IMG/VR virus record: IMGVR_UViG_3300024272_005753
Length of the DNA stretch: 64,000 bases
Source: an uncultured virus (IMG/VR IMGVR_UViG_3300024272_005753)
Lineage: Duplodnaviria > Heunggongvirae > Uroviricota > Caudoviricetes
Strand: one strand, 5' to 3'
Part shown: one piece after another, positions 1-64,000 of the stretch
Layout of the letters: the number at the start of each line of letters is the position of its first letter
Position numbering within the stretch: position 1 is the first letter of the stretch
Program-made: the position numbers and the translations under genes
Notes under the pieces: generated by a model
The model's input: only the letters and a program-made list of their open reading frames with translations
The model's database searches: none
What the model was told of the DNA's origin: nothing

Positions 1-63
1 AAGGAGCTTGGAATGCTTCAGATGAAATTAAATGAACAGATGTTGCTTGAAAGCGGAAACTAA
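1..63 (+). CDS. 3' end of upstream gene (partial), possibly toxic anion resistance TelA-like
   Basis: Open frame KELGMLQMKLNEQMLLESGN*. The TelA guess rests only on the helical tail and the XpaC-like and SBP-like neighbours. Confidence 0.3.
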   Translation, partial: KELGMLQMKLNEQMLLESGN

Positions 64-85
64 ATTTAGAAAGGAGTAGAGTATT

Positions 86-1021
86 TTGATTGTTTGGGAT
101 AGAGACTCTCAATATAAAACAAAACTTTCTCCTGAGGAAAGAGAAGATATTGCACTAAATATTTCTACTCCAAGGAGTATTAAAAAGGTCCAAAAGTTAA
201 ACAATGTTATTAATTTTATTGTGCCTATTTTTGTATTTTGGATTTTTGGTTTTAATTTGATTGCTTTCGCTATTTCTTTTATTGTTTTTGATATTATTCT
301 TTGTTTTGTTGACCAAATGACATATGTGATTTTGCCTTATCATAGAAGTAAAAATATGTCTTTGGATGCGGTTCAAAAAAGAATAGATGAATTAAAAAAG
401 GAAAAAGATAAGATTTCTAAAGATTTAACCGAATTTAGGAAAACAGAATGTAGGGAATGCCGATATCATTACTATGATAACTGTACCGATTGCAAAGATG
501 TAAGATTGGCAGTGTCTGAAATTCGTACATTAAATCAGTTTATTAAATCAGAAGAGGCTTATTTAAACAAAGAGCTAGAAAAAATCAAAGAAAAAGAAGT
601 AGAAGCAAACAATAAAACGAGCAAAGATTATTCTGACAAAAAACAATATTTGATTGATATTAGGGATAAATTAAAATATTATAAGACAAAAAAAAATATG
701 GAATTTTTGGCGCCTATTTTAAAGTCTATTAAAGTTTTGATTTCGACTTTGGAGAAGAAACCAATTGGATATACTTTGGTTTCTAATACTTTGTATATTT
801 ATCTTGATGAATTACAAAAAATATTAGAAAAATTAATATCTTTAGATGATGAGAAGAAGGAAATTTATTTAAGAGATATTGAAAAAATATCCATTGCATT
901 AAGCGAAAATATAAACAACTTGATTAATCGTATATCTAAGTTGGAAACTGAAGATATTGAAGTCAGTATCACTGTTTTATTAAATGAATTAAATAGAGAA
1001 GGAGAAGAAAAGAATGTTTAA
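86..1021 (+). CDS. Membrane protein, XpaC-like (5-bromo-4-chloroindolyl phosphate hydrolysis family), with Cys-rich insert
   Basis: RBS AAGGAG. Two N-terminal TM helices, coiled coil, CRECR...CTDC, and C-terminal LYIYLDEL...EDIEVSITVLLNEL resembling XpaC. Confidence 0.5.
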   Translation: MIVWDRDSQYKTKLSPEEREDIALNISTPRSIKKVQKLNNVINFIVPIFVFWIFGFNLIAFAISFIVFDIILCFVDQMTYVILPYHRSKNMSLDAVQKRIDELKKEKDKISKDLTEFRKTECRECRYHYYDNCTDCKDVRLAVSEIRTLNQFIKSEEAYLNKELEKIKEKEVEANNKTSKDYSDKKQYLIDIRDKLKYYKTKKNMEFLAPILKSIKVLISTLEKKPIGYTLVSNTLYIYLDELQKILEKLISLDDEKKEIYLRDIEKISIALSENINNLINRISKLETEDIEVSITVLLNELNREGEEKNV

Positions 1022-1952
1022 AGGACGAATCGGTATATGGATTAGTGTTCTTCTTTGTTGTTCTTTAATTACTGGATTAATTAAATGGGTACCTACTTGG
1101 TTCCAAGAATATGAAACAACCATTTCTATTGAAATTGATAAGGATGGAGATTTTAACGAACAAATATCTGACAAGCTTTTTGGGGATTTTAAAATGAGAA
1201 CCAGAAATTCTGGCGGGGATATTATTATTAGTGATAAGGGTAAAGATTTTGACGGCTATACAAAATATGAAAATATGCTGTATTCCCCTATTGTTATGTA
1301 TGTTGTAGCAGATATTTATGACCATCCCGATGGGTTTATTAAGGTTTCTAATAATTCCAACGCTTTTAAGGCTGACCTTTACAGTATTTTGGTAGGAATT
1401 GAAGACGGCAAAGAATGGAAGGACCTTGGAGTAAGTAATAAAATTGCAAAGGGTCCAGTAACCCTTTATATTCCAAATGAACAAAGTGGATATTATGACG
1501 ATGTAATTGATTTGTTTTATCTAACACTTAATAATGGGAATATTCCTTCAGAGGACGAAAAAGCGAATTTGGCAAATAGAGTTAATAACATCGTTTCTAA
1601 ATGCACTAAAGTTGTAGATATAACTCAGTCGGTTTATGATGAATTTAAAAACCCATCTACCAATCACAAGATATTTATTGGTCCCGAATTTTTATATCAG
1701 AGAGGTTCTGAAAGCTCTATGAGCAGAAATTATGACGATTCTTTTCAAATTGTCTATTTAACGAAGACCATTACTTTATACGCTGATATGTTTATTAAGG
1801 ACATGCAGACTGAGGAAGAAATAGATACTAGTTCGTTTATCGATGAAATTCAAGAAAACGGTAAATTTATGGATGTTACTGGTTGGAGAGTGCAGGATTC
1901 TACCTTTGATGTATCTGGTATAAGCTATGTTTATATAAAAGAACCGAATTAA
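1014..1952 (+). CDS. Membrane-anchored extracellular solute-binding-like protein
   Basis: N-terminal hydrophobic anchor. YSPIVMYV, WKDLG and PNEQSG resemble the SBP domains found in TelA/XpaC operons. Confidence 0.45.
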   Translation: MFKGRIGIWISVLLCCSLITGLIKWVPTWFQEYETTISIEIDKDGDFNEQISDKLFGDFKMRTRNSGGDIIISDKGKDFDGYTKYENMLYSPIVMYVVADIYDHPDGFIKVSNNSNAFKADLYSILVGIEDGKEWKDLGVSNKIAKGPVTLYIPNEQSGYYDDVIDLFYLTLNNGNIPSEDEKANLANRVNNIVSKCTKVVDITQSVYDEFKNPSTNHKIFIGPEFLYQRGSESSMSRNYDDSFQIVYLTKTITLYADMFIKDMQTEEEIDTSSFIDEIQENGKFMDVTGWRVQDSTFDVSGISYVYIKEPN

Positions 1953-1957
1953 AAAGG

Positions 1958-1988
1958 AAAAACTCGCTTCTTGGGAAGCGAGTTTTTT
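1958..1988. terminator. Bidirectional intrinsic terminator
   Basis: AAAAACTCGCTTC-ttgg-GAAGCGAGTTTTT between convergent genes. Confidence 0.85.
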
Positions 1989-1993
1989 GTTGC

Positions 1994-2935
1994 TTAATAG
2001 TAGAACATATCGTCATGGTGTCCGACAGTCTTTTCGCCACTGGAAGTCTCCTTATAGGCGACATTGTCCAAACTATCCATGAGTCGAGTGCACTGGCTAT
2101 CAACCATGTCAATCAGGTGCACAATATAGGCGTAGATGGTCTTAGCCTTTTCTTCGTACACGTGATGATGGCCACGGATTACTGAAAGCAGACGATAGAA
2201 AAAATCCTCATCATACAGAGATAGGATGTATTCCTTATTGTTGTACAGCAATTCGCAGCCCAGCTCACGGTGAGAAATGAAGCTGTTCTTGACGTATTGA
2301 CCCATATACAACTCGTCAATCTTACCCATGTCATGGAAGATGATGCCAGTATAAATGAGGTCCGAGAAAGGAATGAATCGAGGGTCATTCTCAATCATGG
2401 TCTTCGCCAGGCGCAACATTTTGACCGTGTGGTTAATTAGACCAGAAGGACAAGCGTCGTGCATACCCTTTGCGGCAAACTCAGTGCAGAAGCGTTCTCG
2501 AGTGTTACCAGTAATGATGTGGTTTACTAGCTCCTGAGCCTTCGCAGAAAGCACCGTCTTGACGAAGGTATCAAATTCTGCCTCAAGCTTGATTCTGTCG
2601 TGGCCAAGCAGAAAATCTGCAGGGCAATAACCGAAAATATCAGGTTCGATTTTATCCACAACAACACTGGCGGTATTGTTCCAAGTATCGATGGTACCAG
2701 CAATGCTGATAACCTTCTTGTCAGCCATGGACTTAAATTCCTCGATATGGTCGCTCCAAACCTTGAAAGGGAGAATCACTCCCTGGTCAGAGAACTGACC
2801 ACTGATAAATTGCTTGCCTGTAGAACCTGCCTTGATATCGAAGTTGTGGATATATACCACACCAGAAACCTTGGAGCCCTTCACAAGCTTGTTGTCTGCC
2901 ACCTGCTCGATGGTATCCTTAATGTTCATTTTCAT
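1994..2935 (-). CDS. YhaM/Cbf1-like OB-fold + HD-domain 3'-5' exonuclease
   Basis: OB-fold N-terminus; MHDA, GLINHT, FHDMGK, SH, GHHH and HLIDMVD motifs. Start chosen at the ATG after GGAAGGAG. Confidence 0.8.
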   Translation of the reverse strand: MKMNIKDTIEQVADNKLVKGSKVSGVVYIHNFDIKAGSTGKQFISGQFSDQGVILPFKVWSDHIEEFKSMADKKVISIAGTIDTWNNTASVVVDKIEPDIFGYCPADFLLGHDRIKLEAEFDTFVKTVLSAKAQELVNHIITGNTRERFCTEFAAKGMHDACPSGLINHTVKMLRLAKTMIENDPRFIPFSDLIYTGIIFHDMGKIDELYMGQYVKNSFISHRELGCELLYNNKEYILSLYDEDFFYRLLSVIRGHHHVYEEKAKTIYAYIVHLIDMVDSQCTRLMDSLDNVAYKETSSGEKTVGHHDDMFYY

Positions 2936-3045
2936 ATTAAATTTCTCCTTCCATATATGTCTTTCCGACCATTTTGATTTGTTACTGAACATATTAAATT
3001 TTATGTTTTTTTTATTGAATATATAATACTAGAAATTTATTTCTA

Positions 3046-3074
3046 TTGATGTAAATGCCTAAATATGATATAAT
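3046..3074 (+). promoter_or_regulatory. sigmaA-type promoter with extended -10
   Basis: TTGATG-17 nt-TATAAT with TG (aaatatgaTATAAT). Confidence 0.7.
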
Positions 3075-3100
3075 ATATATGATAAAAGGAGGTGTTAAAA

Positions 3101-3793
3101 ATGAAGTATATTATTAGTGATATACACGGTGAATATCAAATGTTCTTAAAAATGTTAGAGAAAATAAATTTTTCTAACAGTGATACTTTATATATATTGG
3201 GTGATGTTGTTGACAGGGGACCAGAACCTATAAAGGTTTTGCAATATATAATTGATAAGCCTAATATTATTTTAATTAGGGGTAATCATGAACAAATGAT
3301 GTTGGACGCCATTTGTTTGTCTAAAGACAAAAAAGAATATGTATCTACTATTAATTCTAGGCTGTGGATGAGAAATGGTGGATTTGTTACGGTCGACCAA
3401 TTTTTGAATTTGCCATTCGAGGAACAGAAAAAGATTTATAAGTACATTGGAGGTACAGAATTATTTAAAATTGTTGATAAAAATTTATTGGTTCATGCAG
3501 GAATTCCAATGTATAAGTTTGATTATAAAGATGATGAGGAATTATCGCTGGCGATGAAAAAAGCAAATAAAGATTATTTGCTTTGGGATAGAGATATGGT
3601 ATATAATGATGAATTTTTTTTAGATAATTATCATATTTATATTGGGCATACACCAACACTTAAGTTACATGATACTAATAAAATATATAAGACAATGGGG
3701 TTCACACTTATTGATGGGGGAGCATGCTTTGCTCCTGGAGTATTAATATGTGTGTGTCTTGATAACAATAATGTTTATTATCAAGAAAAATAA
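3101..3793 (+). CDS. Ser/Thr protein phosphatase-like metallophosphoesterase (calcineurin-like)
   Basis: DIHG, GDVVDRG, GNHE, HAG and GHTPT motifs; RBS AAGGAGG. Confidence 0.9.
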   Translation: MKYIISDIHGEYQMFLKMLEKINFSNSDTLYILGDVVDRGPEPIKVLQYIIDKPNIILIRGNHEQMMLDAICLSKDKKEYVSTINSRLWMRNGGFVTVDQFLNLPFEEQKKIYKYIGGTELFKIVDKNLLVHAGIPMYKFDYKDDEELSLAMKKANKDYLLWDRDMVYNDEFFLDNYHIYIGHTPTLKLHDTNKIYKTMGFTLIDGGACFAPGVLICVCLDNNNVYYQEK

Positions 3794-3987
3794 CATATAG
3801 TTATTATTATTTTGTAAATAATTAACTATTTATATAAGTATTTTTTATACAATTTATACATATATAATTATTAGATAAGACATTTTTTATCTTTACTTAT
3901 CTTTTTATATGTGTATAATATAATTGTATCAAAAAATGATACCATTTTAAAAATTTAGATTTATTTTTTTTAAAGGAGCGAATTAAA

Positions 3988-4926
3988 ATGAATAAGAAAA
4001 TTACTTCAGCATTAGTATTAACTATGGCCGCAACAATGTCTCTTGGACTTGTTGGATGCGGTAATAAGACAGAGGAAAAGCCCCCTGTGGATAATCCTCC
4101 TGTAGTAGAGGACCAGAACACTCCTTCTACACCAGAAGTTGAAACTCCTGGTACGGAAACTCCTGACGTTGAAACCCCTGAGGTAGTAAGCGTTTCTATG
4201 GATGATGTAGTTAATACTTTGAAGAACACTTACGGTGAGAGATATCTTCCTAGCATGCCTCTTGACCAGGACACCTTCAACATGATGGTTGGTCTAACTT
4301 CTGACATGTACAGCGAATTCTATGCAGAAATGCCTATGATGAGCACTCATGCTGATAGACTTTTCATCGTTAAGACTGACAAGGTAGACGATGTTAAGGC
4401 AGTATTTGATACTTATAAGCAGAGTCTAATTGATGACACTATGCAGTATCCTATGAATATTGCCAAGATTGAAAACTCTGAGGTTTATGTAAAGAATGAT
4501 TATGTAATGTTCTTTATGCTTGGTGGTTATACCGATGAGGAGCCTGCTGGCGCTGAAAACATGACTCCTGAACAGGTTGAAGAAGCTGTTGAAGCTATGC
4601 AGACTGCATATTATGTTGAACAAATGGGTTATGGTTTAAATGCTCTTGATAAGCTATTCCTTGACGGTATAGTTCCTGAGCCTACTGCACCCGAAGTTAC
4701 AGATGAAACCGTTACAGACGAAACTGTTACTGAGGAGAATACCGAAGTGGCAGAAGGAGAAGATGTCAATACTGCTGAACCAGTAGCTGACGTTGTCGAT
4801 GAAACTTCCACTGAAGTTGATGGCACCGTTACCGATGGTGAACCTACTGAAGGTTCCGAAGAGAATACTACTGAAGAAGCATCTGATGTAGAAACTCCTG
4901 CTGAAGAAGTAACTGCTAACAACTAA
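3988..4926 (+). CDS. DUF4358-like lipoprotein with acidic low-complexity termini
   Basis: Lipobox LVGC; QYPMNIAKIENSEVYVKNDYVMF; ETP and VTDET repeats; lies upstream of MBOAT and DHHW genes. Confidence 0.65.
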   Translation: MNKKITSALVLTMAATMSLGLVGCGNKTEEKPPVDNPPVVEDQNTPSTPEVETPGTETPDVETPEVVSVSMDDVVNTLKNTYGERYLPSMPLDQDTFNMMVGLTSDMYSEFYAEMPMMSTHADRLFIVKTDKVDDVKAVFDTYKQSLIDDTMQYPMNIAKIENSEVYVKNDYVMFFMLGGYTDEEPAGAENMTPEQVEEAVEAMQTAYYVEQMGYGLNALDKLFLDGIVPEPTAPEVTDETVTDETVTEENTEVAEGEDVNTAEPVADVVDETSTEVDGTVTDGEPTEGSEENTTEEASDVETPAEEVTANN

Positions 4927-5005
4927 TTAAATTTAGTGGAAGGTTAACAAGAAACCTTCCACTATTTTTTTGTCTAAAATAAAATTTAAAGAGGTGAAAA
5001 GAAAC

Positions 5006-6415
5006 ATGGTTTTCAGTAGTCTCGTATTTTTATTTAGGTTCTTGCCTTTGTTTTTGCTTTGCTATTTTCTCGTTCCTGAGAAATATATAAAAACTAGAAA
5101 TTTAGTTTTGTTCTTATTTAGTTTAGTCTTTTATGCTTGGGGAGAGCCTATATATATATGCTTAATGATATTCTCAACGGTATTTGACTATATAAACGGG
5201 TTACTGATTGAGAAATTTGGAGCGGGCTCTAAGAACTCTAAAATGGTATTGATTGTCTCGTTAATAGGGAATTTGGGGTTATTAGGGGTTTTTAAATATA
5301 CAGACTTTATATTATCATCAATAAATTCCGTATTGGGGACATCTATTCCTATGGTTGGATTAGCTCTACCCATTGGCATTTCATTCTATACATTCCAAAC
5401 TTTATCCTATACGATAGATGTTTATCGAGGTGTAGTACCTGCTCAACATAATATTATAAGTTTTGGTGCTTATGTTGCAATGTTTCCTCAGTTAATTGCT
5501 GGTCCGATTGTTCAATTTAAAACGGTTGCAAAGGAACTCAATGAAAGAAAACATACTTGGGATAATTTTTATGTTGGAGTACGTAGATTTTGTATTGGGT
5601 TTACTAAAAAAGCGCTATTAGCCAATAATATTGGCTTTATATGGAGCGAAATATTGAAAAATTATCAAGAGGCTTCCATATTGACTTTATGGCTGGGCAT
5701 AGTTTGTTTTGCATTACAAATTTACTTCGACTTTAGTGGATATAGTGATATGGCTATTGGGCTTGGTAAAATGTGTGGGTTTACATTTCTTGAGAACTTT
5801 AATTATCCATACGTATCAAAGAGTATTACTGAGTTCTGGCGTCGTTGGCATATCAGTTTAGGCAGTTGGTTTAGAGATAATGTGTATATTCCTCTGGGAG
5901 GGAATAGAAAAGGTTATAAGAGGCAGATTTTAAATCTTGCTATTGTATGGTTATTAACTGGTTTTTGGCATGGCGCAAATTGGAATTATGTCTTGTGGGG
6001 TATATATTACGGAGCGCTTATAATTATCGAAAAGGTATTTTTGTTAAAAAAACTAGAAAAAATGCCAGCGATAATTAGTCATATATATACATTGTTTATA
6101 GTTCTTATCGGGTGGGCATTATTTGCGATTGAAGACTTTTCTATATTGGGTAATTATATGGCTGGTATGTTTGGTGCTAGTGGGTTAGCATTTATTGATA
6201 ATCAGTTCGTATATTATTTGCAAAATTATGGGATTTTGTTAATAATCGGAATGCTTGCTAGTATTGAAGTTTTTAAAATTAAAGAAACACAACTAAAACA
6301 AAAACACATTTGGATTGAAAATCTTGAAAACGTCGCAATTATTGCAATGTTTGTTATTAGTTTGGCAATGATTGTAAGTTCTACTTACAATCCATTCTTG
6401 TACTTTAGATTCTAA
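5006..6415 (+). CDS. MBOAT family O-acyltransferase (AlgI/DltB-like)
   Basis: LPIGISFYTFQ, FPQLIAGPI, YFDFSGYSDMAIG, FWRRWHISL, GFWHGA and NPFLYFRF motifs. Confidence 0.92.
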   Translation: MVFSSLVFLFRFLPLFLLCYFLVPEKYIKTRNLVLFLFSLVFYAWGEPIYICLMIFSTVFDYINGLLIEKFGAGSKNSKMVLIVSLIGNLGLLGVFKYTDFILSSINSVLGTSIPMVGLALPIGISFYTFQTLSYTIDVYRGVVPAQHNIISFGAYVAMFPQLIAGPIVQFKTVAKELNERKHTWDNFYVGVRRFCIGFTKKALLANNIGFIWSEILKNYQEASILTLWLGIVCFALQIYFDFSGYSDMAIGLGKMCGFTFLENFNYPYVSKSITEFWRRWHISLGSWFRDNVYIPLGGNRKGYKRQILNLAIVWLLTGFWHGANWNYVLWGIYYGALIIIEKVFLLKKLEKMPAIISHIYTLFIVLIGWALFAIEDFSILGNYMAGMFGASGLAFIDNQFVYYLQNYGILLIIGMLASIEVFKIKETQLKQKHIWIENLENVAIIAMFVISLAMIVSSTYNPFLYFRF

Positions 6416-6430
6416 AAGGGGGGATATAAG

Positions 6431-7549
6431 ATGAAGCAAAAAATAGTTAGTTCATTGTTCTTGTTTGTGGTATTTGGATTTTTCATTGTTAGTTTTATTA
6501 TCCCTGATAAAGATTTTTCATATAACGAAAACAGAGAATTAGCTCAGAAACCTGAATTAAGTATTGAAAATATTTTCAGCGGAAAGTTTATGGAAGAATT
6601 TGAAAGTTATGTAACTGACCAAGTATATTTGAGAGATGAGTTTGTTACATTTAGTACAAATATTAAATTATTACTTGGGCAAAAAGAAATTAATGGGGTT
6701 TATTTTTCCAACAATTATTTTGTTGAAAAATTTCAAGAAACTGATATTGATATCGAATTATTAAATAAATCCAAAGAATTTATTTCTACATTTTTGAAAA
6801 ATCATTCCAATGCTAAAATTGCAATTATTCCTACCGCTGGTGGGGTAGTAGATGGATTGTATCCAAAATATTCAAACAACGTAAATCAAGAAGAATTAAT
6901 AAAAGAAATTTATAATTCTGTTGGTTCTGCTCAGAGCATTGACATCTTTGAATATTTAAAAAATCATCAAGAAGAAAACATATATTACAGGACGGACCAC
7001 CATTGGACAACGTTGGGGGCATATTACGGCTATGAGGCTATTATGGATGCTTTTGGCATGGAGATTATAGGGTTAGATAAATACAACAAAGAAGTCGTAG
7101 ATAATAAATTTCAGGGGACTATACAATCTAAAGTGAATTATGATATTGGTTATGATGAGATTATCAAATATGTTCCCACTTTTGAAGTAGATTATTTAAT
7201 GACTTTGAATGAAGACAAGAGTACTGAAACAAATTCTTTGTATGATGAAAAGAAATTAACTAGCAAGGAGAAATATGCAGTATTTCTTGGTGGAAACAAC
7301 GCTGCAACCAGGATAAAAAATGCATCGGTTGAGAACAATAAAAAAATATTAATTATTAAGGATTCTTATAGTCATTGTATGACACCTTTTATTGTCAATA
7401 ATTATTCGGAAGTGCTTCTATTAGATATGCGATATTTTATGGGAGGCATAGATACTTTCCTTAATGGCGAAGAATTTGATGATATTTTAATTATGTATAA
7501 TTTAAAGAACCTAGTAGAAGATAGAAATTTAATTCGATTGAATAAATAA
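6431..7549 (+). CDS. DHHW family (AlgJ/AlgX-like) O-acetylation partner
   Basis: ENRELA, YYRTDHHWT and IIKDSY motifs; N-terminal anchor; directly follows the MBOAT gene. Confidence 0.85.
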   Translation: MKQKIVSSLFLFVVFGFFIVSFIIPDKDFSYNENRELAQKPELSIENIFSGKFMEEFESYVTDQVYLRDEFVTFSTNIKLLLGQKEINGVYFSNNYFVEKFQETDIDIELLNKSKEFISTFLKNHSNAKIAIIPTAGGVVDGLYPKYSNNVNQEELIKEIYNSVGSAQSIDIFEYLKNHQEENIYYRTDHHWTTLGAYYGYEAIMDAFGMEIIGLDKYNKEVVDNKFQGTIQSKVNYDIGYDEIIKYVPTFEVDYLMTLNEDKSTETNSLYDEKKLTSKEKYAVFLGGNNAATRIKNASVENNKKILIIKDSYSHCMTPFIVNNYSEVLLLDMRYFMGGIDTFLNGEEFDDILIMYNLKNLVEDRNLIRLNK

Positions 7550-7550
7550 C

Positions 7551-7582
7551 AAAAAAGCCATTGGATATCCAATGGCTTTTTT
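7551..7582. terminator. Bidirectional intrinsic terminator
   Basis: Palindrome AAAAAGCCATTGGATATCCAATGGCTTTTT. Confidence 0.85.
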
Positions 7583-7583
7583 G

Positions 7584-8237
7584 TTATTTTGTTGTTGTAT
7601 AGCACCAGCTTTGTGGAGCCTTTTTAATTGGTTCGTTTTGTGCATTTAAAAATTCAGTAATTGGAACTGGAGTTTTGAATTGTACTGGCGAGGAAACTTC
7701 GAAAACATAAGAATAATGACTTTCACAGCAATCATTGTAATAACCAATGTTTTCTAGCCAACTATCACATTCGCTAATTATTTTTTCTGAATTTTTCTTA
7801 TTCTTTATAAAGGTTTTATCCATATATTCTTTTATTCCAAGCTCTGGCATATCATGGTTTTTCTCCATATAATCGAGAACCTCTGAACAATACATATATG
7901 AGTAGACAATATCCTGATAATGATGGTCCATTACAATATTTGCACATTTGTTTATTAGTTTGTAAAGTTCTTCGTCCTTTTTTATTTCTTTTGCCCAATA
8001 TTCTATAAAAGAAGTATATCCACATCGACCACATTTAGGAATTTTATATGCGTTTTTTAATGTGAAGTATCCTACGACCATTTTCTTCCCAAGATTTCGA
8101 TATGTTTCATAAATAAAAATCTTATCTCCTGGGTTTAAGTTTTTAGGTAAGCTGTTTCTAAATTCTAATGTTTTTTCACCTGAAAATATTTTATTTGCCC
8201 AAACATTATGAATTGAAATTATAATATTCATAGACAT
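7584..8237 (-). CDS. ASCH/PUA-domain protein
   Basis: IISIHNVWANKIFSGEKTLEFR, IFIYET and terminal APQSWCY motifs. Confidence 0.75.
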   Translation of the reverse strand: MSMNIIISIHNVWANKIFSGEKTLEFRNSLPKNLNPGDKIFIYETYRNLGKKMVVGYFTLKNAYKIPKCGRCGYTSFIEYWAKEIKKDEELYKLINKCANIVMDHHYQDIVYSYMYCSEVLDYMEKNHDMPELGIKEYMDKTFIKNKKNSEKIISECDSWLENIGYYNDCCESHYSYVFEVSSPVQFKTPVPITEFLNAQNEPIKKAPQSWCYTTTK

Positions 8238-8331
8238 TTTTTCCTTTCCTATTAACATTTATGATTGTTTTGCTCTATTATTTTTTTGTGATAAAAAATC
8301 CCGACTGCGAAAAGCAGTCGGGATTGTGTTT

Positions 8332-10164
8332 TTATTCAATCGCTGCACAATCACTAACGACGGTATCGAAACTATTTTCGATTATTTCGCCATTAATTAG
8401 GGCATCAAGCTCCGCACCATCAATGCTCTCTTTTTCAATTAAGCGGTTTGCAATGCGCTCAAGGGTGGATTCATTTGCTTTTAATAGGTCGATTGTCTCT
8501 TGATATAAGGTGGTAGCCATTCTAGAAGCTTCTGAAAGAATATCTTTGTCCGTATTTTCAAATTGGTCAAGAGCTAACATACCATTATCACCCATACCAT
8601 AAGTACCGATATAGTCCTTAATTAAGTTGGTAGCCTGCTTAATATCCTGGCTTGCGCCCGTAGTAATTTCGTCATCATCCTTTAAAAGGATATATTCAGC
8701 AGCACGACCTGCGTACATAACCTTTATTAAGTTGCGCAGGTATTTCTTACTTTGGACAGCTTTTTCCTTGGGGCTTCTAAAAGTGACTCCACCTGCTCCA
8801 GATGTGGAACCAACGATTGTTACAGAAGGAACATCGTCATCAGTTAGTAGCTTTGTGGCTAAAGCATGACCAGATTCGTGATATGCAATCAGGCGATTTT
8901 CTGCAGAATCACGCTTGCTTTGCTTCTTGTTACCACGCATGACAATCTGGAAAAAGGCATCTTCTATGTGCTCGGAAGAAATAACTTTTGCTTTCTTGCT
9001 AATAGCAATAAGTGCAGATTCATTAAGAAGACCTTCCAGTTCAGCGCCACTAAATCCCATGGTTTTATCAGATAGATTGTGTAGGTCAACACCGCTATCA
9101 AGCTTTTTATTTTTCGCATGACGAGCAAGAATTTCATATCTTCCCTGTTTGTCAGGTAGAGGAACGGCTAGCTGCTTATCGAAACGACCAGGACGAATTA
9201 GAGCGCTATCCAACATGTCTAGGCGGTTCGTGGCACAAATGGTCAGAATGCCTTCCTTGCCTTTAAAACCGTCTAGCTCAGTTAGTAAAGCGTTGATAGT
9301 CTGGTCTCGTTCGCTATTCTGAGATAGACCACGCTTACCACCAATAGCATCAATTTCGTCGATAAAAACAATACAAGGAGCGATTTTGCGAGCCTGAGCG
9401 TATAGATTACGAATACGCTGAGCGCCAACACCGACATACATTTCAATAAAGTCGGAGCCGCTTGCACTTAAGAATGGTACTCCAGCACTTCCAGCAATGG
9501 CCTTGGCAATTAGAGTCTTACCAGTTCCAGGAGGGCCATATAGAACGATACCCTTAGGCATTCTAGCACCCATTTCAGTAAGTAGGGATGGATTCTTTAG
9601 ACATTCAATATCGTTTTGAACACTAGCCTTTAATTCATCGCAACCGCTTACATCGTCAAATGTTACATTTGGCTTTTCGGCAACAACTGCACCATTATTG
9701 GTCCCTCCTCGTTCTTTCTGCTGTAGCATGTCAATGTTCTTCATTGCAGAATCGGTCATTTTGCCAAGACCTGCCATAATAATGGCGGTTACAAGACCAA
9801 ACGCACCAAGCACAAGAAGCACAACAGTTAATGGAGACATACCACTGGAAGAGGTAATGACCTGTTCAACTTCGGCTAGTTCATTAAGTTCAAGAAGAGG
9901 GGTTAATTCTTCATTATATTCTAAAACCTTATAATGGCCTGCTTCAGTTTTGTAATAAGCAGTAGAACCATCAATTACAACTTTAATAACTTCTCCATTA
10001 TTTACCTGGCTCAGAAGAGTTTCATTAGTAACAGATTCGTACTTGACAAAAGGTTCTGGCGTTACTGCAAAATGGTTAAATGCAGAGTTAATAAGGAATG
10101 TCAAACAAATGGTGATAGTTAAAAAAGTAATTAGAGATACACCCGTGTTTTTATTAGTTTGCAT
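8332..10164 (-). CDS. ftsH: ATP-dependent zinc metalloprotease FtsH
   Basis: Two TM helices; Walker A GPPGTGKT; Walker B IVFIDEID; SRH motif ALIRPGRFD; HESGH zinc motif. ATG follows GAGGAGG. Confidence 0.93.
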   Translation of the reverse strand: MQTNKNTGVSLITFLTITICLTFLINSAFNHFAVTPEPFVKYESVTNETLLSQVNNGEVIKVVIDGSTAYYKTEAGHYKVLEYNEELTPLLELNELAEVEQVITSSSGMSPLTVVLLVLGAFGLVTAIIMAGLGKMTDSAMKNIDMLQQKERGGTNNGAVVAEKPNVTFDDVSGCDELKASVQNDIECLKNPSLLTEMGARMPKGIVLYGPPGTGKTLIAKAIAGSAGVPFLSASGSDFIEMYVGVGAQRIRNLYAQARKIAPCIVFIDEIDAIGGKRGLSQNSERDQTINALLTELDGFKGKEGILTICATNRLDMLDSALIRPGRFDKQLAVPLPDKQGRYEILARHAKNKKLDSGVDLHNLSDKTMGFSGAELEGLLNESALIAISKKAKVISSEHIEDAFFQIVMRGNKKQSKRDSAENRLIAYHESGHALATKLLTDDDVPSVTIVGSTSGAGGVTFRSPKEKAVQSKKYLRNLIKVMYAGRAAEYILLKDDDEITTGASQDIKQATNLIKDYIGTYGMGDNGMLALDQFENTDKDILSEASRMATTLYQETIDLLKANESTLERIANRLIEKESIDGAELDALINGEIIENSFDTVVSDCAAIE

Positions 10165-10192
10165 GTTAATCCTCCTCAAATAATCTAAATAT

Positions 10193-10221
10193 ATAATAAC
10201 ATATTTTTGATAAAATATCAA
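10193..10221 (-). promoter_or_regulatory. sigmaA-type promoter of ftsH
   Basis: Minus strand TTGATA-17-TATTAT with aaaatatgt extension. Confidence 0.7.
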
Positions 10222-10376
10222 GGTTTGTGCAAATATTTCTTTAGATATTTTATGAAAAATAAAAAGTAGTAATTCGTCGTTTTTGCATATAGACAAATTA
10301 GAAAAAATATGATATAATATAAATAGAAATAAAAAATTTCTAACAATTAAATACCGTTATAGAAAGGTGGAATTTT

Positions 10377-10832
10377 ATGAAGATTATTGACGACACTAAT
10401 TTCACAATTCAGGATTATAAGGATGCGCTTGGGTATTTAAAATATTTAAGTAAAGAACATCCCGAAATGTCTCAGGATTGCTTCGAGGATATAGATGCAA
10501 TCAAAAACATTTTGGAAGAAGCAGAGATTGAAAAGCTTGATAATATTCAGAGCAAGCGAAATAAACAACAGCGCAAAAGAAGAGAGTATTATAAGAAGAA
10601 GAAATTGTATGAGAATACAAAAAACTCTTGGGGTGCTCCTATTTACAAACATGAAGACGGTAGTTTGAGGCGTTGTAGTTGGGGAGAAAATAGAAAAAGA
10701 TTCTATAAAAAGCATAGCAATAGGTTAAATCGTAGAAATTCAAATAAAATGTTGAGAACTCTTGGTACATACGAATGTAGAAAAGGGAATCATTATCGTA
10801 GAGTTTTTGACTATGCTTGGGAAATAGATTAA
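10377..10832 (+). CDS. Basic hypothetical protein
   Basis: TAGACA-17-TATAAT promoter at 10290-10318; RBS; Arg/Lys-rich C-terminal half. Confidence 0.6.
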   Translation: MKIIDDTNFTIQDYKDALGYLKYLSKEHPEMSQDCFEDIDAIKNILEEAEIEKLDNIQSKRNKQQRKRREYYKKKKLYENTKNSWGAPIYKHEDGSLRRCSWGENRKRFYKKHSNRLNRRNSNKMLRTLGTYECRKGNHYRRVFDYAWEID

Positions 10833-10907
10833 ATCGTAGAGCGGCCATGTTGGCCGCTCTATTTGTATATATCAAAAAAGCGTCTGGAGACCCCAGACGC
10901 TTTAATA

Positions 10908-11942
10908 TTAATAGAGAACATAGCTACGACCGCCATCATAGGCCTTAACAAATTTTTCTCCTTCATTGGTCTTTTCAAGGTTTTCAAATAGACCCTTGGT
11001 GAATACCATGGAAACAATATCCGCCAGGAGCATTGCATGCTTAGTACGAGGAGTAATGGAAGGATTATATTCAAGCTTACTCTTGGAAGAAACAATCATA
11101 TGAATAAGTTCCTTTATGATATCGGAATTAACATCATAAGAATTGCCATCCTTGTCAGTTTTTCCTTCCATCTTCATTAACTCTCTGGTTATGATGTCTC
11201 TGGTTACCAAAGTGTCGTTATCAACGATGTTACTTTCTGTTTTTACGATGTTCCCACCTTCATCAAATTCGAGCATAAATGCTCGACCAACATTACAGAG
11301 AATCGCTCCCGCAAGCATTAGGTCCATATTAAACTTAGGAGAACTATCTCCAAAGTTAGAATTGAGAGCAGTTACTGTAGAATGAGTAAGATTAATTGTA
11401 TCCGCAATCATATTAATGATTCCATGTCTTTCATTATATGCAGAATGTTCGGTAGCGGGGTTTTCCATAATCTTTGCTACCGTTTCCTTGTTCTTATACA
11501 CTTCAAAGCAGAGCTTGTTTAGTGTTTTATCTTCAATTCGGGAAAGAGCGGCTTTCAGCTGTGCGGAGGACGTGTTCTTCTCTTCTTCTTTCTTTTCTTC
11601 GACTTCCTTTTTTTCTTCTTCGGAAAGAACTTCACAATGAATGTTGTGGATTTCAATTGCCTGATAGTTCTTTGTGCCAACAGTATTGGTTACAAACTTA
11701 ATATCTGCGACGCAAGGAATCTTCTGTCCGATGTGCTCTTCAAAAAATTTAAACAGCTTGTTACTAGGGAAAACCAACTGGTTAATAGAGTTTTTGCTAA
11801 CATCATCAGTAAGCTTCAGCAAAATATTAGAGTTGCTTTTCACAACTTCTATCTTGCCAGAAATCTGGACTAGAGCTCCGTCCTTAAATACCAGTTTGGA
11901 AGGTTCATATACAAGTTCTTTTTCCATAAACTTCTTAATCAT
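10908..11942 (-). CDS. Degenerate YhaM-like OB-fold + HD protein (probably catalytically inactive)
   Basis: Same layout as YhaM: PATEHSAYNERHGII, DLMLAGAILCNVGR (HD replaced by CN), LIHMIVSSK, PRTKHA. Confidence 0.6.
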   Translation of the reverse strand: MIKKFMEKELVYEPSKLVFKDGALVQISGKIEVVKSNSNILLKLTDDVSKNSINQLVFPSNKLFKFFEEHIGQKIPCVADIKFVTNTVGTKNYQAIEIHNIHCEVLSEEEKKEVEEKKEEEKNTSSAQLKAALSRIEDKTLNKLCFEVYKNKETVAKIMENPATEHSAYNERHGIINMIADTINLTHSTVTALNSNFGDSSPKFNMDLMLAGAILCNVGRAFMLEFDEGGNIVKTESNIVDNDTLVTRDIITRELMKMEGKTDKDGNSYDVNSDIIKELIHMIVSSKSKLEYNPSITPRTKHAMLLADIVSMVFTKGLFENLEKTNEGEKFVKAYDGGRSYVLY

Positions 11943-11959
11943 AACATATATCTCCTTTT

Positions 11960-12787
11960 TTATTTTCTAGGTTTGCGAACACTCTTATCAGAATCCCAAA
12001 CAGATACATTCTGTTTCTTTTGCTGAGAGTTTTGGTTTTTATTTTTAGTGTGATTGTTGGATTCCTTTTTAGGCGTTCTTTGAGTATCAGTCTGTACTCG
12101 ACTTGCAGGCTTTGTATATGGCTTATAGGCACTGCCATTATAGGTTGCGGGAGCCATATTAGGCATTCTCTTGCTTGTCTGTACATATTGAGTATTCTGT
12201 GCGTCTTCCGTAATTGGGATATCGGGAATTTGATTTGTAAGATTTTTTACCTTGTAGTGGTATTCCTTAATTGCAATATCTTTGGGGTATAAGAGCAATA
12301 CAGAAGGAAGAATTACTAAAATTATGCCAACAATCAAAATAGGGATTGTTATAGACTGTAAAGCTAAAATAAATAGGCCTTTGAAATCCCAAGAATTATT
12401 GATTAGATAAATCGCCATAGCTCCTAAAAATCGAGTCATTCCAGTATACATAATAATACAAAGAGAAATTAGACCGATTTTGTTGAGTTTTCTAGATTCG
12501 CTTGCAACTTCTTTAATTGTTGCTCGTCTTATCATTGGAACAATTCCACATCTTAAAACGATAAAGGATAGAGTCAAAAAGAAGTCAATTACAAGCCATC
12601 CATTATTTAAATATCCGTCATTTAACATTAATAGGCTCGATAGCACACCGAACAAAATACCAATTCTGGAGGTTGCATGGACGGCATTTACCAGACGAGG
12701 CTGGGAGTACGGCCAATTATATGTTTTTGAATTACTCTGTACATATTGAGGATTAAGATTTCTTTCCGCTAAATTACTCTTCTGCAC
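11960..12787 (-). CDS. Multi-pass membrane protein with basic polar tail
   Basis: About 4 hydrophobic segments; RBS AAGGAGG; TTGATA-17-TATTAT promoter at 12824-12852. Confidence 0.65.
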   Translation of the reverse strand: MQKSNLAERNLNPQYVQSNSKTYNWPYSQPRLVNAVHATSRIGILFGVLSSLLMLNDGYLNNGWLVIDFFLTLSFIVLRCGIVPMIRRATIKEVASESRKLNKIGLISLCIIMYTGMTRFLGAMAIYLINNSWDFKGLFILALQSITIPILIVGIILVILPSVLLLYPKDIAIKEYHYKVKNLTNQIPDIPITEDAQNTQYVQTSKRMPNMAPATYNGSAYKPYTKPASRVQTDTQRTPKKESNNHTKNKNQNSQQKKQNVSVWDSDKSVRKPRK

Positions 12788-12924
12788 TTCCGAGTCCTCC
12801 TTTACTTACTTAATTACAAATATATAATAACATATTTTTAAAAGAATATCAAGTCTTTTCTATTGATTTTTTTAAAAAAATGTGATATGATATAATAAAT
12901 ATATTGATTGCGGGAGGTAAATCC

Positions 12925-13530
12925 GTGGAGATAATTGCTTTGGGAGCTGGAGTATTATTATATCAAATATTCTGGTACTTGTTTATAAAAGACTTTAAAG
13001 TAAAAAATATGTGGTACATAATATCTGTTGCTTTAACATTTGTTATTTTGGGAGGGTATTATTATTTCCACAATGGGATTGGGATTGAATTATTACCATA
13101 TGCTTTAAATTTAGTAATTTTGATAAATTTATCAATTATTGATTGCGAATATTTTGAAATATCTGGCAAGAGCTATTGGTATTTATTTTTCCCGACAATT
13201 GCTATTCTTATACTTAATTATCCAATAATGCTAGAGCATTTAATATCTTTTATAATAATCTTTTCAATATTTTGGATAATAGATAAGATAGTGGGGGTAG
13301 AAAAAATAGGTGGAGCGGATGTAAAGATATTAATGATATTGGCATTAACGGTATCATTTTTTGATTCCATTACACTACTTGGATTATCTTTTGTATTTGA
13401 TGTATTCTTTTTTATGGTGAAATTTCCAATAGATAAAATACGTGGGAAGACTGAGAGAACAAAAATACCAATGATTGTGTCTATAACTCTTGCCTGGATA
13501 ATTGCTTCTCTGATGAATTTTACAATATAA
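12925..13530 (+). CDS. Prepilin peptidase, family A24
   Basis: Polytopic membrane protein with SIIDCEY and IGGADVK aspartate motifs and late KIPMIVSI; GTG after GGGAGG. Confidence 0.75.
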   Translation: MEIIALGAGVLLYQIFWYLFIKDFKVKNMWYIISVALTFVILGGYYYFHNGIGIELLPYALNLVILINLSIIDCEYFEISGKSYWYLFFPTIAILILNYPIMLEHLISFIIIFSIFWIIDKIVGVEKIGGADVKILMILALTVSFFDSITLLGLSFVFDVFFFMVKFPIDKIRGKTERTKIPMIVSITLAWIIASLMNFTI

Positions 13531-13578
13531 AAATAAAACCCTGGAGAATATTCTCCAGGGTTTTTGTTATTGAAAAAA

Positions 13579-13767
13579 TTAGGCAAAAGAAACATTTGAA
13601 AATTCGCCTGCAAAATAGGTACAAACAACATATGCAGAATTACCAACTGGCAAATCTCTGTCAGACTTTATGACTATCATTCTTCTATTTGGCATCCTTA
13701 TAAAATATTCAAAACCCTTTTCAAGTGGTTTTTTACTTATGATTTCAACTTTTCGAATATCATTCAT
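13579..13767 (-). CDS. Small hypothetical protein
   Basis: RBS AAAGGAG; ends at the shared terminator 13535-13565. Confidence 0.5.
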   Translation of the reverse strand: MNDIRKVEIISKKPLEKGFEYFIRMPNRRMIVIKSDRDLPVGNSAYVVCTYFAGEFSNVSFA

Positions 13768-13893
13768 AATAAAAACTCCTTTTCTCAATATCTGTAATTA
13801 TTATATTTTGTATTCTTTGAAAGTATAATTAAAATAATATATAAGGAATTTTTTAAGTTTGTCTAATAAAGTAATAAAAGGAGATGATAGAGG

Positions 13894-14529
13894 ATGAATA
13901 TAAAACGAATATCTCTGATTTTTATGATAATAATATTAAGTATCGTATTTTCGATTAATGCAGCCGCTACTTGCGGAGGAGCTATGTCAGAAGCTGAAAG
14001 TTATTACAGCGTTTATAATGTAAAAATAGATATTTTAGCTGCTGGGCCAAAATATCCAGATGTGGGACAAAGTGAAATAAGCGAGGTAGACTCTGCATGG
14101 AGCCATTCTACTGGGAAAACTGCATCAAACACAAGCAAAAATGATTTTGGTTACGCTATTACATACGTAATGGAAAATGGAACAATTTGTAACTTATATG
14201 CGGAGTCTGTTCCAGATAATTTTGGTATTTGGAACACGGATATTGTTATTAATGATGGGCGAGTAGTTGTTACTGGAGTAGATGGTGATGACCAAAGTGC
14301 GTGGAATTTGATTTATAGTAAGTACAAAGGAGTAATCGTAGGAATTGCAGGATTAGGTACCATTACTTGTGTTTTAGCATTTGTAATATTCTTTATGAAA
14401 ATGGGAGCTACATCTGGCAATCCTGCAGAGCGCTCTAAGTGTTTAACTATGCTTCTGTTTACAGGCGCTGGTGCTGCTGGGTTGGGTGCTGTAACATTGA
14501 TTTTCGGATTCTTCTGGAATCTAATATAA
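13894..14529 (+). CDS. Secreted protein with C-terminal pilin-like (VirB2/TrbC-type) double hydrophobic helix
   Basis: Signal peptide; two C-terminal hydrophobic helices separated by GNPAERSK. Confidence 0.45.
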   Translation: MNIKRISLIFMIIILSIVFSINAAATCGGAMSEAESYYSVYNVKIDILAAGPKYPDVGQSEISEVDSAWSHSTGKTASNTSKNDFGYAITYVMENGTICNLYAESVPDNFGIWNTDIVINDGRVVVTGVDGDDQSAWNLIYSKYKGVIVGIAGLGTITCVLAFVIFFMKMGATSGNPAERSKCLTMLLFTGAGAAGLGAVTLIFGFFWNLI

Positions 14530-14788
14530 AAAAGAAAAGACTTGAACGGCTGTTCAAGTCTTTTTTGTTTTGCTCCCGCCCACAAACAAAACGTGATACA
14601 TGCCAACACACAGTCCAAGTATCCCCATCATAATTTATATTCTTTACCATTGTTAATCTATATATAAATTATATGAAGCTTTTCGATATAATATAATTAT
14701 TGTATTAACTGCTTTTTATTGATTTTTTTATGACAAATAAAATATGATAATATTAAGTTTTAGTATATTTGGCTAAGGAGGTTTTTCG

Positions 14789-17017
14789 ATGAACGAAAAT
14801 ATGAAAATACTTTCTGAGATAGCAAATGAATTTTTAGCTTCTGGAGATATTTATGACTTAGATAAAAATAAGAGTGAAATTTTATTTCCATTCTTTGAAG
14901 AAATCTTGGGCTATGATGCACTTGCTGTCGGAGATATAGTAGTTGCCCCTGCGTATACATCTGATGGTACGTATAAACTAGATTATGGATTAAGAAGCAA
15001 TACTCCTGGTGTTTATAAAAGCTGTTTTAAAGTTATAAATAGGGGCGAAAAATTTGAAGACCATGTTCAAAATATTAAAAAGTGTTTGGTCATGGCAGAA
15101 ACAGAATTTGTTGTTGTTACGGACTGTTTCGAATATAAATTTTATGCATATGACGATACAAGAGAAGATATCATAGATATTGGTTTCTATTCTTTAATTA
15201 ATCCCGAAGAGTGCGATTATGGTTTAATTCCATTGATTGAATGTCCAAAAGAAAGAACTCCAAAGCAGGAGTTTGCAGTTAGAGATGATGAACCAGAAGA
15301 CGCTGGATTGAATATTGTTGAAGAACCATATGAACCACCTGTTATTCCAAAGAAAAAGGCTGCGCCAAAGAAGAAGAAAAAAACAGACAAGAAAATATTT
15401 ATTATTGGTGGAGTAATTATTGCTTTGTTAGTATTAATTATAATTCTTGCATTTGCAACTAGGGATGAAGAAGGTAATTTCTTTAGCGAGTTCCCATTAA
15501 TTGGCAGTCAAAGCGGAATAGAAAAAGGGCAATTAGATGGTAAGCTGACAATAGATGTTAGTATGGATTCTGTTGTTTCTATGGGGATATATTCTAGAAA
15601 TATTCCTGCTGGCGGGGTTATTAAATTTGAATTAACATCTGGGACTTATCAAGATGCTGTTTATGGCAGTATTGGCAATGACGGTAATGCATATGCAAGT
15701 TTTACGATTCCTGCTTTTTGGGATGAAGAAACTATAACCGTAATTGCTTATTTAAGATTTGATGAGGGTAGCTATGCTCAGCCTAGCAATATAAAAGCTG
15801 AATTTGGAGAAATTGGTGAAAAAATTATTGGCAAAGAAGGGGCTCCCGATAAATTTGCTATAACTTATGGAACCATTACTCATAATAGCCAGGCTGTAAA
15901 AGATAAGCTAGCTGCTGAATTATTAGAAAAAGAAAAGAGAGAAAGAGCTGAAAGGCTTAAAGTTTTTGGGGCTTTGAACATTCGGGTTGATAGTATTGGA
16001 AACTGGAAAATATTACCTGCAGAATATGATATGAATGAGTCTAACATTACAAAGAGTGTAAATATTTATCCTCAAGTATTCTATAATGCATCTGAAAATG
16101 CTCCTTACTTCTATTTAGTTTGTGGGGACCTAAAAGCTAATCCAATATTATTCACTGATATTATCTTCTATGCAGACGGTTATCAGTGGGCTTATGAAAT
16201 TCCTAATGACATTAAAGAAGTTTCAGTAAATAATGGCGTTTGGAAAGAATGGGCATATTTAGATAACTACGATTTCCCTGATATTGTTGATAAGGCAAAA
16301 CTTTTGGGAAGCTCTGATGTAAGCAAAATTACATTTAAGGGAAATCAGATAGTTGAGCATGTACTATCTCAGGGAGAAAAGAATAATATTCTTACAATGA
16401 TTGGTGCATATAGTACTTATTTCAATATCGGAAGCGCTCCTAAATCTGAGTGGTATGTTGAGTATATGGAAAGCAAAAATCCAAATAGTAATAAAGACAA
16501 CCAAAGTGGTAGTACAAATATAAGTTCTAATATAGCTTTAAATTATATTAAAAAGCCTGTATCCGTATTTGAAAGAGAAAGCGCTGCAGAGAAAGAATTA
16601 AATACTTTATTATTAGATATTCAAAACAAGAGATTACAGGGGCAAACCGTAAGCGCTGCCGAAGAAGCTCAATTAGAAATTTATATGAATAGATATAAGG
16701 TTTTAAGTGAAGAACTAATTGAAAAACTGTTTTCAGAAATTGTGATAGCTCAAGGAACATTAACTGAAGAACCTGAGTTTGATAAATTGGATAGTGGATA
16801 CTACAAGTTCTATTTTGAATACAATACTCCTTCTGCGAAAATTGAAAATGGGTATTTAAGTGAGTTGTATTTACTGCCTAATCAAACAGTTTATATTCCT
16901 ATTAAAAGTGTAATAACTCCTGAAGATAAGGCTTATGCTTCATTTAAGATGAGTAATCAAACGTATAAAGATTTATTATATTTCATATCTACAACTGATT
17001 ACGATATTGTTTCATAA
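14789..17017 (+). CDS. Bitopic membrane protein with a degenerate HsdR_N-like nuclease domain at the N-terminus
   Basis: LFPFFEEILGYD...KLDYGL...HVQ...VVVTDCFEYKFY resembles the type I restriction R-subunit N-terminal domain; basic patch and TM helix near aa 190-225; large C-terminal region. Confidence 0.5.
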   Translation: MNENMKILSEIANEFLASGDIYDLDKNKSEILFPFFEEILGYDALAVGDIVVAPAYTSDGTYKLDYGLRSNTPGVYKSCFKVINRGEKFEDHVQNIKKCLVMAETEFVVVTDCFEYKFYAYDDTREDIIDIGFYSLINPEECDYGLIPLIECPKERTPKQEFAVRDDEPEDAGLNIVEEPYEPPVIPKKKAAPKKKKKTDKKIFIIGGVIIALLVLIIILAFATRDEEGNFFSEFPLIGSQSGIEKGQLDGKLTIDVSMDSVVSMGIYSRNIPAGGVIKFELTSGTYQDAVYGSIGNDGNAYASFTIPAFWDEETITVIAYLRFDEGSYAQPSNIKAEFGEIGEKIIGKEGAPDKFAITYGTITHNSQAVKDKLAAELLEKEKRERAERLKVFGALNIRVDSIGNWKILPAEYDMNESNITKSVNIYPQVFYNASENAPYFYLVCGDLKANPILFTDIIFYADGYQWAYEIPNDIKEVSVNNGVWKEWAYLDNYDFPDIVDKAKLLGSSDVSKITFKGNQIVEHVLSQGEKNNILTMIGAYSTYFNIGSAPKSEWYVEYMESKNPNSNKDNQSGSTNISSNIALNYIKKPVSVFERESAAEKELNTLLLDIQNKRLQGQTVSAAEEAQLEIYMNRYKVLSEELIEKLFSEIVIAQGTLTEEPEFDKLDSGYYKFYFEYNTPSAKIENGYLSELYLLPNQTVYIPIKSVITPEDKAYASFKMSNQTYKDLLYFISTTDYDIVS

Positions 17018-17062
17018 AAAACAAAAATACCAGCGATTATCGCTGGTATTTTTGTTATTCAA

Positions 17063-18142
17063 TTAATATCTAACTATAGTATATTCATCTTTGATTAATA
17101 CTATTAATGCATTTAAATATTCAAATGCCATAGAGTTTTCATATCTCTGCAAATAATATCTTGTTGCGGATAAATATTTGTTTTCTCTCATTCCTCGAGC
17201 TTTTAATGATGCGTCTGCTTTCAGAACAAGGTTTGTACCTATTCCATTTTTGTTGGTAATGAGAGTTTCTATAGTCTGAAAATCTCTGATTTTTAATAAT
17301 TCTGCAATATCCAATATTTGTATCAATGCACTTTTGACTAGCACTTGAGAATCTGTAGAAAGTTCAGACACCTTACTAAATAATTCGAGATAATTAGTTC
17401 TTGTTTTTTCAAGTGAAATATCTTCTGGGTCAGCCAAAAATTTAAGTTTTTTTGTGCTTGCAGTATAAGTGTTTATCATCTTAGATAATTCATCTTTAAG
17501 ATTATACTTATCAACATCAATATTTTTTACATATTGGTTAATTGGAAGTGTGGTGTCAGAATTTAAGTATTCTTCCTTAAGCTTTTTTACATTTTCTTTT
17601 ATGTCTTCATTATTAAATGTTTTTGTATCTTCAGGGGTAACTCTATTAAAAGAAGACAAATATTCTGGGATAAAATGTTCGAAATTTTCAAAATCAAACT
17701 GTGGTTTATTTTTCTCAACTGGCTTTGTTGGGGTTTTATTGAATTGGATTACGATATTTTGTCCATTTGCGGGGATATTAACAGAAGATGATACTTGCCA
17801 TCCATCCTTCACTTTGGTTACTAAGTTTTTTGCTTGTAGTTCAGTCATAATATTTGCGAGCATATTTCTAGAGATTTGAAGGTCATTGATAATCGTATCA
17901 TATGTTCCAACGTAAACACCCTCATCGTTTGAATGGTTAAGCAAATACAGTAAAATGTCAATGCTTTTATCATTTAGGTTTGTAGCTAAAGACAAATATG
18001 TCTTTAAAAAGCCGTTTGGTGAAAAATTTTTCTGAATGACCGTGGGAGAAGCAATCAGATTTTTGGTTAGATTTGCAAAATTATTAAAGAATGTTTCGTC
18101 AATACCTTCAAGTAGAGAATTATAAAAGTCATTATTATTCAT
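17063..18142 (-). CDS. Winged-helix DNA-binding protein, RepL-like N-terminal domain
   Basis: ILLYLLNHSN...TYDTIINDLQISRNMLANIMTELQAKNLVTK...GW resembles the Firmicute plasmid RepL wHTH. Confidence 0.5.
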   Translation of the reverse strand: MNNNDFYNSLLEGIDETFFNNFANLTKNLIASPTVIQKNFSPNGFLKTYLSLATNLNDKSIDILLYLLNHSNDEGVYVGTYDTIINDLQISRNMLANIMTELQAKNLVTKVKDGWQVSSSVNIPANGQNIVIQFNKTPTKPVEKNKPQFDFENFEHFIPEYLSSFNRVTPEDTKTFNNEDIKENVKKLKEEYLNSDTTLPINQYVKNIDVDKYNLKDELSKMINTYTASTKKLKFLADPEDISLEKTRTNYLELFSKVSELSTDSQVLVKSALIQILDIAELLKIRDFQTIETLITNKNGIGTNLVLKADASLKARGMRENKYLSATRYYLQRYENSMAFEYLNALIVLIKDEYTIVRY

Positions 18143-18290
18143 TGTGAATACTCCTTTACATTTTAGTTTATTTTTTATATACTATATAGTATCATACAGT
18201 ATTCTTTTTTAAAACTAAAAAATGCTCGAGAGTTTATTTTTTAAAACTAAAACAGAAAAAGACCTGAATCGAATGATTCAGGTCTTTCTT

Positions 18291-19238
18291 TTAGAGAATT
18301 TCGCGGAGAGCTTTCTTGGCTGCAGGGGTCTGCAGCTTTTCAAGGGCCTTCTTGTAGAGCTGACCGATACGCTGCTTAGAAACACCATATCTTTCTGCCA
18401 GTTCATCAAAGGTTTCCTTCTGGCCACAGAAGCCAAAATGGCAGGCGAGAATATCGGTTTCTCGGTCGGTGCAATGCTGCTTAATAAGTCTGAGGATACA
18501 CTGGGTACGTTCGTCCTTAAGGTAGTTACCTTCGACGTCCTCATTCTCATCTACAACCGTCTTTCCGATAGAATCCTTATCGTCGTTGCCTTCGTAATCG
18601 AGGCTCAGAACTTCGGAATTCTTCTTCGCGGCCATGGCTTTCTTGATGTCAGAAACCTTTAGGCCCGTTGCCTTAGCCAAATCCTTATCGGTGTATTCGA
18701 TATTGGCAAGTTCAAATTCGCGCTGTGCGTTATTGATTTTGCCAATCATCTCAACCATATATACAGGAAGTCTCATTGCAGAGGTATTTTCCTGCAGACA
18801 GCGCCTTACGGTAGCAGTACACCACCATGTAGCGTATGTACCGAAGGTGTAGCCCTTAGCGGGGTCAAAGCGGTCCACGGCCTTTACAAGGCCCAGATTG
18901 CTTTCCTGGACGAGGTCCAGAAGAGGTACGCCTCGGTTCTGATACTTCTTGGCGATGCAAAAGGCTAGACGTAGGTTATGCTGAATAACCTTATTCTTTG
19001 CCTCTGCTGTGCCCTCCTTGATGAGTGCGGCAACTTCCTGCTTAGAAAGCAGAGGATACCGTCCGATTTCTCTCAGGTAGGACTTAACAGCATCTACGCT
19101 GTAAGAGTCGGCTACAATCTCTTCGGACATTTCTTCCTCAGAGACTTCTTCTACACTGTCGAGATTCATCTCATCGTCAGTGGTTTCCATAATGTCCTTT
19201 GCCATCTCTTCGATGTCATAGTTAGCTTTTCGGCTCAT
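18291..19238 (-). CDS. RNA polymerase sigma70-family factor (RpoD/SigA-like, divergent)
   Basis: Region 1.2 DAVKSYLREIGRYPLL; region 2 DLVQESNLGLVKAVDRFDP...TYATWW; region 4 HTH TFDELAERYGVSKQRIGQL. Confidence 0.9.
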   Translation of the reverse strand: MSRKANYDIEEMAKDIMETTDDEMNLDSVEEVSEEEMSEEIVADSYSVDAVKSYLREIGRYPLLSKQEVAALIKEGTAEAKNKVIQHNLRLAFCIAKKYQNRGVPLLDLVQESNLGLVKAVDRFDPAKGYTFGTYATWWCTATVRRCLQENTSAMRLPVYMVEMIGKINNAQREFELANIEYTDKDLAKATGLKVSDIKKAMAAKKNSEVLSLDYEGNDDKDSIGKTVVDENEDVEGNYLKDERTQCILRLIKQHCTDRETDILACHFGFCGQKETFDELAERYGVSKQRIGQLYKKALEKLQTPAAKKALREIL

Positions 19239-19270
19239 ATTTTTTCCTCCTTGTTTTTTTCCTTTGTTTT

Positions 19271-19936
19271 TTATTCATCTGCTACAGAGTTCTTAGCAAG
19301 GCTAAGAATCATATCCACTACGTCACGGTGGTCGAGCAGAGTGGGGTATGGACGAATTTTGAAAGACATTGCTTTCTTGATTGGGATGCCACCTGCATCA
19401 CGCCAAGCATTTAGATTGCCTTTCCAGTCGTCAATAAGAAAGGCACGCTTAAGAGAATTAAGCTGAGTTTTCTTCATTGCATACTCTGCTTTGTTGTCTC
19501 CTACATTGCAGAAAAGCATTTGCTTGTTTGTGATGAAAGGCATATGTTCTTTCAGTGCAGCTTTCTTTTCATCTTTACAATGTGCAGTTTGTACACATGC
19601 AGACAGAATGAAAATACGCACACCAATCAACTGCAACGCCTCATAAATTGCGATGTTCTTCATCGGGTCCAGATTTCTGTAAAAACCTTCATCAAACATT
19701 CTTTCAAGGACGTCTACGTCATTGGATTTCCCGTAGGAAAATCTGAATAACGTATTATCCATATCCAAGAACACTGTAACGTTGGATATCCAACTTTGGT
19801 TTGCGATAATCTGTGCGACGAACTGAGATTTGTCGATGGGTTTGTATATGCCAAAAACGACAGAAATTCTATCAAGAACATCATATTTTGCCAAAATATC
19901 GTATGCCCGCTCAAACTTTTTAGTTTGAATTACCAT
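19271..19936 (-). CDS. HAD-family 5'(3')-deoxyribonucleotidase-like protein
   Basis: FLDMDNTL, FYRNLDP, ILSAC and LIDD motifs; TTGTAT-17-TATAAT promoter upstream. Confidence 0.7.
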   Translation of the reverse strand: MVIQTKKFERAYDILAKYDVLDRISVVFGIYKPIDKSQFVAQIIANQSWISNVTVFLDMDNTLFRFSYGKSNDVDVLERMFDEGFYRNLDPMKNIAIYEALQLIGVRIFILSACVQTAHCKDEKKAALKEHMPFITNKQMLFCNVGDNKAEYAMKKTQLNSLKRAFLIDDWKGNLNAWRDAGGIPIKKAMSFKIRPYPTLLDHRDVVDMILSLAKNSVADE

Positions 19937-20052
19937 TTCTTTTTCCTCCCTTTGTGTATTCTTATTTATATTATATCATATTTCAAAACAAAATACAATA
20001 TTAAAAATATAAAAACCTTCTCAGTTAAGAGAAGGTTTTTTCGTTTAATATG

Positions 20053-21132
20053 TTATTTTATTCTAATATGGCCGCCACGCTTATTTAACATAATTAGTGA
20101 TGCGACAACGAAAATTATACAAATAGGTACAATTGTTAGGATAAGAAGCGTTGATGTATTTATTTTTGAAAATTCGATATTTATTTCAGCATTTCCTGTT
20201 ACATCATATGTGAAAATATCTCCTGTATACATAGAAACGGAATCGGTTGCTTCTTCAGGCATTATTATTTTTAAAATAACATTATCTATTGATTCTGATT
20301 CTACAAATTTACCAGTAACCGTCATTGATTTTGTTAATGACTTTTGGGAATCAATTTGAAGATTTCCTATTACATTAAAATATCTTCCAAGATTTAGATT
20401 AAACAGATTGTTGAATCCTCCTAAATCGGAATAAGATTCTTCGATTACTATATTATCACTACTTTGGCTTACGACATTAAAGCCTTCTTTTGCATAAGCT
20501 TCAGCGGACATATCTTTCATTCTACCGCTAGAGGTTTTAATAGCATATGTAACATGCACTGTTTTATAATTGTTTTGAGGTTCAATTCTAATTTCTAAAG
20601 AATCTGCGGTGGTTGTTCCATATTCTAAAGAGAGGGGGATATCTGAAGGGGTTATTTGTGCCTCAGAAACATATTCGCTATTGTTATAGGAAAATGTACC
20701 ATCCATAAATATATTTATATTTTTATCAAAATTTTCACCCGTTAAATAAATAGAAGTTCTTCCTCCGAAAGGATATCCATAAAACGAAGACTCAAGGTTT
20801 ATATTTTTACTTTTCAATTCATTAGCTATTTCAGGATGATATTGTTCTAAAGCTTGAATTAATACATCAAAATCTTCTTTGAATTCTTCTTGAATATTTG
20901 CATTAGAAACAGTTATTCTTAATAGAATATTATCGTCCGATTCCATAATTTTAATTTCATCAGATAGACTATTTAAAAAATTTTTACTTAGGTCTCCTTT
21001 TTTAAAAATAATGTCTATTTCAGTTGTTTGAACATTTTTTATATTTACATTTACCTCTTCATAGGCATATACTGGAAGTGATAAGGTAAATAGCATTAAA
21101 CATATTGTTAAAAGGGAAAATAGTTTCTTCAT
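20053..21132 (-). CDS. Secreted protein with C-terminal membrane anchor
   Basis: Signal peptide ending VYA; C-terminal TM helix and basic tail. Confidence 0.7.
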   Translation of the reverse strand: MKKLFSLLTICLMLFTLSLPVYAYEEVNVNIKNVQTTEIDIIFKKGDLSKNFLNSLSDEIKIMESDDNILLRITVSNANIQEEFKEDFDVLIQALEQYHPEIANELKSKNINLESSFYGYPFGGRTSIYLTGENFDKNINIFMDGTFSYNNSEYVSEAQITPSDIPLSLEYGTTTADSLEIRIEPQNNYKTVHVTYAIKTSSGRMKDMSAEAYAKEGFNVVSQSSDNIVIEESYSDLGGFNNLFNLNLGRYFNVIGNLQIDSQKSLTKSMTVTGKFVESESIDNVILKIIMPEEATDSVSMYTGDIFTYDVTGNAEINIEFSKINTSTLLILTIVPICIIFVVASLIMLNKRGGHIRIK

Positions 21133-21276
21133 TGAAAATTCCTCCTTAATTCTAAACTAAAATCATTTTATATATTATATTTTAGTAGTATCGGTTATAT
21201 TGTTATTTTTTGTTTTAATTATTTTTGTAAATTAATATAATAAAACAAAAATATCCTTTAAGTTAGGAGTGGTCAA

Positions 21277-22119
21277 ATGTCCTCAAAAGAAGTCGTACTC
21301 GTTCAACGCATAACAAAAAAACAAAATAAAGTAGATTTTGCAGTAATTGAAAATAGTATTCTTGGGAAAAAGAACAAAATAACACTAACCAGGAATGATA
21401 TGAAAATTCGTGCATCTAAAATTATTTTTAATGGTTTGCATGGATATGGGTTAGATTTTTATGGGCACACAATACTTAAAGAAGCAGGTGTTCCGTCCAA
21501 AATAATTATGGAAAAGATTGATGATGGGACTATTTTGGTTTTTATAAGCTATAGCACTGCAGATTCAAATATAAACGAATTAATTGCAGAATCTATCAAT
21601 ACTCGTTGTTTGGGCATTGATATGGGGAAAAAGAACACTTTTGCAATCGTTAATAATTTTAATAGAGACCCTATTTTGATAAAGGGTACAATGATGGCTA
21701 AGCTATATAACGAAGAGCCTGAAAAATTTTTAGAATATTTAAAAAATGCTATGAGATTTTTACAAGAATACATAGTAAAAAACAACGTAAAAGTTATCTA
21801 CATAGGAGATATGTATAAATATAAACCATATGACATAATCTTGAATCATGTTAAACGATTAAAATGTGTTAAAATCGTTGTTGTAGATGAAGCAAATACT
21901 TCTAAAGCTAGTTTCTTGGATAAAGATATTCTTTGTGCAGAAGGAGATTTTTCTGGGAAGAGATTGACCAGGAGTCAATATGTTTCAAAAGATGGCACAA
22001 TCTTTTCTGCAGATATTAATGCAGCATATAATATTTTGGTAAAAGGAAATCCTTTCGCTTTATATGATGTGCATAACCCAAAACTAAAAACGGTTGATTA
22101 TCAAATTAATGAATTATAA
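21277..22119 (+). CDS. Miniature TnpB-derived RuvC-fold protein
   Basis: LGIDMG (RuvC-I), VIYIG, VDEANTSKASFLD and FSGKRLTRSQY...SADINAAYNIL (RuvC-III) match IS200/IS605 TnpB motifs; only 280 aa. Confidence 0.75.
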   Translation: MSSKEVVLVQRITKKQNKVDFAVIENSILGKKNKITLTRNDMKIRASKIIFNGLHGYGLDFYGHTILKEAGVPSKIIMEKIDDGTILVFISYSTADSNINELIAESINTRCLGIDMGKKNTFAIVNNFNRDPILIKGTMMAKLYNEEPEKFLEYLKNAMRFLQEYIVKNNVKVIYIGDMYKYKPYDIILNHVKRLKCVKIVVVDEANTSKASFLDKDILCAEGDFSGKRLTRSQYVSKDGTIFSADINAAYNILVKGNPFALYDVHNPKLKTVDYQINEL

Positions 22120-22121
22120 CA

Positions 22122-22156
22122 AAAAAAAGACTCTGATTTAAAATCAGAGTCTTTTT
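22122..22156. terminator. Bidirectional intrinsic terminator
   Basis: AAAAAAGACTCTGATTT/AAATCAGAGTCTTTTTT immediately after the TnpB-like stop codon. Confidence 0.85.
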
Positions 22157-24546
22157 TATAACATAAGTTTTTGTTTTATTTGTGATTTTTTACTAGTAGT
22201 TTCTTCTTTATTTATTGCTTCTTTTACTGCTATATCTGTACCTACGAATAGAAACTGAATTTTTGCTCTAGTAAGTGCAGTATACATTAAATTTCTGTTG
22301 TTTATAATTGCATGATTAGACGTAACTGGCATAACTACGTAATCAAACTCTGAACCTTGCGATTTGTGAACGGTTATTGCATATGCCAGATTAATCTCGT
22401 TGATATTCTCTGATTTGTACTCTGCCAGATTACCATCATAATCAACAACTACTGTTCTTTGTATATTGTTTATTTCAGAGATGATTCCAATAGAACCGTT
22501 AAAAACATTTATGTCATAGTTATTTACTGTCTGGATTACCTTATCTCCTACTCTAAATAATTTAGTAGGGCTTATAAGTATTTCGTTCTTTGTTGGGCTT
22601 GGGGGGTTGATAATATCCTGCAACTTTTTATTAAGTCCTAAAGTTCCAAGCAATCCATCATTCATAGGAGTAATAATTTGGAATTCTAGAATTGGGACGT
22701 GCTTATCCATTATCTTTTGAGTTGCGGAAATAATTTCGTCCAAAATTTCAATATTATTTTTCTTTGACTTATATTTGAAATACTTTCGGTTTGGGCGATT
22801 AAATATTTCATCTGGTGTGTTATTAAGAATATATTTACTAACATCAATAATGTCACTATCTTTGCCCTGTCTAAAGACTTTTTTCAGTTGGACCGTTGGA
22901 ACTTTTCCAGAATCAATAATGTCTCTAAGGATAAGTCCTGGGCCTACAGATGGTAACTGATTATAATCTCCAACAAGAAGAATATTTGTCATGTCTGATA
23001 CATTCTTTAATAGCTTGTAAAACAAATCGATATCAATCATTGATGTTTCATCAATAATTAACAAATCACAATCTATTTCTTCTAGGTCGCTACTTGCACC
23101 GCTATCAAAAGGCATATAATTTAGTTTTTTATGAATAGTCTCTGCAGGACGGCCGATTACCTCGCTCATTCTTCTGCTGGCTTTTCCCGTAGGAGCACAT
23201 AGCTGAATATTTGCTGTTGGGTTGGCGTTTAAAAGAGTTTCTACAATGATTTTTATTGTTTGTGTTTTTCCTGTCCCTGGGCCACCAGTAAGAACACTTA
23301 ACCTACTTCTAAGAGCCATTTTAACAGCTTCTATTTGTAAAACATCTAGCTTTATACCTTTTTTTTCAACTGTTGAAAGGTATCTATCTATGTCGGACAC
23401 AGATGTAAAGTGGGAACCTACTACCGAATTTATTGTTAATAATTTGGAGACAATGAAATCTTCCATTATTTTGTAATAATATTTGTAAACACATTCTTTG
23501 GATGGCTCATCAATATTTGCTTCCGTAGTTATGATATTAGATAGTTCCAAATCCATTAATGCGGTTTCGACATCCTTATTCAAAATTGGTTCTTCATATA
23601 AACCAATTTTTTTGATGATTCTATTTATCGGGGACTTTCTATTGGGGTCTTTTCCGATAAATTCATTCTTATCTACATATATATCTCCATCTTGGGATGT
23701 TTTGCTTTGTATGTAATATAAAATACATGCTTTTACTCTGTCTTGGTTGTTATGTGGTAATCCTTCTTTTATTGCCATTTTATCAATAGTTGCCAAATCT
23801 ATGTCTCCAAAGGATAGCAAGCAATACGGATTTTTCTTTATTTGAATAAATGCTAATTTTTGATATTTTTCCAATATTTTAACCGCTATATAACTAGAAA
23901 TATTAAATTCTATTAAGTACTTAAAGGCTTGTTCTTGTTCAAAATTAGTTAAAAAAGCGTTTTGAATATCGCCTAACTTTGTAGAGCTTTTAATGATTCT
24001 TGTAAGGCCAATATCCATTTTTTTTATTGCATCAATTGCTTTAATATCATAGATTTCAATTATTCTCTTTAAGGTCTTATCAGAAACTCGTTTTCCCTTT
24101 AAAATATATTTCATAAAATTATATGTAGAAACAACTGAGCTATTTAGAACTTCAGTATGTTCTGTTAAGACAAATGTTTCTTGGTGCATATAATTGTCTT
24201 TCCAATATCCAAAAGCTTCGAATTCAGCATCTGGGTAAACATTAAAAAACAATCCTTCAACTACAACATTTTTAATATGGGGGATTTCTTCTCCATGCTG
24301 ATATTCAATAATATTTACGGATAGAAAACAATAATTGTTTAGTTCATTTCTGGAAATAATTTTCTTTACAGAAAATTTCATATGATACAGTGGATAAATT
24401 GATGTAGCAAAAAAACAATTATCCATATTAAATCCAAAACAAATATAATCTATTCCGTTGATTGGAGTTATTCCATCTAATGATATATTTTTATTTGGGA
24501 ACTTTGTTTTTATCTTTTTATCATTATATATTGCGTAAGATAACAT
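22156..24546 (-). CDS. recD2: SF1B helicase RecD2
   Basis: NPYCL, GGPGTGKT, IIDETSM, VGDYNQLPSVGPG, AYAITVHKSQGSE and YTALTRAK motifs; TTGACT-17-TATAAT promoter at 24576-24604. Confidence 0.9.
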   Translation of the reverse strand: MLSYAIYNDKKIKTKFPNKNISLDGITPINGIDYICFGFNMDNCFFATSIYPLYHMKFSVKKIISRNELNNYCFLSVNIIEYQHGEEIPHIKNVVVEGLFFNVYPDAEFEAFGYWKDNYMHQETFVLTEHTEVLNSSVVSTYNFMKYILKGKRVSDKTLKRIIEIYDIKAIDAIKKMDIGLTRIIKSSTKLGDIQNAFLTNFEQEQAFKYLIEFNISSYIAVKILEKYQKLAFIQIKKNPYCLLSFGDIDLATIDKMAIKEGLPHNNQDRVKACILYYIQSKTSQDGDIYVDKNEFIGKDPNRKSPINRIIKKIGLYEEPILNKDVETALMDLELSNIITTEANIDEPSKECVYKYYYKIMEDFIVSKLLTINSVVGSHFTSVSDIDRYLSTVEKKGIKLDVLQIEAVKMALRSRLSVLTGGPGTGKTQTIKIIVETLLNANPTANIQLCAPTGKASRRMSEVIGRPAETIHKKLNYMPFDSGASSDLEEIDCDLLIIDETSMIDIDLFYKLLKNVSDMTNILLVGDYNQLPSVGPGLILRDIIDSGKVPTVQLKKVFRQGKDSDIIDVSKYILNNTPDEIFNRPNRKYFKYKSKKNNIEILDEIISATQKIMDKHVPILEFQIITPMNDGLLGTLGLNKKLQDIINPPSPTKNEILISPTKLFRVGDKVIQTVNNYDINVFNGSIGIISEINNIQRTVVVDYDGNLAEYKSENINEINLAYAITVHKSQGSEFDYVVMPVTSNHAIINNRNLMYTALTRAKIQFLFVGTDIAVKEAINKEETTSKKSQIKQKLML

Positions 24547-24646
24547 AGTCCACCTCATTTATTATTTGTAAGTTTATTATAACACCCACCTAACAAAAAG
24601 TCAACGATAAAACCTTCGGATTTTTAAAAATCCGAAGGTTTGTTTT

Positions 24647-25165
24647 TTAGTTACTAATATCTGTGTATTCTTCTTGTACTTTTTGTGCAATGTCTTTAGC
24701 TTCTTCTTCGCTTACTTTTAGTTGTTCCTGAATTTCTGCGACCAACTCATTAAAATCGATATCTTTTAAACCAGCTTCATAAATGTTGGTAGCTAAAGTT
24801 TTTGCAAATTTATCTATATCTACTTTTCCAAGTCCTTCAACGACAATATAATAACCTTTTTCAATCGATTCAGTCATTTTGTCATATACCTTATCCGCAT
24901 CTACTATGCCATATTCTTCTCTCTTTTTCTCAAAATCGTCGAAGAAGTCAGATATCTTTTGAGCAGTATCTTGGTCTACATATTCATTTATTTGTAAATT
25001 GTTCATAACATCTGTTCCGTCATATTTAAATCCTATATTAAAGATTAACAAGATTGCTGCTAGGCAAACAGCTATTGTTATCGCTTTTTTTATTAAAAAT
25101 ATAACTATGGAAACGATAATTATTACATATAAGATTGTTTGAATAAGTTCAGGAGATATATTCAT
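24647..25165 (-). CDS. Membrane-anchored hypothetical protein
   Basis: Two N-terminal hydrophobic helices followed by an acidic helical domain; RBS GAGGAG. Confidence 0.65.
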   Translation of the reverse strand: MNISPELIQTILYVIIIVSIVIFLIKKAITIAVCLAAILLIFNIGFKYDGTDVMNNLQINEYVDQDTAQKISDFFDDFEKKREEYGIVDADKVYDKMTESIEKGYYIVVEGLGKVDIDKFAKTLATNIYEAGLKDIDFNELVAEIQEQLKVSEEEAKDIAQKVQEEYTDISN

Positions 25166-25231
25166 GCTTCATCAACTCCTCTTTTAATATTTAATATATA
25201 ATATGCAAAAAGAATGAGAAATAATCATATT

Positions 25232-25513
25232 TCAATCTACTTTTTCTAATATGTATTGAACTCGGCCAATAAAAAGCGCAGCTCCCATAGACTGATATCT
25301 CCAATCTCTTTCATCTAATATTATTTGGACTTTTACGCCGTTTTCATAATAATTCCCATGTGAATAAATATGAAGTATTTTTCCTAACACTAATTTATTA
25401 ATATCTCTAGTGCCTTGGTCTTCTTTTTGTATAATATAAACAGTATCTCCAATCATTAATTGCGAGGGGATTTTAGAATCTTCTGGTCTATCTATAAAGT
25501 GATTTATTGGCAT
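25232..25513 (-). CDS. YwbE/DUF2196 family protein
   Basis: GDTVYIIQKEDQGT...GVKV...IGRVQYI. Confidence 0.7.
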   Translation of the reverse strand: MPINHFIDRPEDSKIPSQLMIGDTVYIIQKEDQGTRDINKLVLGKILHIYSHGNYYENGVKVQIILDERDWRYQSMGAALFIGRVQYILEKVD

Positions 25514-25572
25514 ATTGGCAACCTCCTCATTTTAGAAAAAAGGCTTGAGCGCTAAAACTCAAGCCTTGATTT

Positions 25573-26502
25573 TTAACCGATTAATGCTTCTAATTCCTGA
25601 TTCCACTTATTTGCCTGTTCAACAGTAACAGGCTTTCCTTCTTCGGATAGTTTAATAATTTCTTTTAGGATGTTTGTCACAGGGGTTTCAGGATACTTTT
25701 CAACAAATGTTTTGTAAGAGTTGATAGTTGTTTCGTCTGGGGTATATTCGCCAGATATATTGTAAGTACCTGCATACATCTTAGATGCTAAAATATAGCT
25801 ATTAATAACATCCGAAATGATAGGATAGCTACTATGATTTACAATAAAATCGTTTGCTTGAATAATGTAATTAGCTGTTTTTTCTCTGTCGTAAGAACCA
25901 GTGACCCCAGATAATTCACCTCTTTGAACAACTTCTTTGAACTGGATATAATCTCTAGTTGCATCGTTAAAAATATCTCCATATCTTTCAGTTAAAGAAT
26001 CATAATTTACAATTACGTATGGTCTTTCATTGGTAATGCCCTTTGGGACCATAATTCTCATATCGGAATTATAAATTTCTTGTACAACCGTTTTTAAAAC
26101 TTGGTCGTTAATTTTGTTTACGGCAGAAGCTTCTTCATAATTTATCGTATCTGAATTATTTTCTATAATACTTGCATACAGAGTGATGAAATCAGAATAT
26201 ACGGACATGTAATACTGAATATGATTTATATAAAATGCAATCATATTATTTTTTACATCATTATCGATATCATCTTCTAATATTTTTTCCATTACATATC
26301 TTACTTGTGTAGGAGTTGTTTCTGCGTTTAAGATTCCTTGATAATAATTCAGTTTTTCACTTGATGACATCTCGTCTAAACCTTTAAAAACTACTTCATA
26401 TGGAGAATATTCTTCAGCTTTTTTTTCTCCAAGAAAATAGCCTCCCGCAAAACCACCTACAAGCATTACAAGTGCTAATAGAATAGCTGTTATTTTTCTC
26501 AT
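25573..26502 (-). CDS. Membrane-anchored helical hypothetical protein
   Basis: N-terminal anchor; RBS AAGGAGG. Confidence 0.65.
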   Translation of the reverse strand: MRKITAILLALVMLVGGFAGGYFLGEKKAEEYSPYEVVFKGLDEMSSSEKLNYYQGILNAETTPTQVRYVMEKILEDDIDNDVKNNMIAFYINHIQYYMSVYSDFITLYASIIENNSDTINYEEASAVNKINDQVLKTVVQEIYNSDMRIMVPKGITNERPYVIVNYDSLTERYGDIFNDATRDYIQFKEVVQRGELSGVTGSYDREKTANYIIQANDFIVNHSSYPIISDVINSYILASKMYAGTYNISGEYTPDETTINSYKTFVEKYPETPVTNILKEIIKLSEEGKPVTVEQANKWNQELEALIG

Positions 26503-26514
26503 ATATAATCCTCC

Positions 26515-26757
26515 TTAAAAAATAAATGCTAAGCCAAGAATTGTTATAAATATATAAAAGAAAATCCCCATAACCAAACCCATAGAATTTTCTCTTAGTT
26601 TAAATGCAAATAAAATTCTGCCAATTAAACCACCTACTGGGCATAAAAAATCGGTAAGTAATTGTGCTCGGTAAGAGACGGTCTTGTCAGAATAATCTAT
26701 ATACTTATAAAAGCCTATTAAATTTACTAACAACAATGTTAATATATAATATCTCAT
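26515..26757 (-). CDS. Small membrane protein (DUF1294-like)
   Basis: Three hydrophobic segments; VNLIGF...GGLIG pattern. Confidence 0.45.
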   Translation of the reverse strand: MRYYILTLLLVNLIGFYKYIDYSDKTVSYRAQLLTDFLCPVGGLIGRILFAFKLRENSMGLVMGIFFYIFITILGLAFIF

Positions 26758-26893
26758 CTAATTTCCACCTTTCTTAAACTATATATAAGTATATTATATT
26801 TTTCATTGTTTTTCAAGTTTTTTTTGTTTTATAGCAAAAAAGAGAAGTTGGATAAGCGTCCAACTTCTCTTTTTTCTATTTTAGAGGCTTATA

Positions 26894-27154
26894 TTACTTA
26901 GTATAAGCTTCCTTAATAGCATCAACAATCTTCGCTCTCAGCTCGGAAGTGATAGGATATGCAGTGTTTCTACGAGTATATGTACCATCTGCATTCTTCT
27001 TAGACTTCTCAGGGTTGAAAACCATAAGAGCGCCATCCTTCTCGACAACGCGGAAACCGTCTACGACGAACTCGCCATCAAGACAAACGCTTGCAAATGC
27101 CTTAAGGCTACCCTTTTCCTCAACCTTGGTTACTCTAGCTTCAGTTACAATCAT
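26894..27154 (-). CDS. spoVG: SpoVG family nucleic-acid-binding protein
   Basis: VTEARV...LKAFASVCLDGEFVVDGFRVV...AYPITSELR; TTGACT-17-TATAAT promoter at 27273-27301. Confidence 0.85.
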   Translation of the reverse strand: MIVTEARVTKVEEKGSLKAFASVCLDGEFVVDGFRVVEKDGALMVFNPEKSKKNADGTYTRRNTAYPITSELRAKIVDAIKEAYTK

Positions 27155-27402
27155 CTTAATTGCCTCCTTAAAAATAATTAACAAAATTTTTTAACCGCAT
27201 CGGTATATACTATATTATTTTGTATAAAAATTTTTTATTCAAAATATATGTGGTAATTCCGATGACGTGTTCATTATAACATATTTTATTTTAAAAGTCA
27301 ATAGGGATAGACCTTCAACAAGAAAAATTTTTATATATTTTGTTCGAGTTATATAATACTATATAAAATACTCGAAAGTATTAAGTTAGGAGGTTATTCA
27401 TA

Positions 27403-29439
27403 ATGTCTGATAACGATAAAAATATGGGTTCTCGTGAAGAGTTTGAAGGCAAAGAAGTGAGAAATACTATGCCTCAGCTAGACGAAGAAGCATATGACAA
27501 AATAAACGAAAAAGGTAGAAATATCAGAAATTTTGATGATAGCGAATACTATGATGCTGAAGAAGAGGAAGAAGCAGCTGTTCCTGATGAAGATAATGAA
27601 ATTATTAATTCTTTATTAGCATTTTCTAAAGAGGCCAAAGAGCCAACAGAAAAAGAAGAAGAAAAGAAATCAAAATTCTCTTTTGGGAAACCTAAAAAAG
27701 AGAGCGAAGAAACTTCTAGCTTAGCTTCAAAACTTTCATTTGGCAAAAAGAAAGAAACTCAACAAGAAAATAGCATTCCTGTTACAGAAGATATTAGTTC
27801 AGATTCTTCTGCTGATGATATTGGTTCTTCTTACGATGAAGAAATTCCATTTGCCAAGCCTGTTAAGGAAAAGAAATCTTTCTTTGGTAAAAAGAATAAG
27901 AAGGAAAAAATTGTAGACGAAAATATTGGGGATATTATCAATGAGGACATTGCTAATGATGAAAATATTGATGATACATATGTAAATACCATCGAGGATA
28001 TTGAAAGAGACATTCGAAGAGCTAAAAAGAAGAATCCTAAAATCGATAAAAAAGTATTTATTATTTTGGGGGTTGTTGTTTTGGCTATTATCGTCGGTGG
28101 GGCCGCGATGATGTTCTTTGGGGGGAACGATGCTCCGCCCGTTGAAACTCCACAAGACCAGCCTGTTATAGAAACTCCGTCTACCAACGACGAATTTACA
28201 AGTAGTGATATTAACAATATTTCTTATAAGCAGGGTGAAATAAAGAGAATTCTTGGTAATAAAGTATTGATTACGCCTGATGGAGAAACGGAAAATACTA
28301 TTTACTATATTGATAATATGCAAGTAATTGAACCGTTTAAAGCTGGTCATCATGTTGAATACGGGTATGTAATTAAAAATTATCTCCCTTACATAACTGA
28401 AATTATAGAAATCAGAGAGGGCACTATTGCATACAAGGGTATCATGACTATAAATATCATGGTAAACGATACACTTGTGAAATTTGCATACGATAATTCT
28501 TTGGCGGAAGATATTAAGGATATATCTACTGGAGATGTAATTCAATATGTTTACGAAGATATCGAAGGGACTCCTACTATTACAAATATTATAAATGTGG
28601 TGAAAGCAAAAATAGAGGAAGATAATAGCGGGAATGTTAATCACAATCCTTCCGATAATCCTATGACAGACGACCTTTATAATGGTTACATTTACGATGC
28701 TAAAGATTTTTATGAAGAACACACAATTATTGATAATAGACAAGAAGAAAGTAGAGAAGCCCTAAAAACAAACATCAAGGATAATACTATTGCTTTTTAT
28801 AACGGAATTAATGGTCCTATTTGGATTAGACATGCTTGGAGAAGCACTGATTTGATGGAAAATGTTCCTAGTATTGATGCCGTAGATGTTATTCTAGAAA
28901 CTCCTAGTGGAGTTCAAATTACAAATGCAAATATTGCTGAATATGGACGTATGTGGTTAGATGGGAGTATTGTTAATTATGCTTTAAAAAATCCTGAAAT
29001 TGGTGAATACAAATTTATTGACAATAAGCCAAATGGAACGTTCTTGGGCGAAGCGAGTATTCATGTAATGGAGCTATCTGGATTTATTACAATTGATAAA
29101 TTCGGAGCTAACTTAATTAATCGTGACACTTTAGAATTAGTTTGGAAAATTACTGGGGTTCCCGATGATGGGTTAGAAATTGAAGTTTATTTAACGAACG
29201 ACAGATTTTCCACTATGGTTTATTCTGGGTCTTCTAAAGAAGAGCCTTTACATATAATTGACAAGAAAACCGTGTCCATCTCTAATTTACCAAAAGGGAA
29301 ATATAATGTGGTGGTAAAGGTTAAAGACATCGACATGAAAACGCAGGCAGATAATCCAGAAATTCCAGAAAATACTATTGTTATCGCTGCCGAAACGATT
29401 TCTGAAACTAAAAATGTAGGCATCTTGATTTTGCAGTAA
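27403..29439 (+). CDS. Large bitopic membrane protein
   Basis: Charged low-complexity N-terminus, one TM helix near aa 218-240, beta-rich C-terminal region. Confidence 0.7.
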   Translation: MSDNDKNMGSREEFEGKEVRNTMPQLDEEAYDKINEKGRNIRNFDDSEYYDAEEEEEAAVPDEDNEIINSLLAFSKEAKEPTEKEEEKKSKFSFGKPKKESEETSSLASKLSFGKKKETQQENSIPVTEDISSDSSADDIGSSYDEEIPFAKPVKEKKSFFGKKNKKEKIVDENIGDIINEDIANDENIDDTYVNTIEDIERDIRRAKKKNPKIDKKVFIILGVVVLAIIVGGAAMMFFGGNDAPPVETPQDQPVIETPSTNDEFTSSDINNISYKQGEIKRILGNKVLITPDGETENTIYYIDNMQVIEPFKAGHHVEYGYVIKNYLPYITEIIEIREGTIAYKGIMTINIMVNDTLVKFAYDNSLAEDIKDISTGDVIQYVYEDIEGTPTITNIINVVKAKIEEDNSGNVNHNPSDNPMTDDLYNGYIYDAKDFYEEHTIIDNRQEESREALKTNIKDNTIAFYNGINGPIWIRHAWRSTDLMENVPSIDAVDVILETPSGVQITNANIAEYGRMWLDGSIVNYALKNPEIGEYKFIDNKPNGTFLGEASIHVMELSGFITIDKFGANLINRDTLELVWKITGVPDDGLEIEVYLTNDRFSTMVYSGSSKEEPLHIIDKKTVSISNLPKGKYNVVVKVKDIDMKTQADNPEIPENTIVIAAETISETKNVGILILQ

Positions 29440-29450
29440 GGGGTTTTATT

Positions 29451-29822
29451 ATGGTAAAAACTTTATTGGATTTAATAATGACAGAGTCTAGTCCATATAT
29501 AGATATTTCTTCTCAATCGTCTTTGTTTGAAACAGAAATAAAGAAAGAAACTGAATCACTGGATGTTGGGATGTTAATAAAGGTTTCTGATTTTGAAACG
29601 GGGAAAGATGATGGCGTATACTTAAGTAAAAAAGAGAAATTAATAATTCATATCGTAAAGAAATCTTTCAAGAGCGATAAAGAAATTGATAAAGAGGACT
29701 TCGAACGACTTTTAGCATATTCTTATATCGTAAGAGCTTTGGCTTATATGCAAAATTCTCCTTTTGATATAATTAGAACTTTTACACAAAAAAGCAATGA
29801 AATTATAAGTAGATATATGTAA
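29451..29822 (+). CDS. Hypothetical protein
   Basis: ORF with RBS, followed by the terminator at 29825-29860. Confidence 0.55.
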   Translation: MVKTLLDLIMTESSPYIDISSQSSLFETEIKKETESLDVGMLIKVSDFETGKDDGVYLSKKEKLIIHIVKKSFKSDKEIDKEDFERLLAYSYIVRALAYMQNSPFDIIRTFTQKSNEIISRYM

Positions 29823-29861
29823 ATAAAAAAATGACTGGCCATCCAGGCCAGTCATTTTTTG

Positions 29862-31226
29862 TTATTTTATAATATCTTTTAATTCCTTAATTGTTTTTAT
29901 TTCTTTTACAACTATTTTAGAGTATTTTTTTGTTGTATTATTTGAAGGAACGACAATTTCTTTAAAGCCCATTCTTTCAAAATCACTGATAATTTTATCT
30001 ATATTGGGGACTTTTTTAATTTCTCCCGTTAGACTAACTTCTCCGACAAATACAATGTCACTTGATAAAGGAATTTTGTTTACGGCAGAATCAATAGCTG
30101 CAACGACCCCCAAACCTATATACGTATCTTTTACTCTTATACCATTACTTGTTTGGACGTATATATCTTTCTTTTTTGTGTTTGAAGATAATTTATTTTC
30201 CATTACCGCTAAAAGAATTTGTAAAAAGTCTTTAGAAACACCTTGAGAAATTCTTGATGGGTATGTAAAATTATTAGACTCTGCTAAAGCGTTTATTTCA
30301 ATTGCTATTGTTCTGCTACCTTCTTTAATTGCTGTAATAGCAGAACCAGAAACAGGAGTCGTTCTTTCTGTAATGAAATATTTATTTGGATTTGTTAATT
30401 CTTGTAATCCTTCTTCTTTCATTTCAAATAATCCAACCTCTGAAGTGTCTCCAAAGCGGTTTTTTGTACTTTTAAACATTCTTAGAACTCCGCTATCATC
30501 ACCAATAGAAAGAGTGAAAACAGCATCTACCATATGTTCAAATTCTCTGCTGCCCCGTAGTTCATCTTCTTTGGTTACTTGTCCAACAAAAAATACGCAC
30601 ATACTTCTGGCCGAATTTTTTGCCTTATTTAAAATTGCGGACGTGCAATGCAGGAGTTGTTTTTCTCCTCCTAGAGTACCGTCACAATCGTTACTAAATA
30701 GCATTTGAATGCTGTCAATTATTAGAAATTCTGGAGAAACCATGTCTATTGTTGCTAAGATAGTCTCCAAATTGGTTTCTGATTTTATATATATATTTTC
30801 CGAAATATTTGTTAATATTCTTTCTGCTCTCAGCTTTATTTGGGATTCGCTTTCTTCTCCCGCTATATATAATACAATATATCCTTTATTGGCTAAAGCT
30901 TGAGAAACCGATAGTAAAAGTGTACTTTTACCCGTGCCTGGTGGTGCCGAAATGACATTTACAGAGTCTGCTACTAATCCGCCACCAACCACTCTATCAA
31001 ATTCACCAATGTCTGTTTTGAGAAGGTTGCTCGTGTTTGAGGCAATAACTTCTTTTAATTTATTTGCCTTAGTATTTTTGCTTGTAATTCTATTTGTTGA
31101 AACGGGGGGCTCTAAAACTTCTTCTTCCATTGTTCCAAAAGATTTACAACTTGGGCATTTTCCATATTGAGTTGCGGATTTATATCCACATTCTGAACAA
31201 ACATAATTTGTATTCTTTTTAGCCAT
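29862..31226 (-). CDS. radA: DNA repair protein RadA/Sms
   Basis: Zn finger CSECG...CPSC; Walker A APPGTGKS; IIDSIQ; KNRFG; Lon-like C-terminal domain (GEVSLTGE). Confidence 0.92.
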   Translation of the reverse strand: MAKKNTNYVCSECGYKSATQYGKCPSCKSFGTMEEEVLEPPVSTNRITSKNTKANKLKEVIASNTSNLLKTDIGEFDRVVGGGLVADSVNVISAPPGTGKSTLLLSVSQALANKGYIVLYIAGEESESQIKLRAERILTNISENIYIKSETNLETILATIDMVSPEFLIIDSIQMLFSNDCDGTLGGEKQLLHCTSAILNKAKNSARSMCVFFVGQVTKEDELRGSREFEHMVDAVFTLSIGDDSGVLRMFKSTKNRFGDTSEVGLFEMKEEGLQELTNPNKYFITERTTPVSGSAITAIKEGSRTIAIEINALAESNNFTYPSRISQGVSKDFLQILLAVMENKLSSNTKKKDIYVQTSNGIRVKDTYIGLGVVAAIDSAVNKIPLSSDIVFVGEVSLTGEIKKVPNIDKIISDFERMGFKEIVVPSNNTTKKYSKIVVKEIKTIKELKDIIK

Positions 31227-31356
31227 TTAAAAGACCTCTCAATCTATATATACTTATTATTTACACAAAAAAATAGTAATATAAATATATATCTTGTAAT
31301 GTTTTTATTATGAACATTATATCATATTTTGAAAGATAAATCAAGGAGGGATTGGA

Positions 31357-32190
31357 TTGAGAAGAAATATTACTTTAATATTAATGCTATCCTGCTTTAT
31401 AATGATGCTATCTGGATGTGGGAAAACCGAAACTGTTAATTATAATTTTGATGCAGAAATAGAAAAAATAATATCTGTTGATGCATATGATGAAAATTTG
31501 TTAGATAAAGAACTGCAAGATTCATTAAAAAAAGACGCCGTTAATGAGGACTTAGCGTTAGTCGATACCAGTCTAATAGGTTATGAACAGGCAGCGAATA
31601 AATTACCGCTTGAGGCTATGTTTGACAAACCAGATGGGTTTTATGATGACAAAACTTTTGATTGGTTGGGTGAAAAATGGAGCGTTACAGCATTCGTAAA
31701 TTCTAATAATTTGGAAACTACTGCTATACGTTTACAGTTGGGGTTTGACCCTCAAGACAAAGAATATGCGCAAAGAAAGATTCGTGAATTATCTGATAAG
31801 TTTTTAATGGAATACGGTACAATTCGTCATTATAGTAATATCTATGAATACGATTTGGAAGAAACAAATGATACTCCGATAGAAATTGTAGCAAGTATAG
31901 AAGAGGCTTTTATTACCTATAGGGTTTATTTGTATAATTCAGATAGTGGGAAATTCCCGTGCGTGCAAATTTTCTTTACCAGCAAAGATGGGCTTCATGA
32001 CGTTGATAATAGTGATTTAGCTATGGAAGTTAGATATCTTAAAAATGTGGTAGACAAAGAGGACGAAGAAGTTTTGTTAAAAACAATAAGGCTTAGTCCT
32101 AGCGCTGGTTATATTGTTGATGAACCAAAATCAAAAGAAAATATGACTCCTGAAGACAAATTAGTATCTGGAGGGGTTTTTTACAACTAA
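31357..32190 (+). CDS. Lipoprotein, hypothetical
   Basis: Lipobox LSGC; RBS AAGGAGG. Confidence 0.7.
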   Translation: MRRNITLILMLSCFIMMLSGCGKTETVNYNFDAEIEKIISVDAYDENLLDKELQDSLKKDAVNEDLALVDTSLIGYEQAANKLPLEAMFDKPDGFYDDKTFDWLGEKWSVTAFVNSNNLETTAIRLQLGFDPQDKEYAQRKIRELSDKFLMEYGTIRHYSNIYEYDLEETNDTPIEIVASIEEAFITYRVYLYNSDSGKFPCVQIFFTSKDGLHDVDNSDLAMEVRYLKNVVDKEDEEVLLKTIRLSPSAGYIVDEPKSKENMTPEDKLVSGGVFYN

Positions 32191-32211
32191 TTAGTAAAGG
32201 AGGCACACAAC

Positions 32212-33669
32212 TTGAAAGTAGGTATTTATTCTAATAATGCACAAGTAAACACCGCTTTGGTGAGTATGTGTGCTAGTTGTGGATGCAAAGTTCAAAAGAT
32301 TTTAACGTATAATAAAGAACAGTTTAAAGGTTCTGATATGGTTTTAATTGACCTGGATAATTGCAATGATGGCAAAGACGTATTGGAAAACGATGTTCAA
32401 ACAATGCCCGAAATAGTTTTTATTGGGATAAGCAAAGATTTGGATTTGCTTGATACTTATCGAGGGATAATGAATGTTGAAAGAAAACCATTTTCCAACA
32501 AGGTTTTTAAACACTACAAAGACTTGGTTCTGAAAAGACTTGAAACAACTATTGTTATTACAAAAGAAGAAAATCGTATATATGATGAATTTGGTATAAA
32601 CTTAGGAGCAACATTCAGCAACTCAAATATTGCAATCGAAGAGCGATTATCTGTTTTAAAGAGTACTATTAAAGATAAGTCTAATTACGATTCTGAAGCA
32701 GTATTCTTAAAGAAAATTGGCTTAGACCAAGTAGAATATAGAGAGGGGAAAAAGATTCCTCTAGAAATTCTTGACATTGAAAAAGAGATTCATAAAGACG
32801 CAATTGTAAGATACAGAATTCGAAAACTAAAAATGATGAATCTTTCAAATAAAGATGTTGATGATAAGATTAATGAAATTATCAATGCTAACATAAACGT
32901 TTCAATAAATAGGCCTAAGATATCTTCTGGTGAACAAGATATTTTAAGTAAGCTTAGAAGACGGGGAGAACGAGGTAGGAGTTTCCAAGAAAGGAAAAAA
33001 GAACTTGAGCGAAATAGGGAAACTAAAATCAATGAAATTCCAGGAAATGAAAAACAAATAATTGCAGAACCGCCCGCAAAAAAGCCCGAGCCAGTAAATG
33101 ATAAAATAGTTGAGACACCAAAAGAAGAGACGAAAAAGCCTGTTCTTAACAAACCAATATTAAGTAATGATGGACCTCCATTAAAGAAGCCCGATGCGAT
33201 AAAACGGCCGATGGTTTCTTTGGGAGCCAAAGATACAAAAGAAGAAAAAACAGAACAAAAACCATCTGTTTCTGAGCCTCCTAAAAGGCCAACATTTGCA
33301 AAACCACAGCTTTTGCTTGATAATGATATTAAAACTGATGAACAAGAAACTAAACAACCTGAAAAATCCGTTTCTAAACAAACGTCGCAAGCGGACGATG
33401 ATGCATTGGCAAAGTTTAGAGCTGATAAGGAAAGTGGCAGAAGAAAATTAGAAGAAAGAAAAGCCCAATTATCTTCAAATCAGCACAATAAAACTAATAC
33501 AATGAATATAAGTGAAGATAGAATAATAAAAGATAATAGCGAGAATGCGTTTGGAGAATCATTAGTTGATAGAATGCATGAACAAATTGGGTATATAAAT
33601 ACACATAAAAAACCCAGAAGGGAAACTGCGCATGATATTGCTAATAAAAAATCTAAACCACCTCGTTAA
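32212..33669 (+). CDS. Hypothetical protein with receiver-like N-terminus and long Pro/Lys/Glu-rich tail
   Basis: DMVLIDLD, IVFIG and RKPF resemble a CheY fold that lacks the N-terminal acidic pair. Confidence 0.5.
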   Translation: MKVGIYSNNAQVNTALVSMCASCGCKVQKILTYNKEQFKGSDMVLIDLDNCNDGKDVLENDVQTMPEIVFIGISKDLDLLDTYRGIMNVERKPFSNKVFKHYKDLVLKRLETTIVITKEENRIYDEFGINLGATFSNSNIAIEERLSVLKSTIKDKSNYDSEAVFLKKIGLDQVEYREGKKIPLEILDIEKEIHKDAIVRYRIRKLKMMNLSNKDVDDKINEIINANINVSINRPKISSGEQDILSKLRRRGERGRSFQERKKELERNRETKINEIPGNEKQIIAEPPAKKPEPVNDKIVETPKEETKKPVLNKPILSNDGPPLKKPDAIKRPMVSLGAKDTKEEKTEQKPSVSEPPKRPTFAKPQLLLDNDIKTDEQETKQPEKSVSKQTSQADDDALAKFRADKESGRRKLEERKAQLSSNQHNKTNTMNISEDRIIKDNSENAFGESLVDRMHEQIGYINTHKKPRRETAHDIANKKSKPPR

Positions 33670-33709
33670 TTATAAAAATATAAAAAATAAAAAAGGAGGG
33701 TAATGTTCT

Positions 33710-34477
33710 ATGGCATTACAAAAAGATGTTGCTGCTAAAATGAAGCAGTATCAGAAAGAGAAGACAATTTTAACTGGCGTTGTCAAGGTTGCTCAAGTCA
33801 ATCGAGACAAAAATAGAGAGGAACTAATCGTTGATATTGATGGTGTTAGAGGTCTTATTCCTAAGGAAGAGATTGATATGTCTTTTACCTTTAAGTCTTT
33901 AATTACCTTTGTTGGCACTACCGTTAAGGTTGTAGTTCAGAATGTTCCTGCTAATGGAGATTTTGTTATCTGCTCCAGAGCGGAAGCTCAGAAGTTAATG
34001 GCTCCTAAGATTTTGAGCCGTCTAGAAGATGGTGAATTCTTTGAGGGCAAGATTATCAATATTTTACCTTATGGTGCTTATATTGATATTGATGGTGTAG
34101 TTGGTCTTTTAAAGAATACCGATTATGCTGAGGACTATACATCTATTAAGGAAATGCATCACGTTGGTGATACCATTCAAGTTAAGATGAAGGGTCGTTC
34201 TTCAAATGAAAAACTTTTATTTGAAGCTGTTACTAAGTATGTTAGTCCTACTGTTATTACCAGAGAAAGCCTTGAACCAGGTCAAATTATTTATGGTGTA
34301 GTGAGAAGTGTTCAGCCTTGGGGTGTATTTGTTAATATTCTTCCAAACCTTGATGCTCTCGTGGATTCTGAGTTCGCTGATATTCAGGAAGACCAGAAAG
34401 TTGCAATCAGAATTAAGTCTATTAAGCAGGATGATGACAAGTTTAAGGTTCGTGGTAAGATTGTAAGCATTCAGTAA
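33710..34477 (+). CDS. Multi-S1-domain RNA-binding protein (ribosomal protein S1-like, 3 domains)
   Basis: GVRGLIP, GKIINILPYGAYIDIDGVVGLL and GVVRSVQPWGVFVNI repeats. Confidence 0.85.
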   Translation: MALQKDVAAKMKQYQKEKTILTGVVKVAQVNRDKNREELIVDIDGVRGLIPKEEIDMSFTFKSLITFVGTTVKVVVQNVPANGDFVICSRAEAQKLMAPKILSRLEDGEFFEGKIINILPYGAYIDIDGVVGLLKNTDYAEDYTSIKEMHHVGDTIQVKMKGRSSNEKLLFEAVTKYVSPTVITRESLEPGQIIYGVVRSVQPWGVFVNILPNLDALVDSEFADIQEDQKVAIRIKSIKQDDDKFKVRGKIVSIQ

Positions 34478-34491
34478 AGGAGGTTGTCAAA

Positions 34492-35421
34492 ATGGGAAAT
34501 TACATAACTAATACTTTTGATGGCTATTCTTTTGGTGCTGATTATAAGCAGGTTTTCCAAAATAAACCTGTTACTACCTTAATGCACGAAGAAATCATTC
34601 GTATGCGTTTTAATGGTTTGATTACCGACGATGACCTGAAGGTTATTAAATTTATTTTTGATTTTAAATTTGCTACTCCTGGGATTATTGCTGATTATTT
34701 AAATACTCAGGAGACAATTGAAAATATAACTAATAGATTGGATAGACTGGTTAAGAATCGCATTCTTAATAAGTTTATGTTGGCAATGATTCCTGAGGAT
34801 TCTATTCCTGCAGATGCTCTTTGCATTTATTGCTTAGACCTTGGGGGCAAGACATTATTGTCTCAGTATTCTCATTGCGATATTGCAAACTGGAATACTA
34901 CAAAAAATAACTGGAGTTCCGATAATATCGGATATGCTTTAGTAACTGCAAACTTTTATGTTCGATTGTTAAAAACTTGCCCTGGCAAACTTGAATATTT
35001 CAAGTCTTGCCCCGAATACAGAATTAATAAGATGGTAGTAATTCCTTCCTTTGAATTTTGTATTAAAGTAAATGGTATGCGCAAGTATTTTATTGGTGAA
35101 ATTGTTCGTGACTTTGATATTCCTATTGGATTTAGAACTAAGTGTGAAAAGTTGGAGAGTATTCTATGTACAAAGGCATGGATGAAATATTTCCATGATG
35201 CTGATGGGGTTCCTCCTGTTCTTTTCTTAATCGGAGAGAATGATTCTGTTGTTCTTGAAGCTGCTCAAATCATTTCTAATGTATCTGGTATTGGAGCATT
35301 TAGATTAACAACAGATGAACGAACTAAAAAGCTTCTCAACGAAGGCGGAGCATTCTTGAAGTATGATGTTGAAAATAATCTTCTAAAACCTATCAAAGCT
35401 TCTACTTTTGACCCAGAATAA
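34492..35421 (+). CDS. Replication-relaxation-like protein (wHTH + degenerate PD-(D/E)xK fold)
   Basis: ITDDDLKVIKFIFDFKFAT...RLDRL...IYCLDLGG wHTH; IPS...FIGEIVR. Confidence 0.5.
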   Translation: MGNYITNTFDGYSFGADYKQVFQNKPVTTLMHEEIIRMRFNGLITDDDLKVIKFIFDFKFATPGIIADYLNTQETIENITNRLDRLVKNRILNKFMLAMIPEDSIPADALCIYCLDLGGKTLLSQYSHCDIANWNTTKNNWSSDNIGYALVTANFYVRLLKTCPGKLEYFKSCPEYRINKMVVIPSFEFCIKVNGMRKYFIGEIVRDFDIPIGFRTKCEKLESILCTKAWMKYFHDADGVPPVLFLIGENDSVVLEAAQIISNVSGIGAFRLTTDERTKKLLNEGGAFLKYDVENNLLKPIKASTFDPE

Positions 35422-35486
35422 TTAAATATAAAAAAAACGAAACCCCACGATGAGAATCGTGGGGTTTCTTATATTTGTAGCAGATA

Positions 35487-37709
35487 TTACTTCTGCATGA
35501 GCAGCATACGTACCTGCTTAACCAGTTCCTTAGAAATATCCTGAGGAGCGCAAGAGATGAGGTTCTTCTCATACATTTCCTTGTACTCACTCATAGTATT
35601 TCGACGGAAACCTTCGTCGCCAAAGAAAATAGCGATAACCTTGATACCTGCCTTACGAGCATTCTTAACGGCAGTCTTAACGTCGTTGATTGCCTGAGAA
35701 TGACTGCGATAGTCAGAAGGCAAACCGTCGGACAAAACCATCAGAATCTTATTCTGTTCCGAGCGCTTCATCAGTTCAGCAGTTGCAACCTTGATGGAGT
35801 AACCATCTTTGTTGCCGCCGCTGAAGCTGCGGCTGGTGCCGTAAGAATAAGCGTAATTGCGAACAGTATCACGGTCTTCAAACTTCTTAACCTGGAAATG
35901 CTTTACACAGTTTCCTTCAGTTGTGAAGTTAGTAATCTTCATTGGCATGAGGGGCTTCAGAGCCTCTTCGATGATGGCACAAGCCATGGTAGAGCGCTTC
36001 TGCTTTTCGCCGCACATAGAACCAGAACCGTCCCAAACAATGCTTACGCAAGAATCTACGTTAAGAGGGTTGCCCTTCTTTTCGAAAATTCTGAAGTCAT
36101 TAGTACCAACTCTGTGGATGGACTTCTTGTTGAGTCTGCCAGAATGCTGGTCAGCGAGGTCGAAAGCTTCCTGCTCACGGAAGAAAGCTTCAAGCTGCTT
36201 ACGAAGCATGCGACCCTGCTTGCGAATTTCATCAGGAGCAGGGAGGCTCACATTTACGTTTACAGCGTCGTAACCTTCGACATGGGGGTCATCATAACCT
36301 TCGCGGATGCTTTCGATATCAGCGGAGCTGAGGTCTTCAGATGCGGCTTCTTCTGCCTCAATCTTCTTGGACTGAGAGGTGTATTCCTTAGCAGCGGATT
36401 CCATACCTTCTTCGATAGCTCTGTCAATTTCTGCTTTTACGGCTTCGTTGACTTCGTTGATATCAGGAGTGCTTCCATCGGCCTGCTTGTTGCCAGAAGA
36501 AGTGCCCTGTCCGTTGTTGTCAGCGTTCTGGCCAGAAGAATCTTCACCATCTTCGCTGCCACCACGTTCGGCATGGTCGGGAGCTTCGCGCTTCGCTGCG
36601 AACGGGTCCTTGGAATAATCCTTACCTTCTTCACCAGAAGAGGAACCCTTGGACTTGTCTTCGCCCTCCTTACCATCTTTACCGTCCTTGCCTTCTCCAT
36701 CCTTGGATTCGCCGTCTTCGCCGTCCTGGTCTCCGTTACCAGCGCCAGTGCCATCCTGCTTCTTATCGGACTTCTTGCCTGCCTGACCTTTACCATTGCC
36801 CTTTCCAGATTTGCCAGGGACACTGATATGGACAGAGAGAGAATCTCCATCGAGGTCAGAATCGGGGCGCTCAAGAGCATTCTTGTTCTGGAAATCGACG
36901 AATTCTGCCAGAAGCTCCATGATTTCCTGCATTGTGGCAGCATCTTCAATCTCGACTAGCAGAAGCTTTTCGAGATAAGGCTTCAGCTTAAGGATAATTC
37001 TCTGAAGCTTTTTAGTAGCTACCAGAGGGCCAGCAATGTTGATGAATTCTGCCACGTCCTTACGAACCAGGTCGACGTTATCGCGGAGTTCCTGGTCGAG
37101 CTTGTCGTAGTACTGAGGGTCTACACCACTGGTTGCCAGATAGCAAAGACACATCATCAGATTGACAACGTTACTCTTTGCAGGAGTATCTGCCATTTTC
37201 CAAAAAGTACCATTCAGGAACTTCAGGTACTTTGCGGAACCAGGATACTTATTGACCACAAAGTGCTCACAACGACCGTCTTCCAATGCATTGTTTAACT
37301 GAGCGGCGATTCTACGTACAACGAGAGGCAACATCTTCTTGCCAGTAGGAGAAAGCTTGGGCTCAAGGTTACTAAATTCCATGATTGCCCAATCCTGGAA
37401 TTTCTTGAACTGACTGAAAGAGCTGAAAAGCAAATGGCTAGTCTCGTGGATGAGCAACGCCATACCCATCATCCATACTTCCATAAAAGTAAAGTTGATG
37501 CCTGCCTTCTTGGAAGCTTCCTTGTGGCCAGGATGGGATTCTAGAGTGAATTCGGGGATGCCAACCGTCACGCCACGGCCATCGGTAAAACTACCGCCAC
37601 CGTAGGGAACGTTGAGACGCAGGTCATGGCGACCTGTCATCATGCACATCTTTCTGAATCCAATCTGCTTCAGCTGGTTCAAAAGTTTCTTCATTTCCTT
37701 GTCTGTCAT
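35487..37709 (-). CDS. CobT-like vWA protein with N-terminal HExxH domain
   Basis: HETSH and NALEDGRCE; acidic Gly-rich linker; SGRLN; MIDAS DGSGS; LSDGLP. Confidence 0.85.
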   Translation of the reverse strand: MTDKEMKKLLNQLKQIGFRKMCMMTGRHDLRLNVPYGGGSFTDGRGVTVGIPEFTLESHPGHKEASKKAGINFTFMEVWMMGMALLIHETSHLLFSSFSQFKKFQDWAIMEFSNLEPKLSPTGKKMLPLVVRRIAAQLNNALEDGRCEHFVVNKYPGSAKYLKFLNGTFWKMADTPAKSNVVNLMMCLCYLATSGVDPQYYDKLDQELRDNVDLVRKDVAEFINIAGPLVATKKLQRIILKLKPYLEKLLLVEIEDAATMQEIMELLAEFVDFQNKNALERPDSDLDGDSLSVHISVPGKSGKGNGKGQAGKKSDKKQDGTGAGNGDQDGEDGESKDGEGKDGKDGKEGEDKSKGSSSGEEGKDYSKDPFAAKREAPDHAERGGSEDGEDSSGQNADNNGQGTSSGNKQADGSTPDINEVNEAVKAEIDRAIEEGMESAAKEYTSQSKKIEAEEAASEDLSSADIESIREGYDDPHVEGYDAVNVNVSLPAPDEIRKQGRMLRKQLEAFFREQEAFDLADQHSGRLNKKSIHRVGTNDFRIFEKKGNPLNVDSCVSIVWDGSGSMCGEKQKRSTMACAIIEEALKPLMPMKITNFTTEGNCVKHFQVKKFEDRDTVRNYAYSYGTSRSFSGGNKDGYSIKVATAELMKRSEQNKILMVLSDGLPSDYRSHSQAINDVKTAVKNARKAGIKVIAIFFGDEGFRRNTMSEYKEMYEKNLISCAPQDISKELVKQVRMLLMQK

Positions 37710-37800
37710 ATTTTTTATCCTCCTTAGTATTCTTACCATTTTTGTTTTGAGCTTAATATATTATATAATTAAGCTTCATGAATTATCTAATATAAATCAC

Positions 37801-37828
37801 AAAAACCAAGACCGAAGTCTTGGTTTTT
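37801..37828. terminator. Intrinsic terminator between the AAA+ and vWA genes
   Basis: AAAAACCAAGAC-cgaa-GTCTTGGTTTTT (UUCG loop on the minus strand). Confidence 0.8.
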
Positions 37829-37839
37829 GTTTTCTGTGG

Positions 37840-39651
37840 TTACTTAATCATCAGGTCTACGATGCTCTTAACCGCTTCGCGGTCTTCAACATCACGAATC
37901 TTAGGAACGATGGTGCTCATGATAGCACTCTTGATATCGTTACCCAGAGCGATGTTCTGTGCAGCGTAGATGAATGCACGCTGAGAGAAGCTGCGCTCCT
38001 GAATCTCTACACCACGAACACCCTTCAGCTTCTTGTAAAGCTCGTTAAGAATCTTTACGGCCTTAGCGGGAAGAGTAGGAACTTCCTGCTTCAGGATTTC
38101 TGCGATGTTGTCAGGTGCCTCGAACTCGATTACGTGCCAACGGTCCTCAAAGGCGAGGTTCAGCATGCTGGTACCAGCATATTCTGCACCTTCGTTCATA
38201 GTGGCAGTAAAAATAACGTCGTCATTGACTTCGATATTCTTATAACCATTGATGAGGATGTTACGGCGCTTATCGAGGGCGCTGTGGAGAGAAGATGTCA
38301 CAGTAGGACGAAGAGTGTTTACCTCGTCCAGATTGATGAGAGAAGGCTTCTCGAGGGCCTTAGTAAGGATGGAGGGCTCGAACTCAATCTGTGCGGTCTG
38401 AGAACGCATAGCGTCAAACAGAACAGAATAGTCGATATCGCCACCATTTTCCTTAATGGTCTCAATCTGCTCTTCAACGGAAGCGTTAGCGAACGCTTCC
38501 TTATCAATCTTTGCATTTGCGATAGCATCGATGAAAGATGCAAACGCAGCATTTACTGCATCAGGAGAAGGACACTCCTCGCTTGGCTTCATGGACAGAT
38601 AACCGTACAGGCCTTCCTCATCCACACCTGCGGAACAGGTCTTATCGATGAGGTTCAAATCCATGAGGTTGGCAAAGGTGGTAATGAACATGTTCTTACC
38701 ACTACCAGCGGGGCCAACCAGAAGCAGGTTACCCTTGGCGTAAGAGAAGGCGATAGCATTCTCTACTTCCTTGCCATGCGGGATGTAACAAGGAGCAAAC
38801 TCCACGATGTCCTTATGTCCTTCCATCTTCTTCACGAAGAGAGCGATTGCGTATTCAGCAACGCCGACATTCTTCAGCCAGTCGATGCGCTTCTGAACTT
38901 CGGCAGCATCTGCTTCAGCAAAGGACTTCAGAAGCTTATCGTAGTCCTTAGAAGGAGCAGCGACAGCGGCAACCTCTTCCTTCACTTCAACGGTGATGGT
39001 TACAGGGAATACCAGACCATCTACGAACTTAACCTCTGCGGAAGTGTTCTTAGATACCTTCATCGCAGAAACGATATCAGCAACGTTGTCCAGCTTGATA
39101 CCCTTAGCATTTAGGGTAGTCTTTGCAGTAGAGGAAATCTCTGCGGTAGCCATACCGCAAGGAACCTCGTTGTAGTCAAAGACGATGGACTCGTCGTTTT
39201 CAATCTTGGCCACGACAGGAACGGAGCCATTCTTGCGGGAAGCGGAAGCAACCTGCATACGATTAGGGTAGTTGAGCTTATTGCCAGCCAACAGGGTCCA
39301 GTAAGTCTTGGTTACAGTTCCACTGGTAGGAGCAGCGGCTTCCTTAACAGGAATGCCCACCAGAAGAGGGTCAATAGATGTAACCTTAACCAAGTCACCT
39401 TCGGCAACCATATTGAAGACATCCTTTGCCATAGGATATCCATTTGCCGTAGAAGGACGGGCCGCAACGAAACCCACCTCATTGCCATCGGCGGTTTCGA
39501 GCTTGATTGCATAAGGGTCTTCCTTGTAAGTGTTCAAACGAACAACCAGACTATCGCTGGTAGTCAGTCCCTTTGCCATGCTCTTACTAGCGGGTCCAAC
39601 AACGCGAACCTCCTGAATTTCTACGGTATTGTTTTTCTTAGTTCTAGCCAT
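37840..39651 (-). CDS. MoxR-superfamily (CbbQ/NorQ/CobS-like) AAA+ ATPase with HIRAN-like N-terminus
   Basis: Walker A GPAGSGKN; Walker B INLDEVN; ATMN; LNLAFEDRW; N-terminal DPYAIKL...GNEVGFV. Confidence 0.85.
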   Translation of the reverse strand: MARTKKNNTVEIQEVRVVGPASKSMAKGLTTSDSLVVRLNTYKEDPYAIKLETADGNEVGFVAARPSTANGYPMAKDVFNMVAEGDLVKVTSIDPLLVGIPVKEAAAPTSGTVTKTYWTLLAGNKLNYPNRMQVASASRKNGSVPVVAKIENDESIVFDYNEVPCGMATAEISSTAKTTLNAKGIKLDNVADIVSAMKVSKNTSAEVKFVDGLVFPVTITVEVKEEVAAVAAPSKDYDKLLKSFAEADAAEVQKRIDWLKNVGVAEYAIALFVKKMEGHKDIVEFAPCYIPHGKEVENAIAFSYAKGNLLLVGPAGSGKNMFITTFANLMDLNLIDKTCSAGVDEEGLYGYLSMKPSEECPSPDAVNAAFASFIDAIANAKIDKEAFANASVEEQIETIKENGGDIDYSVLFDAMRSQTAQIEFEPSILTKALEKPSLINLDEVNTLRPTVTSSLHSALDKRRNILINGYKNIEVNDDVIFTATMNEGAEYAGTSMLNLAFEDRWHVIEFEAPDNIAEILKQEVPTLPAKAVKILNELYKKLKGVRGVEIQERSFSQRAFIYAAQNIALGNDIKSAIMSTIVPKIRDVEDREAVKSIVDLMIK

Positions 39652-39695
39652 GTTTTTTTCCTCCCATTAAAATCTTTTGTTTTTTGGATACTAAA

Positions 39696-40976
39696 TTATA
39701 CTGTGAAAACATACTCCATATAAGCCTTTTTAACTTCTTCATCTGGAGATTTTGCATTCACTTTTGTCAGGAGCTTATTGACTCCTGTGTTGAATTGCTC
39801 GAAAGTTTTCATCCGAAGATATGGCCTGACATCGCCAAATTCGGAGATAAGGTCATCGATACCTTTTGTTTCGTCGGTATAATCCCACAGTGCATATTCA
39901 ACGGAAATTCCGTTTGCTTCGAGTTCCTGGCCGAGTTTAGCAGCCTGAGTAAGAACATTAATATTATAGCACATATCGGAGTCATACGCAACGATTACTC
40001 CCGAAAACTTAGGATACAGGGCCTTAAGACCCTTGATGGTACTCATGATTGGGCGCCAATTCGTAACGCCCTGAATACTGATTGCTGACATGCCATACTG
40101 TTTTCTGATTGCAACAGCCTTGAAAAAGCCTTCGGTAATGAACATTTTCTTGGTAAATTTACCAAGTTCAAAGCCAATTGGGCTACCAGGGCTCAAACCA
40201 TCCTGCAGATATGCGTTGTCAGGGTCATCTTTCAGACAAAAGCTGGAAGAAAACCAAACATACTTGTTGTCAGCCTTTGGGTCTCTTTTTCTGATTTGCA
40301 ATCCAACAATTTTACCCTCAAAGTCTTTACATGGGATAATAATGCCAGACTGATATCCGAATGAGAAAGGCTCTCCTTCTTTTTTGAAAAATCCAGGGAC
40401 TTCAAACAAAACGTCTGTTGTTCCGAACTTTTCGGAGACCTTAGACTCTAATTCCTTACGCAGACTCAAGAGTCTGCGAGGAAACGTTTTGAAGCCATAG
40501 GTCTGAATTTCGTCATCCGTGAACCCTCTTGTCTTCAAAAGGGCTGCATCTTCTTCGCTTAATGTAAGCATATCGAGGAAAATTCGATAAACTTCATCCA
40601 TCACTTGAAGATTTAGGACTTTCTTGACCGAAGGAATGGTCAAGATTTTACGCTCTACATCAGTGGAAATACGACCACTGAAATAGCCGAGGTTGAATTC
40701 CTTGGCTAGGCGCTTAACAGCATCGACAAAGCTTAAGCTGTACAGCTCCATGTAGAACTTTACGGGGCCACCAACGATATCCAACTTCCAATCGTGGAAA
40801 ATATTATTGGGAACGTTGATATTAAAAGACCCCAAACTGCCAGAAGGACGAAGCGGGCTTACAGTTTTAAGATTAGGGCCAACGCCACTAAAAACGCAAC
40901 CTACTCCTTCCAGGACTTCTTTTATCGGAAGTGCATTGCACTGTTCCGATAATTCTTCAAATGACTTCTTAGCCAT
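39696..40976 (-). CDS. DNA primase-like protein (CHC2-like domain without Cys ligands + DUF3854/TOPRIM)
   Basis: SPLR...SF...FHDW...FVDAVKRLA; ITEGFFKA, AYDSD and KGIDD TOPRIM motifs. Confidence 0.75.
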   Translation of the reverse strand: MAKKSFEELSEQCNALPIKEVLEGVGCVFSGVGPNLKTVSPLRPSGSLGSFNINVPNNIFHDWKLDIVGGPVKFYMELYSLSFVDAVKRLAKEFNLGYFSGRISTDVERKILTIPSVKKVLNLQVMDEVYRIFLDMLTLSEEDAALLKTRGFTDDEIQTYGFKTFPRRLLSLRKELESKVSEKFGTTDVLFEVPGFFKKEGEPFSFGYQSGIIIPCKDFEGKIVGLQIRKRDPKADNKYVWFSSSFCLKDDPDNAYLQDGLSPGSPIGFELGKFTKKMFITEGFFKAVAIRKQYGMSAISIQGVTNWRPIMSTIKGLKALYPKFSGVIVAYDSDMCYNINVLTQAAKLGQELEANGISVEYALWDYTDETKGIDDLISEFGDVRPYLRMKTFEQFNTGVNKLLTKVNAKSPDEEVKKAYMEYVFTV

Positions 40977-40997
40977 CGTTATTCTCCTCCTCCCATA

Positions 40998-41597
40998 CTA
41001 GAACGGGCTTTCGCCTACCTTTCTTGACACATCCTCGCCCTGCTGTGTATTTCGTTTCGCATCTCTGATTTTGCGAACGTCGTTACACCACAGAGCTAGA
41101 ACATTTCTCAGAGAACCTACCTTAGTCAGCTTTAGCTCACCGATGATAGAAATCGTATCGCCCTTCAGAACATTCTGATGCAGATAAATCGCGTCTGCAT
41201 CAAAAGCGATGAAAGGCAAGAAGAGTACGATACCTCCATCAGACTTAGACTGGAAAGGAATGTCCTTCATCTCGGGTACGTACTGAATGGACTTCTCGTA
41301 CCGTTCTCGAGAAATATTTACTGCTACAGTGGGCATTCGCAGATTGCGAAGCTCAACAGGAACGCTAGGAGTGTTATGAACTACCTCTTTAACGCCATTG
41401 ATGACCACGTTGTTCGTGGAGGTGGCACCTCGTACATTATCCTTTACCAGATAAAACGGTGTCACCAGCTTACTGCTTCCCTTGCAAAGGAAAGGGAAAT
41501 CATCGGTGGTGTTGCCTACACACTGAACGATATTTCTATCTCTATCGTCGTGTACGGCAAACAGGTAGTTCAAATCCTTTTTGTTGTTCTTCTCCAT
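40998..41597 (-). CDS. Putative OB-fold single-stranded-DNA-binding-like protein
   Basis: FIAFD...LKGDTISIIGEL resembles an SSB OB fold; C-terminal SPF; lies upstream of the primase-like gene. Confidence 0.45.
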   Translation of the reverse strand: MEKNNKKDLNYLFAVHDDRDRNIVQCVGNTTDDFPFLCKGSSKLVTPFYLVKDNVRGATSTNNVVINGVKEVVHNTPSVPVELRNLRMPTVAVNISRERYEKSIQYVPEMKDIPFQSKSDGGIVLFLPFIAFDADAIYLHQNVLKGDTISIIGELKLTKVGSLRNVLALWCNDVRKIRDAKRNTQQGEDVSRKVGESPF

Positions 41598-41773
41598 GTT
41601 TTTTCCTCCTTGGTGTATTTGTGCTTATATTATTATATAAATATTAAATCTAAATAATAAGCGCAAGCGAACAAAATAATTTACTTATATTAATGATAAC
41701 ACAAAATATCGAAAAAAGAAATGCACATAACATATAAAATTTGTTACGTGCATTTATATATTTTTGTTATGTT

Positions 41774-43474
41774 TTATTTTTGGTTCCTTTGTTCTTGCCA
41801 GATACTATATGCATCGGGATATTCTTCAAGAACAGACTCATCAATAATGAAATTTCCATACTCGTCATAGTGACCTGTAATCTTAATACCACCTTGTTCT
41901 TCAATTAAGACTTCTGGCCTTACATAATCACCAATCTCGTTTCTAACAAGCAATACGCCGTCGCTATCAACTAATTCGCCTTTGGAATTATAATAATTGC
42001 CGTCTTTATTTTGTACGTATTTCACTACTTTTCCGTTGGAATCTATAATATTGTTGTATCTATCAATAAATTCACCATTTTTATTAATAGCTCTTCCTTT
42101 TTCATCAACTCTCTGTCCATACTTATTGATTCTGTCATTATTTTCATCAACGAGTTCTCCATCGCTATTAATAAAGTAATTTTCTCTATTTACCAAACGG
42201 CCATCGCTGTCGTAGTAATAATCATTAATATAAGGCTTGTTTGCTATAAAAATATCGGAATATTTTCTTTCTTGTCCTGTTGGGTCTTTTTTGATTTCTG
42301 CAAAATCACTAGAGCCAATAGAACCTATTAGAAAATAATCTTCATATGGGTTAAACAAATAAACATCTAGGTTTTTAGACAATACTTTTGTTGGTAGATA
42401 AGGAATACCAATAGTGTATAATTCTGCATAGTCATCATATCTGAAAACTCTTAGTTGGCTAAAGTTTTTATTACTAATGGTAGTTTTAAACAACGCGTAA
42501 ATGTTATTGTTTTTATCTACATACATGTGTAATGGATTTGCATATTGGATTTCAATGGCCTTATTAATATTCATATCTTTATAATCTACATTTAGAATTA
42601 AAGATTTTTCAGAACCATCACCAAAGTCACTAATTGTATAAATATTTTTATTTATACCGTCCATATATGTAGAGGTTACTGGGCGAATACTTCCATAATG
42701 TAAAGTTATTTGGTCATTTTCTATATCGTATTGTCCCATTTGAGTTTCATTAAAGAAGTAAATGTACTGAGTATTTGCAACCCAAGTATTAACATTTCCT
42801 GGAAGTTCGTATGTTGCCTTTGAAATTTTGGGGAAATTTGTAAGTTCTATATCAATTGTTGTCATATATTTATCTAAACCAGTATACCCTAAAAATTCTT
42901 TAGAATAATTCTCCATATAAACGTATGTTGCTTCTTTGCTTGTATTTACTGGGACATTTGTTGCATATGATAATTTTCCATCATCTGAAAGAATTTGTGG
43001 TCTGACATAGGAATAAATATTTGCTTTGGTTTCTGGATTATCTGTTGAATAATAAAATAATCCATTATATCCATAAATATCTTCTATATTACTTTCTTTT
43101 AAAATATAGTCTTTCATTGTTTTTAGTTCGTTTTTATAAACTAAAATCATTGTCATTTTTCTGGAAGTCTTATCTACGGCATATAATATGCGAGGCACAT
43201 TTTCGACTCCTTCTAATTGGCTACTATAAAGATTTCCTTCATCCATTGCATAAATATATTCACTTTCTTCGCCGCCGTTCAAATCTATTTCGGAAACAAC
43301 ATTACTTAGGTCGTCAAACATTGTAACAATTCCGTTTTCCGTTGTTAAAATATAATCTCCATTTCTAACAACTTCTGTAACTACATCTTGTTTCTGAGAA
43401 GTAGATGAACAACCTGTTAATATAGAAAAAATTGTACATATTACTAACAAAAGAGATACTCTTTTCTTTATCAT
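41774..43474 (-). CDS. Lipoprotein with beta-rich body and C-terminal short repeats
   Basis: Lipobox LTGC; repeated (I/V)(D/N)xxG units near the C-terminus. Confidence 0.7.
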   Translation of the reverse strand: MIKKRVSLLLVICTIFSILTGCSSTSQKQDVVTEVVRNGDYILTTENGIVTMFDDLSNVVSEIDLNGGEESEYIYAMDEGNLYSSQLEGVENVPRILYAVDKTSRKMTMILVYKNELKTMKDYILKESNIEDIYGYNGLFYYSTDNPETKANIYSYVRPQILSDDGKLSYATNVPVNTSKEATYVYMENYSKEFLGYTGLDKYMTTIDIELTNFPKISKATYELPGNVNTWVANTQYIYFFNETQMGQYDIENDQITLHYGSIRPVTSTYMDGINKNIYTISDFGDGSEKSLILNVDYKDMNINKAIEIQYANPLHMYVDKNNNIYALFKTTISNKNFSQLRVFRYDDYAELYTIGIPYLPTKVLSKNLDVYLFNPYEDYFLIGSIGSSDFAEIKKDPTGQERKYSDIFIANKPYINDYYYDSDGRLVNRENYFINSDGELVDENNDRINKYGQRVDEKGRAINKNGEFIDRYNNIIDSNGKVVKYVQNKDGNYYNSKGELVDSDGVLLVRNEIGDYVRPEVLIEEQGGIKITGHYDEYGNFIIDESVLEEYPDAYSIWQEQRNQK

Positions 43475-43561
43475 TATTAAGCCCTCCGTTTCTCAAATCT
43501 TCTTAAATAATATATTTTACGATATTTTTATATATTATATTAAAAAGGAGTGATTTATAAA

Positions 43562-44239
43562 ATGCGTATTTTAGGTATTGACCAGGGGATAGCCAATATG
43601 GGATATTCTATTCTCGAAGATGATAAACTTATTACATATGGTTGTATAAATACAACTAGCAAAGATTTTTTAGAAGAACGTTTTTTTATTATTTATTCTA
43701 GAATTAAAAAAATTATTGAAGAATATAAACCAGAAGTTATCTGCTGTGAAAAATTGTTTTATACTTCTCCGAAGGAAGGAAATAGAAATAAGTCTGCATC
43801 TATTATATACACAAATATGATTACTGGGGTTTTGGCTGCGTTATGTGGAGAATTCGAAATTGAATTAAGAATGTTTGTTCCAAGCAAGGTCAAAAAAGCA
43901 GTGTGTGATAATGGCAAAGCAGAAAAAGATGAAATGATTACAAAAATTAAATCTTTATACACTGTAGAATCTGACAAAACAAAATATGAACACGTTTGTG
44001 ACTCTATTGCGATTGCTTTCACTTGTTATGTTGAGAACAAAGAAAATCCAGAAATAAGAGCTGAATTTGAAAATAATAAAAACCTTAAAATTAAAAGAGT
44101 AACTGAGGATGAAATTAGAAGATTAAATAAAATCGATAAAGAACGCAAAAAGTTAAAAAGAGAGATTGAGAGAAAAAGAAAAAAGGCTGAAAAGTTAAAA
44201 ATACAACAAGAAAAAGCATTAAAACGGCGTAAAAACTAA
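43562..44239 (+). CDS. ruvC: Holliday junction resolvase RuvC with basic coiled-coil tail
   Basis: ILGIDQG, CCEKLF, PSKVKKAV...GKAEK and EHVCDSIAIA motifs. Confidence 0.88.
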   Translation: MRILGIDQGIANMGYSILEDDKLITYGCINTTSKDFLEERFFIIYSRIKKIIEEYKPEVICCEKLFYTSPKEGNRNKSASIIYTNMITGVLAALCGEFEIELRMFVPSKVKKAVCDNGKAEKDEMITKIKSLYTVESDKTKYEHVCDSIAIAFTCYVENKENPEIRAEFENNKNLKIKRVTEDEIRRLNKIDKERKKLKREIERKRKKAEKLKIQQEKALKRRKN

Positions 44240-44338
44240 AAATTTTCTATTGGTAAAAAAGACTAAAATTATATTCAAATGCATTTGTTAATATAATTAC
44301 AATAGATAATTTTTTATCTGAAAGGAGCTTTGTTTATT

Positions 44339-44830
44339 ATGACTTTACATGAAGAAAAAGTATTTCACGCATTATATTCTTGTGGAGCTATTACAAAGAA
44401 CACAATCAGAAAATTGGGTGGAGATGAAGATACCATTATTTCTTTAATGGATAAAAAGTTAATTAAAAAAGAAAAAATGGATATAGATAGTAAAAGTATC
44501 GCTGTCTATAAATTTACCAAGCAGGGGGAAAAAGCTTATATAGATAAGTTTGGTAAAAAACATTTTTATCGTTGTTCTAATCTTAGAAAAGCTGCAGAGC
44601 TTGGATATTTTTATGCTTCTTTAACTGACGAAGAAAAAAATAGTTGGAAGAGTAAGGATGAATTATCTCAGGAGATGCGTTGTTCTATGTATCCCGATTC
44701 TATTTTTAACAAGGGTGGAATCCCTTGTGGTGTGTTTGTTGTAAAAAGTGAAGATGTTGACGAGAAATTGCCAGAATATAAGCAATTTGCAAAAGAACAA
44801 AAAATTAAAATTATTTTAAAACGAATTTAA
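44339..44830 (+). CDS. Small wHTH protein, replication-relaxation-like
   Basis: VYKFTKQG wing motif and a later YPDSIF, similar to the protein at 47964. Confidence 0.4.
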   Translation: MTLHEEKVFHALYSCGAITKNTIRKLGGDEDTIISLMDKKLIKKEKMDIDSKSIAVYKFTKQGEKAYIDKFGKKHFYRCSNLRKAAELGYFYASLTDEEKNSWKSKDELSQEMRCSMYPDSIFNKGGIPCGVFVVKSEDVDEKLPEYKQFAKEQKIKIILKRI

Positions 44831-44843
44831 GGAGGGGAATAAT

Positions 44844-45086
44844 ATGAAAGATACAGGTGTTGTACGCAAGATTGACCCACTTGGCAGATTAGTTATTCCC
44901 AAAGAGTTGAGAAAGGCTTTAGGGCTTGGGACTAACGAACCTGTTCAAATTTACGTAGAAGGAAATCGTATCTGTGTAGAAAAGTACAATAAGGCTTGTC
45001 TTATTTGTGGGAGCACAAAAGATGTATTTCCCATTAAGGATAAAAATATTTGTGCTGAGTGCGCAGAATTGATTAAGGAAATCTAA
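44844..45086 (+). CDS. abrB: AbrB family transition-state regulator
   Basis: MKDTGVVRKIDPLGRLVIPKELR plus C-terminal CLICG...ICAEC. Confidence 0.9.
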   Translation: MKDTGVVRKIDPLGRLVIPKELRKALGLGTNEPVQIYVEGNRICVEKYNKACLICGSTKDVFPIKDKNICAECAELIKEI

Positions 45087-45087
45087 T

Positions 45088-45798
45088 ATGTTTGTATTGC
45101 TGCGAGATTATTTAAGGAAATTAGAAGGAAAAACAAAAAATGAAAAGAAAGAAGAAATAGTTTCCGAAAAAGAATCATCTATTAAAGATGATATGGAGGA
45201 TAATCTTGTAGATGAATCCGATAAACAAGAGAAAGAGAAAGAACAAGAGCAGGAACAAGTTAGAAAAAAGACCCGAATAGAAATTATAAAAGAACGGAAA
45301 AGAGAAGAAAAATTAAAGAAGAAAGAGAAAAAAAGACGTAAAAAAAAGCCAATTACGGTTTATTCTGTTCTTTTGTTATTAATATTTATTGTCGTTTTTG
45401 TATCTAGAATTTGTTTATTAACATCGTCTGAAACTTACATATTAAATGGACAAATAATTTATAGTTCGAAACTTAATAAATACGTTATTAACTACGATAT
45501 AGAAGAGTTGTGGAATGATAATAAGCTGGCTCTCAATGAGAAAGTTTGCATTCCTCAAGATTATACAAAAGATAGGGCAGCAATTAAAGATTATCCTGGA
45601 GAGTGTGTTCCTGGAGTAATTGTAGAAGCAAGCAATAAGGTTAAAATCAAATATGATTTACCAAAATATATGACGTATGATGAATTAAAATTATTTGTTA
45701 TTAATGGGTCTTTTGGCCAGACGATAAATCGAGTAAAAATTGAAATAAAAAAATGGGGAGATTTATATCAGATAACAAAAATCTATCCCATGAATTAA
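45088..45798 (+). CDS. Single-pass membrane protein
   Basis: Charged N-terminus, then a TM helix after a basic run. Confidence 0.6.
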   Translation: MFVLLRDYLRKLEGKTKNEKKEEIVSEKESSIKDDMEDNLVDESDKQEKEKEQEQEQVRKKTRIEIIKERKREEKLKKKEKKRRKKKPITVYSVLLLLIFIVVFVSRICLLTSSETYILNGQIIYSSKLNKYVINYDIEELWNDNKLALNEKVCIPQDYTKDRAAIKDYPGECVPGVIVEASNKVKIKYDLPKYMTYDELKLFVINGSFGQTINRVKIEIKKWGDLYQITKIYPMN

Positions 45799-45836
45799 AA
45801 AAGACGAATCTGAAAGATTCGTCTTTTTTTGTTGTA

Positions 45837-46766
45837 TTAAAATTCCAAACTTCCTAGTGCTGTAATCATTGTAGGGATAGCGATAACGGCCATGTTACAA
45901 AGTAGCATAGGCATCTGAATCATTGTCGCCAATGTTTTTCTACCGCTAATTTTAATTAGGAACTGGTCCTTTTGCATTTGTGCAACTTTATCTGCTTGAG
46001 CAGCGAATGCGTCTTTTGCATCGCCACCTTGTTCCATTGTTAATTTAACAAGAGATACGAATTCTCTAACTTCGAACATATTTACCGTATTAGACATAAC
46101 GTCAAGAGCAGCAGTAGTTCCTTTTGTATTACAGTCAAGAATAAATTGATTAATTACAGGTTTCCAGTCGTCAGAAACATATCTAACACTATTTTCCATG
46201 GCTCTTACCAAGTCCATACCTGCAACAAGGTAACCAGAAATAATTCTTACTAAGTCTGGGAAATACTTAAATAAAGCTTCGTTTTTACCTTTAACTTCTG
46301 CTTTAAACATGTAGTCTAACAAGAAAGAACATCCCGCAAAAACAACAGCTCCTGCAGCAATCATATATCCACCCATGGTAGCTAATAATAGTCCTAATAT
46401 CACACCAATAATTCTTAGAATTAAATTAGTTGCGATATAAGATTCTGCTGTAAAAGTATCATCCCAAGCAATAAATTTAATATCTTTATCTAATTGTTCT
46501 ACATTTTCAATTCTTAAACTAGGTAATAGTTTTTGTAACTTAGGGAATAAGTCACTTCTAATACTTGCAGTTAAATCATTAATAGTGTCAACTGTTGCGG
46601 CTGAGTCTTTTTTAACGCCTTTACTGAATTGTTTTAGACGACTCTTAGTTACTGAGCTGTCTAATGTAGTACCAATTAAATCAATAAATGTTTTTGCTGC
46701 GGACAAAATCAGAATTAACATACCAGCAATAAAGATAATATTGGCAACTGTCATATTTATTTCCAT
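45837..46766 (-). CDS. tadC: Tad pilus / type II secretion F-family protein, TadC-like
   Basis: FPDLVRIISGYLVAGMDL, EQGGD and TM pattern; follows the tadB-like gene. Confidence 0.7.
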   Translation of the reverse strand: MEINMTVANIIFIAGMLILILSAAKTFIDLIGTTLDSSVTKSRLKQFSKGVKKDSAATVDTINDLTASIRSDLFPKLQKLLPSLRIENVEQLDKDIKFIAWDDTFTAESYIATNLILRIIGVILGLLLATMGGYMIAAGAVVFAGCSFLLDYMFKAEVKGKNEALFKYFPDLVRIISGYLVAGMDLVRAMENSVRYVSDDWKPVINQFILDCNTKGTTAALDVMSNTVNMFEVREFVSLVKLTMEQGGDAKDAFAAQADKVAQMQKDQFLIKISGRKTLATMIQMPMLLCNMAVIAIPTMITALGSLEF

Positions 46767-46782
46767 ATTGTTAATTCCTCCT

Positions 46783-47727
46783 TTACTTTAGTGGGGCACC
46801 GATTTTATTATTAATAAACCAAATGACGCCCATAATAATTCCAAACAACGCAGCAACCATTATTTGGCCAGTTAGTTGGTTTAATAAGAAATCAGAATAA
46901 CCATCCATTGATATAAATCCAAAACAAGCGAATAGAGGAACAGTTAAAACAAGGATATAAGAGTCCTTAACGGGTTCTGAAATTTCTCTTTTTAGCATCT
47001 GTCTAAGCTGTCTATCTTCTTCGTACTGTAAATATGCTTGGCCCAATAGATTTTCTCTAGCTTCTTGGGTACCAATTGCAGAAGAAATTTTATAGAAGTC
47101 TGAAAAACGTTCCAAAAATTTGTTGTCGCATCTTTCTGCCAAATTATCCAATGCTTTTTCAACAGTTACGTTAGCTTCCATTTCTGCACAGGTGAGTTTT
47201 AATTCGGTATACATTGGTTCCATACCTTTGAACTCATTCTTTGTCATATTCATTGCTTTAGAAAAGTCTTTGGTGCTAAGATATCTTTTAATTACCATCT
47301 GCATCATTGGGCCTATTTGTTTTTCAAGTTCTCCAACTCTTTTATTTCTTAAAAATGTAATTACTTGGGACGGTATCATAGGTCCAACAAGAATCATTTC
47401 TACTGCCAAAAAAGGATTTCCAATTACAACAAATGTAAATATACACAATACAATGGCGCAAATGACCTTTAGTAAAAACAATTCATGATATTTTAGATTT
47501 AAGCCTGCCTGACGGCACATCTTTTCAACGGCATTTCTTTTTGAATATTTTGTTTTTTCTGCAGCAGTCTTTTCTAATTTTTTCATAAAAGACTCGGACT
47601 CGTTGCCCATGTCTCTAGCTTGGCTTTTTCTAAAATTTTCAGAAAAGTCTGTCTTGCTAAAAGTATTAAAAATAGTTAAGGCTATGAATATTAACACATA
47701 TATCATAGGACTTATTGGTTGACTCAT
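46783..47727 (-). CDS. tadB: Tad pilus / type II secretion F-family protein, TadB-like
   Basis: RQAGL, EKALDNLAER and GQIM with a T2SS-F hydrophobicity pattern. Confidence 0.7.
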   Translation of the reverse strand: MSQPISPMIYVLIFIALTIFNTFSKTDFSENFRKSQARDMGNESESFMKKLEKTAAEKTKYSKRNAVEKMCRQAGLNLKYHELFLLKVICAIVLCIFTFVVIGNPFLAVEMILVGPMIPSQVITFLRNKRVGELEKQIGPMMQMVIKRYLSTKDFSKAMNMTKNEFKGMEPMYTELKLTCAEMEANVTVEKALDNLAERCDNKFLERFSDFYKISSAIGTQEARENLLGQAYLQYEEDRQLRQMLKREISEPVKDSYILVLTVPLFACFGFISMDGYSDFLLNQLTGQIMVAALFGIIMGVIWFINNKIGAPLK

Positions 47728-47963
47728 TCAATACTCCTCCTCGCTATCAAAACTTAGTATTTATCTCTATTATATTGGAAAGAGAAATAAAATAATGAAT
47801 TATATCGGCTTAGAACAAAAATATAGTAAAGAAAATACTCTTATATATTCTACAAAACATTTTCATTTTTCATAATATAAAAAAGCCTTGTTAAATGGTT
47901 TTTATGTGATGATTAGGGATAAAGAACTATATAATATAATTAGCAAAGAAAGGAGTTGAAATC

Positions 47964-49235
47964 GTGGCTAAAAGAGTTGAAAAAGTAATGAATGAATATA
48001 GCGATAGAGATTTTCAAGCATTGTTGTCTATATATAATTTTAGATGTTTGTCCATGAATCAATTGTTTGATTTACATTATAGATTTTCTGGGAAAAAGGA
48101 AGTGACTTCTGAGTATTTAAGAAAAAAGATTATTAAAATGAAGAAGGATAATCTAATTGAAGAATCTAGGCTTGTAAGTAAGAAGGCTCCTGTTGTCTAT
48201 TTTTTAACAAATGACGGAATCCAAGCCGTTCGCATGTATTTTAATTTGTCTAATAATATATATGATACTAAGAAGAGAATTCATGAAAGAGGATATTATA
48301 CTTATTCTGAAATAAAAGTGGCAGATAGATTTATTCCACATCAATATAACTTGAATCAATTTGCTTTGACTTCTATTGATTACTTAAAAAGTAAAGATAT
48401 TGGATACTCATATGTTGATGAAAGACATGTTTCTCAAACATATGGAATTCGACCAGATGGGATTTTATCGACTTTGGGGTTAGATATATTTTTAGAAATG
48501 GATATGGGAACCGAATCATTGTCTCAGTTGAAAGAAAAATGGAATCATTATAGGAGTTATTTAGGGTCTCAAAGCTATATAGATAATGGGAAAAAGATTA
48601 TTATATTTTTCATTTGTTATAATAAAGGCAATATTACGGAAAGAATTAAAGTCATAAAAAATTCATTAAATGAGCATTTTATAGATTGTTTAAAAGAAGT
48701 TGAAGTGTATGTGGGATTACCAGAAAAATTAATGTCGGTATTAAAAAACATAATTGTTCCTTTTTACACGACTGGCAAAAGTGAAATGTATGAAGAATTA
48801 ATTACCAATATTAAACGACATGAATTTAAAGTTGCTTCTGGTATTCAAATGGCAAAATATTTAGACAATACAAATTATACATTTTATATTAAAAATGAAG
48901 ATGGGAAAGATTTTTTAGTTCATGAATTTTTTGGAGAACCTATCGGTGCTATGAACAGAGTCGTTTTCCATGAAAAAATTAATAATTTATTTGAGAAAAA
49001 ATTTAATAAATCTTTGCCATTACTTTTGATTGGAACAAACGAAGATACAATAATTGAAAATATAGATTTATTTGTTGTTTCTGATATCCCAAATGTATAT
49101 TTTTCTACATTAAAAAGGTTGAATACTATGCCTTTTAATGAAGCATTATTTAAAATAATGCCAGATGGTAGTATTTATTCATTCACTGAAGACTTTCAAA
49201 ATATAAAACAAACGGAGAAAATAAATAAAAAATAA
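47964..49235 (+). CDS. Replication-relaxation family protein
   Basis: RDFQAL...QL...VYFLTNDG wHTH; PHQ; IRPDG; FLEMDMGTE...KWNHY nuclease motifs. Confidence 0.8.
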   Translation: MAKRVEKVMNEYSDRDFQALLSIYNFRCLSMNQLFDLHYRFSGKKEVTSEYLRKKIIKMKKDNLIEESRLVSKKAPVVYFLTNDGIQAVRMYFNLSNNIYDTKKRIHERGYYTYSEIKVADRFIPHQYNLNQFALTSIDYLKSKDIGYSYVDERHVSQTYGIRPDGILSTLGLDIFLEMDMGTESLSQLKEKWNHYRSYLGSQSYIDNGKKIIIFFICYNKGNITERIKVIKNSLNEHFIDCLKEVEVYVGLPEKLMSVLKNIIVPFYTTGKSEMYEELITNIKRHEFKVASGIQMAKYLDNTNYTFYIKNEDGKDFLVHEFFGEPIGAMNRVVFHEKINNLFEKKFNKSLPLLLIGTNEDTIIENIDLFVVSDIPNVYFSTLKRLNTMPFNEALFKIMPDGSIYSFTEDFQNIKQTEKINKK

Positions 49236-49305
49236 TTTATATTGTCGGGGTTCATCCCGACAATATTTTTTGTTACCAAAAAATCTTTGTAATGCTTGAA
49301 ATTGC

Positions 49306-49334
49306 TTGACTTTGTATTAATAATGTGATATTTT
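49306..49334 (+). promoter_or_regulatory. sigmaA-type promoter of secY-secE
   Basis: TTGACT-17-TATTTT with TG extension, followed by a leader hairpin (ACATTCTTGCT...AGCGGGAATGT). Confidence 0.55.
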
Positions 49335-49417
49335 GTATATGTAACAGTAATGACATTCTTGCTATTATAAGCGGGAATGTTTATTTATTAAGTTAGTGTT
49401 TAGAGAGGAGTTTATTT

Positions 49418-50761
49418 ATGTTTAGTAGTACTAATGTAAAAATGTTAAACAAAAACAAATATAAGACAACCGAAAAAACATTGGCTCAAAAGATATTTTT
49501 TACGTCAATGATTTTAGTAATTCTTCAATTTTTATCTCAAATTCCTATTTGGGGGATAAACCGAGATTTAATTAGTTTTTGGTTAAATAGCGACATGAGT
49601 GGTATTTTTGGAATATTTAATATTTTTTCTGGTATGTCGTTTGAGAATCTTTCATTCTTTGCTTTAGGTATTGCGCCATATATTAGCGCATCAATTATTT
49701 TGCAATTATTGAGAGTTGCAATTACTCCTTTGGACCAGATGTGTAAAGACGCACAAAATGAAAAGAAGTTTGTAGAAAAAATTACTTATGGGTTTGCAAT
49801 TATTATTGGTATTTTACAAGTGATTCCTTTGGTGATGAATTTTTCGACTAGCGGTTTATTGGTTAATAACAGTTTTTCTTGTAAGCTTTTAGTTGGTGCT
49901 TCCATCTTATTCGGTAGTGCGATAATGATTGCTTTAGGCAAGATAATTGAAAATAAGGGGATTGGTAATGGTATTTCATTAATATTGTTAATGAATATCT
50001 TGTCATCTATGCGTGGTGACTTCATAAATATTTATAATACTTTTATTTACAATAACGAAATTACAACTATTATTTTAACTGTTTTGATTGCTGTACTGGT
50101 CCTGACATTTTCTTTTGTTTCCGTTATTTATCTGTGTGAAGGGAAGAAAGATATAAAGGTTACTTTTTCTGGTAAAATGCATGGCGGGAAAATGGTTAAA
50201 TCTGCAGATAATATTATTCCCCTAAAGGTTAATATGTCTGGTGTTATGCCAGTTATTTTCGCATCTACATTAATTCAATTGATTCCTATGATTACTGCCA
50301 TACTAAATGTTTCTGAAACTAGTATCTTGAACGAAATTTCAAAATATTTTAATCAAATATATTGGTTTGATTTTTCGAATATCCAATATACTTTTGGTAT
50401 CTTAATTTATTTTGTATTGATTGTCTTTTTTTCTTATTTTTATAATATGATATCTTTCAGTTCAAAAGATATCGCTGACAATCTTAACAAGCAAGGTGGA
50501 ACAATTGCAGGTATTAGGCCAGGTAAATCAACTAAAGAGTATTTAGATGGGCAAATTAAGTATATGGTATTATTAGGTTCGTTAATGTTAATTATTATTT
50601 CTATTATTCCAATGATTATTGGTGGAGTAATCAACATTAACTTAGCTTTTGGGGGAACATCTATTATTATTGTAGTAAGCGTATTAATTGAAACTTATAA
50701 AACAATTAAATTGGAAAAACAGAGAGAAACTGTTGCTCCTAGAAGATATAGCGTATTTTAA
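49418..50761 (+). CDS. secY: Preprotein translocase subunit SecY (divergent, stand-alone)
   Basis: FALGIAPYISASIILQLL, GIGNGISL, IPLKVNMSGVMPVIFA, GIRPGKST and FGGTSIIIVV motifs. Confidence 0.93.
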   Translation: MFSSTNVKMLNKNKYKTTEKTLAQKIFFTSMILVILQFLSQIPIWGINRDLISFWLNSDMSGIFGIFNIFSGMSFENLSFFALGIAPYISASIILQLLRVAITPLDQMCKDAQNEKKFVEKITYGFAIIIGILQVIPLVMNFSTSGLLVNNSFSCKLLVGASILFGSAIMIALGKIIENKGIGNGISLILLMNILSSMRGDFINIYNTFIYNNEITTIILTVLIAVLVLTFSFVSVIYLCEGKKDIKVTFSGKMHGGKMVKSADNIIPLKVNMSGVMPVIFASTLIQLIPMITAILNVSETSILNEISKYFNQIYWFDFSNIQYTFGILIYFVLIVFFSYFYNMISFSSKDIADNLNKQGGTIAGIRPGKSTKEYLDGQIKYMVLLGSLMLIIISIIPMIIGGVININLAFGGTSIIIVVSVLIETYKTIKLEKQRETVAPRRYSVF

Positions 50762-50774
50762 GGGGGAAAACAAT

Positions 50775-50936
50775 ATGTTTAAGAAATTAAAAAATGAAAT
50801 TAACAGAATTAAATGGCCTGACAAATGGTTACTTGCTGAAGATTTAAAAGTTGTCTGTATTGGAGTGATTGGTTTAATACTTGCAATATCTATTATTGAT
50901 TGGCTTTCTAAGTTAACGCTTGGATTAATATTTTAA
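50775..50936 (+). CDS. secE: Preprotein translocase subunit SecE
   Basis: 53 aa; EINRIKWP (ExxxVxWP-like) followed by one TM helix ending IID; 13 nt downstream of secY. Confidence 0.8.
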   Translation: MFKKLKNEINRIKWPDKWLLAEDLKVVCIGVIGLILAISIIDWLSKLTLGLIF

Positions 50937-51118
50937 AACTAGTGTAATGGCTCGAGATTATTTCTCGAGCCATTATTATTTGTTTTTCTTTAGACATTTT
51001 GTCAAACAATTCTTCTATTTAATTATATCTCATATAACATTATAATGAAATTATGAAATAATTTTTTATATGATTTTTTTACAAAAAATAATAAATAACA
51101 AGGAGATGCAAAAATAAT

Positions 51119-51940
51119 ATGAAAAAGATTCTTTCGACTGTTTTATGCTTGGTTATGATATTAAGTCTAGGCGTTACTGCGTTTGCAGAAACAAATGAAT
51201 TTGTTCTTACTTATAGCAATGAAGCCAGCTATGAGATTTCTATACCTGAAAGTGGGAACATAGATGTTACTAATGGTAAAGGTACTATTACCATTGGAGT
51301 AACAGAAACTAATTTAGCAGATGGAACTGTTGTTAGTGTTACTGCTACTTCTGCCAATTATACTGATGATTCTTGGTATTTAGTTAATACTAAAGATAGT
51401 AGTGACAAGATGGCTTATACTGTTGGTACTACTGATGGTGGTAGTGATGTAGCAAGTGGTGATGAAGTTTTATCTGCTGATAGTGCTACCTCTACTACTC
51501 TTTATGTAACACTAAGTGATACAAGTAAGATAGGTACTTTTACAGATACTATTACTTTCACTAGTGAGATTGAAGCGGCTATGGCCACGGTTACGGTGAC
51601 ACATGATGCATACGATACAGAATACTGGTGGACAGACTGTCATGCCACTCTGCCAGACAGTAGCTACGTTTCCTTGAATAGCGCAGGGATATACGAACTA
51701 CCGATTGGAACAGTTATTACATGTGGGGGTGGTCATTCTTACTACAATCATAAAGATGCAAGTCTTAGTGTTTACTTAAATGGGGAAGTAGTGGAGCGAA
51801 CATCTGGTGATGGTGACGGTAGATATTGTTCCTATGAATATACGCTCAACGACAATATTACTCTTGACCCAAAAACAGATGATAGTAGATTCTCTTACGA
51901 TGGTTCTATCTATGGTGCTATTCATATCACTGAAGAATAA
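51119..51940 (+). CDS. Secreted beta-rich protein, two-module
   Basis: Signal peptide ending AFA; Thr/Ser-rich N-terminal module ending FTDTITFTS; Tyr/Asp/Gly-rich C-terminal module. Confidence 0.7.
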   Translation: MKKILSTVLCLVMILSLGVTAFAETNEFVLTYSNEASYEISIPESGNIDVTNGKGTITIGVTETNLADGTVVSVTATSANYTDDSWYLVNTKDSSDKMAYTVGTTDGGSDVASGDEVLSADSATSTTLYVTLSDTSKIGTFTDTITFTSEIEAAMATVTVTHDAYDTEYWWTDCHATLPDSSYVSLNSAGIYELPIGTVITCGGGHSYYNHKDASLSVYLNGEVVERTSGDGDGRYCSYEYTLNDNITLDPKTDDSRFSYDGSIYGAIHITEE

Positions 51941-51974
51941 AAGAGAATTTAAAATGACTTATCGAATATTAGCG

Positions 51975-52010
51975 GCAGAAACCCCTTGCTTTAGCCATGG
52001 GGTCGCTGAC
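51975..52010 (+). mobile_element. IS200/IS605-like right-end hairpin remnant
   Basis: GAAACCCCTTGCTTTAGCCATGGGGTCGCTGAC resembles the imperfect subterminal hairpin of IS200/IS605 ends; no transposase nearby. Confidence 0.45.
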
Positions 52011-52184
52011 ATCAACCCAGACTTCGGTCTGGGTTTTGTTTTATCTAAATCTCTATATATAAAATGGATTCGATTACGAGTCTTTTTTCTTTTTGGTTGT
52101 TTTATTTCTATTCTTTTCTTATATCTAAAACAATTTATAAATAAAATAATAATATCCAAATAAAAAATAAGAGAGGTTAAAAAC

Positions 52185-52775
52185 ATGAAAGGGGTATTAA
52201 AGTACAAGGTAGAAGACTGTTTCGGTGGTCACTATCATCGCTTTCCTGCAGGCACAGAAGTTTTCTTTGGCTTAGACGAAATGGAAAATATTTCGTTTGA
52301 TGGGAAGATTGAAGTCTTTATGGATGGTTTTTATGCTTGTATTCCTGTTCGGTACATTACCGACTTAACGGTAACAAGTGATGGGGACCAGCAGCTGCTC
52401 AATGCTCTTGCTGAAAAAATTAAAGAGCATAAGAAAATCTGTTGTATCGAAGCGCCTTCCGAAGAGTATAATCACTTCTTCTTGGATGGTGAAGAAAACA
52501 TCGATTTTTGCAACAATTATTTTTCTGACGAGCTGTTCGAATTTGGGTTGGGACTTTCGAGTAGGAGTTTTACCTATCCTTTAGCGATGAGAAATCTTTT
52601 TTGTGATATTGCTGTAAAGGTTGCTCTGGAAGCTGGGCTTGAGGTATATTCTATCGGAAATTACAATCTGGATAGTTGGTATGTTCTTAAGTACGTTGAT
52701 GGTAAGTGGTTGAATGTTGAAGAGGCTGACGACTATTACTCTGACCTTAACGAACTCAAAAAGAAAATTATGTAA
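52185..52775 (+). CDS. Hypothetical protein
   Basis: ORF with RBS GAGAGG. Confidence 0.6.
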   Translation: MKGVLKYKVEDCFGGHYHRFPAGTEVFFGLDEMENISFDGKIEVFMDGFYACIPVRYITDLTVTSDGDQQLLNALAEKIKEHKKICCIEAPSEEYNHFFLDGEENIDFCNNYFSDELFEFGLGLSSRSFTYPLAMRNLFCDIAVKVALEAGLEVYSIGNYNLDSWYVLKYVDGKWLNVEEADDYYSDLNELKKKIM

Positions 52776-52904
52776 AAACATGGGGGGAGAAAACGAGTTC
52801 CTACTACTTTGTTCGGGGTGGTTAGTACATATTAAGCAAAAAAAGAGAGACGGAAAGGTCTCTCTTTTTTAATAAAAAAGTCTCATCAAAAGATGAGACA
52901 AAAT

Positions 52905-53438
52905 TTAGTTGAATTTCAAATAATTATTTAAATCAAGTAGAGGTTGGAATACATAACAAGTTTCCAATTGAGTATCTACTTCTGCATCTAAAAAATAGCA
53001 ATATTCTGGTAGATTATAGTCTGTTGGTTCCAGTTTGAATAGATAATCAAACAATGTTATTTTTTGTGCCTGGACAAGAATTATTTCATTTTTATTTGTT
53101 GGGTTTTTGCCAACCAAATCTTTTAACTGAAATTCTAAATCTTTTGCATGTCTTTTAAAAGCTTCAATATTTCTTGCCGATTCATAATCAGAAGCATCAA
53201 TAAATACTGCAGACTCTTTGGCACATAACTCGTCTAGTTCTGCAAAAGATGTCTTTAGATTATTCACATCTAATTCATAAGATGCTATTAGTTTATCAAT
53301 AGTTTCTATTTTTTCTTCTTGTTTGTATTCTTTTAAAATTGCTTTCATTTCGTTTGAAATTGTGGTTAAATATCCTATACTATGTTCTTGGAAATATCTA
53401 ATCACTTCATTTTTGAGTACTGTTTTGCATTTCAGCAT
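52905..53438 (-). CDS. Hypothetical coiled-coil protein
   Basis: ORF with RBS AAGGGG and upstream TGtTATAAT. Confidence 0.55.
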   Translation of the reverse strand: MLKCKTVLKNEVIRYFQEHSIGYLTTISNEMKAILKEYKQEEKIETIDKLIASYELDVNNLKTSFAELDELCAKESAVFIDASDYESARNIEAFKRHAKDLEFQLKDLVGKNPTNKNEIILVQAQKITLFDYLFKLEPTDYNLPEYCYFLDAEVDTQLETCYVFQPLLDLNNYLKFN

Positions 53439-53572
53439 AAAAAAGGCCCCTTTCTTCTTATTGGAATATGTTCCAAACAAAATTATCTCTTTTTATTATA
53501 ACATCTTACAAATTATAATATTATATTTTTTTGCGCACAAAAAAACACGAGGATTCCCTCGTGTTTTGTATT

Positions 53573-54061
53573 TTAAAAAATAAATACCTTCACAGGCTGC
53601 TTTCTGTCATATCTGGCGTTAGTGTGGATTTCTGCGAAAAGCTTCTTGTCGCCGTACTTTTCGATGGCTTTGGCATATGTCATATTTCTCATTTCACCAT
53701 CAATATATACCAGAACTGGCTTATCATAGTTTTCAATGCCGAACAGTCGTCTATGGTTAGCGGCGTAGTCTGCAAACATGATGCTTTGTTCATAGACGTA
53801 TCTTGCAACATCAATTGTTAGATTATCAATGAGTGCAATAGTGGATGTTTCACCATCTTCGTCCCAATCTTCGAAGGATTCAGAACCTAGGTAGGCGGCA
53901 ATGATGCCTTCGTTGTACTTAGGAGGAAGTGTTACTTCCAGCATAGGAAGGTTAATGGTGCGGATTTCGCAGTTTTCAACGGAATCTGCTTCTTCGAATA
54001 AAAAAGCGTGAGGATAGCGTAGAAAATTGTCAAATTTGGCCTTGATGGTATAATTTTTCAT
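53573..54061 (-). CDS. Hypothetical protein
   Basis: ORF with RBS AGAGGT, followed by the terminator at 53540-53567. Confidence 0.6.
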   Translation of the reverse strand: MKNYTIKAKFDNFLRYPHAFLFEEADSVENCEIRTINLPMLEVTLPPKYNEGIIAAYLGSESFEDWDEDGETSTIALIDNLTIDVARYVYEQSIMFADYAANHRRLFGIENYDKPVLVYIDGEMRNMTYAKAIEKYGDKKLFAEIHTNARYDRKQPVKVFIF

Positions 54062-54249
54062 ATATTCTTACCTCTTTCTTTTGTTTGTCCTGTTTTTTCG
54101 AATCCTTTTTGCTTTTATATCTTATATTATATTCGTTTTGATAATTTTTTATTGTTAGTTATGACTTTTTTGTATCGATTCTAAAAAGACTAGATTTTTG
54201 AACAGAAATGTAATATAATTAGGATATACTTATAGAAGGAGATATAAAT

Positions 54250-54453
54250 ATGCTATCTTTTTTGATATTAACTGCGCCCATTTGGATAATTTGTTTATCT
54301 GCTGCGGTTTTTTATAAATTATTTTCAAAAAATACGAGACCAGAAATTAGATATTATTTTTCTGAAGAAGTATTTGAATCTGAATTAAAGACAAACTATA
54401 ATTCTGGTTTCGAAAAGATGAAAGAAATAGAATATTCCATTGAGTTACCTTAA
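54250..54453 (+). CDS. Small membrane protein
   Basis: RBS AAGGAG; N-terminal TM helix. Confidence 0.5.
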   Translation: MLSFLILTAPIWIICLSAAVFYKLFSKNTRPEIRYYFSEEVFESELKTNYNSGFEKMKEIEYSIELP

Positions 54454-54470
54454 CGGCGGAAGGAGAAAAA

Positions 54471-55385
54471 ATGAAAACTGAAAAAAATATATTAATTGCA
54501 TTCATCCTCAACTTGGGATTTGCGATTTTTGAATTATTTGGGGGGCTTTTTACTAATAGCGTTGCTATTATGTCTGATGCTATTCACGATATTGGAGACG
54601 CTCTTTCAATTGGGATATCTTATTTTTTAGAAAAGAAGAGTAAGAAACAAGCAGACAGTAAATATACTTATGGATATACTAGATACTCTGTTCTTGGAGC
54701 AAGTATAACATCTGCTATTCTATTAATTGGTTCTGTTTTGGTTATTTATCGAGCAATTATTCGTTTGATTAATCCCGAAATAGTCAATTATAACGGGATG
54801 ATTGTATTTGCAATTGTTGGAGTTATTATTAATTCTTTGGCCGCTTATTTTACTCACGATGGAGATTCTATAAATCAAAAAGCAGTTAATCTTCATATGT
54901 TAGAAGATGTCCTTGGATGGGTAATTGTTTTAATTGGTTCTATAGTCATGAAATTTACAGATGTTGTTTATATTGACTCTATTTTGTCTATTGGCGTTGC
55001 TTTCTTTATTTTAATCAATTCTGTAAAAATGTTATTGTCTGCAGTAGATTTATTTTTGGAAAAAACACCTCAGGGGATTTCGGTTGATGAATTGAAAAAT
55101 CATCTCTTAGAAATTGAAGGTATCATTTCTATTCATGACCTACATATTTGGAGTTTGGATGGGATAAATCATTGTGCAACACTACATGTTGTAGTTGACG
55201 ACCATTTTAAAAGTACTAAAAAGAAGGTAAGAGAAGAGTTGCATGAACATGGTATAGCTCATGTGACAATTGAAATGGAAACAGAAAATGAACCATGCGG
55301 TGAAGAGTCTGCTCATTTATTAAAGACTCCTTCCCATTCGTGCTGCGGGCATTCTCATCATGGGCATCATCACCATCATCATTAA
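54471..55385 (+). CDS. Cation diffusion facilitator (CzcD/ZitB-like) metal efflux transporter
   Basis: SDAIHD, YTYGY, LHMLED and HDLHIWS motifs; His-rich tail. Confidence 0.92.
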   Translation: MKTEKNILIAFILNLGFAIFELFGGLFTNSVAIMSDAIHDIGDALSIGISYFLEKKSKKQADSKYTYGYTRYSVLGASITSAILLIGSVLVIYRAIIRLINPEIVNYNGMIVFAIVGVIINSLAAYFTHDGDSINQKAVNLHMLEDVLGWVIVLIGSIVMKFTDVVYIDSILSIGVAFFILINSVKMLLSAVDLFLEKTPQGISVDELKNHLLEIEGIISIHDLHIWSLDGINHCATLHVVVDDHFKSTKKKVREELHEHGIAHVTIEMETENEPCGEESAHLLKTPSHSCCGHSHHGHHHHHH

Positions 55386-55399
55386 AGGAGTGATATAAT

Positions 55400-55621
55400 T
55401 TGTTACTCATTGTGTTTTATATATTGACGTTGTTTATTGTTTTCGGAGTTACATATTGGCTCAGAAAACATTTGTTAGATGTATTTGTGAAAAATAATAA
55501 TGAAAATAAAAGTTTAGAAATTATTGATTGTGTTCTTCTTCGAGATTCTGGATGTGAAATTGATAAAATAATTAGAATGCTAGAAGAAGAGGAAGTAACA
55601 ATCAATACAATTAATTTATGA
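55400..55621 (+). CDS. Small membrane protein
   Basis: RBS AAGGAG; N-terminal TM helix. Confidence 0.45.
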   Translation: MLLIVFYILTLFIVFGVTYWLRKHLLDVFVKNNNENKSLEIIDCVLLRDSGCEIDKIIRMLEEEEVTINTINL

Positions 55622-57082
55622 TTGGAGTTTTGGGGAATGTTGAACTTTTTTAAAAACAACAAGATTCCACTATTTGTTACGCTTACATTTTTAATCATCT
55701 GTACGTCTCTTTTTATGCTTGACCCAGATGTTTATTGGCATATTAAATCGGGAGAATGGATTATTCAAAATGGGATTCCACAAAAAGATACTTTTTCTTA
55801 TTGGGGAGGTAATTTTTTAGCTCACGAATGGTTATTTGATATATTGTTATATGTCTTATATTCTGTAGGTGGATTTGTTGGAATGCAAGGATTTTTCTTT
55901 GGTATTTTAGGGGTTACTTTATTCCTTTGTATGAATATAGCAAATAAAAAAGACAACCCTAATTTTCTTGTTTATTTCATTCCTTTTATCTTGTTATTAA
56001 GATACGTAGGGTTAATTTCTGCCAGACCACACATGATATCTTTGCTTTTTATTGTGATTGAACTATACATATTGCATAATAAGAAGTATAATTTGTTGTG
56101 GTTATTACCAATATTTACACTATTTATTGCGAATGTTCATGGTGGTTCAGTATTGATTTTGGCATTAATACTTGTTGTATATTTGGTTGATTATATTTTT
56201 AACAATTTGGGGGATTTAGATAAAAAATTTATCATCAAAAATATCGTAACAGTTCTTATTATGGTAGTTACTATGGTAATTACCCCTTATGGAGCCGAGT
56301 GTGCTCTTTATGGCACTAATTTACCTGATTTAGTCATGGACAATGTTACTGAGTGGTTGCCATTAATTCAGGGTTCTTTTGATATTCCTATGTTATTCTT
56401 GGCGCTTGTTCCTTTGGCTTGTATGGCTTATACAAAAGATGCGAAACTCATTGATATACTTATGCTTTGTATGGGTTTTATGATGTGTATTATTTGGTGT
56501 CGTATGATTACAATATATGTTTGTATATATTTAATTTATGGGTCTGGTTATATTCATAGGACCTTTGTAGATATATTTAACAAATTAAAATTAAACTTTG
56601 GGGTTAGATTAAAAAAGGCAAATCAACAAATTGTTGATACTACAATTTTTGTAGTATTAGCAGTTTTATTGGCATTTAATATTTCTGATATTTCGTTTGA
56701 AAAGTCTGAGGAGAAAGCGAGCGTTTCTCCTACAATAATTAAAAATTACATTGAAGAAAACAATATTGATGTTACTAATAACATCATGTTGAATGATTAT
56801 AATTTTGGGGGATATTTTATTTTTAATGGATACAAAGTATTTATGGATGGGCGAAATGACGTTTATCTAGATACTTTTGGAAGCCCAAATGTTCTTCCTG
56901 ATTATTTTGATATTGATAACGTTGAAAAAAATATTGATGAATTATTAGACAAATATGATGTCAAATATTTTGCAATTTATACAGATTCTGACCTCCATAG
57001 TTATCTGGTAGACAATGGGATTGCAAAAGAATTGGTTTTTGATGAAAAATATGTGTTCTTAGAAAAAATAAATAAATCCTAG
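55622..57082 (+). CDS. Polytopic membrane protein, GT-C glycosyltransferase-like
   Basis: DPDVYWHI..G, HEWL, ARP, ANVHGG and FMDGRNDVY motifs; many TM helices (true start may be 55637). Confidence 0.55.
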   Translation: MEFWGMLNFFKNNKIPLFVTLTFLIICTSLFMLDPDVYWHIKSGEWIIQNGIPQKDTFSYWGGNFLAHEWLFDILLYVLYSVGGFVGMQGFFFGILGVTLFLCMNIANKKDNPNFLVYFIPFILLLRYVGLISARPHMISLLFIVIELYILHNKKYNLLWLLPIFTLFIANVHGGSVLILALILVVYLVDYIFNNLGDLDKKFIIKNIVTVLIMVVTMVITPYGAECALYGTNLPDLVMDNVTEWLPLIQGSFDIPMLFLALVPLACMAYTKDAKLIDILMLCMGFMMCIIWCRMITIYVCIYLIYGSGYIHRTFVDIFNKLKLNFGVRLKKANQQIVDTTIFVVLAVLLAFNISDISFEKSEEKASVSPTIIKNYIEENNIDVTNNIMLNDYNFGGYFIFNGYKVFMDGRNDVYLDTFGSPNVLPDYFDIDNVEKNIDELLDKYDVKYFAIYTDSDLHSYLVDNGIAKELVFDEKYVFLEKINKS

Positions 57083-57111
57083 ATTATATTTTAAAAAGGA
57101 GCTGTTTTAAA

Positions 57112-58944
57112 ATGATGAAAAAGAGTTTTTCTATTCTTTTGACGTTATTGTTATGTTTTAGTATGCTTGCTGGTTGTGGAGGAAATAAAGATATAAAGAC
57201 TCCTAACGTTCCAGAATCATCTGATATTGGGAACCAACAGCAAGAAAACATTGAGAAAATTGAGAATGTTTTAGAAATTGATGGGATTAAAATTGAATTA
57301 TCTGATACTGAGGTATTAGTTGATGGCGTAATTGCATCCACTGATAATACTCAAGCTGTTTATGTCGCTAATGACATAGTTTATTATGAAGAAGGCAAGG
57401 ATTTCACTTATGGTGAAGGCACCGAATCTGATGCACATAGCAAGGAAGATGCGGATAAGCATACAGTAGTTCATATTACTAAGCCTGGTAATTATGTTTT
57501 GAGTGGTAAAATTTTAGCTGGACAGGTTGCTGTTGATTTAGGTGAAGAGGCAAAAACGGATGCCAATGCAGTAGTTACGCTCTATTTAAATGGAGTTGAT
57601 ATTACAAATACTGTTGCTCCTGGTATTATTTTTTATAACGTATATGAATGTTATCCTGATGCTACTGAGGAAACAGCCACTAAGGATGTGGATACCTCTG
57701 CTGCAGGTGCTAATGTTGTAATTGTTGATGATACTACAAATACAGTAAGTGGCTCTTATGTTGCCCGTATTTATAAGGAAGACTCTGTGGTTTTGAGCGA
57801 AGATGGTAAATCGGTTGAAGATGCTAAGAAACTTCATAAGTATGATGCTGCTTTCTATTCTAAAATGACTATGAATGTAACTGGTGGAGATAAAGGAACT
57901 GGTATTCTTAATATTCAGGCAGAAAATGAAGGGCTTGATAGCGAACTTCATTTAACTATTAATGGCGGTATTATCAATATTGAATCTGGTAATGATGGTA
58001 TTAATACAAACGAAGATTATGTTTCTGTTACTACTATCAATGGTGGTACTGTTAATATTTTGGTTGATGGTTCTACTGGCGAAGGTGATGGTATCGACTC
58101 TAACGGTTGGTTAGTTATTAATGGTGGTACTGTTATTGCTCAGGCTTGTAGTATTAGTGGTGATGCTGGTATCGATTCTGATATGGGAATTCATATTAAT
58201 GGTGGTAAAGTGTTTGCTACTGGTAATATGCTTGACCATATTTCTGAAAGCGAAGAAACATTTGCTGTATTTAATTTTTCAGAATCTCAAGATTCTGGAG
58301 TTTATACATTAAAGAATTCTAACGGTGTTATTGTCACTGAGCAAGAAATAATGAATAACTTTATGTATTTAATTATTGCTGGTGACCTTGCTGCTGGTGA
58401 ATATACACTTTGGAAAGAAGATGTTCAATTTGCTGGTGCATTTGTTGAAGGTATGAGCGGTATGGGCCGTCCTGGTATGGGCGGTGGAATGAGACTTAAA
58501 GGAGAAATTCCAGAAGGTTTTAACCCAGAAACAATGAAGCCTATGAATCCTCCCGAGGGTGGTTTTATTCCTGAAGGTGGCGAACGTCCTGCTGATGGGG
58601 ATGTTCGTATTCCAGAGTTTCCTGTTGGTGGTATGCCTGGTGAGAAAGTTGAAATTCCTACTGTTCCTAGCGAAATCGGGAACAATTGGAGAGTTGATAA
58701 TGTAGAAGTTGGGATAACTGGTGGCAGTGCTATTACTATGGAACGTCCTGAGAAACCTGATAGAGAGAATATGACTCCTCCTGAAGGTGGCTTCCAAGGA
58801 AGTGGTGCTGGATTTGAAGGGCCTCATAGACCTGGTTCTGGTAGTGGATGGGGTGCTGGTTCTTCTGAAGTTTCCACAACTTTTAATATTGTAGATGGCG
58901 CGAACTACTTTGTTTCTGTACAGAAATCTGTAGCTGTAGATTAA
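57112..58944 (+). CDS. Lipoprotein with Cthe_2159-like (DUF4353) carbohydrate-binding beta-helix
   Basis: Lipobox LAGC; ITKPGNYVLSG; repeated INGG...DGIDSNG; Pro/Gly/Met-rich insert. Confidence 0.8.
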   Translation: MMKKSFSILLTLLLCFSMLAGCGGNKDIKTPNVPESSDIGNQQQENIEKIENVLEIDGIKIELSDTEVLVDGVIASTDNTQAVYVANDIVYYEEGKDFTYGEGTESDAHSKEDADKHTVVHITKPGNYVLSGKILAGQVAVDLGEEAKTDANAVVTLYLNGVDITNTVAPGIIFYNVYECYPDATEETATKDVDTSAAGANVVIVDDTTNTVSGSYVARIYKEDSVVLSEDGKSVEDAKKLHKYDAAFYSKMTMNVTGGDKGTGILNIQAENEGLDSELHLTINGGIINIESGNDGINTNEDYVSVTTINGGTVNILVDGSTGEGDGIDSNGWLVINGGTVIAQACSISGDAGIDSDMGIHINGGKVFATGNMLDHISESEETFAVFNFSESQDSGVYTLKNSNGVIVTEQEIMNNFMYLIIAGDLAAGEYTLWKEDVQFAGAFVEGMSGMGRPGMGGGMRLKGEIPEGFNPETMKPMNPPEGGFIPEGGERPADGDVRIPEFPVGGMPGEKVEIPTVPSEIGNNWRVDNVEVGITGGSAITMERPEKPDRENMTPPEGGFQGSGAGFEGPHRPGSGSGWGAGSSEVSTTFNIVDGANYFVSVQKSVAVD

Positions 58945-59006
58945 TAATTAATCTCTACCTGGAAACCAGGTAGAGATTCTTTTTTGTTTTTTAAAATAAA
59001 AAACAA

Positions 59007-59235
59007 ATATAAATTATTGTTTTCTGCTGGTTAACAGCTCGCCGTGCACGCAGGGGTCCCCTGCAAACTAATTGCTGCTACAATAATAAATATATTTATA
59101 GTATTTAGTTTTCTTGTAGCAGCTCAGCATCTGAAGACTTCCTGGGTCCCTGTTGTGTGTATATTATTAGAATATTTTTTATATAAAAAATATTCTTTTT
59201 TGGACGGCTTGGCTGCGGCTGGTTTTCGTGCTGCG
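59007..59235. repeat. Intergenic block of palindromes and motifs shared with 60238-60405
   Basis: GCAGGGG-T-CCCCTGC; GCTGCTACAA...TTGTAGCAGC; CTGGGTCCCTG; ATATAAATTATTGTTTT. Confidence 0.6.
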
Positions 59236-59324
59236 TTTATAATTGTTTTCTTCTTGAATGCTTGTCAGAGTGTATTTTTTATGTTATAATATATAAAAAT
59301 AGCAAATATCCCGAGGTGAAAATT

Positions 59325-59852
59325 ATGAAAATTATATTTTTGGACGTTGATGGTGAATTAACATATTCTGATTATCACAACGCTGAGACATCAGAAATTG
59401 ATGTTGAAAAAGTTAAACTCTTAAAAGAAATTTGTGATAGAACTAGTGCAAAAGTTGTAATTAGTTCTAGCTGGAGAGGAAATGAAGATTATACTCCTAG
59501 AATTTATCATATTCTTAGAAAGATTTTAGCGGATTATGACGTTGATGTTATTGGCGATTGTCCATATATTGACGTATGTTTTGTAAAAAATGAAGTTACA
59601 GAGAAAAATTATTTTGATACTGCCAATATAGATAAATATATTGTAGAGCATGGTACTGGACGAGCTGCGGAAGTTGAACAGTGGTTAAAAGAGCATCCTG
59701 AGACTGAATCCTATGTTATTCTTGATGATGAAGACCATGATTGGAAAGATTATGGGATGGAAAAGAATTGGGTTCGTCCGACTTGGTTTGGAGATGGTGG
59801 GTTGAAAAGAGAACATGTTGAAGCTGCAGTAAAGATTTTGAATAATATTTAA
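59325..59852 (+). CDS. HAD-domain protein (Swiss-Army-knife RNA-repair-associated type)
   Basis: IIFLDVDG, VVISSSWR and YVILDD motifs. Confidence 0.8.
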   Translation: MKIIFLDVDGELTYSDYHNAETSEIDVEKVKLLKEICDRTSAKVVISSSWRGNEDYTPRIYHILRKILADYDVDVIGDCPYIDVCFVKNEVTEKNYFDTANIDKYIVEHGTGRAAEVEQWLKEHPETESYVILDDEDHDWKDYGMEKNWVRPTWFGDGGLKREHVEAAVKILNNI

Positions 59853-59897
59853 GTTAAAAGCAACCAAATTTTTGGTTGCTTTTGTTTATTTTCACTA

Positions 59898-59926
59898 TTG
59901 ACATTGGTTTTTAAATATGTTATTAT
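59898..59926 (+). promoter_or_regulatory. Strong sigmaA-type promoter with no downstream ORF
   Basis: TTGACA-17-TATTAT with TG extension. Confidence 0.75.
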
Positions 59927-59932
59927 AAACAT

Positions 59933-60222
59933 GTAAGGTACAAACTAATTAATACAAATATAAAAAGCCTTACGAAATAAGATGGATGATAATACTTTAC
60001 AAACTAACTAATAATAAAATAGGTATTATTATGAAATCTAGGATGGCAGAGGACTGCCAATAGATAATTGGCTTTACCGAACGATTCCGCCGCAAATGTT
60101 TAGGGATTGATTCTGGTCCGTTGTGGAGCTTTGAACTCTACATAAATACAGAAACTTATTATTAAATTATATTAAACTTATGGAAGATACCACTGCCAAA
60201 GGCCACGGCGGTGGTATTTTTC
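59933..60222 (+). ncRNA. Candidate structured small RNA (~290 nt)
   Basis: Bounded by a promoter and a GC-rich terminator; several stem-loops; no ORF of 60 aa or more and no convincing RBS. Confidence 0.5.
60187..60222 (+). terminator. Intrinsic terminator of the candidate sRNA
   Basis: GATACCACTGCC-aaaggccac-GGCGGTGGTATT followed by a T run. Confidence 0.7.
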
Positions 60223-60237
60223 TATTTTAAAATAGAT

Positions 60238-60405
60238 ACCATTTTCCTGGGTCCAGGAAAATGGTTAGAAATAAAATAATAAACATATTTCGAATATTTT
60301 GTTCGCAGGGGTTCTTCAGCTCAATCCTGCACGCAGCGGAGACTAAAAGAGAATAATAAAAATATATAAATTATTGTTTTGTAAAGCAATTATCTGGGTC
60401 CCTGG
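60238..60405. repeat. Second palindrome/motif block
   Basis: ACCATTTTCCTGG-GT-CCAGGAAAATGGT; TGCACGCAG; ATATAAATTATTGTTTT; CTGGGTCCCTG. Confidence 0.6.
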
Positions 60406-60495
60406 AACAAATAATTTGTGATTATGTTTGACTTTTATAAGAAAATATGTTATAATATAAGCAATAGATTAACATGTTGAAAGGAAATTGAGAAT

Positions 60496-61104
60496 ATGTG
60501 GGAAATGAAAGATTCCAATAAAGACCCTCGTGAGTTTAGTGCTAGATATAGTAATAATAAGCGCTGTGGGCTCTGTAAGACGTTTTTTAGACCTAATGAG
60601 AAGTTCTATATTATTGTTATTCCCAGCGCCCTGAGAGGCTCTCACGCCCGTTTAAAAGAGAATATGTTTGTTCATGTTGATGAATGGGAAGAGATTTGTA
60701 CTGGTGTAACTACAGACGAAGAGCTTGCAGCAAAAATTATTGCCGCCAAGTTTCCCAAGAGAAACGAACTAACACAGGATGAGAGCGACCATTTGGAAGC
60801 TTTTAAAGAAGCGTGTACGGCGCACGGTTTCCGAATGGAAGTTTCTAAGCCTTATGGGGTTCGAATGAAAAAGCGTGGCACATCCATGTATTTGGATTAT
60901 AATGTATATATGGATACTATTAGTTTTGACCATCGTGGACAGCATGGTTTGTTTGATAGTTTTTATGAAAGACAGATTATCGCTAATATTTATAATAAAA
61001 TGCATGAGCTGCTTTCTGATGGCAAACATGACGATTACGATTATAAAGATAGTATCAATAAAGTTGCTGCTGAAGTCGGCAAGACTATGAATGAAATTTT
61101 CTAA
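60496..61104 (+). CDS. Hypothetical protein with N-terminal CxxC motif
   Basis: RCGLCK...FVH; TTGACT-17-TATAAT promoter at 60428-60456. Confidence 0.65.
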   Translation: MWEMKDSNKDPREFSARYSNNKRCGLCKTFFRPNEKFYIIVIPSALRGSHARLKENMFVHVDEWEEICTGVTTDEELAAKIIAAKFPKRNELTQDESDHLEAFKEACTAHGFRMEVSKPYGVRMKKRGTSMYLDYNVYMDTISFDHRGQHGLFDSFYERQIIANIYNKMHELLSDGKHDDYDYKDSINKVAAEVGKTMNEIF

Positions 61105-61163
61105 ATCAACCAAGGCCATATATTTTGTATGGCCTTTTTCTCTAAAATACGGAGGTAAAAAAT

Positions 61164-62315
61164 ATGATTAAAACTTTTGCGAAAAATGGTATATATGGAT
61201 TCATGTCTGACAATTTTAAGATTGAATTCTCTGAACCAAGAATTCAAGGATTTGATGACTATGCCTATCTAAAGAGTGAAAGTGGTATTATGTATTACTA
61301 TTACGGTGTAGATGGGTATATTAAAGATGGTCGAAAGTGGAAGAAAGCTTTCGCCGCTGGGGCTTATGATTTCCCTGGAATTCTTGGGTTTAAGGGTATG
61401 TTGGAAGCTTTTTATCTTGATAAGATTGGTATTGGTAAGTATCAGAAAGACGTTAATGAAAAGATTCCTAGTCGTATCTGGTATACTTACGAAACCAATA
61501 GTGGTACTTTCGTAGAAGATTTTTATTCTATTGTTCATGAGTTTGTTATCGAGGATAAACAGGAAATTTCTAATAGTTATTCTCTCACCGTTGGTAAAGC
61601 TCTTGATTATGGTGGAAGCGAAATTAATGGCCTTACTTTTAGACATTTGAAGGCAGAAGACATTGAGAAGATTTATGAATGTGTTTGTGAATTTATTGAG
61701 TATAGTATTGAAATTCACAACAAAAGAACAAAAGAGTATATTCTTGATGGGCTTCGCTCCTGGCTGTGTATCGATGGTAAGGTTTACGAAATGAATAAGG
61801 ATGGAATGTCCGTTGAATGTATTTATCCTGTTGGCATTTTAATGGATGATGCCACAATTCTTGTGGGGGATATTAATTCTAAGGATTATTGTTCTAAGAC
61901 CTTTAACAATTTCACTATTGAAAAGGTTGAGGACGATGGAATTATCATTAATGGTGGATATGAAGAAGCTCGTAGAGGTGAAATTCGCCATATTAATGAA
62001 CCTGAAAAGATTTTGTTTTCTACTTTAATTCGTATGTTTGAGGATATGCCTAAAGAACGTTTAGCATATAATGAAGAAGAGATTCAAAAGGACTTCATGT
62101 CTTTGCTTTCCGATTTTGAGAAGAATGAATTCAGGGGAGAAGATGCAGATTTCCTTTTTGATAAGTATAAGAGTGCAATTATGGATAGAACTTGGATGTG
62201 CCGTAGCGAACATAATCTTCCTAAGAGAATTAAAGATACTGGTCATCACGAAAATGTTTATGCGTCTATTCGGGTGATTATTGAAAATATTAAGAAGGAG
62301 TTAAGCGCGGAATAA
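61164..62315 (+). CDS. Hypothetical protein
   Basis: 383-aa ORF with RBS GGAGG. Confidence 0.65.
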   Translation: MIKTFAKNGIYGFMSDNFKIEFSEPRIQGFDDYAYLKSESGIMYYYYGVDGYIKDGRKWKKAFAAGAYDFPGILGFKGMLEAFYLDKIGIGKYQKDVNEKIPSRIWYTYETNSGTFVEDFYSIVHEFVIEDKQEISNSYSLTVGKALDYGGSEINGLTFRHLKAEDIEKIYECVCEFIEYSIEIHNKRTKEYILDGLRSWLCIDGKVYEMNKDGMSVECIYPVGILMDDATILVGDINSKDYCSKTFNNFTIEKVEDDGIIINGGYEEARRGEIRHINEPEKILFSTLIRMFEDMPKERLAYNEEEIQKDFMSLLSDFEKNEFRGEDADFLFDKYKSAIMDRTWMCRSEHNLPKRIKDTGHHENVYASIRVIIENIKKELSAE

Positions 62316-62348
62316 TCCCGCGCTTAATTTTTAGAAAGGAGAAAAAAT

Positions 62349-62816
62349 ATGAATAAAGAATTTAATAGATATAACTTATATTGTGAATGTGCAAGAGAAG
62401 CTATAAAGTTTCAGGGGTTAGGGGATGATATAGATGAAGATGTATTGAATTTTACATTTGATGCGCTAACGCATGAAACAGATTTAGATTGGGTTGATAT
62501 TAAAACAGACGATGGAGAGTTAATTGGTTTTTTAGTTGTTTCTAGAAGTCCTGAATTATTTCCTGGTATAGAATATGATGTAGATTGTATGTATATACTT
62601 CCTGATTATCGTAGACAGGGATATATGTCTAGGATGATTAAAAAATACTTGGAAGATAATCCTGGAACTTATTCTTATAGTGTTTTAGTTGGGAATGATA
62701 TATCTTTTAGTTTTTGGGATAAGATAATTCATGATAACAATTGTGTTCCTATTGGATTAAAGAATCCATACATATACAAAGAATATGTATTTGGTGCGTT
62801 CAAAAAGGAGGTATAA
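62349..62816 (+). CDS. GNAT family acetyltransferase
   Basis: LIGFL, MYILPDYRRQGY (acetyl-CoA binding) and N...SFW motifs. Confidence 0.8.
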   Translation: MNKEFNRYNLYCECAREAIKFQGLGDDIDEDVLNFTFDALTHETDLDWVDIKTDDGELIGFLVVSRSPELFPGIEYDVDCMYILPDYRRQGYMSRMIKKYLEDNPGTYSYSVLVGNDISFSFWDKIIHDNNCVPIGLKNPYIYKEYVFGAFKKEV

Positions 62817-62818
62817 AC

Positions 62819-62965
62819 ATGGATAAATTTCAAACAATTAGACCAATTGTTCTTGGTCTTGTAATTCGTGATGGCAAAGTTCTTGTCAGAGAAGGTTACG
62901 ACACAAAGAAAAATCAAACTTTCTATCGTGCACTTGGTGGGGGTATTGAATTTGATGAAAAATAA
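62819..62965 (+). pseudogene. Truncated NUDIX hydrolase
   Basis: Strong RBS AAGGAGG; IRPIVLGLVIRDGKVLV...YRALGGGIEFDEK* stops at the start of the Nudix box. Confidence 0.7.
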
Positions 62966-63650
62966 AAGATATTTTCTATATAATTATCGAGAATTTGTTC
63001 CTGAAATGTCTTATTATTTTTTCAGGCCTTCCAGAAAGGAAACCCGTAAGAGACCTTTAATTATTTGGTTGCATGGTTCAGGGGAGGTTGCTGTTGGAAG
63101 AGAAGCATTTCTTTCTGCGGGGCTTCCTGATGTTCTAAATAATTGGACGTTAAAGCCTTTTAGTGCATATATTCTTTGTCCTCAGTTAATGGTTGAAGAC
63201 GATATTTGGGCAAAAGAAGAAAATGTAGAAAATCTTATGAGGCTTATCAATCATGTGATTGTTCTTAATGAAGATAAAATCGATAGGAACAGAATTATTC
63301 TCGCTGGTCATAGTTTGGGCGCTATGGGAGCCATGTATGTCGCTGAAAGAGTACATAAATATTTTGCTTGTATGTGCGTTTTAAGTGGATATGAATGTGG
63401 AGTAGATTTAAGCGAAATTGAGACTCCTGTTCTCGGTATTGTTGGAACGGAAGATGCTGGTGAAGACCCAGAAAGTGTTCGTTTCATGAATTGGGATTTT
63501 TGTTTTGCTCTTGGTGACCACACTGTTTGTGATTTCGAAGCATCGCATGAAGATATTCCTAGAGTAGCATTCTTAGATGATGCTAATTTGGATGGACGTT
63601 CCGACCTTATTGAGTGGATGTACGCATATAAATTATCAGATAGGATGTAA
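62955..63650 (+). CDS. Alpha/beta hydrolase (esterase/peptidase)
   Basis: PLIIWLHGSGE, ILCPQ, IDRNRI and nucleophile motif GHSLG. Confidence 0.85.
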   Translation: MKNKRYFLYNYREFVPEMSYYFFRPSRKETRKRPLIIWLHGSGEVAVGREAFLSAGLPDVLNNWTLKPFSAYILCPQLMVEDDIWAKEENVENLMRLINHVIVLNEDKIDRNRIILAGHSLGAMGAMYVAERVHKYFACMCVLSGYECGVDLSEIETPVLGIVGTEDAGEDPESVRFMNWDFCFALGDHTVCDFEASHEDIPRVAFLDDANLDGRSDLIEWMYAYKLSDRM

Positions 63651-63753
63651 AATCCAATACAATTTGTAAAATTTACCACTATTTCTAAAATCTCTTGAAA
63701 AAATTCTAAAAATATGTTATTATATTAACAGAAATAAGGAAGGAGATTTTAAT

Positions 63754-64000
63754 ATGAAAATTAAGGATTATAATGCAGCTATCCTGTGTGAAGAATATGA
63801 AACGGCTTTATCTGGTAGTGAATGTTTTTTCCCTGGCACTAATTTAACTATGAAAATTCGACTAGGCCAGGAGCCCGTTGAAGATTATAATAAGCGAAGA
63901 GATGCTTGTCTTGAAGCAATGAGAAAGGGCGCTATCATTTTTAAAATTGAAGACCGTAAAGATATGTATTTCATTGACCTATATCGAGATGGTAAGGTCG
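63754..64000 (+). CDS. Hypothetical protein (partial, runs off the window)
   Basis: TTGAAA-17-TATTAT promoter at 63695-63723; RBS AAGGAG; frame stays open to the end of the window. Confidence 0.6.
   Translation, partial: MKIKDYNAAILCEEYETALSGSECFFPGTNLTMKIRLGQEPVEDYNKRRDACLEAMRKGAIIFKIEDRKDMYFIDLYRDGKV

What the first reader, a model, noticed from the sequence alone, without database searches (positions are those of the whole stretch)
1..64000. Probable giant extrachromosomal element of a Firmicute with its own divergent copies of cell-core machinery
Seen: secY/secE, ftsH, radA, ruvC, recD2, a sigma70, an S1-domain protein, spoVG, abrB and yhaM-like genes all lack their usual neighbours (no spc ribosomal genes around secY, no ruvAB, no disA/clpC beside radA, no dnaG beside the sigma, no nusG after secE). 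They are mixed with replication-relaxation, RepL-like, primase-like, Tad and pilin-like genes and many hypotheticals. Established: those neighbourhoods are strongly conserved in Firmicute chromosomes. Inference: a megaplasmid or jumbo-phage-like replicon that supplies its own transcription, secretion, proteolysis and recombination functions, possibly an undescribed class.
Basis: partly seen in the sequence, partly recalled or inferred. Interest (0 to 1): 0.85.

Follow-up and report, generated by a model that had tools for sequence, protein, structure and literature searches.

The report
Giant gut plasmid carrying own SecYE
This 64-kb stretch is part of a very large plasmid-like element from an animal-gut Firmicute; it belongs to a family of megaplasmids already sequenced in cultured bacteria, and it is unusual in carrying its own protein-export channel genes.

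Summary
The listed genes are real and lack their chromosomal neighbours. The window has no tRNA, rRNA, ribosomal-protein or phage structural gene. The "giant extrachromosomal element" reading holds; "undescribed class" and "jumbo phage" do not.

The 423-aa replication-relaxation protein (47964-49235) has full-length homologues on 11 megaplasmids (127-722 kb) of cultured Bacillota, including C. perfringens pJFP838A, B. thuringiensis BTB_502p and P. polymyxa pSC2. It also matches metagenome contigs of up to 523 kb.

Eleven of 59 window proteins are shared with all three megaplasmids that I fetched whole: FtsH, RecD2, an S1 protein and its partner, VWA, AAA_5, primase, TadB/TadC, a pilin-like protein and the relaxase-like marker. 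The window's FtsH groups with plasmid FtsHs rather than with chromosomal ones.

The marker matches the description of InoC, the marker of the oral "Inocle" elements (2025), and PF13814 is the MOBC relaxase domain.

What sets this lineage apart is a secY-secE operon. Its SecY belongs to a 46-member clade outside all chromosomal SecYs sampled, and no homologue was found on five cultured megaplasmids. A 2026 preprint reports SecYGE on unrelated "Hodor" megaplasmids. This scan had already noted the same operon on other DNA (e1-5746154).

Verdict: a new variant of a known kind, of moderate interest.

The parts
1994..2992 (-). HD-domain, YhaM-like phosphohydrolase
   Evidence: Pfam HD 1.5e-9. NCBIfam YhaM 63.6 bits, far below the cut-off of 460. 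No homologue in three whole megaplasmids.
3988..7549 (+). Envelope-acylation cluster: DUF4358 lipoprotein, MBOAT/DltB-like acyltransferase, DHHW protein
   Evidence: Pfam. DltB model 156 bits, below the cut-off of 375. The nearest named MBOAT relatives are Oscillospiraceae/Clostridia MAG proteins at about 59-61% identity.
8332..10296 (-). Plasmid-type FtsH (AAA + M41 protease, membrane-anchored)
   Evidence: Pfam AAA, Peptidase_M41 and lid. TIGR01241 498.7 bits, below the cut-off of 600. 48-57% identical to FtsH on 5 of 5 cultured megaplasmids, against 40-48% to Lachnospiraceae chromosomal FtsH. Groups with six plasmid FtsHs in the tree.
12904..13530 (+). Prepilin (type IV leader) peptidase
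   Evidence: Pfam Peptidase_A24 5.9e-9. 7 hydrophobic segments.
13894..14529 (+). Pilin-like small membrane protein, conserved backbone gene
   Evidence: Weak T4SS_pilin hit, E 0.0059. Homologues in all three whole megaplasmids and in L091 and L135.
18291..19238 (-). Sigma-70 family factor with regions 1.2, 2, 3 and 4 (group 1/2-like)
   Evidence: Pfam. Best NCBIfam models are RpoS/RpoD at 192-199 bits, far below their cut-offs. 34-36% identical to Lachnospiraceae sigma factors. No strong homologue on 5 cultured megaplasmids. 31-32% homologues beside the marker in L106, L111 and L113.
21277..22119 (+). TnpB (IS605-type) remnant
   Evidence: Only the C-terminal TNB domain matches: Pfam E 9e-4, NCBIfam guided_TnpB 3.8e-7.
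22156..24558 (-). RecD2 SF1B helicase, backbone gene
   Evidence: TIGR01448 582 bits, above the cut-off of 500. Full-length homologues at 34-36% on 5 of 5 cultured megaplasmids and in 11 of 80 metagenome loci.
26894..27184 (-). SpoVG-like regulator
   Evidence: Pfam SpoVG 1.8e-19. NCBIfam 62.8 bits, below the cut-off of 108.
29862..31226 (-). RadA/Sms
   Evidence: TIGR00416 401.2 bits against a cut-off of 403.05. 35-37% identical to Lachnospiraceae RadA. 45% identical to a RadA on the 722-kb Aneurinibacillus plasmid; found on 1 of 5 plasmids.
33710..35421 (+). S1-domain protein plus a conserved 309-aa partner (possible second replication-relaxation-like protein)
   Evidence: Pfam S1. Both have homologues in all three whole megaplasmids, lying next to RecD2 there. 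ESM Atlas places the partner nearest to 'replication-relaxation family' clusters at 0.96, but hhalign to the marker family gives only 7% probability.
35487..40976 (-). VWA/CobT-like, AAA_5 ATPase and DnaG/DUF3854 primase-like block (GC 0.41-0.47), backbone
   Evidence: Pfam. GC profile. All three genes have homologues in all three whole megaplasmids. All three lie together in that order in pJFP838A and pESW1602; in BTB_502p only VWA and AAA_5 are adjacent.
43550..44239 (+). RuvC-like Holliday-junction resolvase
   Evidence: Pfam RuvC 4.6e-21. NCBIfam 97.5 bits, below the cut-off of 163. 43% homologue on BTB_502p only.
44844..45086 (+). AbrB/MazE-fold DNA-binding protein
   Evidence: Pfam MazE_antitoxin 7.9e-10. 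NCBIfam AbrB domain 38.7 bits, above the cut-off of 28.3.
45837..47727 (-). TadC-like and TadB-like pilus platform proteins, divergent from the marker gene
   Evidence: Weak T2SSF hits. 4-5 hydrophobic segments. Homologues at 31-46% in L084-L086 and in all three megaplasmids, where they follow CpaF/TadA in a Tad operon.
47964..49235 (+). InoC-like replication-relaxation protein: candidate MOBC-type relaxase and family marker
   Evidence: Pfam PF13814 at residues 21-207. 57 homologues, all from unnamed metagenomes. 105 metagenome relatives. 11 cultured megaplasmids. AlphaFold model pLDDT 89: wHTH (TubR Z 10.6) plus restriction-endonuclease fold (BstEII Z 9.0).
49239..49266 (+). Perfect 11-nt hairpin followed by a T run: terminator-like site between the marker gene and secY
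   Evidence: the repeat finder I1, 100% complementary.
49418..50936 (+). secY-secE operon (SecY 447 aa; SecE 53 aa, starting 14 nt after secY)
   Evidence: Pfam SecY 251.6 bits over the whole model. TIGR00967 304.5 bits, above the cut-off of 253.6. SecY2 models fall far below their cut-offs. SecE 31.8 bits, above the cut-off of 22.7. The SecY clade has 46 rows.
51119..58944 (+). Envelope cargo: secreted Ig-like protein, CDF metal exporter (54471-55385), 9-TM protein, Cthe_2159 lipoprotein (57112-58944)
   Evidence: Pfam. Hydrophobicity scan and lipobox-like N-termini.

Best explanation
The window is an internal 64-kb piece of a giant, low-GC, plasmid-like extrachromosomal replicon. Its likely size, a few hundred kb, is inferred from relatives. 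It comes from an uncultured Bacillota bacterium, probably a member of the Clostridia, in an animal gut.

Shown by homology, synteny and trees:
- It belongs to a phylum-wide megaplasmid family.
- The family's conserved backbone comprises an InoC-like PF13814 protein beside a Tad-type pilus operon, a plasmid-specific FtsH, a RecD2-S1-partner cluster, and a VWA-AAA_5-primase cluster.

Inferred:
- The PF13814 protein (wHTH plus PD-(D/E)XK nuclease fold) acts as a MOBC-type relaxase. It would nick an oriT near its own gene and hand the DNA to a VirD4-type coupling protein, which in relatives is encoded within a few kb of the marker.
- RecD2 and the primase-like protein serve transfer or replication.
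- The sigma factor, SpoVG and AbrB let the element run its own transcription programme.

This particular uncultured clade has also kept a canonical-type secY-secE operon, acquired once and inherited vertically. At least 22 of the 59 window proteins look like membrane proteins, lipoproteins or secreted proteins. The likeliest role of SecYE is therefore a plasmid-supplied translocon core that uses the host SecA and SRP to insert and export the element's own envelope proteins, independently of the host's SecY. The plasmid FtsH would act as the matching membrane-protein quality control. This role is inference and is untested.
For: - The window has no tRNA or Rfam match and no phage structural PHROG.
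- The marker family has 57 members, all from unnamed metagenome sources. Five of their longest-contig lengths (5,251; 6,575; 20,266; 137,636; 464,774 bp) equal those of SecY-family members.
- There are 105 metagenome relatives; among the 80 kept are contigs of 270-523 kb.
- Eleven cultured-strain plasmids of 127-722 kb carry a full-length homologue at 28-35% identity.
- pJFP838A and BTB_502p show prepilin peptidase, pilins, TadC, TadB, CpaF, CpaE, CpaB, CpaE and HTH running divergently from hyp, Replic_Relax and a methyltransferase. L084 and L086 show the same core layout (CpaE-like, CpaB, CpaE-like, CpaF, TadB/TadC-like, HTH, then the marker), plus a VirD4-like protein and topoisomerase III within 10 kb downstream.
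- 18 of 59 window proteins hit at least one of three whole megaplasmids, and 11 hit all three. RecD2-S1-partner clustering is kept in all three; VWA-AAA_5-primase clustering is kept in two.
- Homologues of megaplasmid genes lie near both ends of the window, at 3092-3793 and 60496-62315.
- FtsH tree: the window plus 6 plasmid FtsHs are separated from 8 chromosomal FtsHs by a 100/99 split.
- SecY tree: the window plus P0001-P0045 form one clade (SH-aLRT 94). That clade lies outside 60 Lachnospiraceae-group rows and 23 other rows.
- The marker tree places the window in a 46-row uncultured clade with support 100. Its branching agrees with the SecY tree for the 5 contig-matched pairs.
- The A2 profile found no match in 401 Lachnospiraceae species genomes.
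- PF13814 is classed as PD-(D/E)XK (PMC3424549, passages). It is the MOBC relaxase superfamily, partnered with VirD4 coupling proteins (PMC5357655, passages).
- Fold of the marker.
- Envelope load: 14 multi-TM proteins plus 8 with an N-terminal signal or anchor, out of 59.
Against: - Only 64 kb is visible. Circularity, total size, a replication initiator, partition genes, VirB4 and a coupling protein were not seen in the window.
- No whole assembly is held.
- The Tad set in the window is incomplete: CpaF, CpaB and CpaE are absent.
- MOB-suite, as given by PLSDB, types all 11 cultured relatives as non-mobilizable.
- No nicking or transfer has been shown for any member.
- The host is unknown. 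SecY affinity points towards the Lachnospiraceae side, but the MBOAT cargo gene points to Oscillospiraceae/Clostridia.
- The FtsH tree has only Lachnospiraceae chromosomal references.
- The SecY and marker trees are quick single-model trees.
- The proposed role of SecYE is inference only.
Confidence: 0.85

Rival explanations
1. The stretch lies in a large integrative element or genomic island inside a bacterial chromosome (an integrated relative of these plasmids), not in a free replicon.
For: The ends of the element are not in the window. IS and TnpB remnants are present. One Lachnospiraceae genome carries a sub-cut-off FtsH paralogue that groups with the plasmid FtsHs, so backbone genes can sit in chromosomal assemblies.
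Against: The five relatives whose records were opened are circular plasmids, and all 11 come from the plasmid collection. No integrase or recombinase family was found in the window. The marker profile hit 0 of 401 Lachnospiraceae species genomes. Relatives sit on contigs of 270-523 kb, consistent with whole elements.
Confidence: 0.07
2. It is part of the chromosome of an unrecognised, fast-evolving, small-genome Firmicute lineage related to Lachnospiraceae whose gene order is scrambled.
For: The SecY clade branches as a deep lineage next to Lachnospiraceae. Some SecY relatives lie on contigs of 465-652 kb. The SecY passes the canonical equivalog cut-off.
Against: The 64 kb holds no tRNA, rRNA or ribosomal protein, and 32 of 60 ORFs have no Pfam family. 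secY sits beside a relaxase-like gene and TadB/TadC rather than rplO/adk. 11 backbone genes are shared with bona fide plasmids of hosts that have their own chromosomes. FtsH groups with plasmid FtsHs.
Confidence: 0.05
3. It is a jumbo phage or phage-plasmid genome.
For: Many hypothetical proteins. PHROG hits to sigma factor, RecD/Dda-like helicase, RuvC, CobT/CobS-like, primase and NinI-like phosphatase families. Giant plasmids have been misfiled as huge phages before (PMC12934698, sections read).
Against: No PHROG of the head, tail, packaging or lysis categories among the 59 ORFs at E<=1e-5. No relative of SecY or the marker in IMG/VR. No marker homologue in 50,697 phage records. The relatives are plasmids.
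Confidence: 0.03

Closest known systems
Megaplasmids of cultured Bacillota: C. perfringens pJFP838A (404 kb), B. thuringiensis Bt407 BTB_502p (502 kb), Clostridioides sp. pESW1602 (306 kb), P. polymyxa pSC2 (510 kb), Aneurinibacillus plasmid (722 kb)
   Same: They carry a full-length PF13814 marker at 33-35% identity. Three of them were fetched whole: 11 of 59 window proteins are shared with all three, RecD2-S1-partner clustering is conserved in all three, and VWA-AAA_5-primase clustering in two. All five carry a plasmid-type FtsH. They are low in GC (25-31%) and mostly hypothetical proteins (PMC4747519 and PMC3569317, passages).
   Different: None of the five has SecY or a strong homologue of the window's sigma factor. 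Only one has RadA, and of the three fetched whole only BTB_502p has RuvC. In pJFP838A and BTB_502p the complete Tad operon lies divergent from the marker, and in pESW1602 downstream of it. In the window only TadB/TadC lie there. Their original papers described each plasmid as unique, not as part of a family.
Inocles (Kiguchi et al. 2025, PMC12340149)
   Same: Giant plasmid-like elements of a Firmicute with GC about 32%. Their single-copy marker InoC has an N-terminal PF13814 domain and is about 454 aa. They carry a RecD-like helicase, an RpoS/SigA-type sigma factor, IS elements and many envelope proteins (sections 7-11 and Supplementary Data 1 read). A 16-row clade of the marker tree has the Inocle gene list around the marker: contigs of 21-338 kb, marker 453 aa in L134, with sortase, a coupling protein, topoisomerase III and an RNase_T exonuclease adjacent in L134 and L140.
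   Different: The window's marker is only 24-30% identical to that clade, and Inocle membership was defined at >70%. The window's habitat is animal faeces, not human saliva. Supplementary Data 1 has no entry named SecY, FtsH, RadA, SpoVG, RuvC, AbrB or 'translocase'. No Inocle sequence was available here, so that clade is a probable identification, not a proven one.
Hodor conjugative megaplasmids (Yuan et al. 2026 preprint, PMC12934698)
   Same: Gut megaplasmids of more than 300 kb from Bacillota with their own sec genes. Those authors propose that the sec genes export plasmid-encoded surface proteins. The relaxase and helicase are separate genes (sections 5-7 read).
   Different: Hodors have GC 44.6-47.1%, Rep_3 and ParA/B/M, a MOBH-like HD relaxase, and a hyp-SecY-SecG-SecE cluster with trigger factor and sortase B. 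The window has GC about 33%, a PF13814 marker and secY-secE only, with none of those neighbours. This is a different backbone, so SecY was acquired independently.
Accessory Sec system (SecA2/SecY2) of Gram-positive cocci
   Same: A second SecY copy in one cell, dedicated to particular substrates.
   Different: The window's SecY scores 105.8 and 101.3 bits on the SecY2 models (cut-offs 353 and 249.6) but 304.5 on canonical SecY (cut-off 253.6). The window has no SecA2, Asp or glycosyltransferase genes.

Membership tests
PF13814/Tad megaplasmid family of Bacillota (pJFP838A / BTB_502p type) | Full-length PF13814 'replication-relaxation' protein of about 420-470 aa | tested here: met
   PF13814 1.1e-18. 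28-35% identity over at least 91% of the length to 11 megaplasmid proteins. Falls inside the family tree.
PF13814/Tad megaplasmid family of Bacillota (pJFP838A / BTB_502p type) | Tad-type pilus operon divergent from the marker gene | tested here: inconclusive
   TadB- and TadC-like genes are in that position. CpaF, CpaB, CpaE and the HTH regulator are not in the window. The prepilin peptidase and pilin-like gene lie 33 kb away.
PF13814/Tad megaplasmid family of Bacillota (pJFP838A / BTB_502p type) | Shared backbone genes: plasmid-type FtsH, RecD2-S1-partner, VWA-AAA_5-primase | tested here: met
   All have homologues in three of three whole plasmids. RecD2-S1-partner clustering is kept in all three, and VWA-AAA_5-primase clustering in two.
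PF13814/Tad megaplasmid family of Bacillota (pJFP838A / BTB_502p type) | Autonomous circular replicon of several hundred kb | not testable with these tools
   Only 64 kb is held and there is no assembly. The closest relatives lie on contigs of up to 138 kb, and more distant ones on contigs of up to 523 kb.
Inocle | InoC marker with >70% identity and >50% coverage to known InoC | tested here: inconclusive
   Domain and position fit. No authentic InoC sequence was available. Identity to the probable Inocle clade is 24-30%, which would fail the 70% rule.
Inocle | Human oral habitat, Streptococcus host | tested here: not met
   The stretch is held (34-100% of sampled words) by eight 2018 runs labelled 'feces metagenome'; the tool states that its gut and feces runs are of animals. 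Six of the eight may be the source itself. SecY and cargo affinities are with Clostridia.
Inocle | Sortase A and a bifunctional glycosyltransferase/PBP conserved in all Inocles | tested here: inconclusive
   Neither family is among the Pfam hits of the 59 window ORFs, but most of the element is outside the window.
Hodor megaplasmids | Rep_3 and ParA/B/M backbone, GC 44.6-47.1%, MOBH-like HD relaxase | tested here: not met
   GC is 0.28-0.47 in 2-kb bins, mostly about 0.30-0.35. The window has no Rep_3 or Par family. Its HD protein matches YhaM over the whole model.
Hodor megaplasmids | hyp-SecY-SecG-SecE with trigger factor and sortase B nearby | tested here: not met
   Only secY-secE is present. 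The flanks are the PF13814 gene and a secreted unknown protein.
MOBC relaxases | PF13814 domain with a PD-(D/E)XK nuclease fold and an N-terminal HTH | tested here: met
   Pfam. The model has pLDDT 89.1. Residues 2-95 form a winged helix (TubR, Z 10.6, rmsd 2.0, 84 aligned). Residues 121-268 have a restriction-endonuclease fold (BstEII, Z 9.0, rmsd 3.5, 135 aligned). Foldseek gave no match at E<=0.001.
MOBC relaxases | Site-specific nicking at oriT and partnership with a VirD4 coupling protein | not testable with these tools
   A coupling protein lies beside or within 6 kb of the marker in L084, L086, L134 and L140, but none is in the window. No convincing oriT repeat was found upstream.
Canonical SecY (TIGR00967 equivalog) | Score above the curated cut-off over the whole model | tested here: met
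   304.5 bits against a cut-off of 253.6, model positions 2-410 of 414. 9 hydrophobic segments by a crude scan. 53 invariant columns across 23 family members.
Accessory SecY2 | Score above the SecY2 cut-offs; SecA2/Asp neighbours | tested here: not met
   105.8 bits against 353, and 101.3 against 249.6. No such neighbours.
FtsH (TIGR01241 equivalog) | Score above the cut-off of 600 bits | tested here: not met
   498.7 bits. Plasmid FtsHs score 538-561 and chromosomal ones 744-838. The domain architecture (TM, AAA, M41) is complete.
Tailed (jumbo) phage | Terminase, portal, capsid and tail genes | tested here: not met
   No PHROG of a structural or packaging category among the 59 ORFs at E<=1e-5. 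This covers the window only.

The most novel reading that the evidence does not exclude
The PF13814/Tad megaplasmids, including the oral Inocles and plasmids long sequenced in Bacillus, Paenibacillus and Clostridium, may form one ancient, phylum-wide lineage of giant plasmids with its own vertically inherited housekeeping paralogues such as a plasmid FtsH. Within it, one uncultured gut clade captured secY-secE once, near the base of the Lachnospiraceae, and has kept it over family-level timescales. That would give a plasmid-owned translocon that makes the element's large envelope proteome independent of the host's SecY, which could help it work in new hosts.
Probability: 0.35. Interest if true: 0.7.

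Novelty: new variant of a known kind. Interest (0 to 1): 0.5.

Why it matters
Three things would matter if they hold.

1. Elements published as "entirely novel" one at a time (BTB_502p in 2013, pJFP838A in 2016, Inocles in 2025) appear to share one backbone. Cultured, tractable hosts could then be used to study the uncultured gut and oral giants.

2. FtsH, usually read as a host housekeeping gene, here forms a lineage specific to plasmids. This suggests a conserved plasmid function in membrane-protein quality control.

3. A second, independent case of plasmid-borne SecYE, beside the Hodors, suggests that very large Gram-positive plasmids repeatedly recruit the translocon core. That makes the role of a plasmid-owned secretion channel directly testable.

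None of this changes the basic picture set by the 2025-2026 papers.

Tried and rejected
- Whole-genome context: no assembly is held for the window.
- Whole metagenome records behind L084, L086, L134, L140 and L154 could not be searched. Whether those giants carry SecY elsewhere therefore stays open. SecY was not within 10 kb of the marker in any of the 80 loci.
- Single-protein SecY scans of genome contigs and viral contigs found no relative.
It is therefore no evidence that the family is absent from species genomes.
- blastn of the marker-secY stretch against PLSDB found no match.
- SecY tblastn against the phage records returned only bacterial-type SecYs at 29-36%, mostly in unverified or unannotated records. 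The one context inspected in PLSDB, a Lachnospiraceae 'plasmid', is a full spc ribosomal operon.
- oriT: only imperfect AT-rich inverted repeats lie upstream of the marker gene.
- RepL-like gene: not found.
- Second Replic_Relax paralogue (34492-35421): the Atlas lead was not confirmed by hhalign (7% probability).
- PADLOC: no convincing defence system. There were only HD/Cas3-like, PDC-M11B and DnaG-like domain hits.
- Expression: no RNA holder was listed.
- pXO16 as a relative (recalled idea): it was not among the PLSDB hits, and the review passages searched gave nothing relevant.
- Host assignment from the MBOAT cargo gene was inconclusive: named hits reach only about 60%.

Full report
WHAT IS IN THE WINDOW

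The 64 kb has low GC: 0.28-0.47 in 2-kb bins, mostly about 0.30-0.35. GC skew is positive on the + strand almost throughout, so no replication origin or terminus switch is visible.

From the 110 ORFs of at least 80 aa I kept 59 non-overlapping ones. They cover 89.7% of the window, 34 on the + strand and 25 on the - strand.

There is no tRNA or tmRNA and no Rfam family at gathering score. Of 60 ORFs sent to Pfam, 28 had a family at E<=0.001 and 32 had none. None of the families was a ribosomal protein.

No PHROG in a structural, packaging or lysis category matched at E<=1e-5.

Searches confirm:
- YhaM-like HD protein (1994-2992)
- FtsH (8332-10296)
- prepilin peptidase (12904-13530)
- a sigma-70 with regions 1.2 to 4 (18291-19238)
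- RecD2 (22156-24558)
- SpoVG (26894-27184)
- RadA (29862-31226)
- S1-domain protein (33710-34477)
- a DnaG/DUF3854 primase-like protein (39696-40976)
- RuvC (43550-44239)
- AbrB (44844-45086)
- a replication-relaxation protein (47964-49235)
- SecY (49418-50761)
- a 53-aa SecE starting 14 nt after secY (50775-50936; 31.8 bits against a cut-off of 22.7)

None sits in its usual chromosomal context. For comparison, a Lachnospiraceae record shows the canonical rplO-secY-adk-map-infA order.

A RepL-like gene was not found, even at E<=1.

THESE COPIES ARE DIVERGENT

Scores against the NCBIfam equivalog models:
- FtsH: 498.7 bits against a cut-off of 600
- RadA: 401.2 against 403.05
- RuvC: 97.5 against 163
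- SpoVG: 62.8 against 108
- YhaM: 63.6 against 460
- sigma factor: 192 against 572 for RpoD
- RecD2: 582 against 500 (passes)
- SecY: 304.5 against 253.6 (passes)

Only RecD2 and SecY pass their cut-offs.

Against five Lachnospiraceae genomes the identities are 40-48% for FtsH, 35-37% for RadA and 34-36% for the sigma factor.

THE KEY GENE IS THE 423-AA PF13814 PROTEIN

In the 5.8-billion-protein collection it has only 57 homologues, all from unnamed metagenome sources. SecY has a graded family of unnamed relatives at 93-43% identity, before chromosomal Lachnospiraceae SecYs appear at about 38-41%.

Five longest-contig lengths coincide between the two families: 5,251; 6,575; 20,266; 137,636; and 464,774 bp. 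The two genes therefore travel on the same contigs.

A profile of the marker (A2) found 105 relatives in metagenome contigs, of which 80 were kept. They include contigs of 523, 426, 374, 370, 369, 338, 277, 272 and 270 kb.

The marker found nothing in IMG/VR and nothing in 50,697 phage records. It found nothing in 401 sampled Lachnospiraceae species genomes.

It did hit 11 plasmids of cultured Bacillota of 127-722 kb, each at 28-35% identity over at least 91% of the length:
- Brevibacillus (414 kb)
- P. polymyxa pSC2 (510 kb, two records)
- Aneurinibacillus (722 kb)
- P. thiaminolyticus (360 kb)
- Clostridioides sp. pESW1602 (306 kb)
- C. difficile BI1 (301 kb)
- B. thuringiensis Bt407 BTB_502p (502 kb)
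- C. perfringens pJFP838A (404 kb)
- Jeotgalibacillus (603 kb)
- Geobacillus (127 kb)

A SHARED BACKBONE

In pJFP838A and BTB_502p the marker sits in the same layout. A Tad-type pilus operon runs one way: prepilin peptidase, small pilins, TadC, TadB, CpaF ATPase, CpaE-like, CpaB and CpaE-like, ending with an HTH regulator. The other way run a small ORF, the marker and a DNA methyltransferase.

The two largest metagenome relatives, L084 and L086, have the same core layout. They also carry a ribosome-hibernation factor, a VirD4-type coupling protein and topoisomerase III within 10 kb.

I fetched pESW1602, pJFP838A and BTB_502p whole and searched them with all 59 window proteins. Eighteen proteins hit at least one plasmid, and 11 hit all three:
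- FtsH
- the pilin-like protein 13894-14529
- RecD2
- the S1 protein
- its 309-aa neighbour 34492-35421
- the VWA protein
- the AAA_5 ATPase
- the primase-like protein
- the TadC-like protein
- the TadB-like protein
- the marker

RecD2-S1-partner clustering is kept in all three plasmids. VWA-AAA_5-primase clustering is kept in pJFP838A and pESW1602.

Homologues of plasmid genes lie near both ends of the window, so the whole window is element DNA. The GC-richer block at 35.5-41 kb is conserved backbone and not a foreign insert.

FtsH

All five cultured megaplasmids searched carry an FtsH that is 48-57% identical to the window's. That is closer than any Lachnospiraceae chromosomal FtsH.

On the TIGR01241 model, chromosomal FtsHs score 744-838 bits, plasmid FtsHs 538-561, and the window's 498.7.

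I built a 16-row IQ-TREE tree with the C20 mixture model. The window plus six plasmid FtsHs form a group with support 87/98. Together with one sub-cut-off paralogue from a Lachnospiraceae genome, they are split from eight chromosomal FtsHs with support 100/99.

Caveat: the chromosomal references are Lachnospiraceae only.

SecY-SecE

The SecY tree has 130 rows:
- the window
- P0001-P0047
- 14 chosen from P0048-P0120
- 65 of the 80 GTDB loci that gave a 400-480-aa ORF
- 3 loci from the phage collection

It is a quick LG+G4 tree. The window and P0001-P0045 form one clade with SH-aLRT 94 and a stem of 0.21. That clade joins the rest at a three-way node between 60 Lachnospiraceae-group rows and 23 other Bacillota/Patescibacteria rows. 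The plasmid SecYs are not nested among chromosomal orthologues. Their internal depth is comparable to that of the whole Lachnospiraceae set.

No SecY homologue was found on the five cultured megaplasmids. My own tblastn against the three whole plasmids also found none. None lies within 10 kb of the marker in the 80 metagenome loci.

In the marker tree (98 rows, quick) the window lies in a 46-row uncultured clade with support 100 and a stem of 0.43. That clade includes the marker from the 465-kb contig that also carries a SecY. For the five contig-matched pairs, the branching agrees between the two trees.

The simplest reading is one acquisition of secY-secE at the base of this clade, followed by vertical inheritance.

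The gene looks functional. It covers the full model, scores above the canonical cut-off, and has 53 invariant columns across 23 members. It is not a SecY2.

A perfect hairpin with a T run (49239-49266) separates secY-secE from the marker gene.

WHAT THE MARKER PROBABLY DOES

PF13814 was assigned to the PD-(D/E)XK nucleases (PMC3424549, passages read). It is the MOBC relaxase superfamily in CONJscan, found with VirD4 coupling proteins (PMC5357655, passages read).

An AlphaFold model built from A2 has mean pLDDT 89.1 and pTM 0.88. Foldseek gave no PDB match at E<=0.001.

The full-library aligner gave two matches:
- residues 2-95, a winged helix: TubR, Z 10.6, rmsd 2.0, 84 aligned
- residues 121-268, a restriction-endonuclease fold: BstEII, Z 9.0, rmsd 3.5, 135 aligned

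In L134 and L140 a TraG/VirD4-type protein is the immediate neighbour of the marker. In L084 and L086 one lies within 6 kb.

I therefore read the marker as a candidate MOBC relaxase, by inference. MOB-suite, as given by PLSDB, calls all 11 cultured relatives non-mobilizable. No convincing oriT repeat was seen upstream.

RELATION TO PUBLISHED CLASSES

Inocles (PMC12340149; sections 7-11, data availability and Supplementary Data 1 read) are 245-395-kb circular elements of oral Streptococcus with GC 32%. They are defined by InoC, a single-copy protein of about 454 aa with an N-terminal PF13814 domain. They carry a RecD-like helicase, an RpoS/SigA sigma factor, PolC, DnaE, gyrase, topoisomerase 3, sortase A, VirB4 and VirD4.

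A 16-row clade of my marker tree fits that list. It includes contigs of up to 338 kb. In L134, whose marker is 453 aa, and in L140 the marker lies with sortase, a coupling protein, topoisomerase III and an RNase_T exonuclease. I could not obtain authentic Inocle sequences, so this is a probable identification.

The window's marker is only 24-30% identical to that clade. The Inocle annotation table has no SecY, FtsH, RadA, SpoVG, RuvC, AbrB or 'translocase' entry.

Hodors (PMC12934698; sections 5-7 read) are gut megaplasmids with hyp-SecY-SecG-SecE, trigger factor and sortases. They have a different backbone (Rep_3, ParABM, MOBH-like relaxase) and GC of 45-47%. Plasmid-borne SecYE is therefore already in print, but in an unrelated lineage.

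The papers on BTB_502p (PMC3569317) and pJFP838A (PMC4747519), of which I read passages, describe each plasmid as unique and about 70% hypothetical. My searches found no paper that unites these plasmids. Subscription journals are not covered by the library.

That note pointed me to the Hodor preprint.

HABITAT AND HOST

The marker-secYE stretch is held (34-100% of sampled words) by eight 2018 runs labelled 'feces metagenome', and the tool states that its gut and feces runs are of animals. Six of the eight may be the source itself.

SecY affinity is towards the Lachnospiraceae side. The MBOAT cargo gene is closest to Oscillospiraceae/Clostridia MAG proteins at about 60%. The host is unresolved beyond probable Clostridia.

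HOW IT MOST LIKELY WORKS

Shown:
- membership of the megaplasmid family
- the backbone genes
- plasmid-specific FtsH and SecY lineages

Inferred:
- autonomous low-copy replication and Tad/T4SS-assisted transfer, with the PF13814 protein as relaxase
- the element's own sigma factor, SpoVG and AbrB for transcription control
- RadA, RuvC and RecD2 for recombinational upkeep of a very large replicon

A crude hydrophobicity scan finds 14 multi-TM proteins and 8 with an N-terminal signal or anchor among the 59. Four of these have lipobox-like N-termini.

This heavy envelope load is a plausible reason to carry SecYE and FtsH. The plasmid would supply its own translocon core and membrane-protein quality control, so that its envelope proteins can be made in whatever host it enters. 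This last step is untested.

VERDICT

- 'Giant extrachromosomal element' is supported.
- 'Jumbo phage' is rejected.
- 'Undescribed class' is not supported.

It is a new variant of a known kind: an uncultured gut clade of a known megaplasmid family, carrying SecYE, RadA and a sigma factor. Interest is moderate.

Noticed in passing
window 34492-35421: A 309-aa protein conserved at 40-44% in all three whole megaplasmids, always beside the S1 protein and RecD2. ESM Atlas puts it nearest to 'replication-relaxation family' clusters (0.96), but hhalign to the marker family gives only 7% probability. It may be a second, shorter relaxase-like protein that pairs with RecD2.
   Followed up: partly
window 35487-40976: The GC-richer block (0.41-0.47 against about 0.30 elsewhere) looks like a foreign insert. 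In fact it is the conserved VWA, AAA_5 and primase-like backbone cluster.
   Followed up: yes
window 21277-22119: A 280-aa ORF that keeps only the C-terminal TNB domain of a TnpB (IS605-type) nuclease: an IS remnant. An intact TnpB lies near the marker in L134, and one lies beside the marker in pSC2.
   Followed up: no
(P0123/P0007, P0128/P0003, P0167/P0029): On contig-matched pairs, SecY diverges faster than the marker at short range (69% against 87%; 79% against 88%) but more slowly at long range (45% against 32%). This is odd for a normally very conserved protein. It may mean relaxed or diversifying selection on the plasmid SecY.
   Followed up: no
L244 (G001:C7:905967-910670): One Lachnospiraceae genome has a third FtsH paralogue that scores below the TIGR01241 cut-off (558.6 bits). 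It groups, on a long branch, with the plasmid FtsHs rather than with its own chromosomal copies. It may be a captured plasmid-type FtsH.
   Followed up: partly
L142, L144, L152-L157: Marker homologues also occur on contigs of 183-272 kb with GC 45-56%. The family is therefore not confined to low-GC hosts.
   Followed up: no
L084 14023-14559; L086 12630-13346: The 523-kb and 426-kb relatives encode a ribosome hibernation factor (S30AE/HPF) a few kb from the marker. This is another translation-related gene on a plasmid.
   Followed up: no
L245 (NZ_CP143948.1, labelled a 252-kb plasmid of Agathobacter rectalis): This PLSDB 'plasmid' carries the complete spc ribosomal-protein operon with secY, adk, map, infA and rpoA. 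It is either a mislabelled chromosome piece or an essential secondary replicon.
   Followed up: partly
(H1-H6, H11-H12): Several GenBank 'phage' records marked UNVERIFIED_ORG contain ordinary bacterial SecY genes. This points to host contamination in those records.
   Followed up: no
(P0214, P0223, P0234, P0245, P0268): Relatives of the window's MBOAT gene at 61-67% identity lie on contigs of 301-434 kb, the size range of whole megaplasmids. The envelope-acylation cluster may be common cargo of related elements.
   Followed up: no
window 7584-8258: A 224-aa protein with an ASCH-like N-terminus matches the PADLOC candidate-defence family PDC-M11B (4.4e-13) and phrog_3136. Its function is unknown.
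   Followed up: no

Follow-up and report, generated by a model that had tools for sequence, protein, structure and literature searches.

An intact secY-secE operon in a megaplasmid-like element of gut Firmicutes

Introduction

Few genes of the cell are as conserved as those for SecY and SecE, which are essential and single-copy, and both serve as phylogenetic markers that are assumed to be immobile. The housekeeping secY gene closes the ribosomal-protein operon spc (rplO-secY-adk), while secE is found by nusG. In the 64-kb stretch of DNA analyzed here (hereafter, the window), which is filed as an uncultured virus, a secY gene is directly followed by secE at a site that resembles neither context. 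This raises the question of whether a mobile element carries a translocon core of its own, or whether the pair belongs to an unusual chromosome, to a phage or to a decaying gene copy. As the view covers 64 kb of the element and does not extend to a host genome, the “plasmid” and “second copy” readings given below rest on comparison.

Organization of the secY-secE Operon

The features of the locus and of relevant window genes are collected in Table 1. Open reading frame (ORF) coordinates bear out what a first, sequence-only reading had described, namely a full-length SecY followed after 13 nt by a 53-aa SecE, and both products exceed the cutoffs of their Pfam and NCBIfam models. The 13-nt gap harbors the ribosome-binding site of secE (GGGGGA, 50762-50767), and that of secY, AGAGAGGAG at 49402-49410, is situated 7 nt upstream of the ATG.

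Table 1. Features of the secY-secE locus and selected genes of the window.
Feature	Position	Strand	Description and basis
FtsH gene	8332..10296	-	AAA and M41 protease domains, 2 TM; Pfam
Two TadB/TadC-like (T2SS-F family) membrane protein genes	45837..47727	-	Weak Pfam T2SSF; synteny
Replic_Relax (replication-relaxation family) gene	47964..49235	+	Pfam 1.1e-18; plasmid backbone marker linked to secY
Intrinsic terminator of the replication-relaxation gene	49239-49266	+	12 pairs, T-run
Sigma-A/sigma-70-type promoter-like site	49306-49334	+	TTGACT-17-TATTTT, upstream TG; 9/12 consensus matches
Leader hairpin, secY 5' UTR	49352-49381	+	12 pairs, then U-rich tract
secY	49418..50761	+	447 aa, full length; ORF list
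secE	50775..50936	+	53 aa; ATG at 50775 within listed TTG ORF 50688..50936
Intrinsic terminator, 3' end of the secY-secE transcript	50944-50976	+	14 pairs (6 GC); terminator scan and shuffled folding
Gene for 273-aa protein	51119..51940	+	Signal-peptide-like N-terminus (…GVTAFA/ETNEF), directly downstream of secYE; ORF list, hydropathy

The pair had also been credited with its own promoter, leader hairpin and terminator, and these three signals fared differently. The terminator stands, as it folds with -23.5 kcal/mol (z -7.07) and none of 200 shuffled sequences folded equally well. The terminator of the preceding replication-relaxation gene is likewise strong (-16.2 kcal/mol, z -4.81; 0 of 200 shuffles equal), so that the secY-secE unit is insulated on its 5' and 3' sides. 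For the 85-nt leader, folding is moderate (-18.2 kcal/mol, z -2.47), being equaled by 5 of 200 shuffles, and its hairpin might possibly act as an attenuator or mRNA stabilizer. The terminator scan flagged the same hairpin as terminator-like. A sigma-A-type promoter of the operon's own is plausible from its match to the consensus, and the site, which begins at the start coordinate given in the sequence-only reading, fits its position between the upstream terminator and the secY ribosome-binding site. The region as a whole shows no excess of such promoter-like sequences (18 observed vs. 14.8 +/- 4.3 in shuffles).

SecY and SecE Sequences and Structure

The SecY product matches Pfam SecY (PF00344) over the entire profile (1-306 of 306; 1.5e-74, 251.6 bits against a cutoff of 32.2) and passes the NCBIfam equivalog model TIGR00967 (304.5 vs. 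253.6). The identity of the small ORF, proposed earlier as SecE, is confirmed by Pfam SecE (PF00584; 1.3e-07, 31.8 bits vs. 22.7) and by the equivalog TIGR00964 (29.6 vs. 27.55). The best PDB match of the SecY product is a SecY (1.7e-63). Its AlphaFold model is of moderate confidence (pLDDT 69.9, pTM 0.66), and all top Foldseek matches of this model are SecY structures, the best being 5aww_Y from T. thermophilus (TM 0.80/0.84), which indicates that the protein is predicted to adopt the ten-helix SecY/Sec61 fold.

A comparison of plug and pore-ring residues had been suggested, and these proved to be conserved. The pore-ring positions I85, I89, I186, L190, I280 and I418, which are aligned with I82, I86, I187, I191, I278 and I408 of E. 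coli, are aliphatic in all 30 members of the SecY clade described below. At the plug position F70, which corresponds to E. coli F67, phenylalanine is found in 28 of the 30 members and leucine in the other two, and R367, the arginine of the C5 (SecA/ribosome) loop (R357 in E. coli), is kept in 30/30. SecE exhibits one C-terminal transmembrane segment (residues 26-44) after an amphipathic N-terminus. Its PDB SecE matches are weak (E 0.098-0.91) and have the R-x-x-WP motif in common with it. At three distant loci (L082, L094 and L103) an ORF that is 27-29% identical to this SecE directly follows secY, so that the adjacency of the two genes is kept in distant elements. Short, low-depth contigs from metagenome reads show six substitutions of near relatives in secY, four of them synonymous and two not by hand translation, a number too small to gauge selection. 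The SecY-SecE channel is probably functional and would use host SecA and SRP.

A Megaplasmid-Like Neighborhood

The proposal that the operon resides on a mobile element is supported by a plasmid-like neighborhood that is common to Firmicutes megaplasmids. Full-length homologs of the Replic_Relax protein (28.5-35.5% identity, coverage of at least 91%) were found in 11 PLSDB records, all of them Firmicutes megaplasmids of 127-722 kb. In all four plasmids that were viewed, the replication-relaxation gene adjoins a Tad/Flp-like cluster, as it does in the window, where the TadB/TadC-like genes are divergent from it. One of the latter (46783-47727) encodes a protein that shares 39.6% identity over 283 aa with the T2SS-F family protein of pJFP838A (2.5e-70). 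With a full-length Replic_Relax gene and adjoining T2SS-F genes, the window thus carries the replication-relaxation/Tad module of these megaplasmids, which include P. polymyxa pSC2 (510 kb), C. perfringens pJFP838A (404 kb), B. thuringiensis BTB_502p (502 kb), C. difficile BI1 (301 kb) and others. They differ from the window in one respect: no SecY match was obtained in the 10 records tested (all but the 11th, NZ_CP139199.1). Relative to these megaplasmids, the secYE operon is a peculiarity of the uncultured gut lineage to which the window belongs. Tad-dependent conjugation of the pXO16 type may be a parallel, on which the present reading does not rely.

SecY and Replic_Relax matches share five exact contig sizes (137636, 20266, 6575, 5251 and 464774 bp), which suggests that the linkage of the two genes recurs on five related contigs of up to 465 kb. 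Of eight faeces metagenome runs that contain the element (X1-X8), two (X7 and X8) yielded pieces identical to the window, which shows that the DNA is also present in faeces sampled by other studies. A megablast search of positions 40000-60000 against PLSDB gave no match. The best SecY match in PLSDB was rejected as an element copy, being a ribosomal-operon region filed as plasmid. The GC3 values of secY and secE (0.25 and 0.20) resemble those of backbone genes, which marks the operon as an old resident of the element. Taken together, the neighborhood is best explained by a low-GC, megaplasmid-like element of a Clostridia-type gut Firmicute in animal faeces. No partition or type IV secretion (T4SS) genes were recognized in the 64-kb window.

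The window had been said to encode more than ten exported proteins, which is roughly right: a crude hydropathy and lipobox script, run without SignalP, counted four lipobox proteins (gene starts 3988, 31357, 41774 and 57112) and six further proteins with an N-terminal signal or anchor (1014, 6431, 13894, 20053, 25573 and 51119), multipass proteins apart. The protein encoded directly downstream of secE has no significant Pfam family and is a candidate SecYE substrate. Pfam searches, which covered the 57 main ORFs of the window and a further 14 that are small or intergenic, revealed no SecA, SecG, YidC, sortase or trigger factor.

An FtsH of the element's own was earlier proposed to serve in SecY quality control, and for this part support is thin. 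The gene is present, yet it lies 39 kb from secY on the opposite strand, and FtsH was found in only one of five whole IMG/VR records with an element SecY. A 42%-identical FtsH is located 3 kb from secY-secE in the distant element L082 and a partial one occurs in L094, while the relatives of the window FtsH form a graded family of 93-54% identity. That FtsH partners SecYE in quality control is speculative.

Phylogeny of Element-Borne SecY

In a tree of SecY sequences, the window SecY falls outside canonical chromosomal SecYs, as the phylogenetic check was meant to decide, and belongs to a separate, element-borne clade (support 98/98). This clade lies within a wider superclade of element-borne SecYs (98/97), which is sister to the canonical SecY of Lachnospiraceae (96/91). 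Members of the window clade are all full length and span 44-93% identity. Mean identity to canonical Clostridia SecY is only about 36%; the mean pairwise identity of 0.53 within the clade equals that within the sampled canonical SecYs (0.53; Clostridia and other phyla). Neither rplO nor adk is a neighbor in any superclade context seen, namely the window and loci L082, L086/L087, L094, L096-L100, L102 and L103. In L103 and L096-L100, a SecA of their own follows secE. Across the superclade, SecY occurs with SecE and, in some lineages, also with SecA or FtsH.

An IMG/VR search with the window protein alone found no relative. The matches listed from GTDB contigs scanned with the clade alignment were all canonical SecYs, with identities no higher than 40%, and the ESM Atlas search returned generic SecY clusters only. 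A subclade of 50-53% identity (P0026-P0028) is located on contigs of up to 652 kb; in the tree, members with plasmid linkage branch on either side of it.

Element-borne Sec genes have at least three separate origins in the tree: the window superclade, loci with the gene order secY-secG-secE in Oscillospirales, and locus L083 beside Peptostreptococcus. The second group consists of IMG/VR loci with a GC content of 43-48% that nest inside Oscillospirales SecY, grouping with Oscillospiraceae (100/98 with Allofournierella). The ancestry of the window SecY is separate from that of these loci, of canonical SecY and of SecY2.

Comparison with Known Sec Systems

The window pair shares with housekeeping SecYEG the curated family models, the fold, the pore ring, the plug, the C5-loop arginine and the R-x-x-WP motif of SecE. 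It differs in lacking SecG, in residing on a mobile element and in its low identity given above. The claim that the operon stands outside the spc and nusG contexts is confirmed by the neighboring genes, which for secY are the replication-relaxation gene and the gene of a predicted secreted protein, in contrast to loci L001 and L101 with their housekeeping context.

Accessory Sec systems of Gram-positive bacteria comprise SecA2, SecY2 and Asp1-5 together with glycosyltransferases and a serine-rich adhesin (for example, PMC5076819). They would resemble the window pair as a second SecY-type channel for particular cargo with small SecE/SecG-like partners. The window SecY was nevertheless correctly judged not to be a SecY2: the SecY2 models score far below their cutoffs (NF009082, 105.8 vs. 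353; TIGR02920, 101.3 vs. 249.6), the canonical SecY model is passed, and no secA2, asp or glycosyltransferase genes were found among the 57 main and 14 small window ORFs.

The sequence-only reading had treated the arrangement as unprecedented, which does not hold. Operons of the type SecY-SecG-SecE were reported in a February 2026 preprint for conjugative megaplasmids from the human gut termed “Hodor”, in which a hypothetical gene precedes secY, trigger factor and sortase B genes lie nearby, and the genes were co-transcribed in a metatranscriptome (Yuan et al., bioRxiv February 2026, PMC12934698). Hodors and the window element are alike in being giant Bacillota gut plasmids (or plasmid-like) that encode a SecY and a SecE together in a single small operon, with a proposed role in exporting the plasmid's own surface proteins. 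The Hodor backbone described there consists of Rep_3, ParABM, a VirB4 T4SS and MOBH, with a GC content of 44.6-47.1% (PMC12934698). By comparison, the window has a GC content of 33.7% and a backbone of Replic_Relax and Tad-like genes; its 64-kb Pfam results include no Hodor marker, no SecG, trigger factor or sortase occurs among the scanned ORFs, and no giant surface proteins are encoded within the window. Since the Hodor-order loci fall into Oscillospirales and the window clade is sister to Lachnospiraceae, an independent origin is indicated, a comparison that used IMG/VR loci of the same gene order in place of the Hodor sequences themselves. Apart from this preprint, the listed results of a literature search, which covered few subscription journals, contained no natural plasmid- or phage-borne SecY.

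Proposed Role and Alternative Explanations

We consider it probable that the window holds an intact, self-contained secY-secE operon in a conserved megaplasmid-like backbone, which together with host factors would give a working SecYE core channel. In this model, the operon would be transcribed from its own sigma-A-type promoter, and SecY and SecE would assemble as a core channel in the membrane of a host that retains its own SecY. The channel would be served by host SecA, SRP/FtsY, YidC and signal peptidases. As some relatives carry their own SecA after secE and none is visible here, the use of host SecA is an assumption. The element would thereby gain translocon capacity, or a translocon matched to its own proteins. 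The proposed cargo comprises lipoproteins and secreted proteins, enzymes that modify the surface, and Tad-like components of a pilus or of transfer.

A functional channel might instead serve independence from the host or protection, either by keeping export going after transfer into ill-matched hosts or by being insensitive to factors that block or exploit SecY. The repeated separate origins of element-borne Sec genes favor this idea, and the SecA carried by some elements looks like a drive to autonomy. In addition, SecY diverges faster than the neighboring replication-relaxation protein among close relatives (68-79% vs. 87-88% identity on the same contigs). Against it, no inhibitor or toxin context was seen, and only three positions (Q37, R99 and K244) separate clade from canonical SecYs at the thresholds used, which does not point to a change in pore or plug. 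We regard this explanation as rather unlikely.

It is improbable that the window derives from a chromosome, namely that of an uncultured, fast-evolving Firmicute whose sole translocon is encoded by secY-secE. Housekeeping-like genes (sigma-70, RadA, RuvC, RecD2, SpoVG, FtsH and S1) are present, SecY exceeds the canonical equivalog cutoff, and contigs that encode clade SecYs include two of 465 and 652 kb, the latter of which also bears an FtsH (P0275) whose identity falls in the canonical range and could be a chromosome itself. However, Pfam, Rfam and tRNA scans detected no ribosomal protein gene, tRNA or Rfam RNA in 64 kb, secY lacks rplO and adk and secE lacks nusG as neighbors, and the adjoining replication-relaxation/Tad module is that of known megaplasmids. 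The window FtsH also scores below the cutoff of its equivalog model (TIGR01241, 498.7 bits vs. 600), as does the sigma factor for its own, and the 465-kb contig bears a replication-relaxation gene as well.

Still less probable is an origin from a jumbo phage whose translocon would serve to take over the host. Distant SecY relatives are indeed encoded by “viral” contigs of IMG/VR that measure 178-290 kb and are rated highly complete by CheckV, and the window contains phage-like DNA-metabolism genes (a VWA/AAA_5 pair, primase, RuvC and NT5C). Yet none of 37 window proteins matched a structural, packaging or lysis family of PHROGs, and the replication-relaxation protein had no match among 50,697 phage records, nor did a search of IMG/VR with its alignment find a relative. 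In the five IMG/VR records tested, no HK97 capsid and no Terminase_6N above cutoff was found, and two carry an AAA_10 conjugation-type ATPase above cutoff. A hitch-hiking or decaying copy without function, already disfavored, is hardly credible: divergence is faster than that of the neighboring backbone gene, but both ORFs are intact with their ribosome-binding sites and terminator, the 30 SecYs of the clade show no truncation and conserve the pore-ring, plug and C5 residues, the composition is fully adapted to the element, and secY-secE adjacency extends to the distant loci.

Significance

The preferred reading of a working, element-borne SecYE core can tentatively be extended, with less than even confidence, to a broader picture: the window may be the tip of a large and old “mobile translocon” clade on several unrelated giant gut elements, with repeated independent captures from Lachnospirales-, Oscillospirales- and Peptostreptococcales-type hosts, and the elements may be partly autonomous from the host envelope machinery. 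If this is true, giant elements of gut Firmicutes would repeatedly gain and keep their own machinery for membrane-protein biogenesis.

The window lineage indicates that the phenomenon reported for Hodors is not a one-off, as it has a separate origin, belongs to a different plasmid family and occurs in animal guts. Element-borne SecYE copies can mislead marker-gene binning and taxonomy. A SecYE clade on giant plasmids implies that large mobile elements can bear core machinery of envelope biogenesis, and plasmid proteins may be exported and displayed on the surface in partial independence from the translocon of the host, which would extend to plasmid transfer and host colonization.

Architecture of the secY-secE Operon

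The sequence-only reading had described a stand-alone secY-secE pair, and both ORFs were recovered at the proposed coordinates with a gap of 13 nt. SecY covers the entire Pfam profile (1.5e-74, 251.6 bits, cut-off 32.2) and passes the NCBIfam equivalog model TIGR00967 (304.5, cut-off 253.6), while SecE passes the cut-offs of both Pfam (1.3e-07, 31.8 bits, cut-off 22.7) and TIGR00964 (29.6, cut-off 27.55). An identity as SecY2, the channel of the accessory SecA2/SecY2 system, was ruled out, as two SecY2 models scored far below their cut-offs (105.8 vs. 353 and 101.3 vs. 249.6). The ribosome-binding site of secY, AGAGAGGAG, lies 7 nt upstream of its ATG, and a GGGGGA ribosome-binding site is found inside the intergenic gap.

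Coordinates of the genes and signals of the secY-secE operon
Feature	Position	Strand	Description
Upstream terminator	49239-49266		z -4.81
Promoter-like site	starts 49306		TTGACT-17-TATTTT with TG upstream
Leader hairpin	49352-49381		z -2.47; 5/200 shuffles equally good; moderate; itself terminator-like
secY	49418..50761	+	447 aa ORF
secE	50775..50936	+	53 aa, from ATG at 50775
Downstream terminator	50944-50976		14 pairs; z -7.07; 0/200 shuffles as good

The unit is flanked by terminators on either side and is thereby insulated. The signals originally assigned to the operon fared unequally: the downstream terminator was borne out, the leader hairpin is only of moderate quality and the promoter is rated plausible, since promoter-like sites are not enriched over shuffled sequence (18 vs. 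14.8 +/- 4.3). The hairpin, which matches no Rfam family and is followed by UUAUUUAUU (49352-49390), could act as a transcription attenuator setting translocon dosage.

The Carrier Element

No tRNA, Rfam RNA or ribosomal protein was found in the 64-kb window. The gene immediately 5' of the operon encodes a replication-relaxation (Replic_Relax) protein (Pfam, 1.1e-18), whose full-length homologues occur in 11 PLSDB records (28.5-35.5% identity, at least 91% cover). These are all megaplasmids from Firmicutes, 127-722 kb in size, among them pSC2, pJFP838A, BTB_502p and a C. difficile plasmid of 301 kb; no homologue was detected in IMG/VR or among 50,697 phage records. A Tad/Flp-like cluster adjoins this gene in all four plasmids viewed and the window is arranged likewise, the protein encoded at 46783-47727 and the T2SS-F protein of pJFP838A sharing 39.6% identity (2.5e-70). 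Given this synteny and the absence of PHROG structural or packaging families among 37 window proteins, the window is best read as a piece of a Replic_Relax/Tad-type megaplasmid. None of ten such megaplasmids tested contained a match to SecY and, within this comparison, the operon is peculiar to the uncultured lineage of the window. The DNA is present in animal faeces metagenomes, with identical pieces in two runs from other studies (X7, X8).

Several other regions carry distinct signatures. A sigma-70 family gene (18291-19238; GC3 0.535) and the VWA/CobT-like, AAA_5 and DUF3854-primase genes (35487-40976; GC3 0.53, 0.53, and 0.43) look like recently imported islands in a low-GC element with a backbone GC3 of 0.20-0.29. 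Side by side at 3988-7549, the element encodes a lipoprotein (DUF4358), an acyltransferase of the MBOAT type and a protein resembling DHHW/AlgX; the three constitute a predicted surface-polymer O-acylation module of the DltB/AlgI type. Firmicutes-type regulators include a SpoVG homologue (26894-27184; 1.8e-19) and a small AbrB/MazE-type protein (44844-45083; 7.9e-10). An ORF of 280 aa at 21277-22119, probably a TnpB remnant, matches a PHROG transposase and, weakly, a Cas12f/TnpB C-terminal domain; in pSC2, tnpB lies immediately 5' of the Replic_Relax gene.

Conserved Linkage of secY and Replic_Relax

Relatives of SecY are graded from 93% to about 44% identity, with canonical Lachnospiraceae SecYs beginning at about 38%, and those of the Replic_Relax protein are graded in a similar manner. 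The two lists share five exact longest-contig sizes (137636, 20266, 6575, 5251, and 464774 bp), indicating that both genes reside on common contigs in close to distant relatives, the most distant being 45% (SecY) and 32% (Replic_Relax) identical; on the small contigs of 5-6.5 kb they must be near neighbours. The GC3 values of secY and secE (0.25 and 0.20) equal those of backbone genes. The operon is a long-standing part of the backbone and was not recently picked up as cargo. As a caveat to plasmid linkage, the subclade P0026-P0028 extends to a 652-kb contig that also carries an FtsH of canonical-range identity, while plasmid-linked members bracket this subclade in the tree. This 652,170-bp contig (P0027/P0275), which combines a clade SecY (53% identical) with FtsH (51%), has no counterpart in size among the Replic_Relax matches. 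It could be chromosomal or an integrated copy, or else an element of very large size.

Conservation of the Channel

SecY aligns over its full length with solved bacterial SecYs (best 1.7e-63), and its AlphaFold model (pLDDT 69.9, pTM 0.66) superimposes on T. thermophilus SecY with TM-scores of 0.80/0.84. The proposed comparison of pore and plug residues took as reference the E. coli SecY encoded at locus L114, whose pore ring is formed by I82, I86, I187, I191, I278, and I408. The corresponding residues are I85, I89, I186, L190, I280, and I418; plug residue F67 aligns with F70, and R357 of the C5 loop with R367. Pore-ring and C5-loop positions are kept in all 30 clade members, and position 70 is F in 28 and L in two. 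By the chosen thresholds, the clade differs from canonical SecYs at just three positions, and there is no sign of an altered pore. SecE shows the R-x-x-WP motif and a single C-terminal transmembrane segment, and is 27-29% identical to SecE ORFs located 3' of secY in three other element loci.

Phylogeny of Element-Borne SecYs

In an E. coli-rooted IQ-TREE phylogeny covering 49 SecYs (bootstrap/SH-aLRT support), the window SecY falls outside canonical SecY, within a clade of 16 rows (98/98) that itself belongs to an element-borne superclade of 24 rows (98/97). The sister of this superclade is a group of 11 canonical Lachnospiraceae-type SecYs (96/91), both being joined at 97/93. Superclade loci exhibit gyrA-secY-secE (L082, on the 290-kb IMG/VR record G001, GC 28%), secY-secE (L094) or secY followed by a small ORF and secA (L096-L100), and a metagenome locus (L103) reads secY-secE-secA; none of these contexts contains rplO or adk. 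Other placements comprise secY-secG-secE loci of GC 43-48% nested inside Oscillospirales SecY (100/98 with Allofournierella), and L083 (192.5 kb), which has terminal repeats and a SecA and is sister to Peptostreptococcus (100/100). It follows from these three separate placements that element-borne SecY arose at least three times.

IMG/VR records were tested five per search (G001-G005 in one; G001-G003, G006, and G007 in others). No HK97 capsid match and no Terminase_6N match over cut-off was obtained, and AAA_10 ATPase exceeded its cut-off in two records; by these three families, the tested records look plasmid-like. The nominally viral G001 itself has the AAA_10 ATPase and no match to the two capsid and terminase families tried, and likewise looks plasmid-like. 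A full SecA accompanies SecY in G002 (222 kb) and in G007, a record of 192.5 kb with terminal repeats. Two further loci stand apart. In L091 (IMG/VR, 12.4 kb, GC 56%), a SecY fragment resembling a canonical Lachnospiraceae SecY lies immediately 5' of a gene for phage major capsid protein E, and the contig may be chimeric or span the junction of a prophage. The 252-kb Agathobacter rectalis "plasmid" NZ_CP143948.1, in which the S10-spc-alpha ribosomal protein operons are complete and secY, adk, infA, and rpoA are present, is either part of a chromosome or a secondary replicon that the cell cannot do without.

Proposed Role and Relation to Hodor Megaplasmids

SecYE is the essential core of the translocon, whereas SecG is dispensable; the C4/C5 loops of SecY are the docking site for SecA and the ribosome, and in E. 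coli FtsH degrades uncomplexed SecY. The operon is an intact, insulated two-gene unit for this minimal channel core, under long-term constraint and part of a plasmid backbone. SecY and SecE would assemble in the host membrane into a channel working with host SecA and SRP, and would serve or supplement export of the many membrane, lipo- and secreted proteins of the element. The earlier estimate of more than ten exported proteins is approximately right: a crude script for lipobox, signal and anchor yielded four lipobox and six other N-terminal signal/anchor proteins, plus multipass proteins. Possible substrates might include the adjoining Tad-like apparatus and a signal-peptide protein encoded just 3' of the operon. 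Alternatively, the operon could provide host independence or protection instead of capacity; in close relatives SecY diverges faster than Replic_Relax (68-79% vs. 87-88% identity), which fits both readings alike. A partnership of the element SecYE with FtsH may be tentatively proposed from co-carriage, in the window, in L082 (3 kb downstream of secY-secE, 42% identical to the window FtsH) and partly in L094; FtsH occurs in one of five whole IMG/VR records examined.

In the searched literature, the only description of a natural element-borne SecY found was a preprint on the Hodor megaplasmids (PMC12934698). These are conjugative human-gut megaplasmids of about 357 kb (GC 44.6-47.1%) with a backbone of Rep_3, ParABM, VirB4 and a MOBH-like relaxase. 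Their operon, hyp-SecY-SecG-SecE, has trigger factor, sortase B and giant surface proteins encoded in its vicinity, and a metatranscriptome shows co-transcription of the sec genes (PMC12934698). Compared with the Hodors, the window differs in backbone, recorded habitat, GC content (33.7%) and SecY ancestry (the element superclade), and SecG, trigger factor and sortase are not in view within it. The observation of a stand-alone secY-secE pair is confirmed, and its interpretation as a private translocon is supported in part. The operon is a new variant of a kind of element-borne SecY described in 2026, not the first. The value of the finding lies in its independent origin, in a different plasmid family and in a wide clade of mobile SecYs.

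Follow-up and report, generated by a model that had tools for sequence, protein, structure and literature searches.

A candidate orphan small RNA gene with predicted twin A-rich loops in a probable plasmid- or phage-like element of a gut Firmicute

The largest intergenic gap (59853–60495, 643 nt) of the 64-kb window, i.e., the whole stretch of DNA analysed here, contains a candidate RNA unit that is probably a new orphan small RNA (sRNA) gene of ~290 nt belonging to no known family. Judging from the sequence features described below, we consider it likely that this is a real, functional RNA gene, and we give a probability of roughly 55% to the more specific reading that it represents a stand-alone ~290-nt noncoding RNA (ncRNA) gene of a gut-Firmicute element, acting in trans via twin A-rich loops. 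Three independent lines (i.e., promoter family, folding, and insulation) place the unit beyond chance.

Predicted promoter, terminators, and coding potential

The unit and its two neighboring genes comprise the following features:

59262–59852, + strand: gene encoding a 196-aa HAD_SAK_2 protein (PF18143, Pfam), upstream neighbor of the candidate RNA
59855–59884, + strand: putative upstream intrinsic terminator; 13-pair stem formed by a perfect 13-nt inverted repeat, with a T-rich tail
59898–59927, + strand: putative sigma-70-type promoter; TTGACA (59898–59903), 17-nt spacer, TATTAT (59921–59926), TG extension
60187–60221, + strand: the unit's own putative intrinsic terminator; stem 60187–60197/60207–60217 with 11 pairs (one G.U), 9-nt loop, TTTTT
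60496–61104, + strand: gene encoding a 202-aa protein, downstream neighbor of the candidate RNA

The putative promoter (59898–59926) matches the consensus at 11 of 12 positions, in addition to its TG extension. A 15-mer around the −10 box is present in 11 family copies in the window (≤2 mismatches), as compared to 1.71 expected, a count reached in none of 100 shuffles. Each of the other 10 copies is located 13–89 nt before a same-strand ORF of at least 60 codons, and most of them show a TTGA-type −35 element at an equal distance; the copy at 59913–59927 is the only one without such an ORF within 200 nt, suggesting an apparently working promoter of the type used by this replicon that drives a product other than a protein gene. 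Transcription would start at ~59933, as placed from the position of the promoter. The upstream terminator, which appears to belong to the HAD_SAK_2 gene, would shield the RNA unit from upstream transcription. The original prediction had proposed a TTGACA-17-TATTAT promoter and a terminator, both of which were recovered here at the positions listed; by prediction, the unit has its own promoter, its own intrinsic terminator, and no ORF, the features by which a stand-alone sRNA gene is recognized.

Natural variants of the locus were available as contigs from four runs of four studies, aligned over 59262–61104; several of these contigs have a depth of 2–7, at which they can carry errors, so that single differences may be errors, and the variant changes placed in this study are among the differences listed, with 88 further differences existing. 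In the variant from run X18, the −35 hexamer and the −10 region are kept, while the spacer between them has only 2/9 identical bases; the alignment ends at 59913, and the −35 hexamer was read from the loose end at the same distance. Selection acting on a promoter would be expected to produce such a pattern.

A promoter-structure-terminator order is also found in attenuators, and the unit could instead be a cis-acting leader, i.e., a sensor, either riboswitch-like or a protein-dependent attenuator, with the terminator at 60187–60221 controlling read-through into the 202-aa gene and later genes. The unit shares its strand with these downstream genes. As read from the sequence, CCGCCG (60088–60093) could pair with CGGCGG (60205–60210) in the terminator's 3′ arm, as could UGGCAG (60044–60049) with CUGCCA (60193–60198); however, a sequence of 291 nt is expected to contain complementarities of six bases by chance. 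We consider this alternative quite unlikely, as 270 nt, including a 13-pair hairpin, separate the terminator from the 202-aa gene, which has a full-consensus promoter of its own (60428–60456; 15-mer with 0 mismatches), and as the spacer at 60223–60427 is less conserved, with seven listed differences in the variant from run X8. Moreover, no riboswitch, T-box, or leader family matched, even at E values up to 10.

The longest ORFs inside the unit are 25 aa (+ strand, 59986–60063) and 32 aa (− strand, 59997–60095). That the unit encodes a small protein, either through the 25-aa ORF, which is initiated by ATG, or through another short ORF, is extremely improbable: no Shine-Dalgarno-like sequence precedes the 25-aa ORF, its start is located inside the stem of hairpin 2 (see below), and three indels in one variant (run X16, record 12; −2 at 60014, +1 at 60051, and −1 at 60054) would shift the frames of both short ORFs, beginning with the 2-nt deletion at 60014 for the 25-aa ORF, which argues against both of them. 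A 31-aa ORF in the downstream spacer (60261–60356) was considered as a type I toxin and rejected; the listed differences at 60325, 60342, and 60349 would all change an amino acid.

Predicted fold and the twin loop motif

The fold of the transcript is predicted to include the following elements upstream of the terminator hairpin:

59933–59973, + strand: hairpin 1, GUAAGG(U)/(G)CCUUAC, pairing 59932/3–59939 with 59967–59973/4; 27-nt A-rich loop
59986–60032, + strand: hairpin 2, 59986–59997/60021–60032, 12 pairs; 23-nt A-rich loop
60036–60065, + strand: hairpin 3, AUCUA/UAGAU (60036–60040/60061–60065) around UGGCAG-AGGA-CUGCCA (60044–60049/60054–60059)
60068–60119, + strand: central GC-richer segment with a weak 4-pair hairpin (60068–60080) and a helix at 60082–60088/60103–60109 (MFE)
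60111–60153, + strand: hairpin with UGUGGAG/CUCUACA (60122–60128/60136–60142) inside UUCUG/CAGAA
60143–60181, + strand: A/U-rich linker, mostly single-stranded (mean unpaired probability 0.64)

The + strand has an MFE of −76.9 kcal/mol, as compared to −50.5 ± 4.2 kcal/mol for 200 dinucleotide shuffles (z = −6.33; 0/200 as good), and without the terminator it gives z = −3.81 (0/200 shuffles as good). The corresponding values for the − strand are z = −1.67 (10/200) for the whole unit and z = −0.83 (41/200) without the terminator. This asymmetry between strands is given by RNA helices containing G.U pairs and not by DNA palindromes. All stems and loops named in the original prediction, including the nested AGGA hairpin, were found in place; its second stem, ATAATAC/GTATTAT, is contained in the 12-pair stem of hairpin 2.

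Several variant changes bear on the predicted fold. In hairpin 1, 59974 G>A and 59967 G>A (the latter read from a loose end) each turn a U.G pair into U-A, the one at 59974 being a closing pair, and loop 1 carries indels in X18 (after 59939, at 59950, and at 59958); the U.G to U-A changes are one-sided and, together with the loop indels, fit the structure model. Changes in loop 2 include 60020 T>C and the 2-nt deletion at 60014 (X16). In X16 record 12, an A inserted after 60051 and a 1-nt deletion at 60054 would, in the structure model, reduce hairpin 3 to five pairs and enlarge its loop, which would no longer contain AGGA. Further downstream, the MFE helices of the segment 60068–60119 have pair probabilities of 0.96–1.0, as compared to 0.0 for an alternative local hairpin (60104–60108/60115–60119) in the energy model. 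Changes at 60107, 60109, 60110, and 60114 in X16 variants would break two pairs of the helix 60082–60088/60103–60109 and one pair of 60111–60115/60149–60153, unless compensated on arms out of view; the same changes fit the alternative hairpin, with three located in its loop and one turning U.G into C-G.

Loops 1 and 2 each start with a copy of a 16-nt motif (59939–59954 and 59998–60013); the two copies are 15/16 identical, and the claim of near-identical loop sequences was thus borne out by a repeat and motif search. When Y stands for the position at which they differ, no mismatch-free match other than these two copies, which are 59 nt apart, occurs in 64 kb; a third match has two mismatches, with a chance expectation of 0.58 at ≤2 mismatches. 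The motif is predicted to be largely unpaired, with mean probabilities of 0.87 in loop 1 and 0.96 in loop 2. The repeat search gave two partial repeats of 40 nt that share 73% identity at a distance of 59 nt. Both loops of the window contain a short core, CAAACU, which also recurs in the two readable variants of loop 1 (one from X18 and one from the loose end of record 12 in X16), and the spacing around this core differs between variants. The linker carries AAACUUAU twice (at 60152 and 60174), and AAACU (AAACT) occurs four times as compared to 0.95 expected, in a post hoc test; no k-mer was over-represented overall. No paralog of the candidate RNA was found in the window.

The twin motif could also be read at the DNA level, i.e., as 16-bp direct repeats, 59 bp apart, that represent protein sites (operator, iteron, partition, or recombination), with the inverted repeats being incidental. 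Exact direct repeats would fit such an element, as would the replication, relaxase, and recombination genes found elsewhere in the window (Replic_Relax, RuvC-like). We regard this reading as improbable, since the folding is strongly strand-asymmetric, unlike that of DNA-level palindromes, only two motif copies are present, no replication or partition gene is adjacent, the repeats are located just downstream of the promoter and inside hairpin loops, and the motif takes indels in variants.

The unit had also been proposed to act as a sponge for CsrA-like proteins, based on its GGA triplets. These triplets are present (six), but they are not enriched relative to shuffled sequences (5.48 expected; 988 of 2000 shuffles reach six), and three of the six are buried in stems (unpaired probability ≤0.05). 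In favor of a sponge of the CsrA/RsmA type, which would sequester a regulator that binds GGA, are the AGGA in the apical loop of hairpin 3 and two further GGA triplets that are predicted to be mostly unpaired (59984, 0.66; 60041, 0.99). However, the indels at 60051 and 60054 in one variant appear to remove the apical AGGA, the only Csr-family match (CsrC, 12.2 bits against a gathering score of 61) is on the upstream terminator, outside of the RNA, and no CsrA Pfam match was found among the 69 window ORFs scanned. The sponge idea thus found no support here, and we consider it very improbable.

Natural variants, relatives, and the replicon

Near-identical copies of the locus were found in other animal-gut metagenomes, and two of the three runs showed stronger conservation of the RNA than of the flanking genes. 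In X8, one of 220 positions differs (59974 G>A; record 27, 59913–60132), as compared to 20 differences in 509 positions for the upstream gene (Fisher p = 0.007); the X8 record over 60104–61104 shows 31 differences in 1001 positions. In X18, two of 234 positions of the RNA piece (59989–60222) differ, as compared to 31 of 804 in the flanking coding pieces (Fisher p = 0.019), and the record over 60119–60266 has three differences (60235, 60251, and 60252), all outside of the RNA. X16 presented the opposite pattern, with 29 differences in 435 positions for the RNA pieces (record 13, 59985–60419) and 12 in 609 for the flanking genes (p = 0.00015); in addition, X16 record 12 (59968–60096) has 14 differences and four gaps in 129 nt. 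This higher divergence of the RNA relative to its flanks weakens the conservation argument. As X16 holds more than one variant, its RNA divergence may reflect mixed strains, with flanks and RNA coming from different ones. In the fourth run, X11, no contig covers 59944–60377, a gap in coverage that carries no evidential weight.

Similar sequences beyond these close variants, which are ~86–99% identical and partly covered, were not found in any of the collections searched (phage and plasmid records, IMG/VR, GTDB-species genomes, the metagenome loci described below, and the plasmid pJFP838A); specifically, no relatives below ~86% identity were detected. A blastn search in distant mode with 59853–60495 yielded no match among phage and plasmid records. 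Across one genome per GTDB species, an exact 29-mer of the RNA core gave 0 matches and a profile of the 202-aa neighbor gave 0 confirmed matches. Searches of IMG/VR with the 202-aa neighbor, the HAD neighbor, and a degenerate pattern of the RNA core found nothing; a gapped twin-motif pattern hit two IMG/VR loci, both of which are plain tandem repeats unrelated to the RNA.

Nine metagenome loci (L001–L009) contain relatives of the 202-aa gene (44–50% identical) in tightly packed gene rows. None of these nine loci has a comparable upstream gap, and blastn, nhmmer, and a single-sequence covariance model found no RNA match in them; their upstream ORFs of 196–200 aa are not HAD homologs. A 68-aa ORF that precedes the 202-aa relatives was considered and dismissed, as its only match in the gap, of eight residues, was not significant relative to the whole window. 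On pJFP838A, covariance model R1 and blastn produced only terminator-like (12-bit) matches or AT-rich noise. The absence of the RNA beside relatives of the 202-aa gene suggests that the RNA and the downstream gene are not obligately paired, and that the RNA is young or mobile; as far as these sequence searches see, it appears to be confined to close relatives of the element.

A strong promoter and a terminator can also flank a functionless transcript, and several of these observations would suit a functionless or decaying unit, in which a common-type promoter and a terminator came to lie by chance around an AT-rich spacer, with the transcript being noise and the hairpins leftovers of a duplication. 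No homolog beyond near-identical strains was found in the collections searched, the RNA is absent next to relatives of the downstream gene, the X16 variants are more diverged than their flanks, and the loop sequences take indels. We nevertheless consider this explanation unlikely. The fold (z = −6.3) is strand-specific, X8 and X18 show 4–9 times fewer differences in the RNA than in the flanking genes, the −35 and −10 boxes persist although the spacer between them has diverged, and terminators insulate the unit on both sides. The reading of the locus as an independent, ORF-less, structured unit, which had been put forward in the original prediction, is supported by the promoter family, the terminator, the strand-specific fold, and the lack of Rfam matches, and is also backed by the conservation in two of the three metagenome variants.

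The window has a GC content of 33.7%, and many of its ORFs belong to no family. Genes with recognizable products that are located away from the candidate RNA include:

18291–19238: full-length sigma-70 family factor
26894–27184, − strand: SpoVG
33710–34477, + strand: S1-domain protein
43550–44239: RuvC-like resolvase
47964–49235: Replic_Relax protein
49418–50761 and 50775–50936: SecY and SecE

The window also encodes an FtsH-like protease, RadA-like and RecD2-like proteins, and a MazE-like antitoxin; the contig carries both plasmid-like and phage-like genes. PADLOC, NCBIfam, and PDB sequence searches gave nothing for the proteins neighboring the RNA, and the 202-aa protein had no Pfam match either. 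The only two relatives of this protein in curated collections are 30% identical and encoded on plasmids of ~400 kb, i.e., Clostridium perfringens pJFP838A (404 kb) and a Brevibacillus plasmid, and its protein cluster is located on a contig of 207,962 bp. SecY was tried as a pointer to a related element and set aside, since its best match in the plasmid collection is inside a ribosomal-protein operon resembling a cell's own. According to the run records, the stretch is present in animal gut or feces metagenomes (24 runs from 18 studies listed, with no RNA run among them); six of these runs are possible sources of the DNA. From these data we infer that the replicon is a very large plasmid- or phage-like element (≥208 kb) that belongs to an uncultured Firmicute of the gut.

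Relation to known RNAs and possible mode of action

The unit had not been recognized as a member of any known family in the original prediction, and this was confirmed by Rfam 15 (4227 models), which gave no match at the gathering score across the whole window. A sensitive scan of 59700–60600 yielded 19 listed matches with 7–23 bits, as compared to gathering scores of 40–140, all with E ≥ 0.21; a match to tmRNA (7.2 bits) was on the minus strand, over the terminator, and ARAGORN found no tRNA or tmRNA genes in the window. Two specific candidates were rejected. SRP RNA was considered since the element encodes SecY and SecE, and no SRP model matched even at E values up to 10. For a type III toxin-antitoxin RNA (ToxI-like), only two partial repeats are present, without a tandem array, and searches of Pfam, NCBIfam, and PADLOC gave no match for the downstream proteins.

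RsaE/RoxS-like RNAs, which are trans-encoded sRNAs of Firmicutes, carry one short C-rich motif repeated in several unpaired regions. The unit described here is likewise an intergenic promoter-to-terminator unit without an ORF, with several hairpins and a short sequence repeated in unpaired regions. However, its repeated motif is A-rich (core CAAACU) and therefore cannot mask a Shine-Dalgarno sequence as RsaE/RoxS-type RNAs do, the RNA is longer (~290 nt), and it has no Rfam match. Also in contrast to RsaE/RoxS, no target was found: duplexes of loop 1, loop 2, and the motif with 60 translation-initiation regions in the window were no better than those of shuffled loops, a null result that says little, as the search covers less than one third of the element.

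CsrB/RsmZ-type RNAs resemble the unit in their many hairpins, in an apical AGGA loop (one here), and in the notion that a single protein binds at several repeated sites; unlike in these RNAs, GGA is not enriched, the repeated element is the A-rich motif, no Csr/Rsm covariance model matches inside the RNA, and no CsrA gene is present in the window. Plasmid antisense control RNAs (RNAI/CopA) use stable hairpins with exposed loops as an interaction surface. The candidate shares with them a mobile replicon, stable hairpins with exposed loops, and a strong, constitutive-looking promoter, but no gene or promoter-terminator unit is found on the opposite strand over 59932–60222, no replication gene is adjacent, and the RNA is two to four times longer. 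ROOL, GOLLD, and HEARO, which are large RNAs of phages and mobile elements in Firmicutes, are, similar to the candidate, structured ncRNAs without an assigned function on mobile elements of low-GC Gram-positive hosts; all three are in Rfam, whereas the RNA described here is much smaller and has no Rfam match. Overall, the candidate would be of a known kind, a promoter-to-terminator sRNA gene on a mobile replicon, and new in matching no Rfam 15 family.

If the unit is a stand-alone, trans-acting RNA, a polymerase with a primary-type sigma factor would recognize TTGACA-17-TGnTATTAT; this sigma factor may be that of the host or the element's own (ORF 18291–19238). The transcript would start near 59933 and end at the terminator at 60187–60221. 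Its predicted shape consists, in the 5′ part, of two hairpins with open, A-rich loops (27 and 23 nt) that share the same first 16 nt, followed by three GC-richer central hairpins, an A/U-rich single-stranded linker, and the terminator hairpin. In Firmicutes, hairpins at the very 5′ and 3′ ends would protect an RNA from exonucleases. The RNA would act in trans, and its recognition surface may be formed by the duplicated loop motif. We lean slightly towards a protein that binds A-rich single strands and that would be titrated or delivered by the RNA; a dimer, or a protein with tandem domains, would be a natural fit for two motif sites. Alternatively, the RNA may base-pair with target RNAs. Given a functional RNA gene, we put protein binding at about 45%, base pairing at about 35%, and something else at about 20%. 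The element's own S1 and SpoVG proteins had been suggested as partners; while genes encoding both exist in the window, nothing ties either one to the RNA.

A more far-reaching proposal, which we consider speculative and rather unlikely, is that this RNA is the founder of a new family of structured ncRNAs, specific to one lineage of plasmid-like elements of >200 kb in animal-gut Clostridia, that sequester an RNA-binding protein, encoded by the element or by its host, via the A-rich loop motifs and the two linker copies of AAACUUAU. If true, it would represent a kind of protein-titrating RNA that has not been described in Firmicutes.

As it stands, the unit represents one more metagenomic orphan sRNA candidate, with good support at the level of sequence. 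If real, it would add a regulatory RNA to the poorly known, very large extrachromosomal elements of gut Firmicutes, in which most genes have no known function, yet which encode cell-like machinery (e.g., a sigma factor, SecY/SecE, an FtsH-like protease, S1, and SpoVG). A twin-loop, A-rich RNA could be an entry point to the communication between element and host, or to an RNA-binding protein of novel specificity.

An apparently uniform promoter across the element

Each of 11 promoters across the window carries a 15-base extended -10 consensus of the AAATATGnTATAATA type, and a sigma-70 family factor of the element's own is encoded there as well. Several otherwise unrelated contigs from the metagenome runs presented a match confined to the promoter core (60428-60460 or 59895-59932), from which a highly uniform promoter appears to be reused by the element and its relatives.

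3061, 10192, 10305, 12823, 19969, 27272, 31315, 53494, 59913, 60443, 63710: copies of the extended -10 consensus
18291-19238: sigma-70 family factor

The stretch 3′ of the candidate sRNA

Folding of 60223-60445, immediately beyond the terminator of the candidate sRNA, gave z of about -3.9 on the plus strand and about -3.8 on the minus strand. This stretch is less conserved than the sRNA, as it presented 7 of the differences listed for X8, one of four gut metagenome runs compared here. With the features below, it may represent another non-coding unit, ~200 nt long and convergent to the sRNA.

60221-60236: palindrome, immediately 3′ of the sRNA terminator
60238-60265: perfect 13-pair hairpin; terminator-like when read on the minus strand
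60480-60452, minus strand: weak promoter-like site

Neighbouring and scattered genes

The downstream neighbour (60496-61104) encodes a 202-aa protein without a match in Pfam, NCBIfam, PADLOC or PDB sequence searches; its family, in which C24, C27 and H60 are invariant, comprises no more than 16 clusters in a set of 5.8 billion proteins, and almost all of them come from metagenome assemblies. Relatives that are 30% identical are encoded on two plasmids, each about 400 kb in size. Several RNA-end-healing-type genes are scattered across the window; no link between the three listed here and the candidate sRNA was found.

3092-3793: calcineurin-like phosphoesterase (PHROG matches: NinI-like phosphatase, RNA ligase)
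19271-19936: NT5C/polynucleotide-kinase-like HAD protein
59262-59852: HAD_SAK_2 protein, adjoining the sRNA upstream

One 280-aa ORF, which may represent a TnpB-like remnant, weakly matches a PHROG transposase and the Cas12f1-like TNB domain (the latter at Pfam E = 9e-4, which falls short of the cut-off). An 80-aa MazE-type antitoxin ORF and a 236-aa ORF of no family, which starts one base after it, may form a toxin-antitoxin pair.

21277-22119: 280-aa ORF
44844-45086: MazE-type antitoxin ORF

Cell-like machinery

The element also carries five further genes:

8332-10296: FtsH-like protease
26894-27184: SpoVG
33710-34477: S1-domain protein
49418-50761: SecY
50775-50936: SecE (53 aa, PF00584), directly after SecY

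SecE is also encoded, along with SepF, on pJFP838A, a Clostridium perfringens plasmid distantly related to the element. Together, SecY/SecE, the FtsH-like protease, the S1-domain protein and SpoVG are cell-like machinery, carried on what appears to be a giant mobile replicon.
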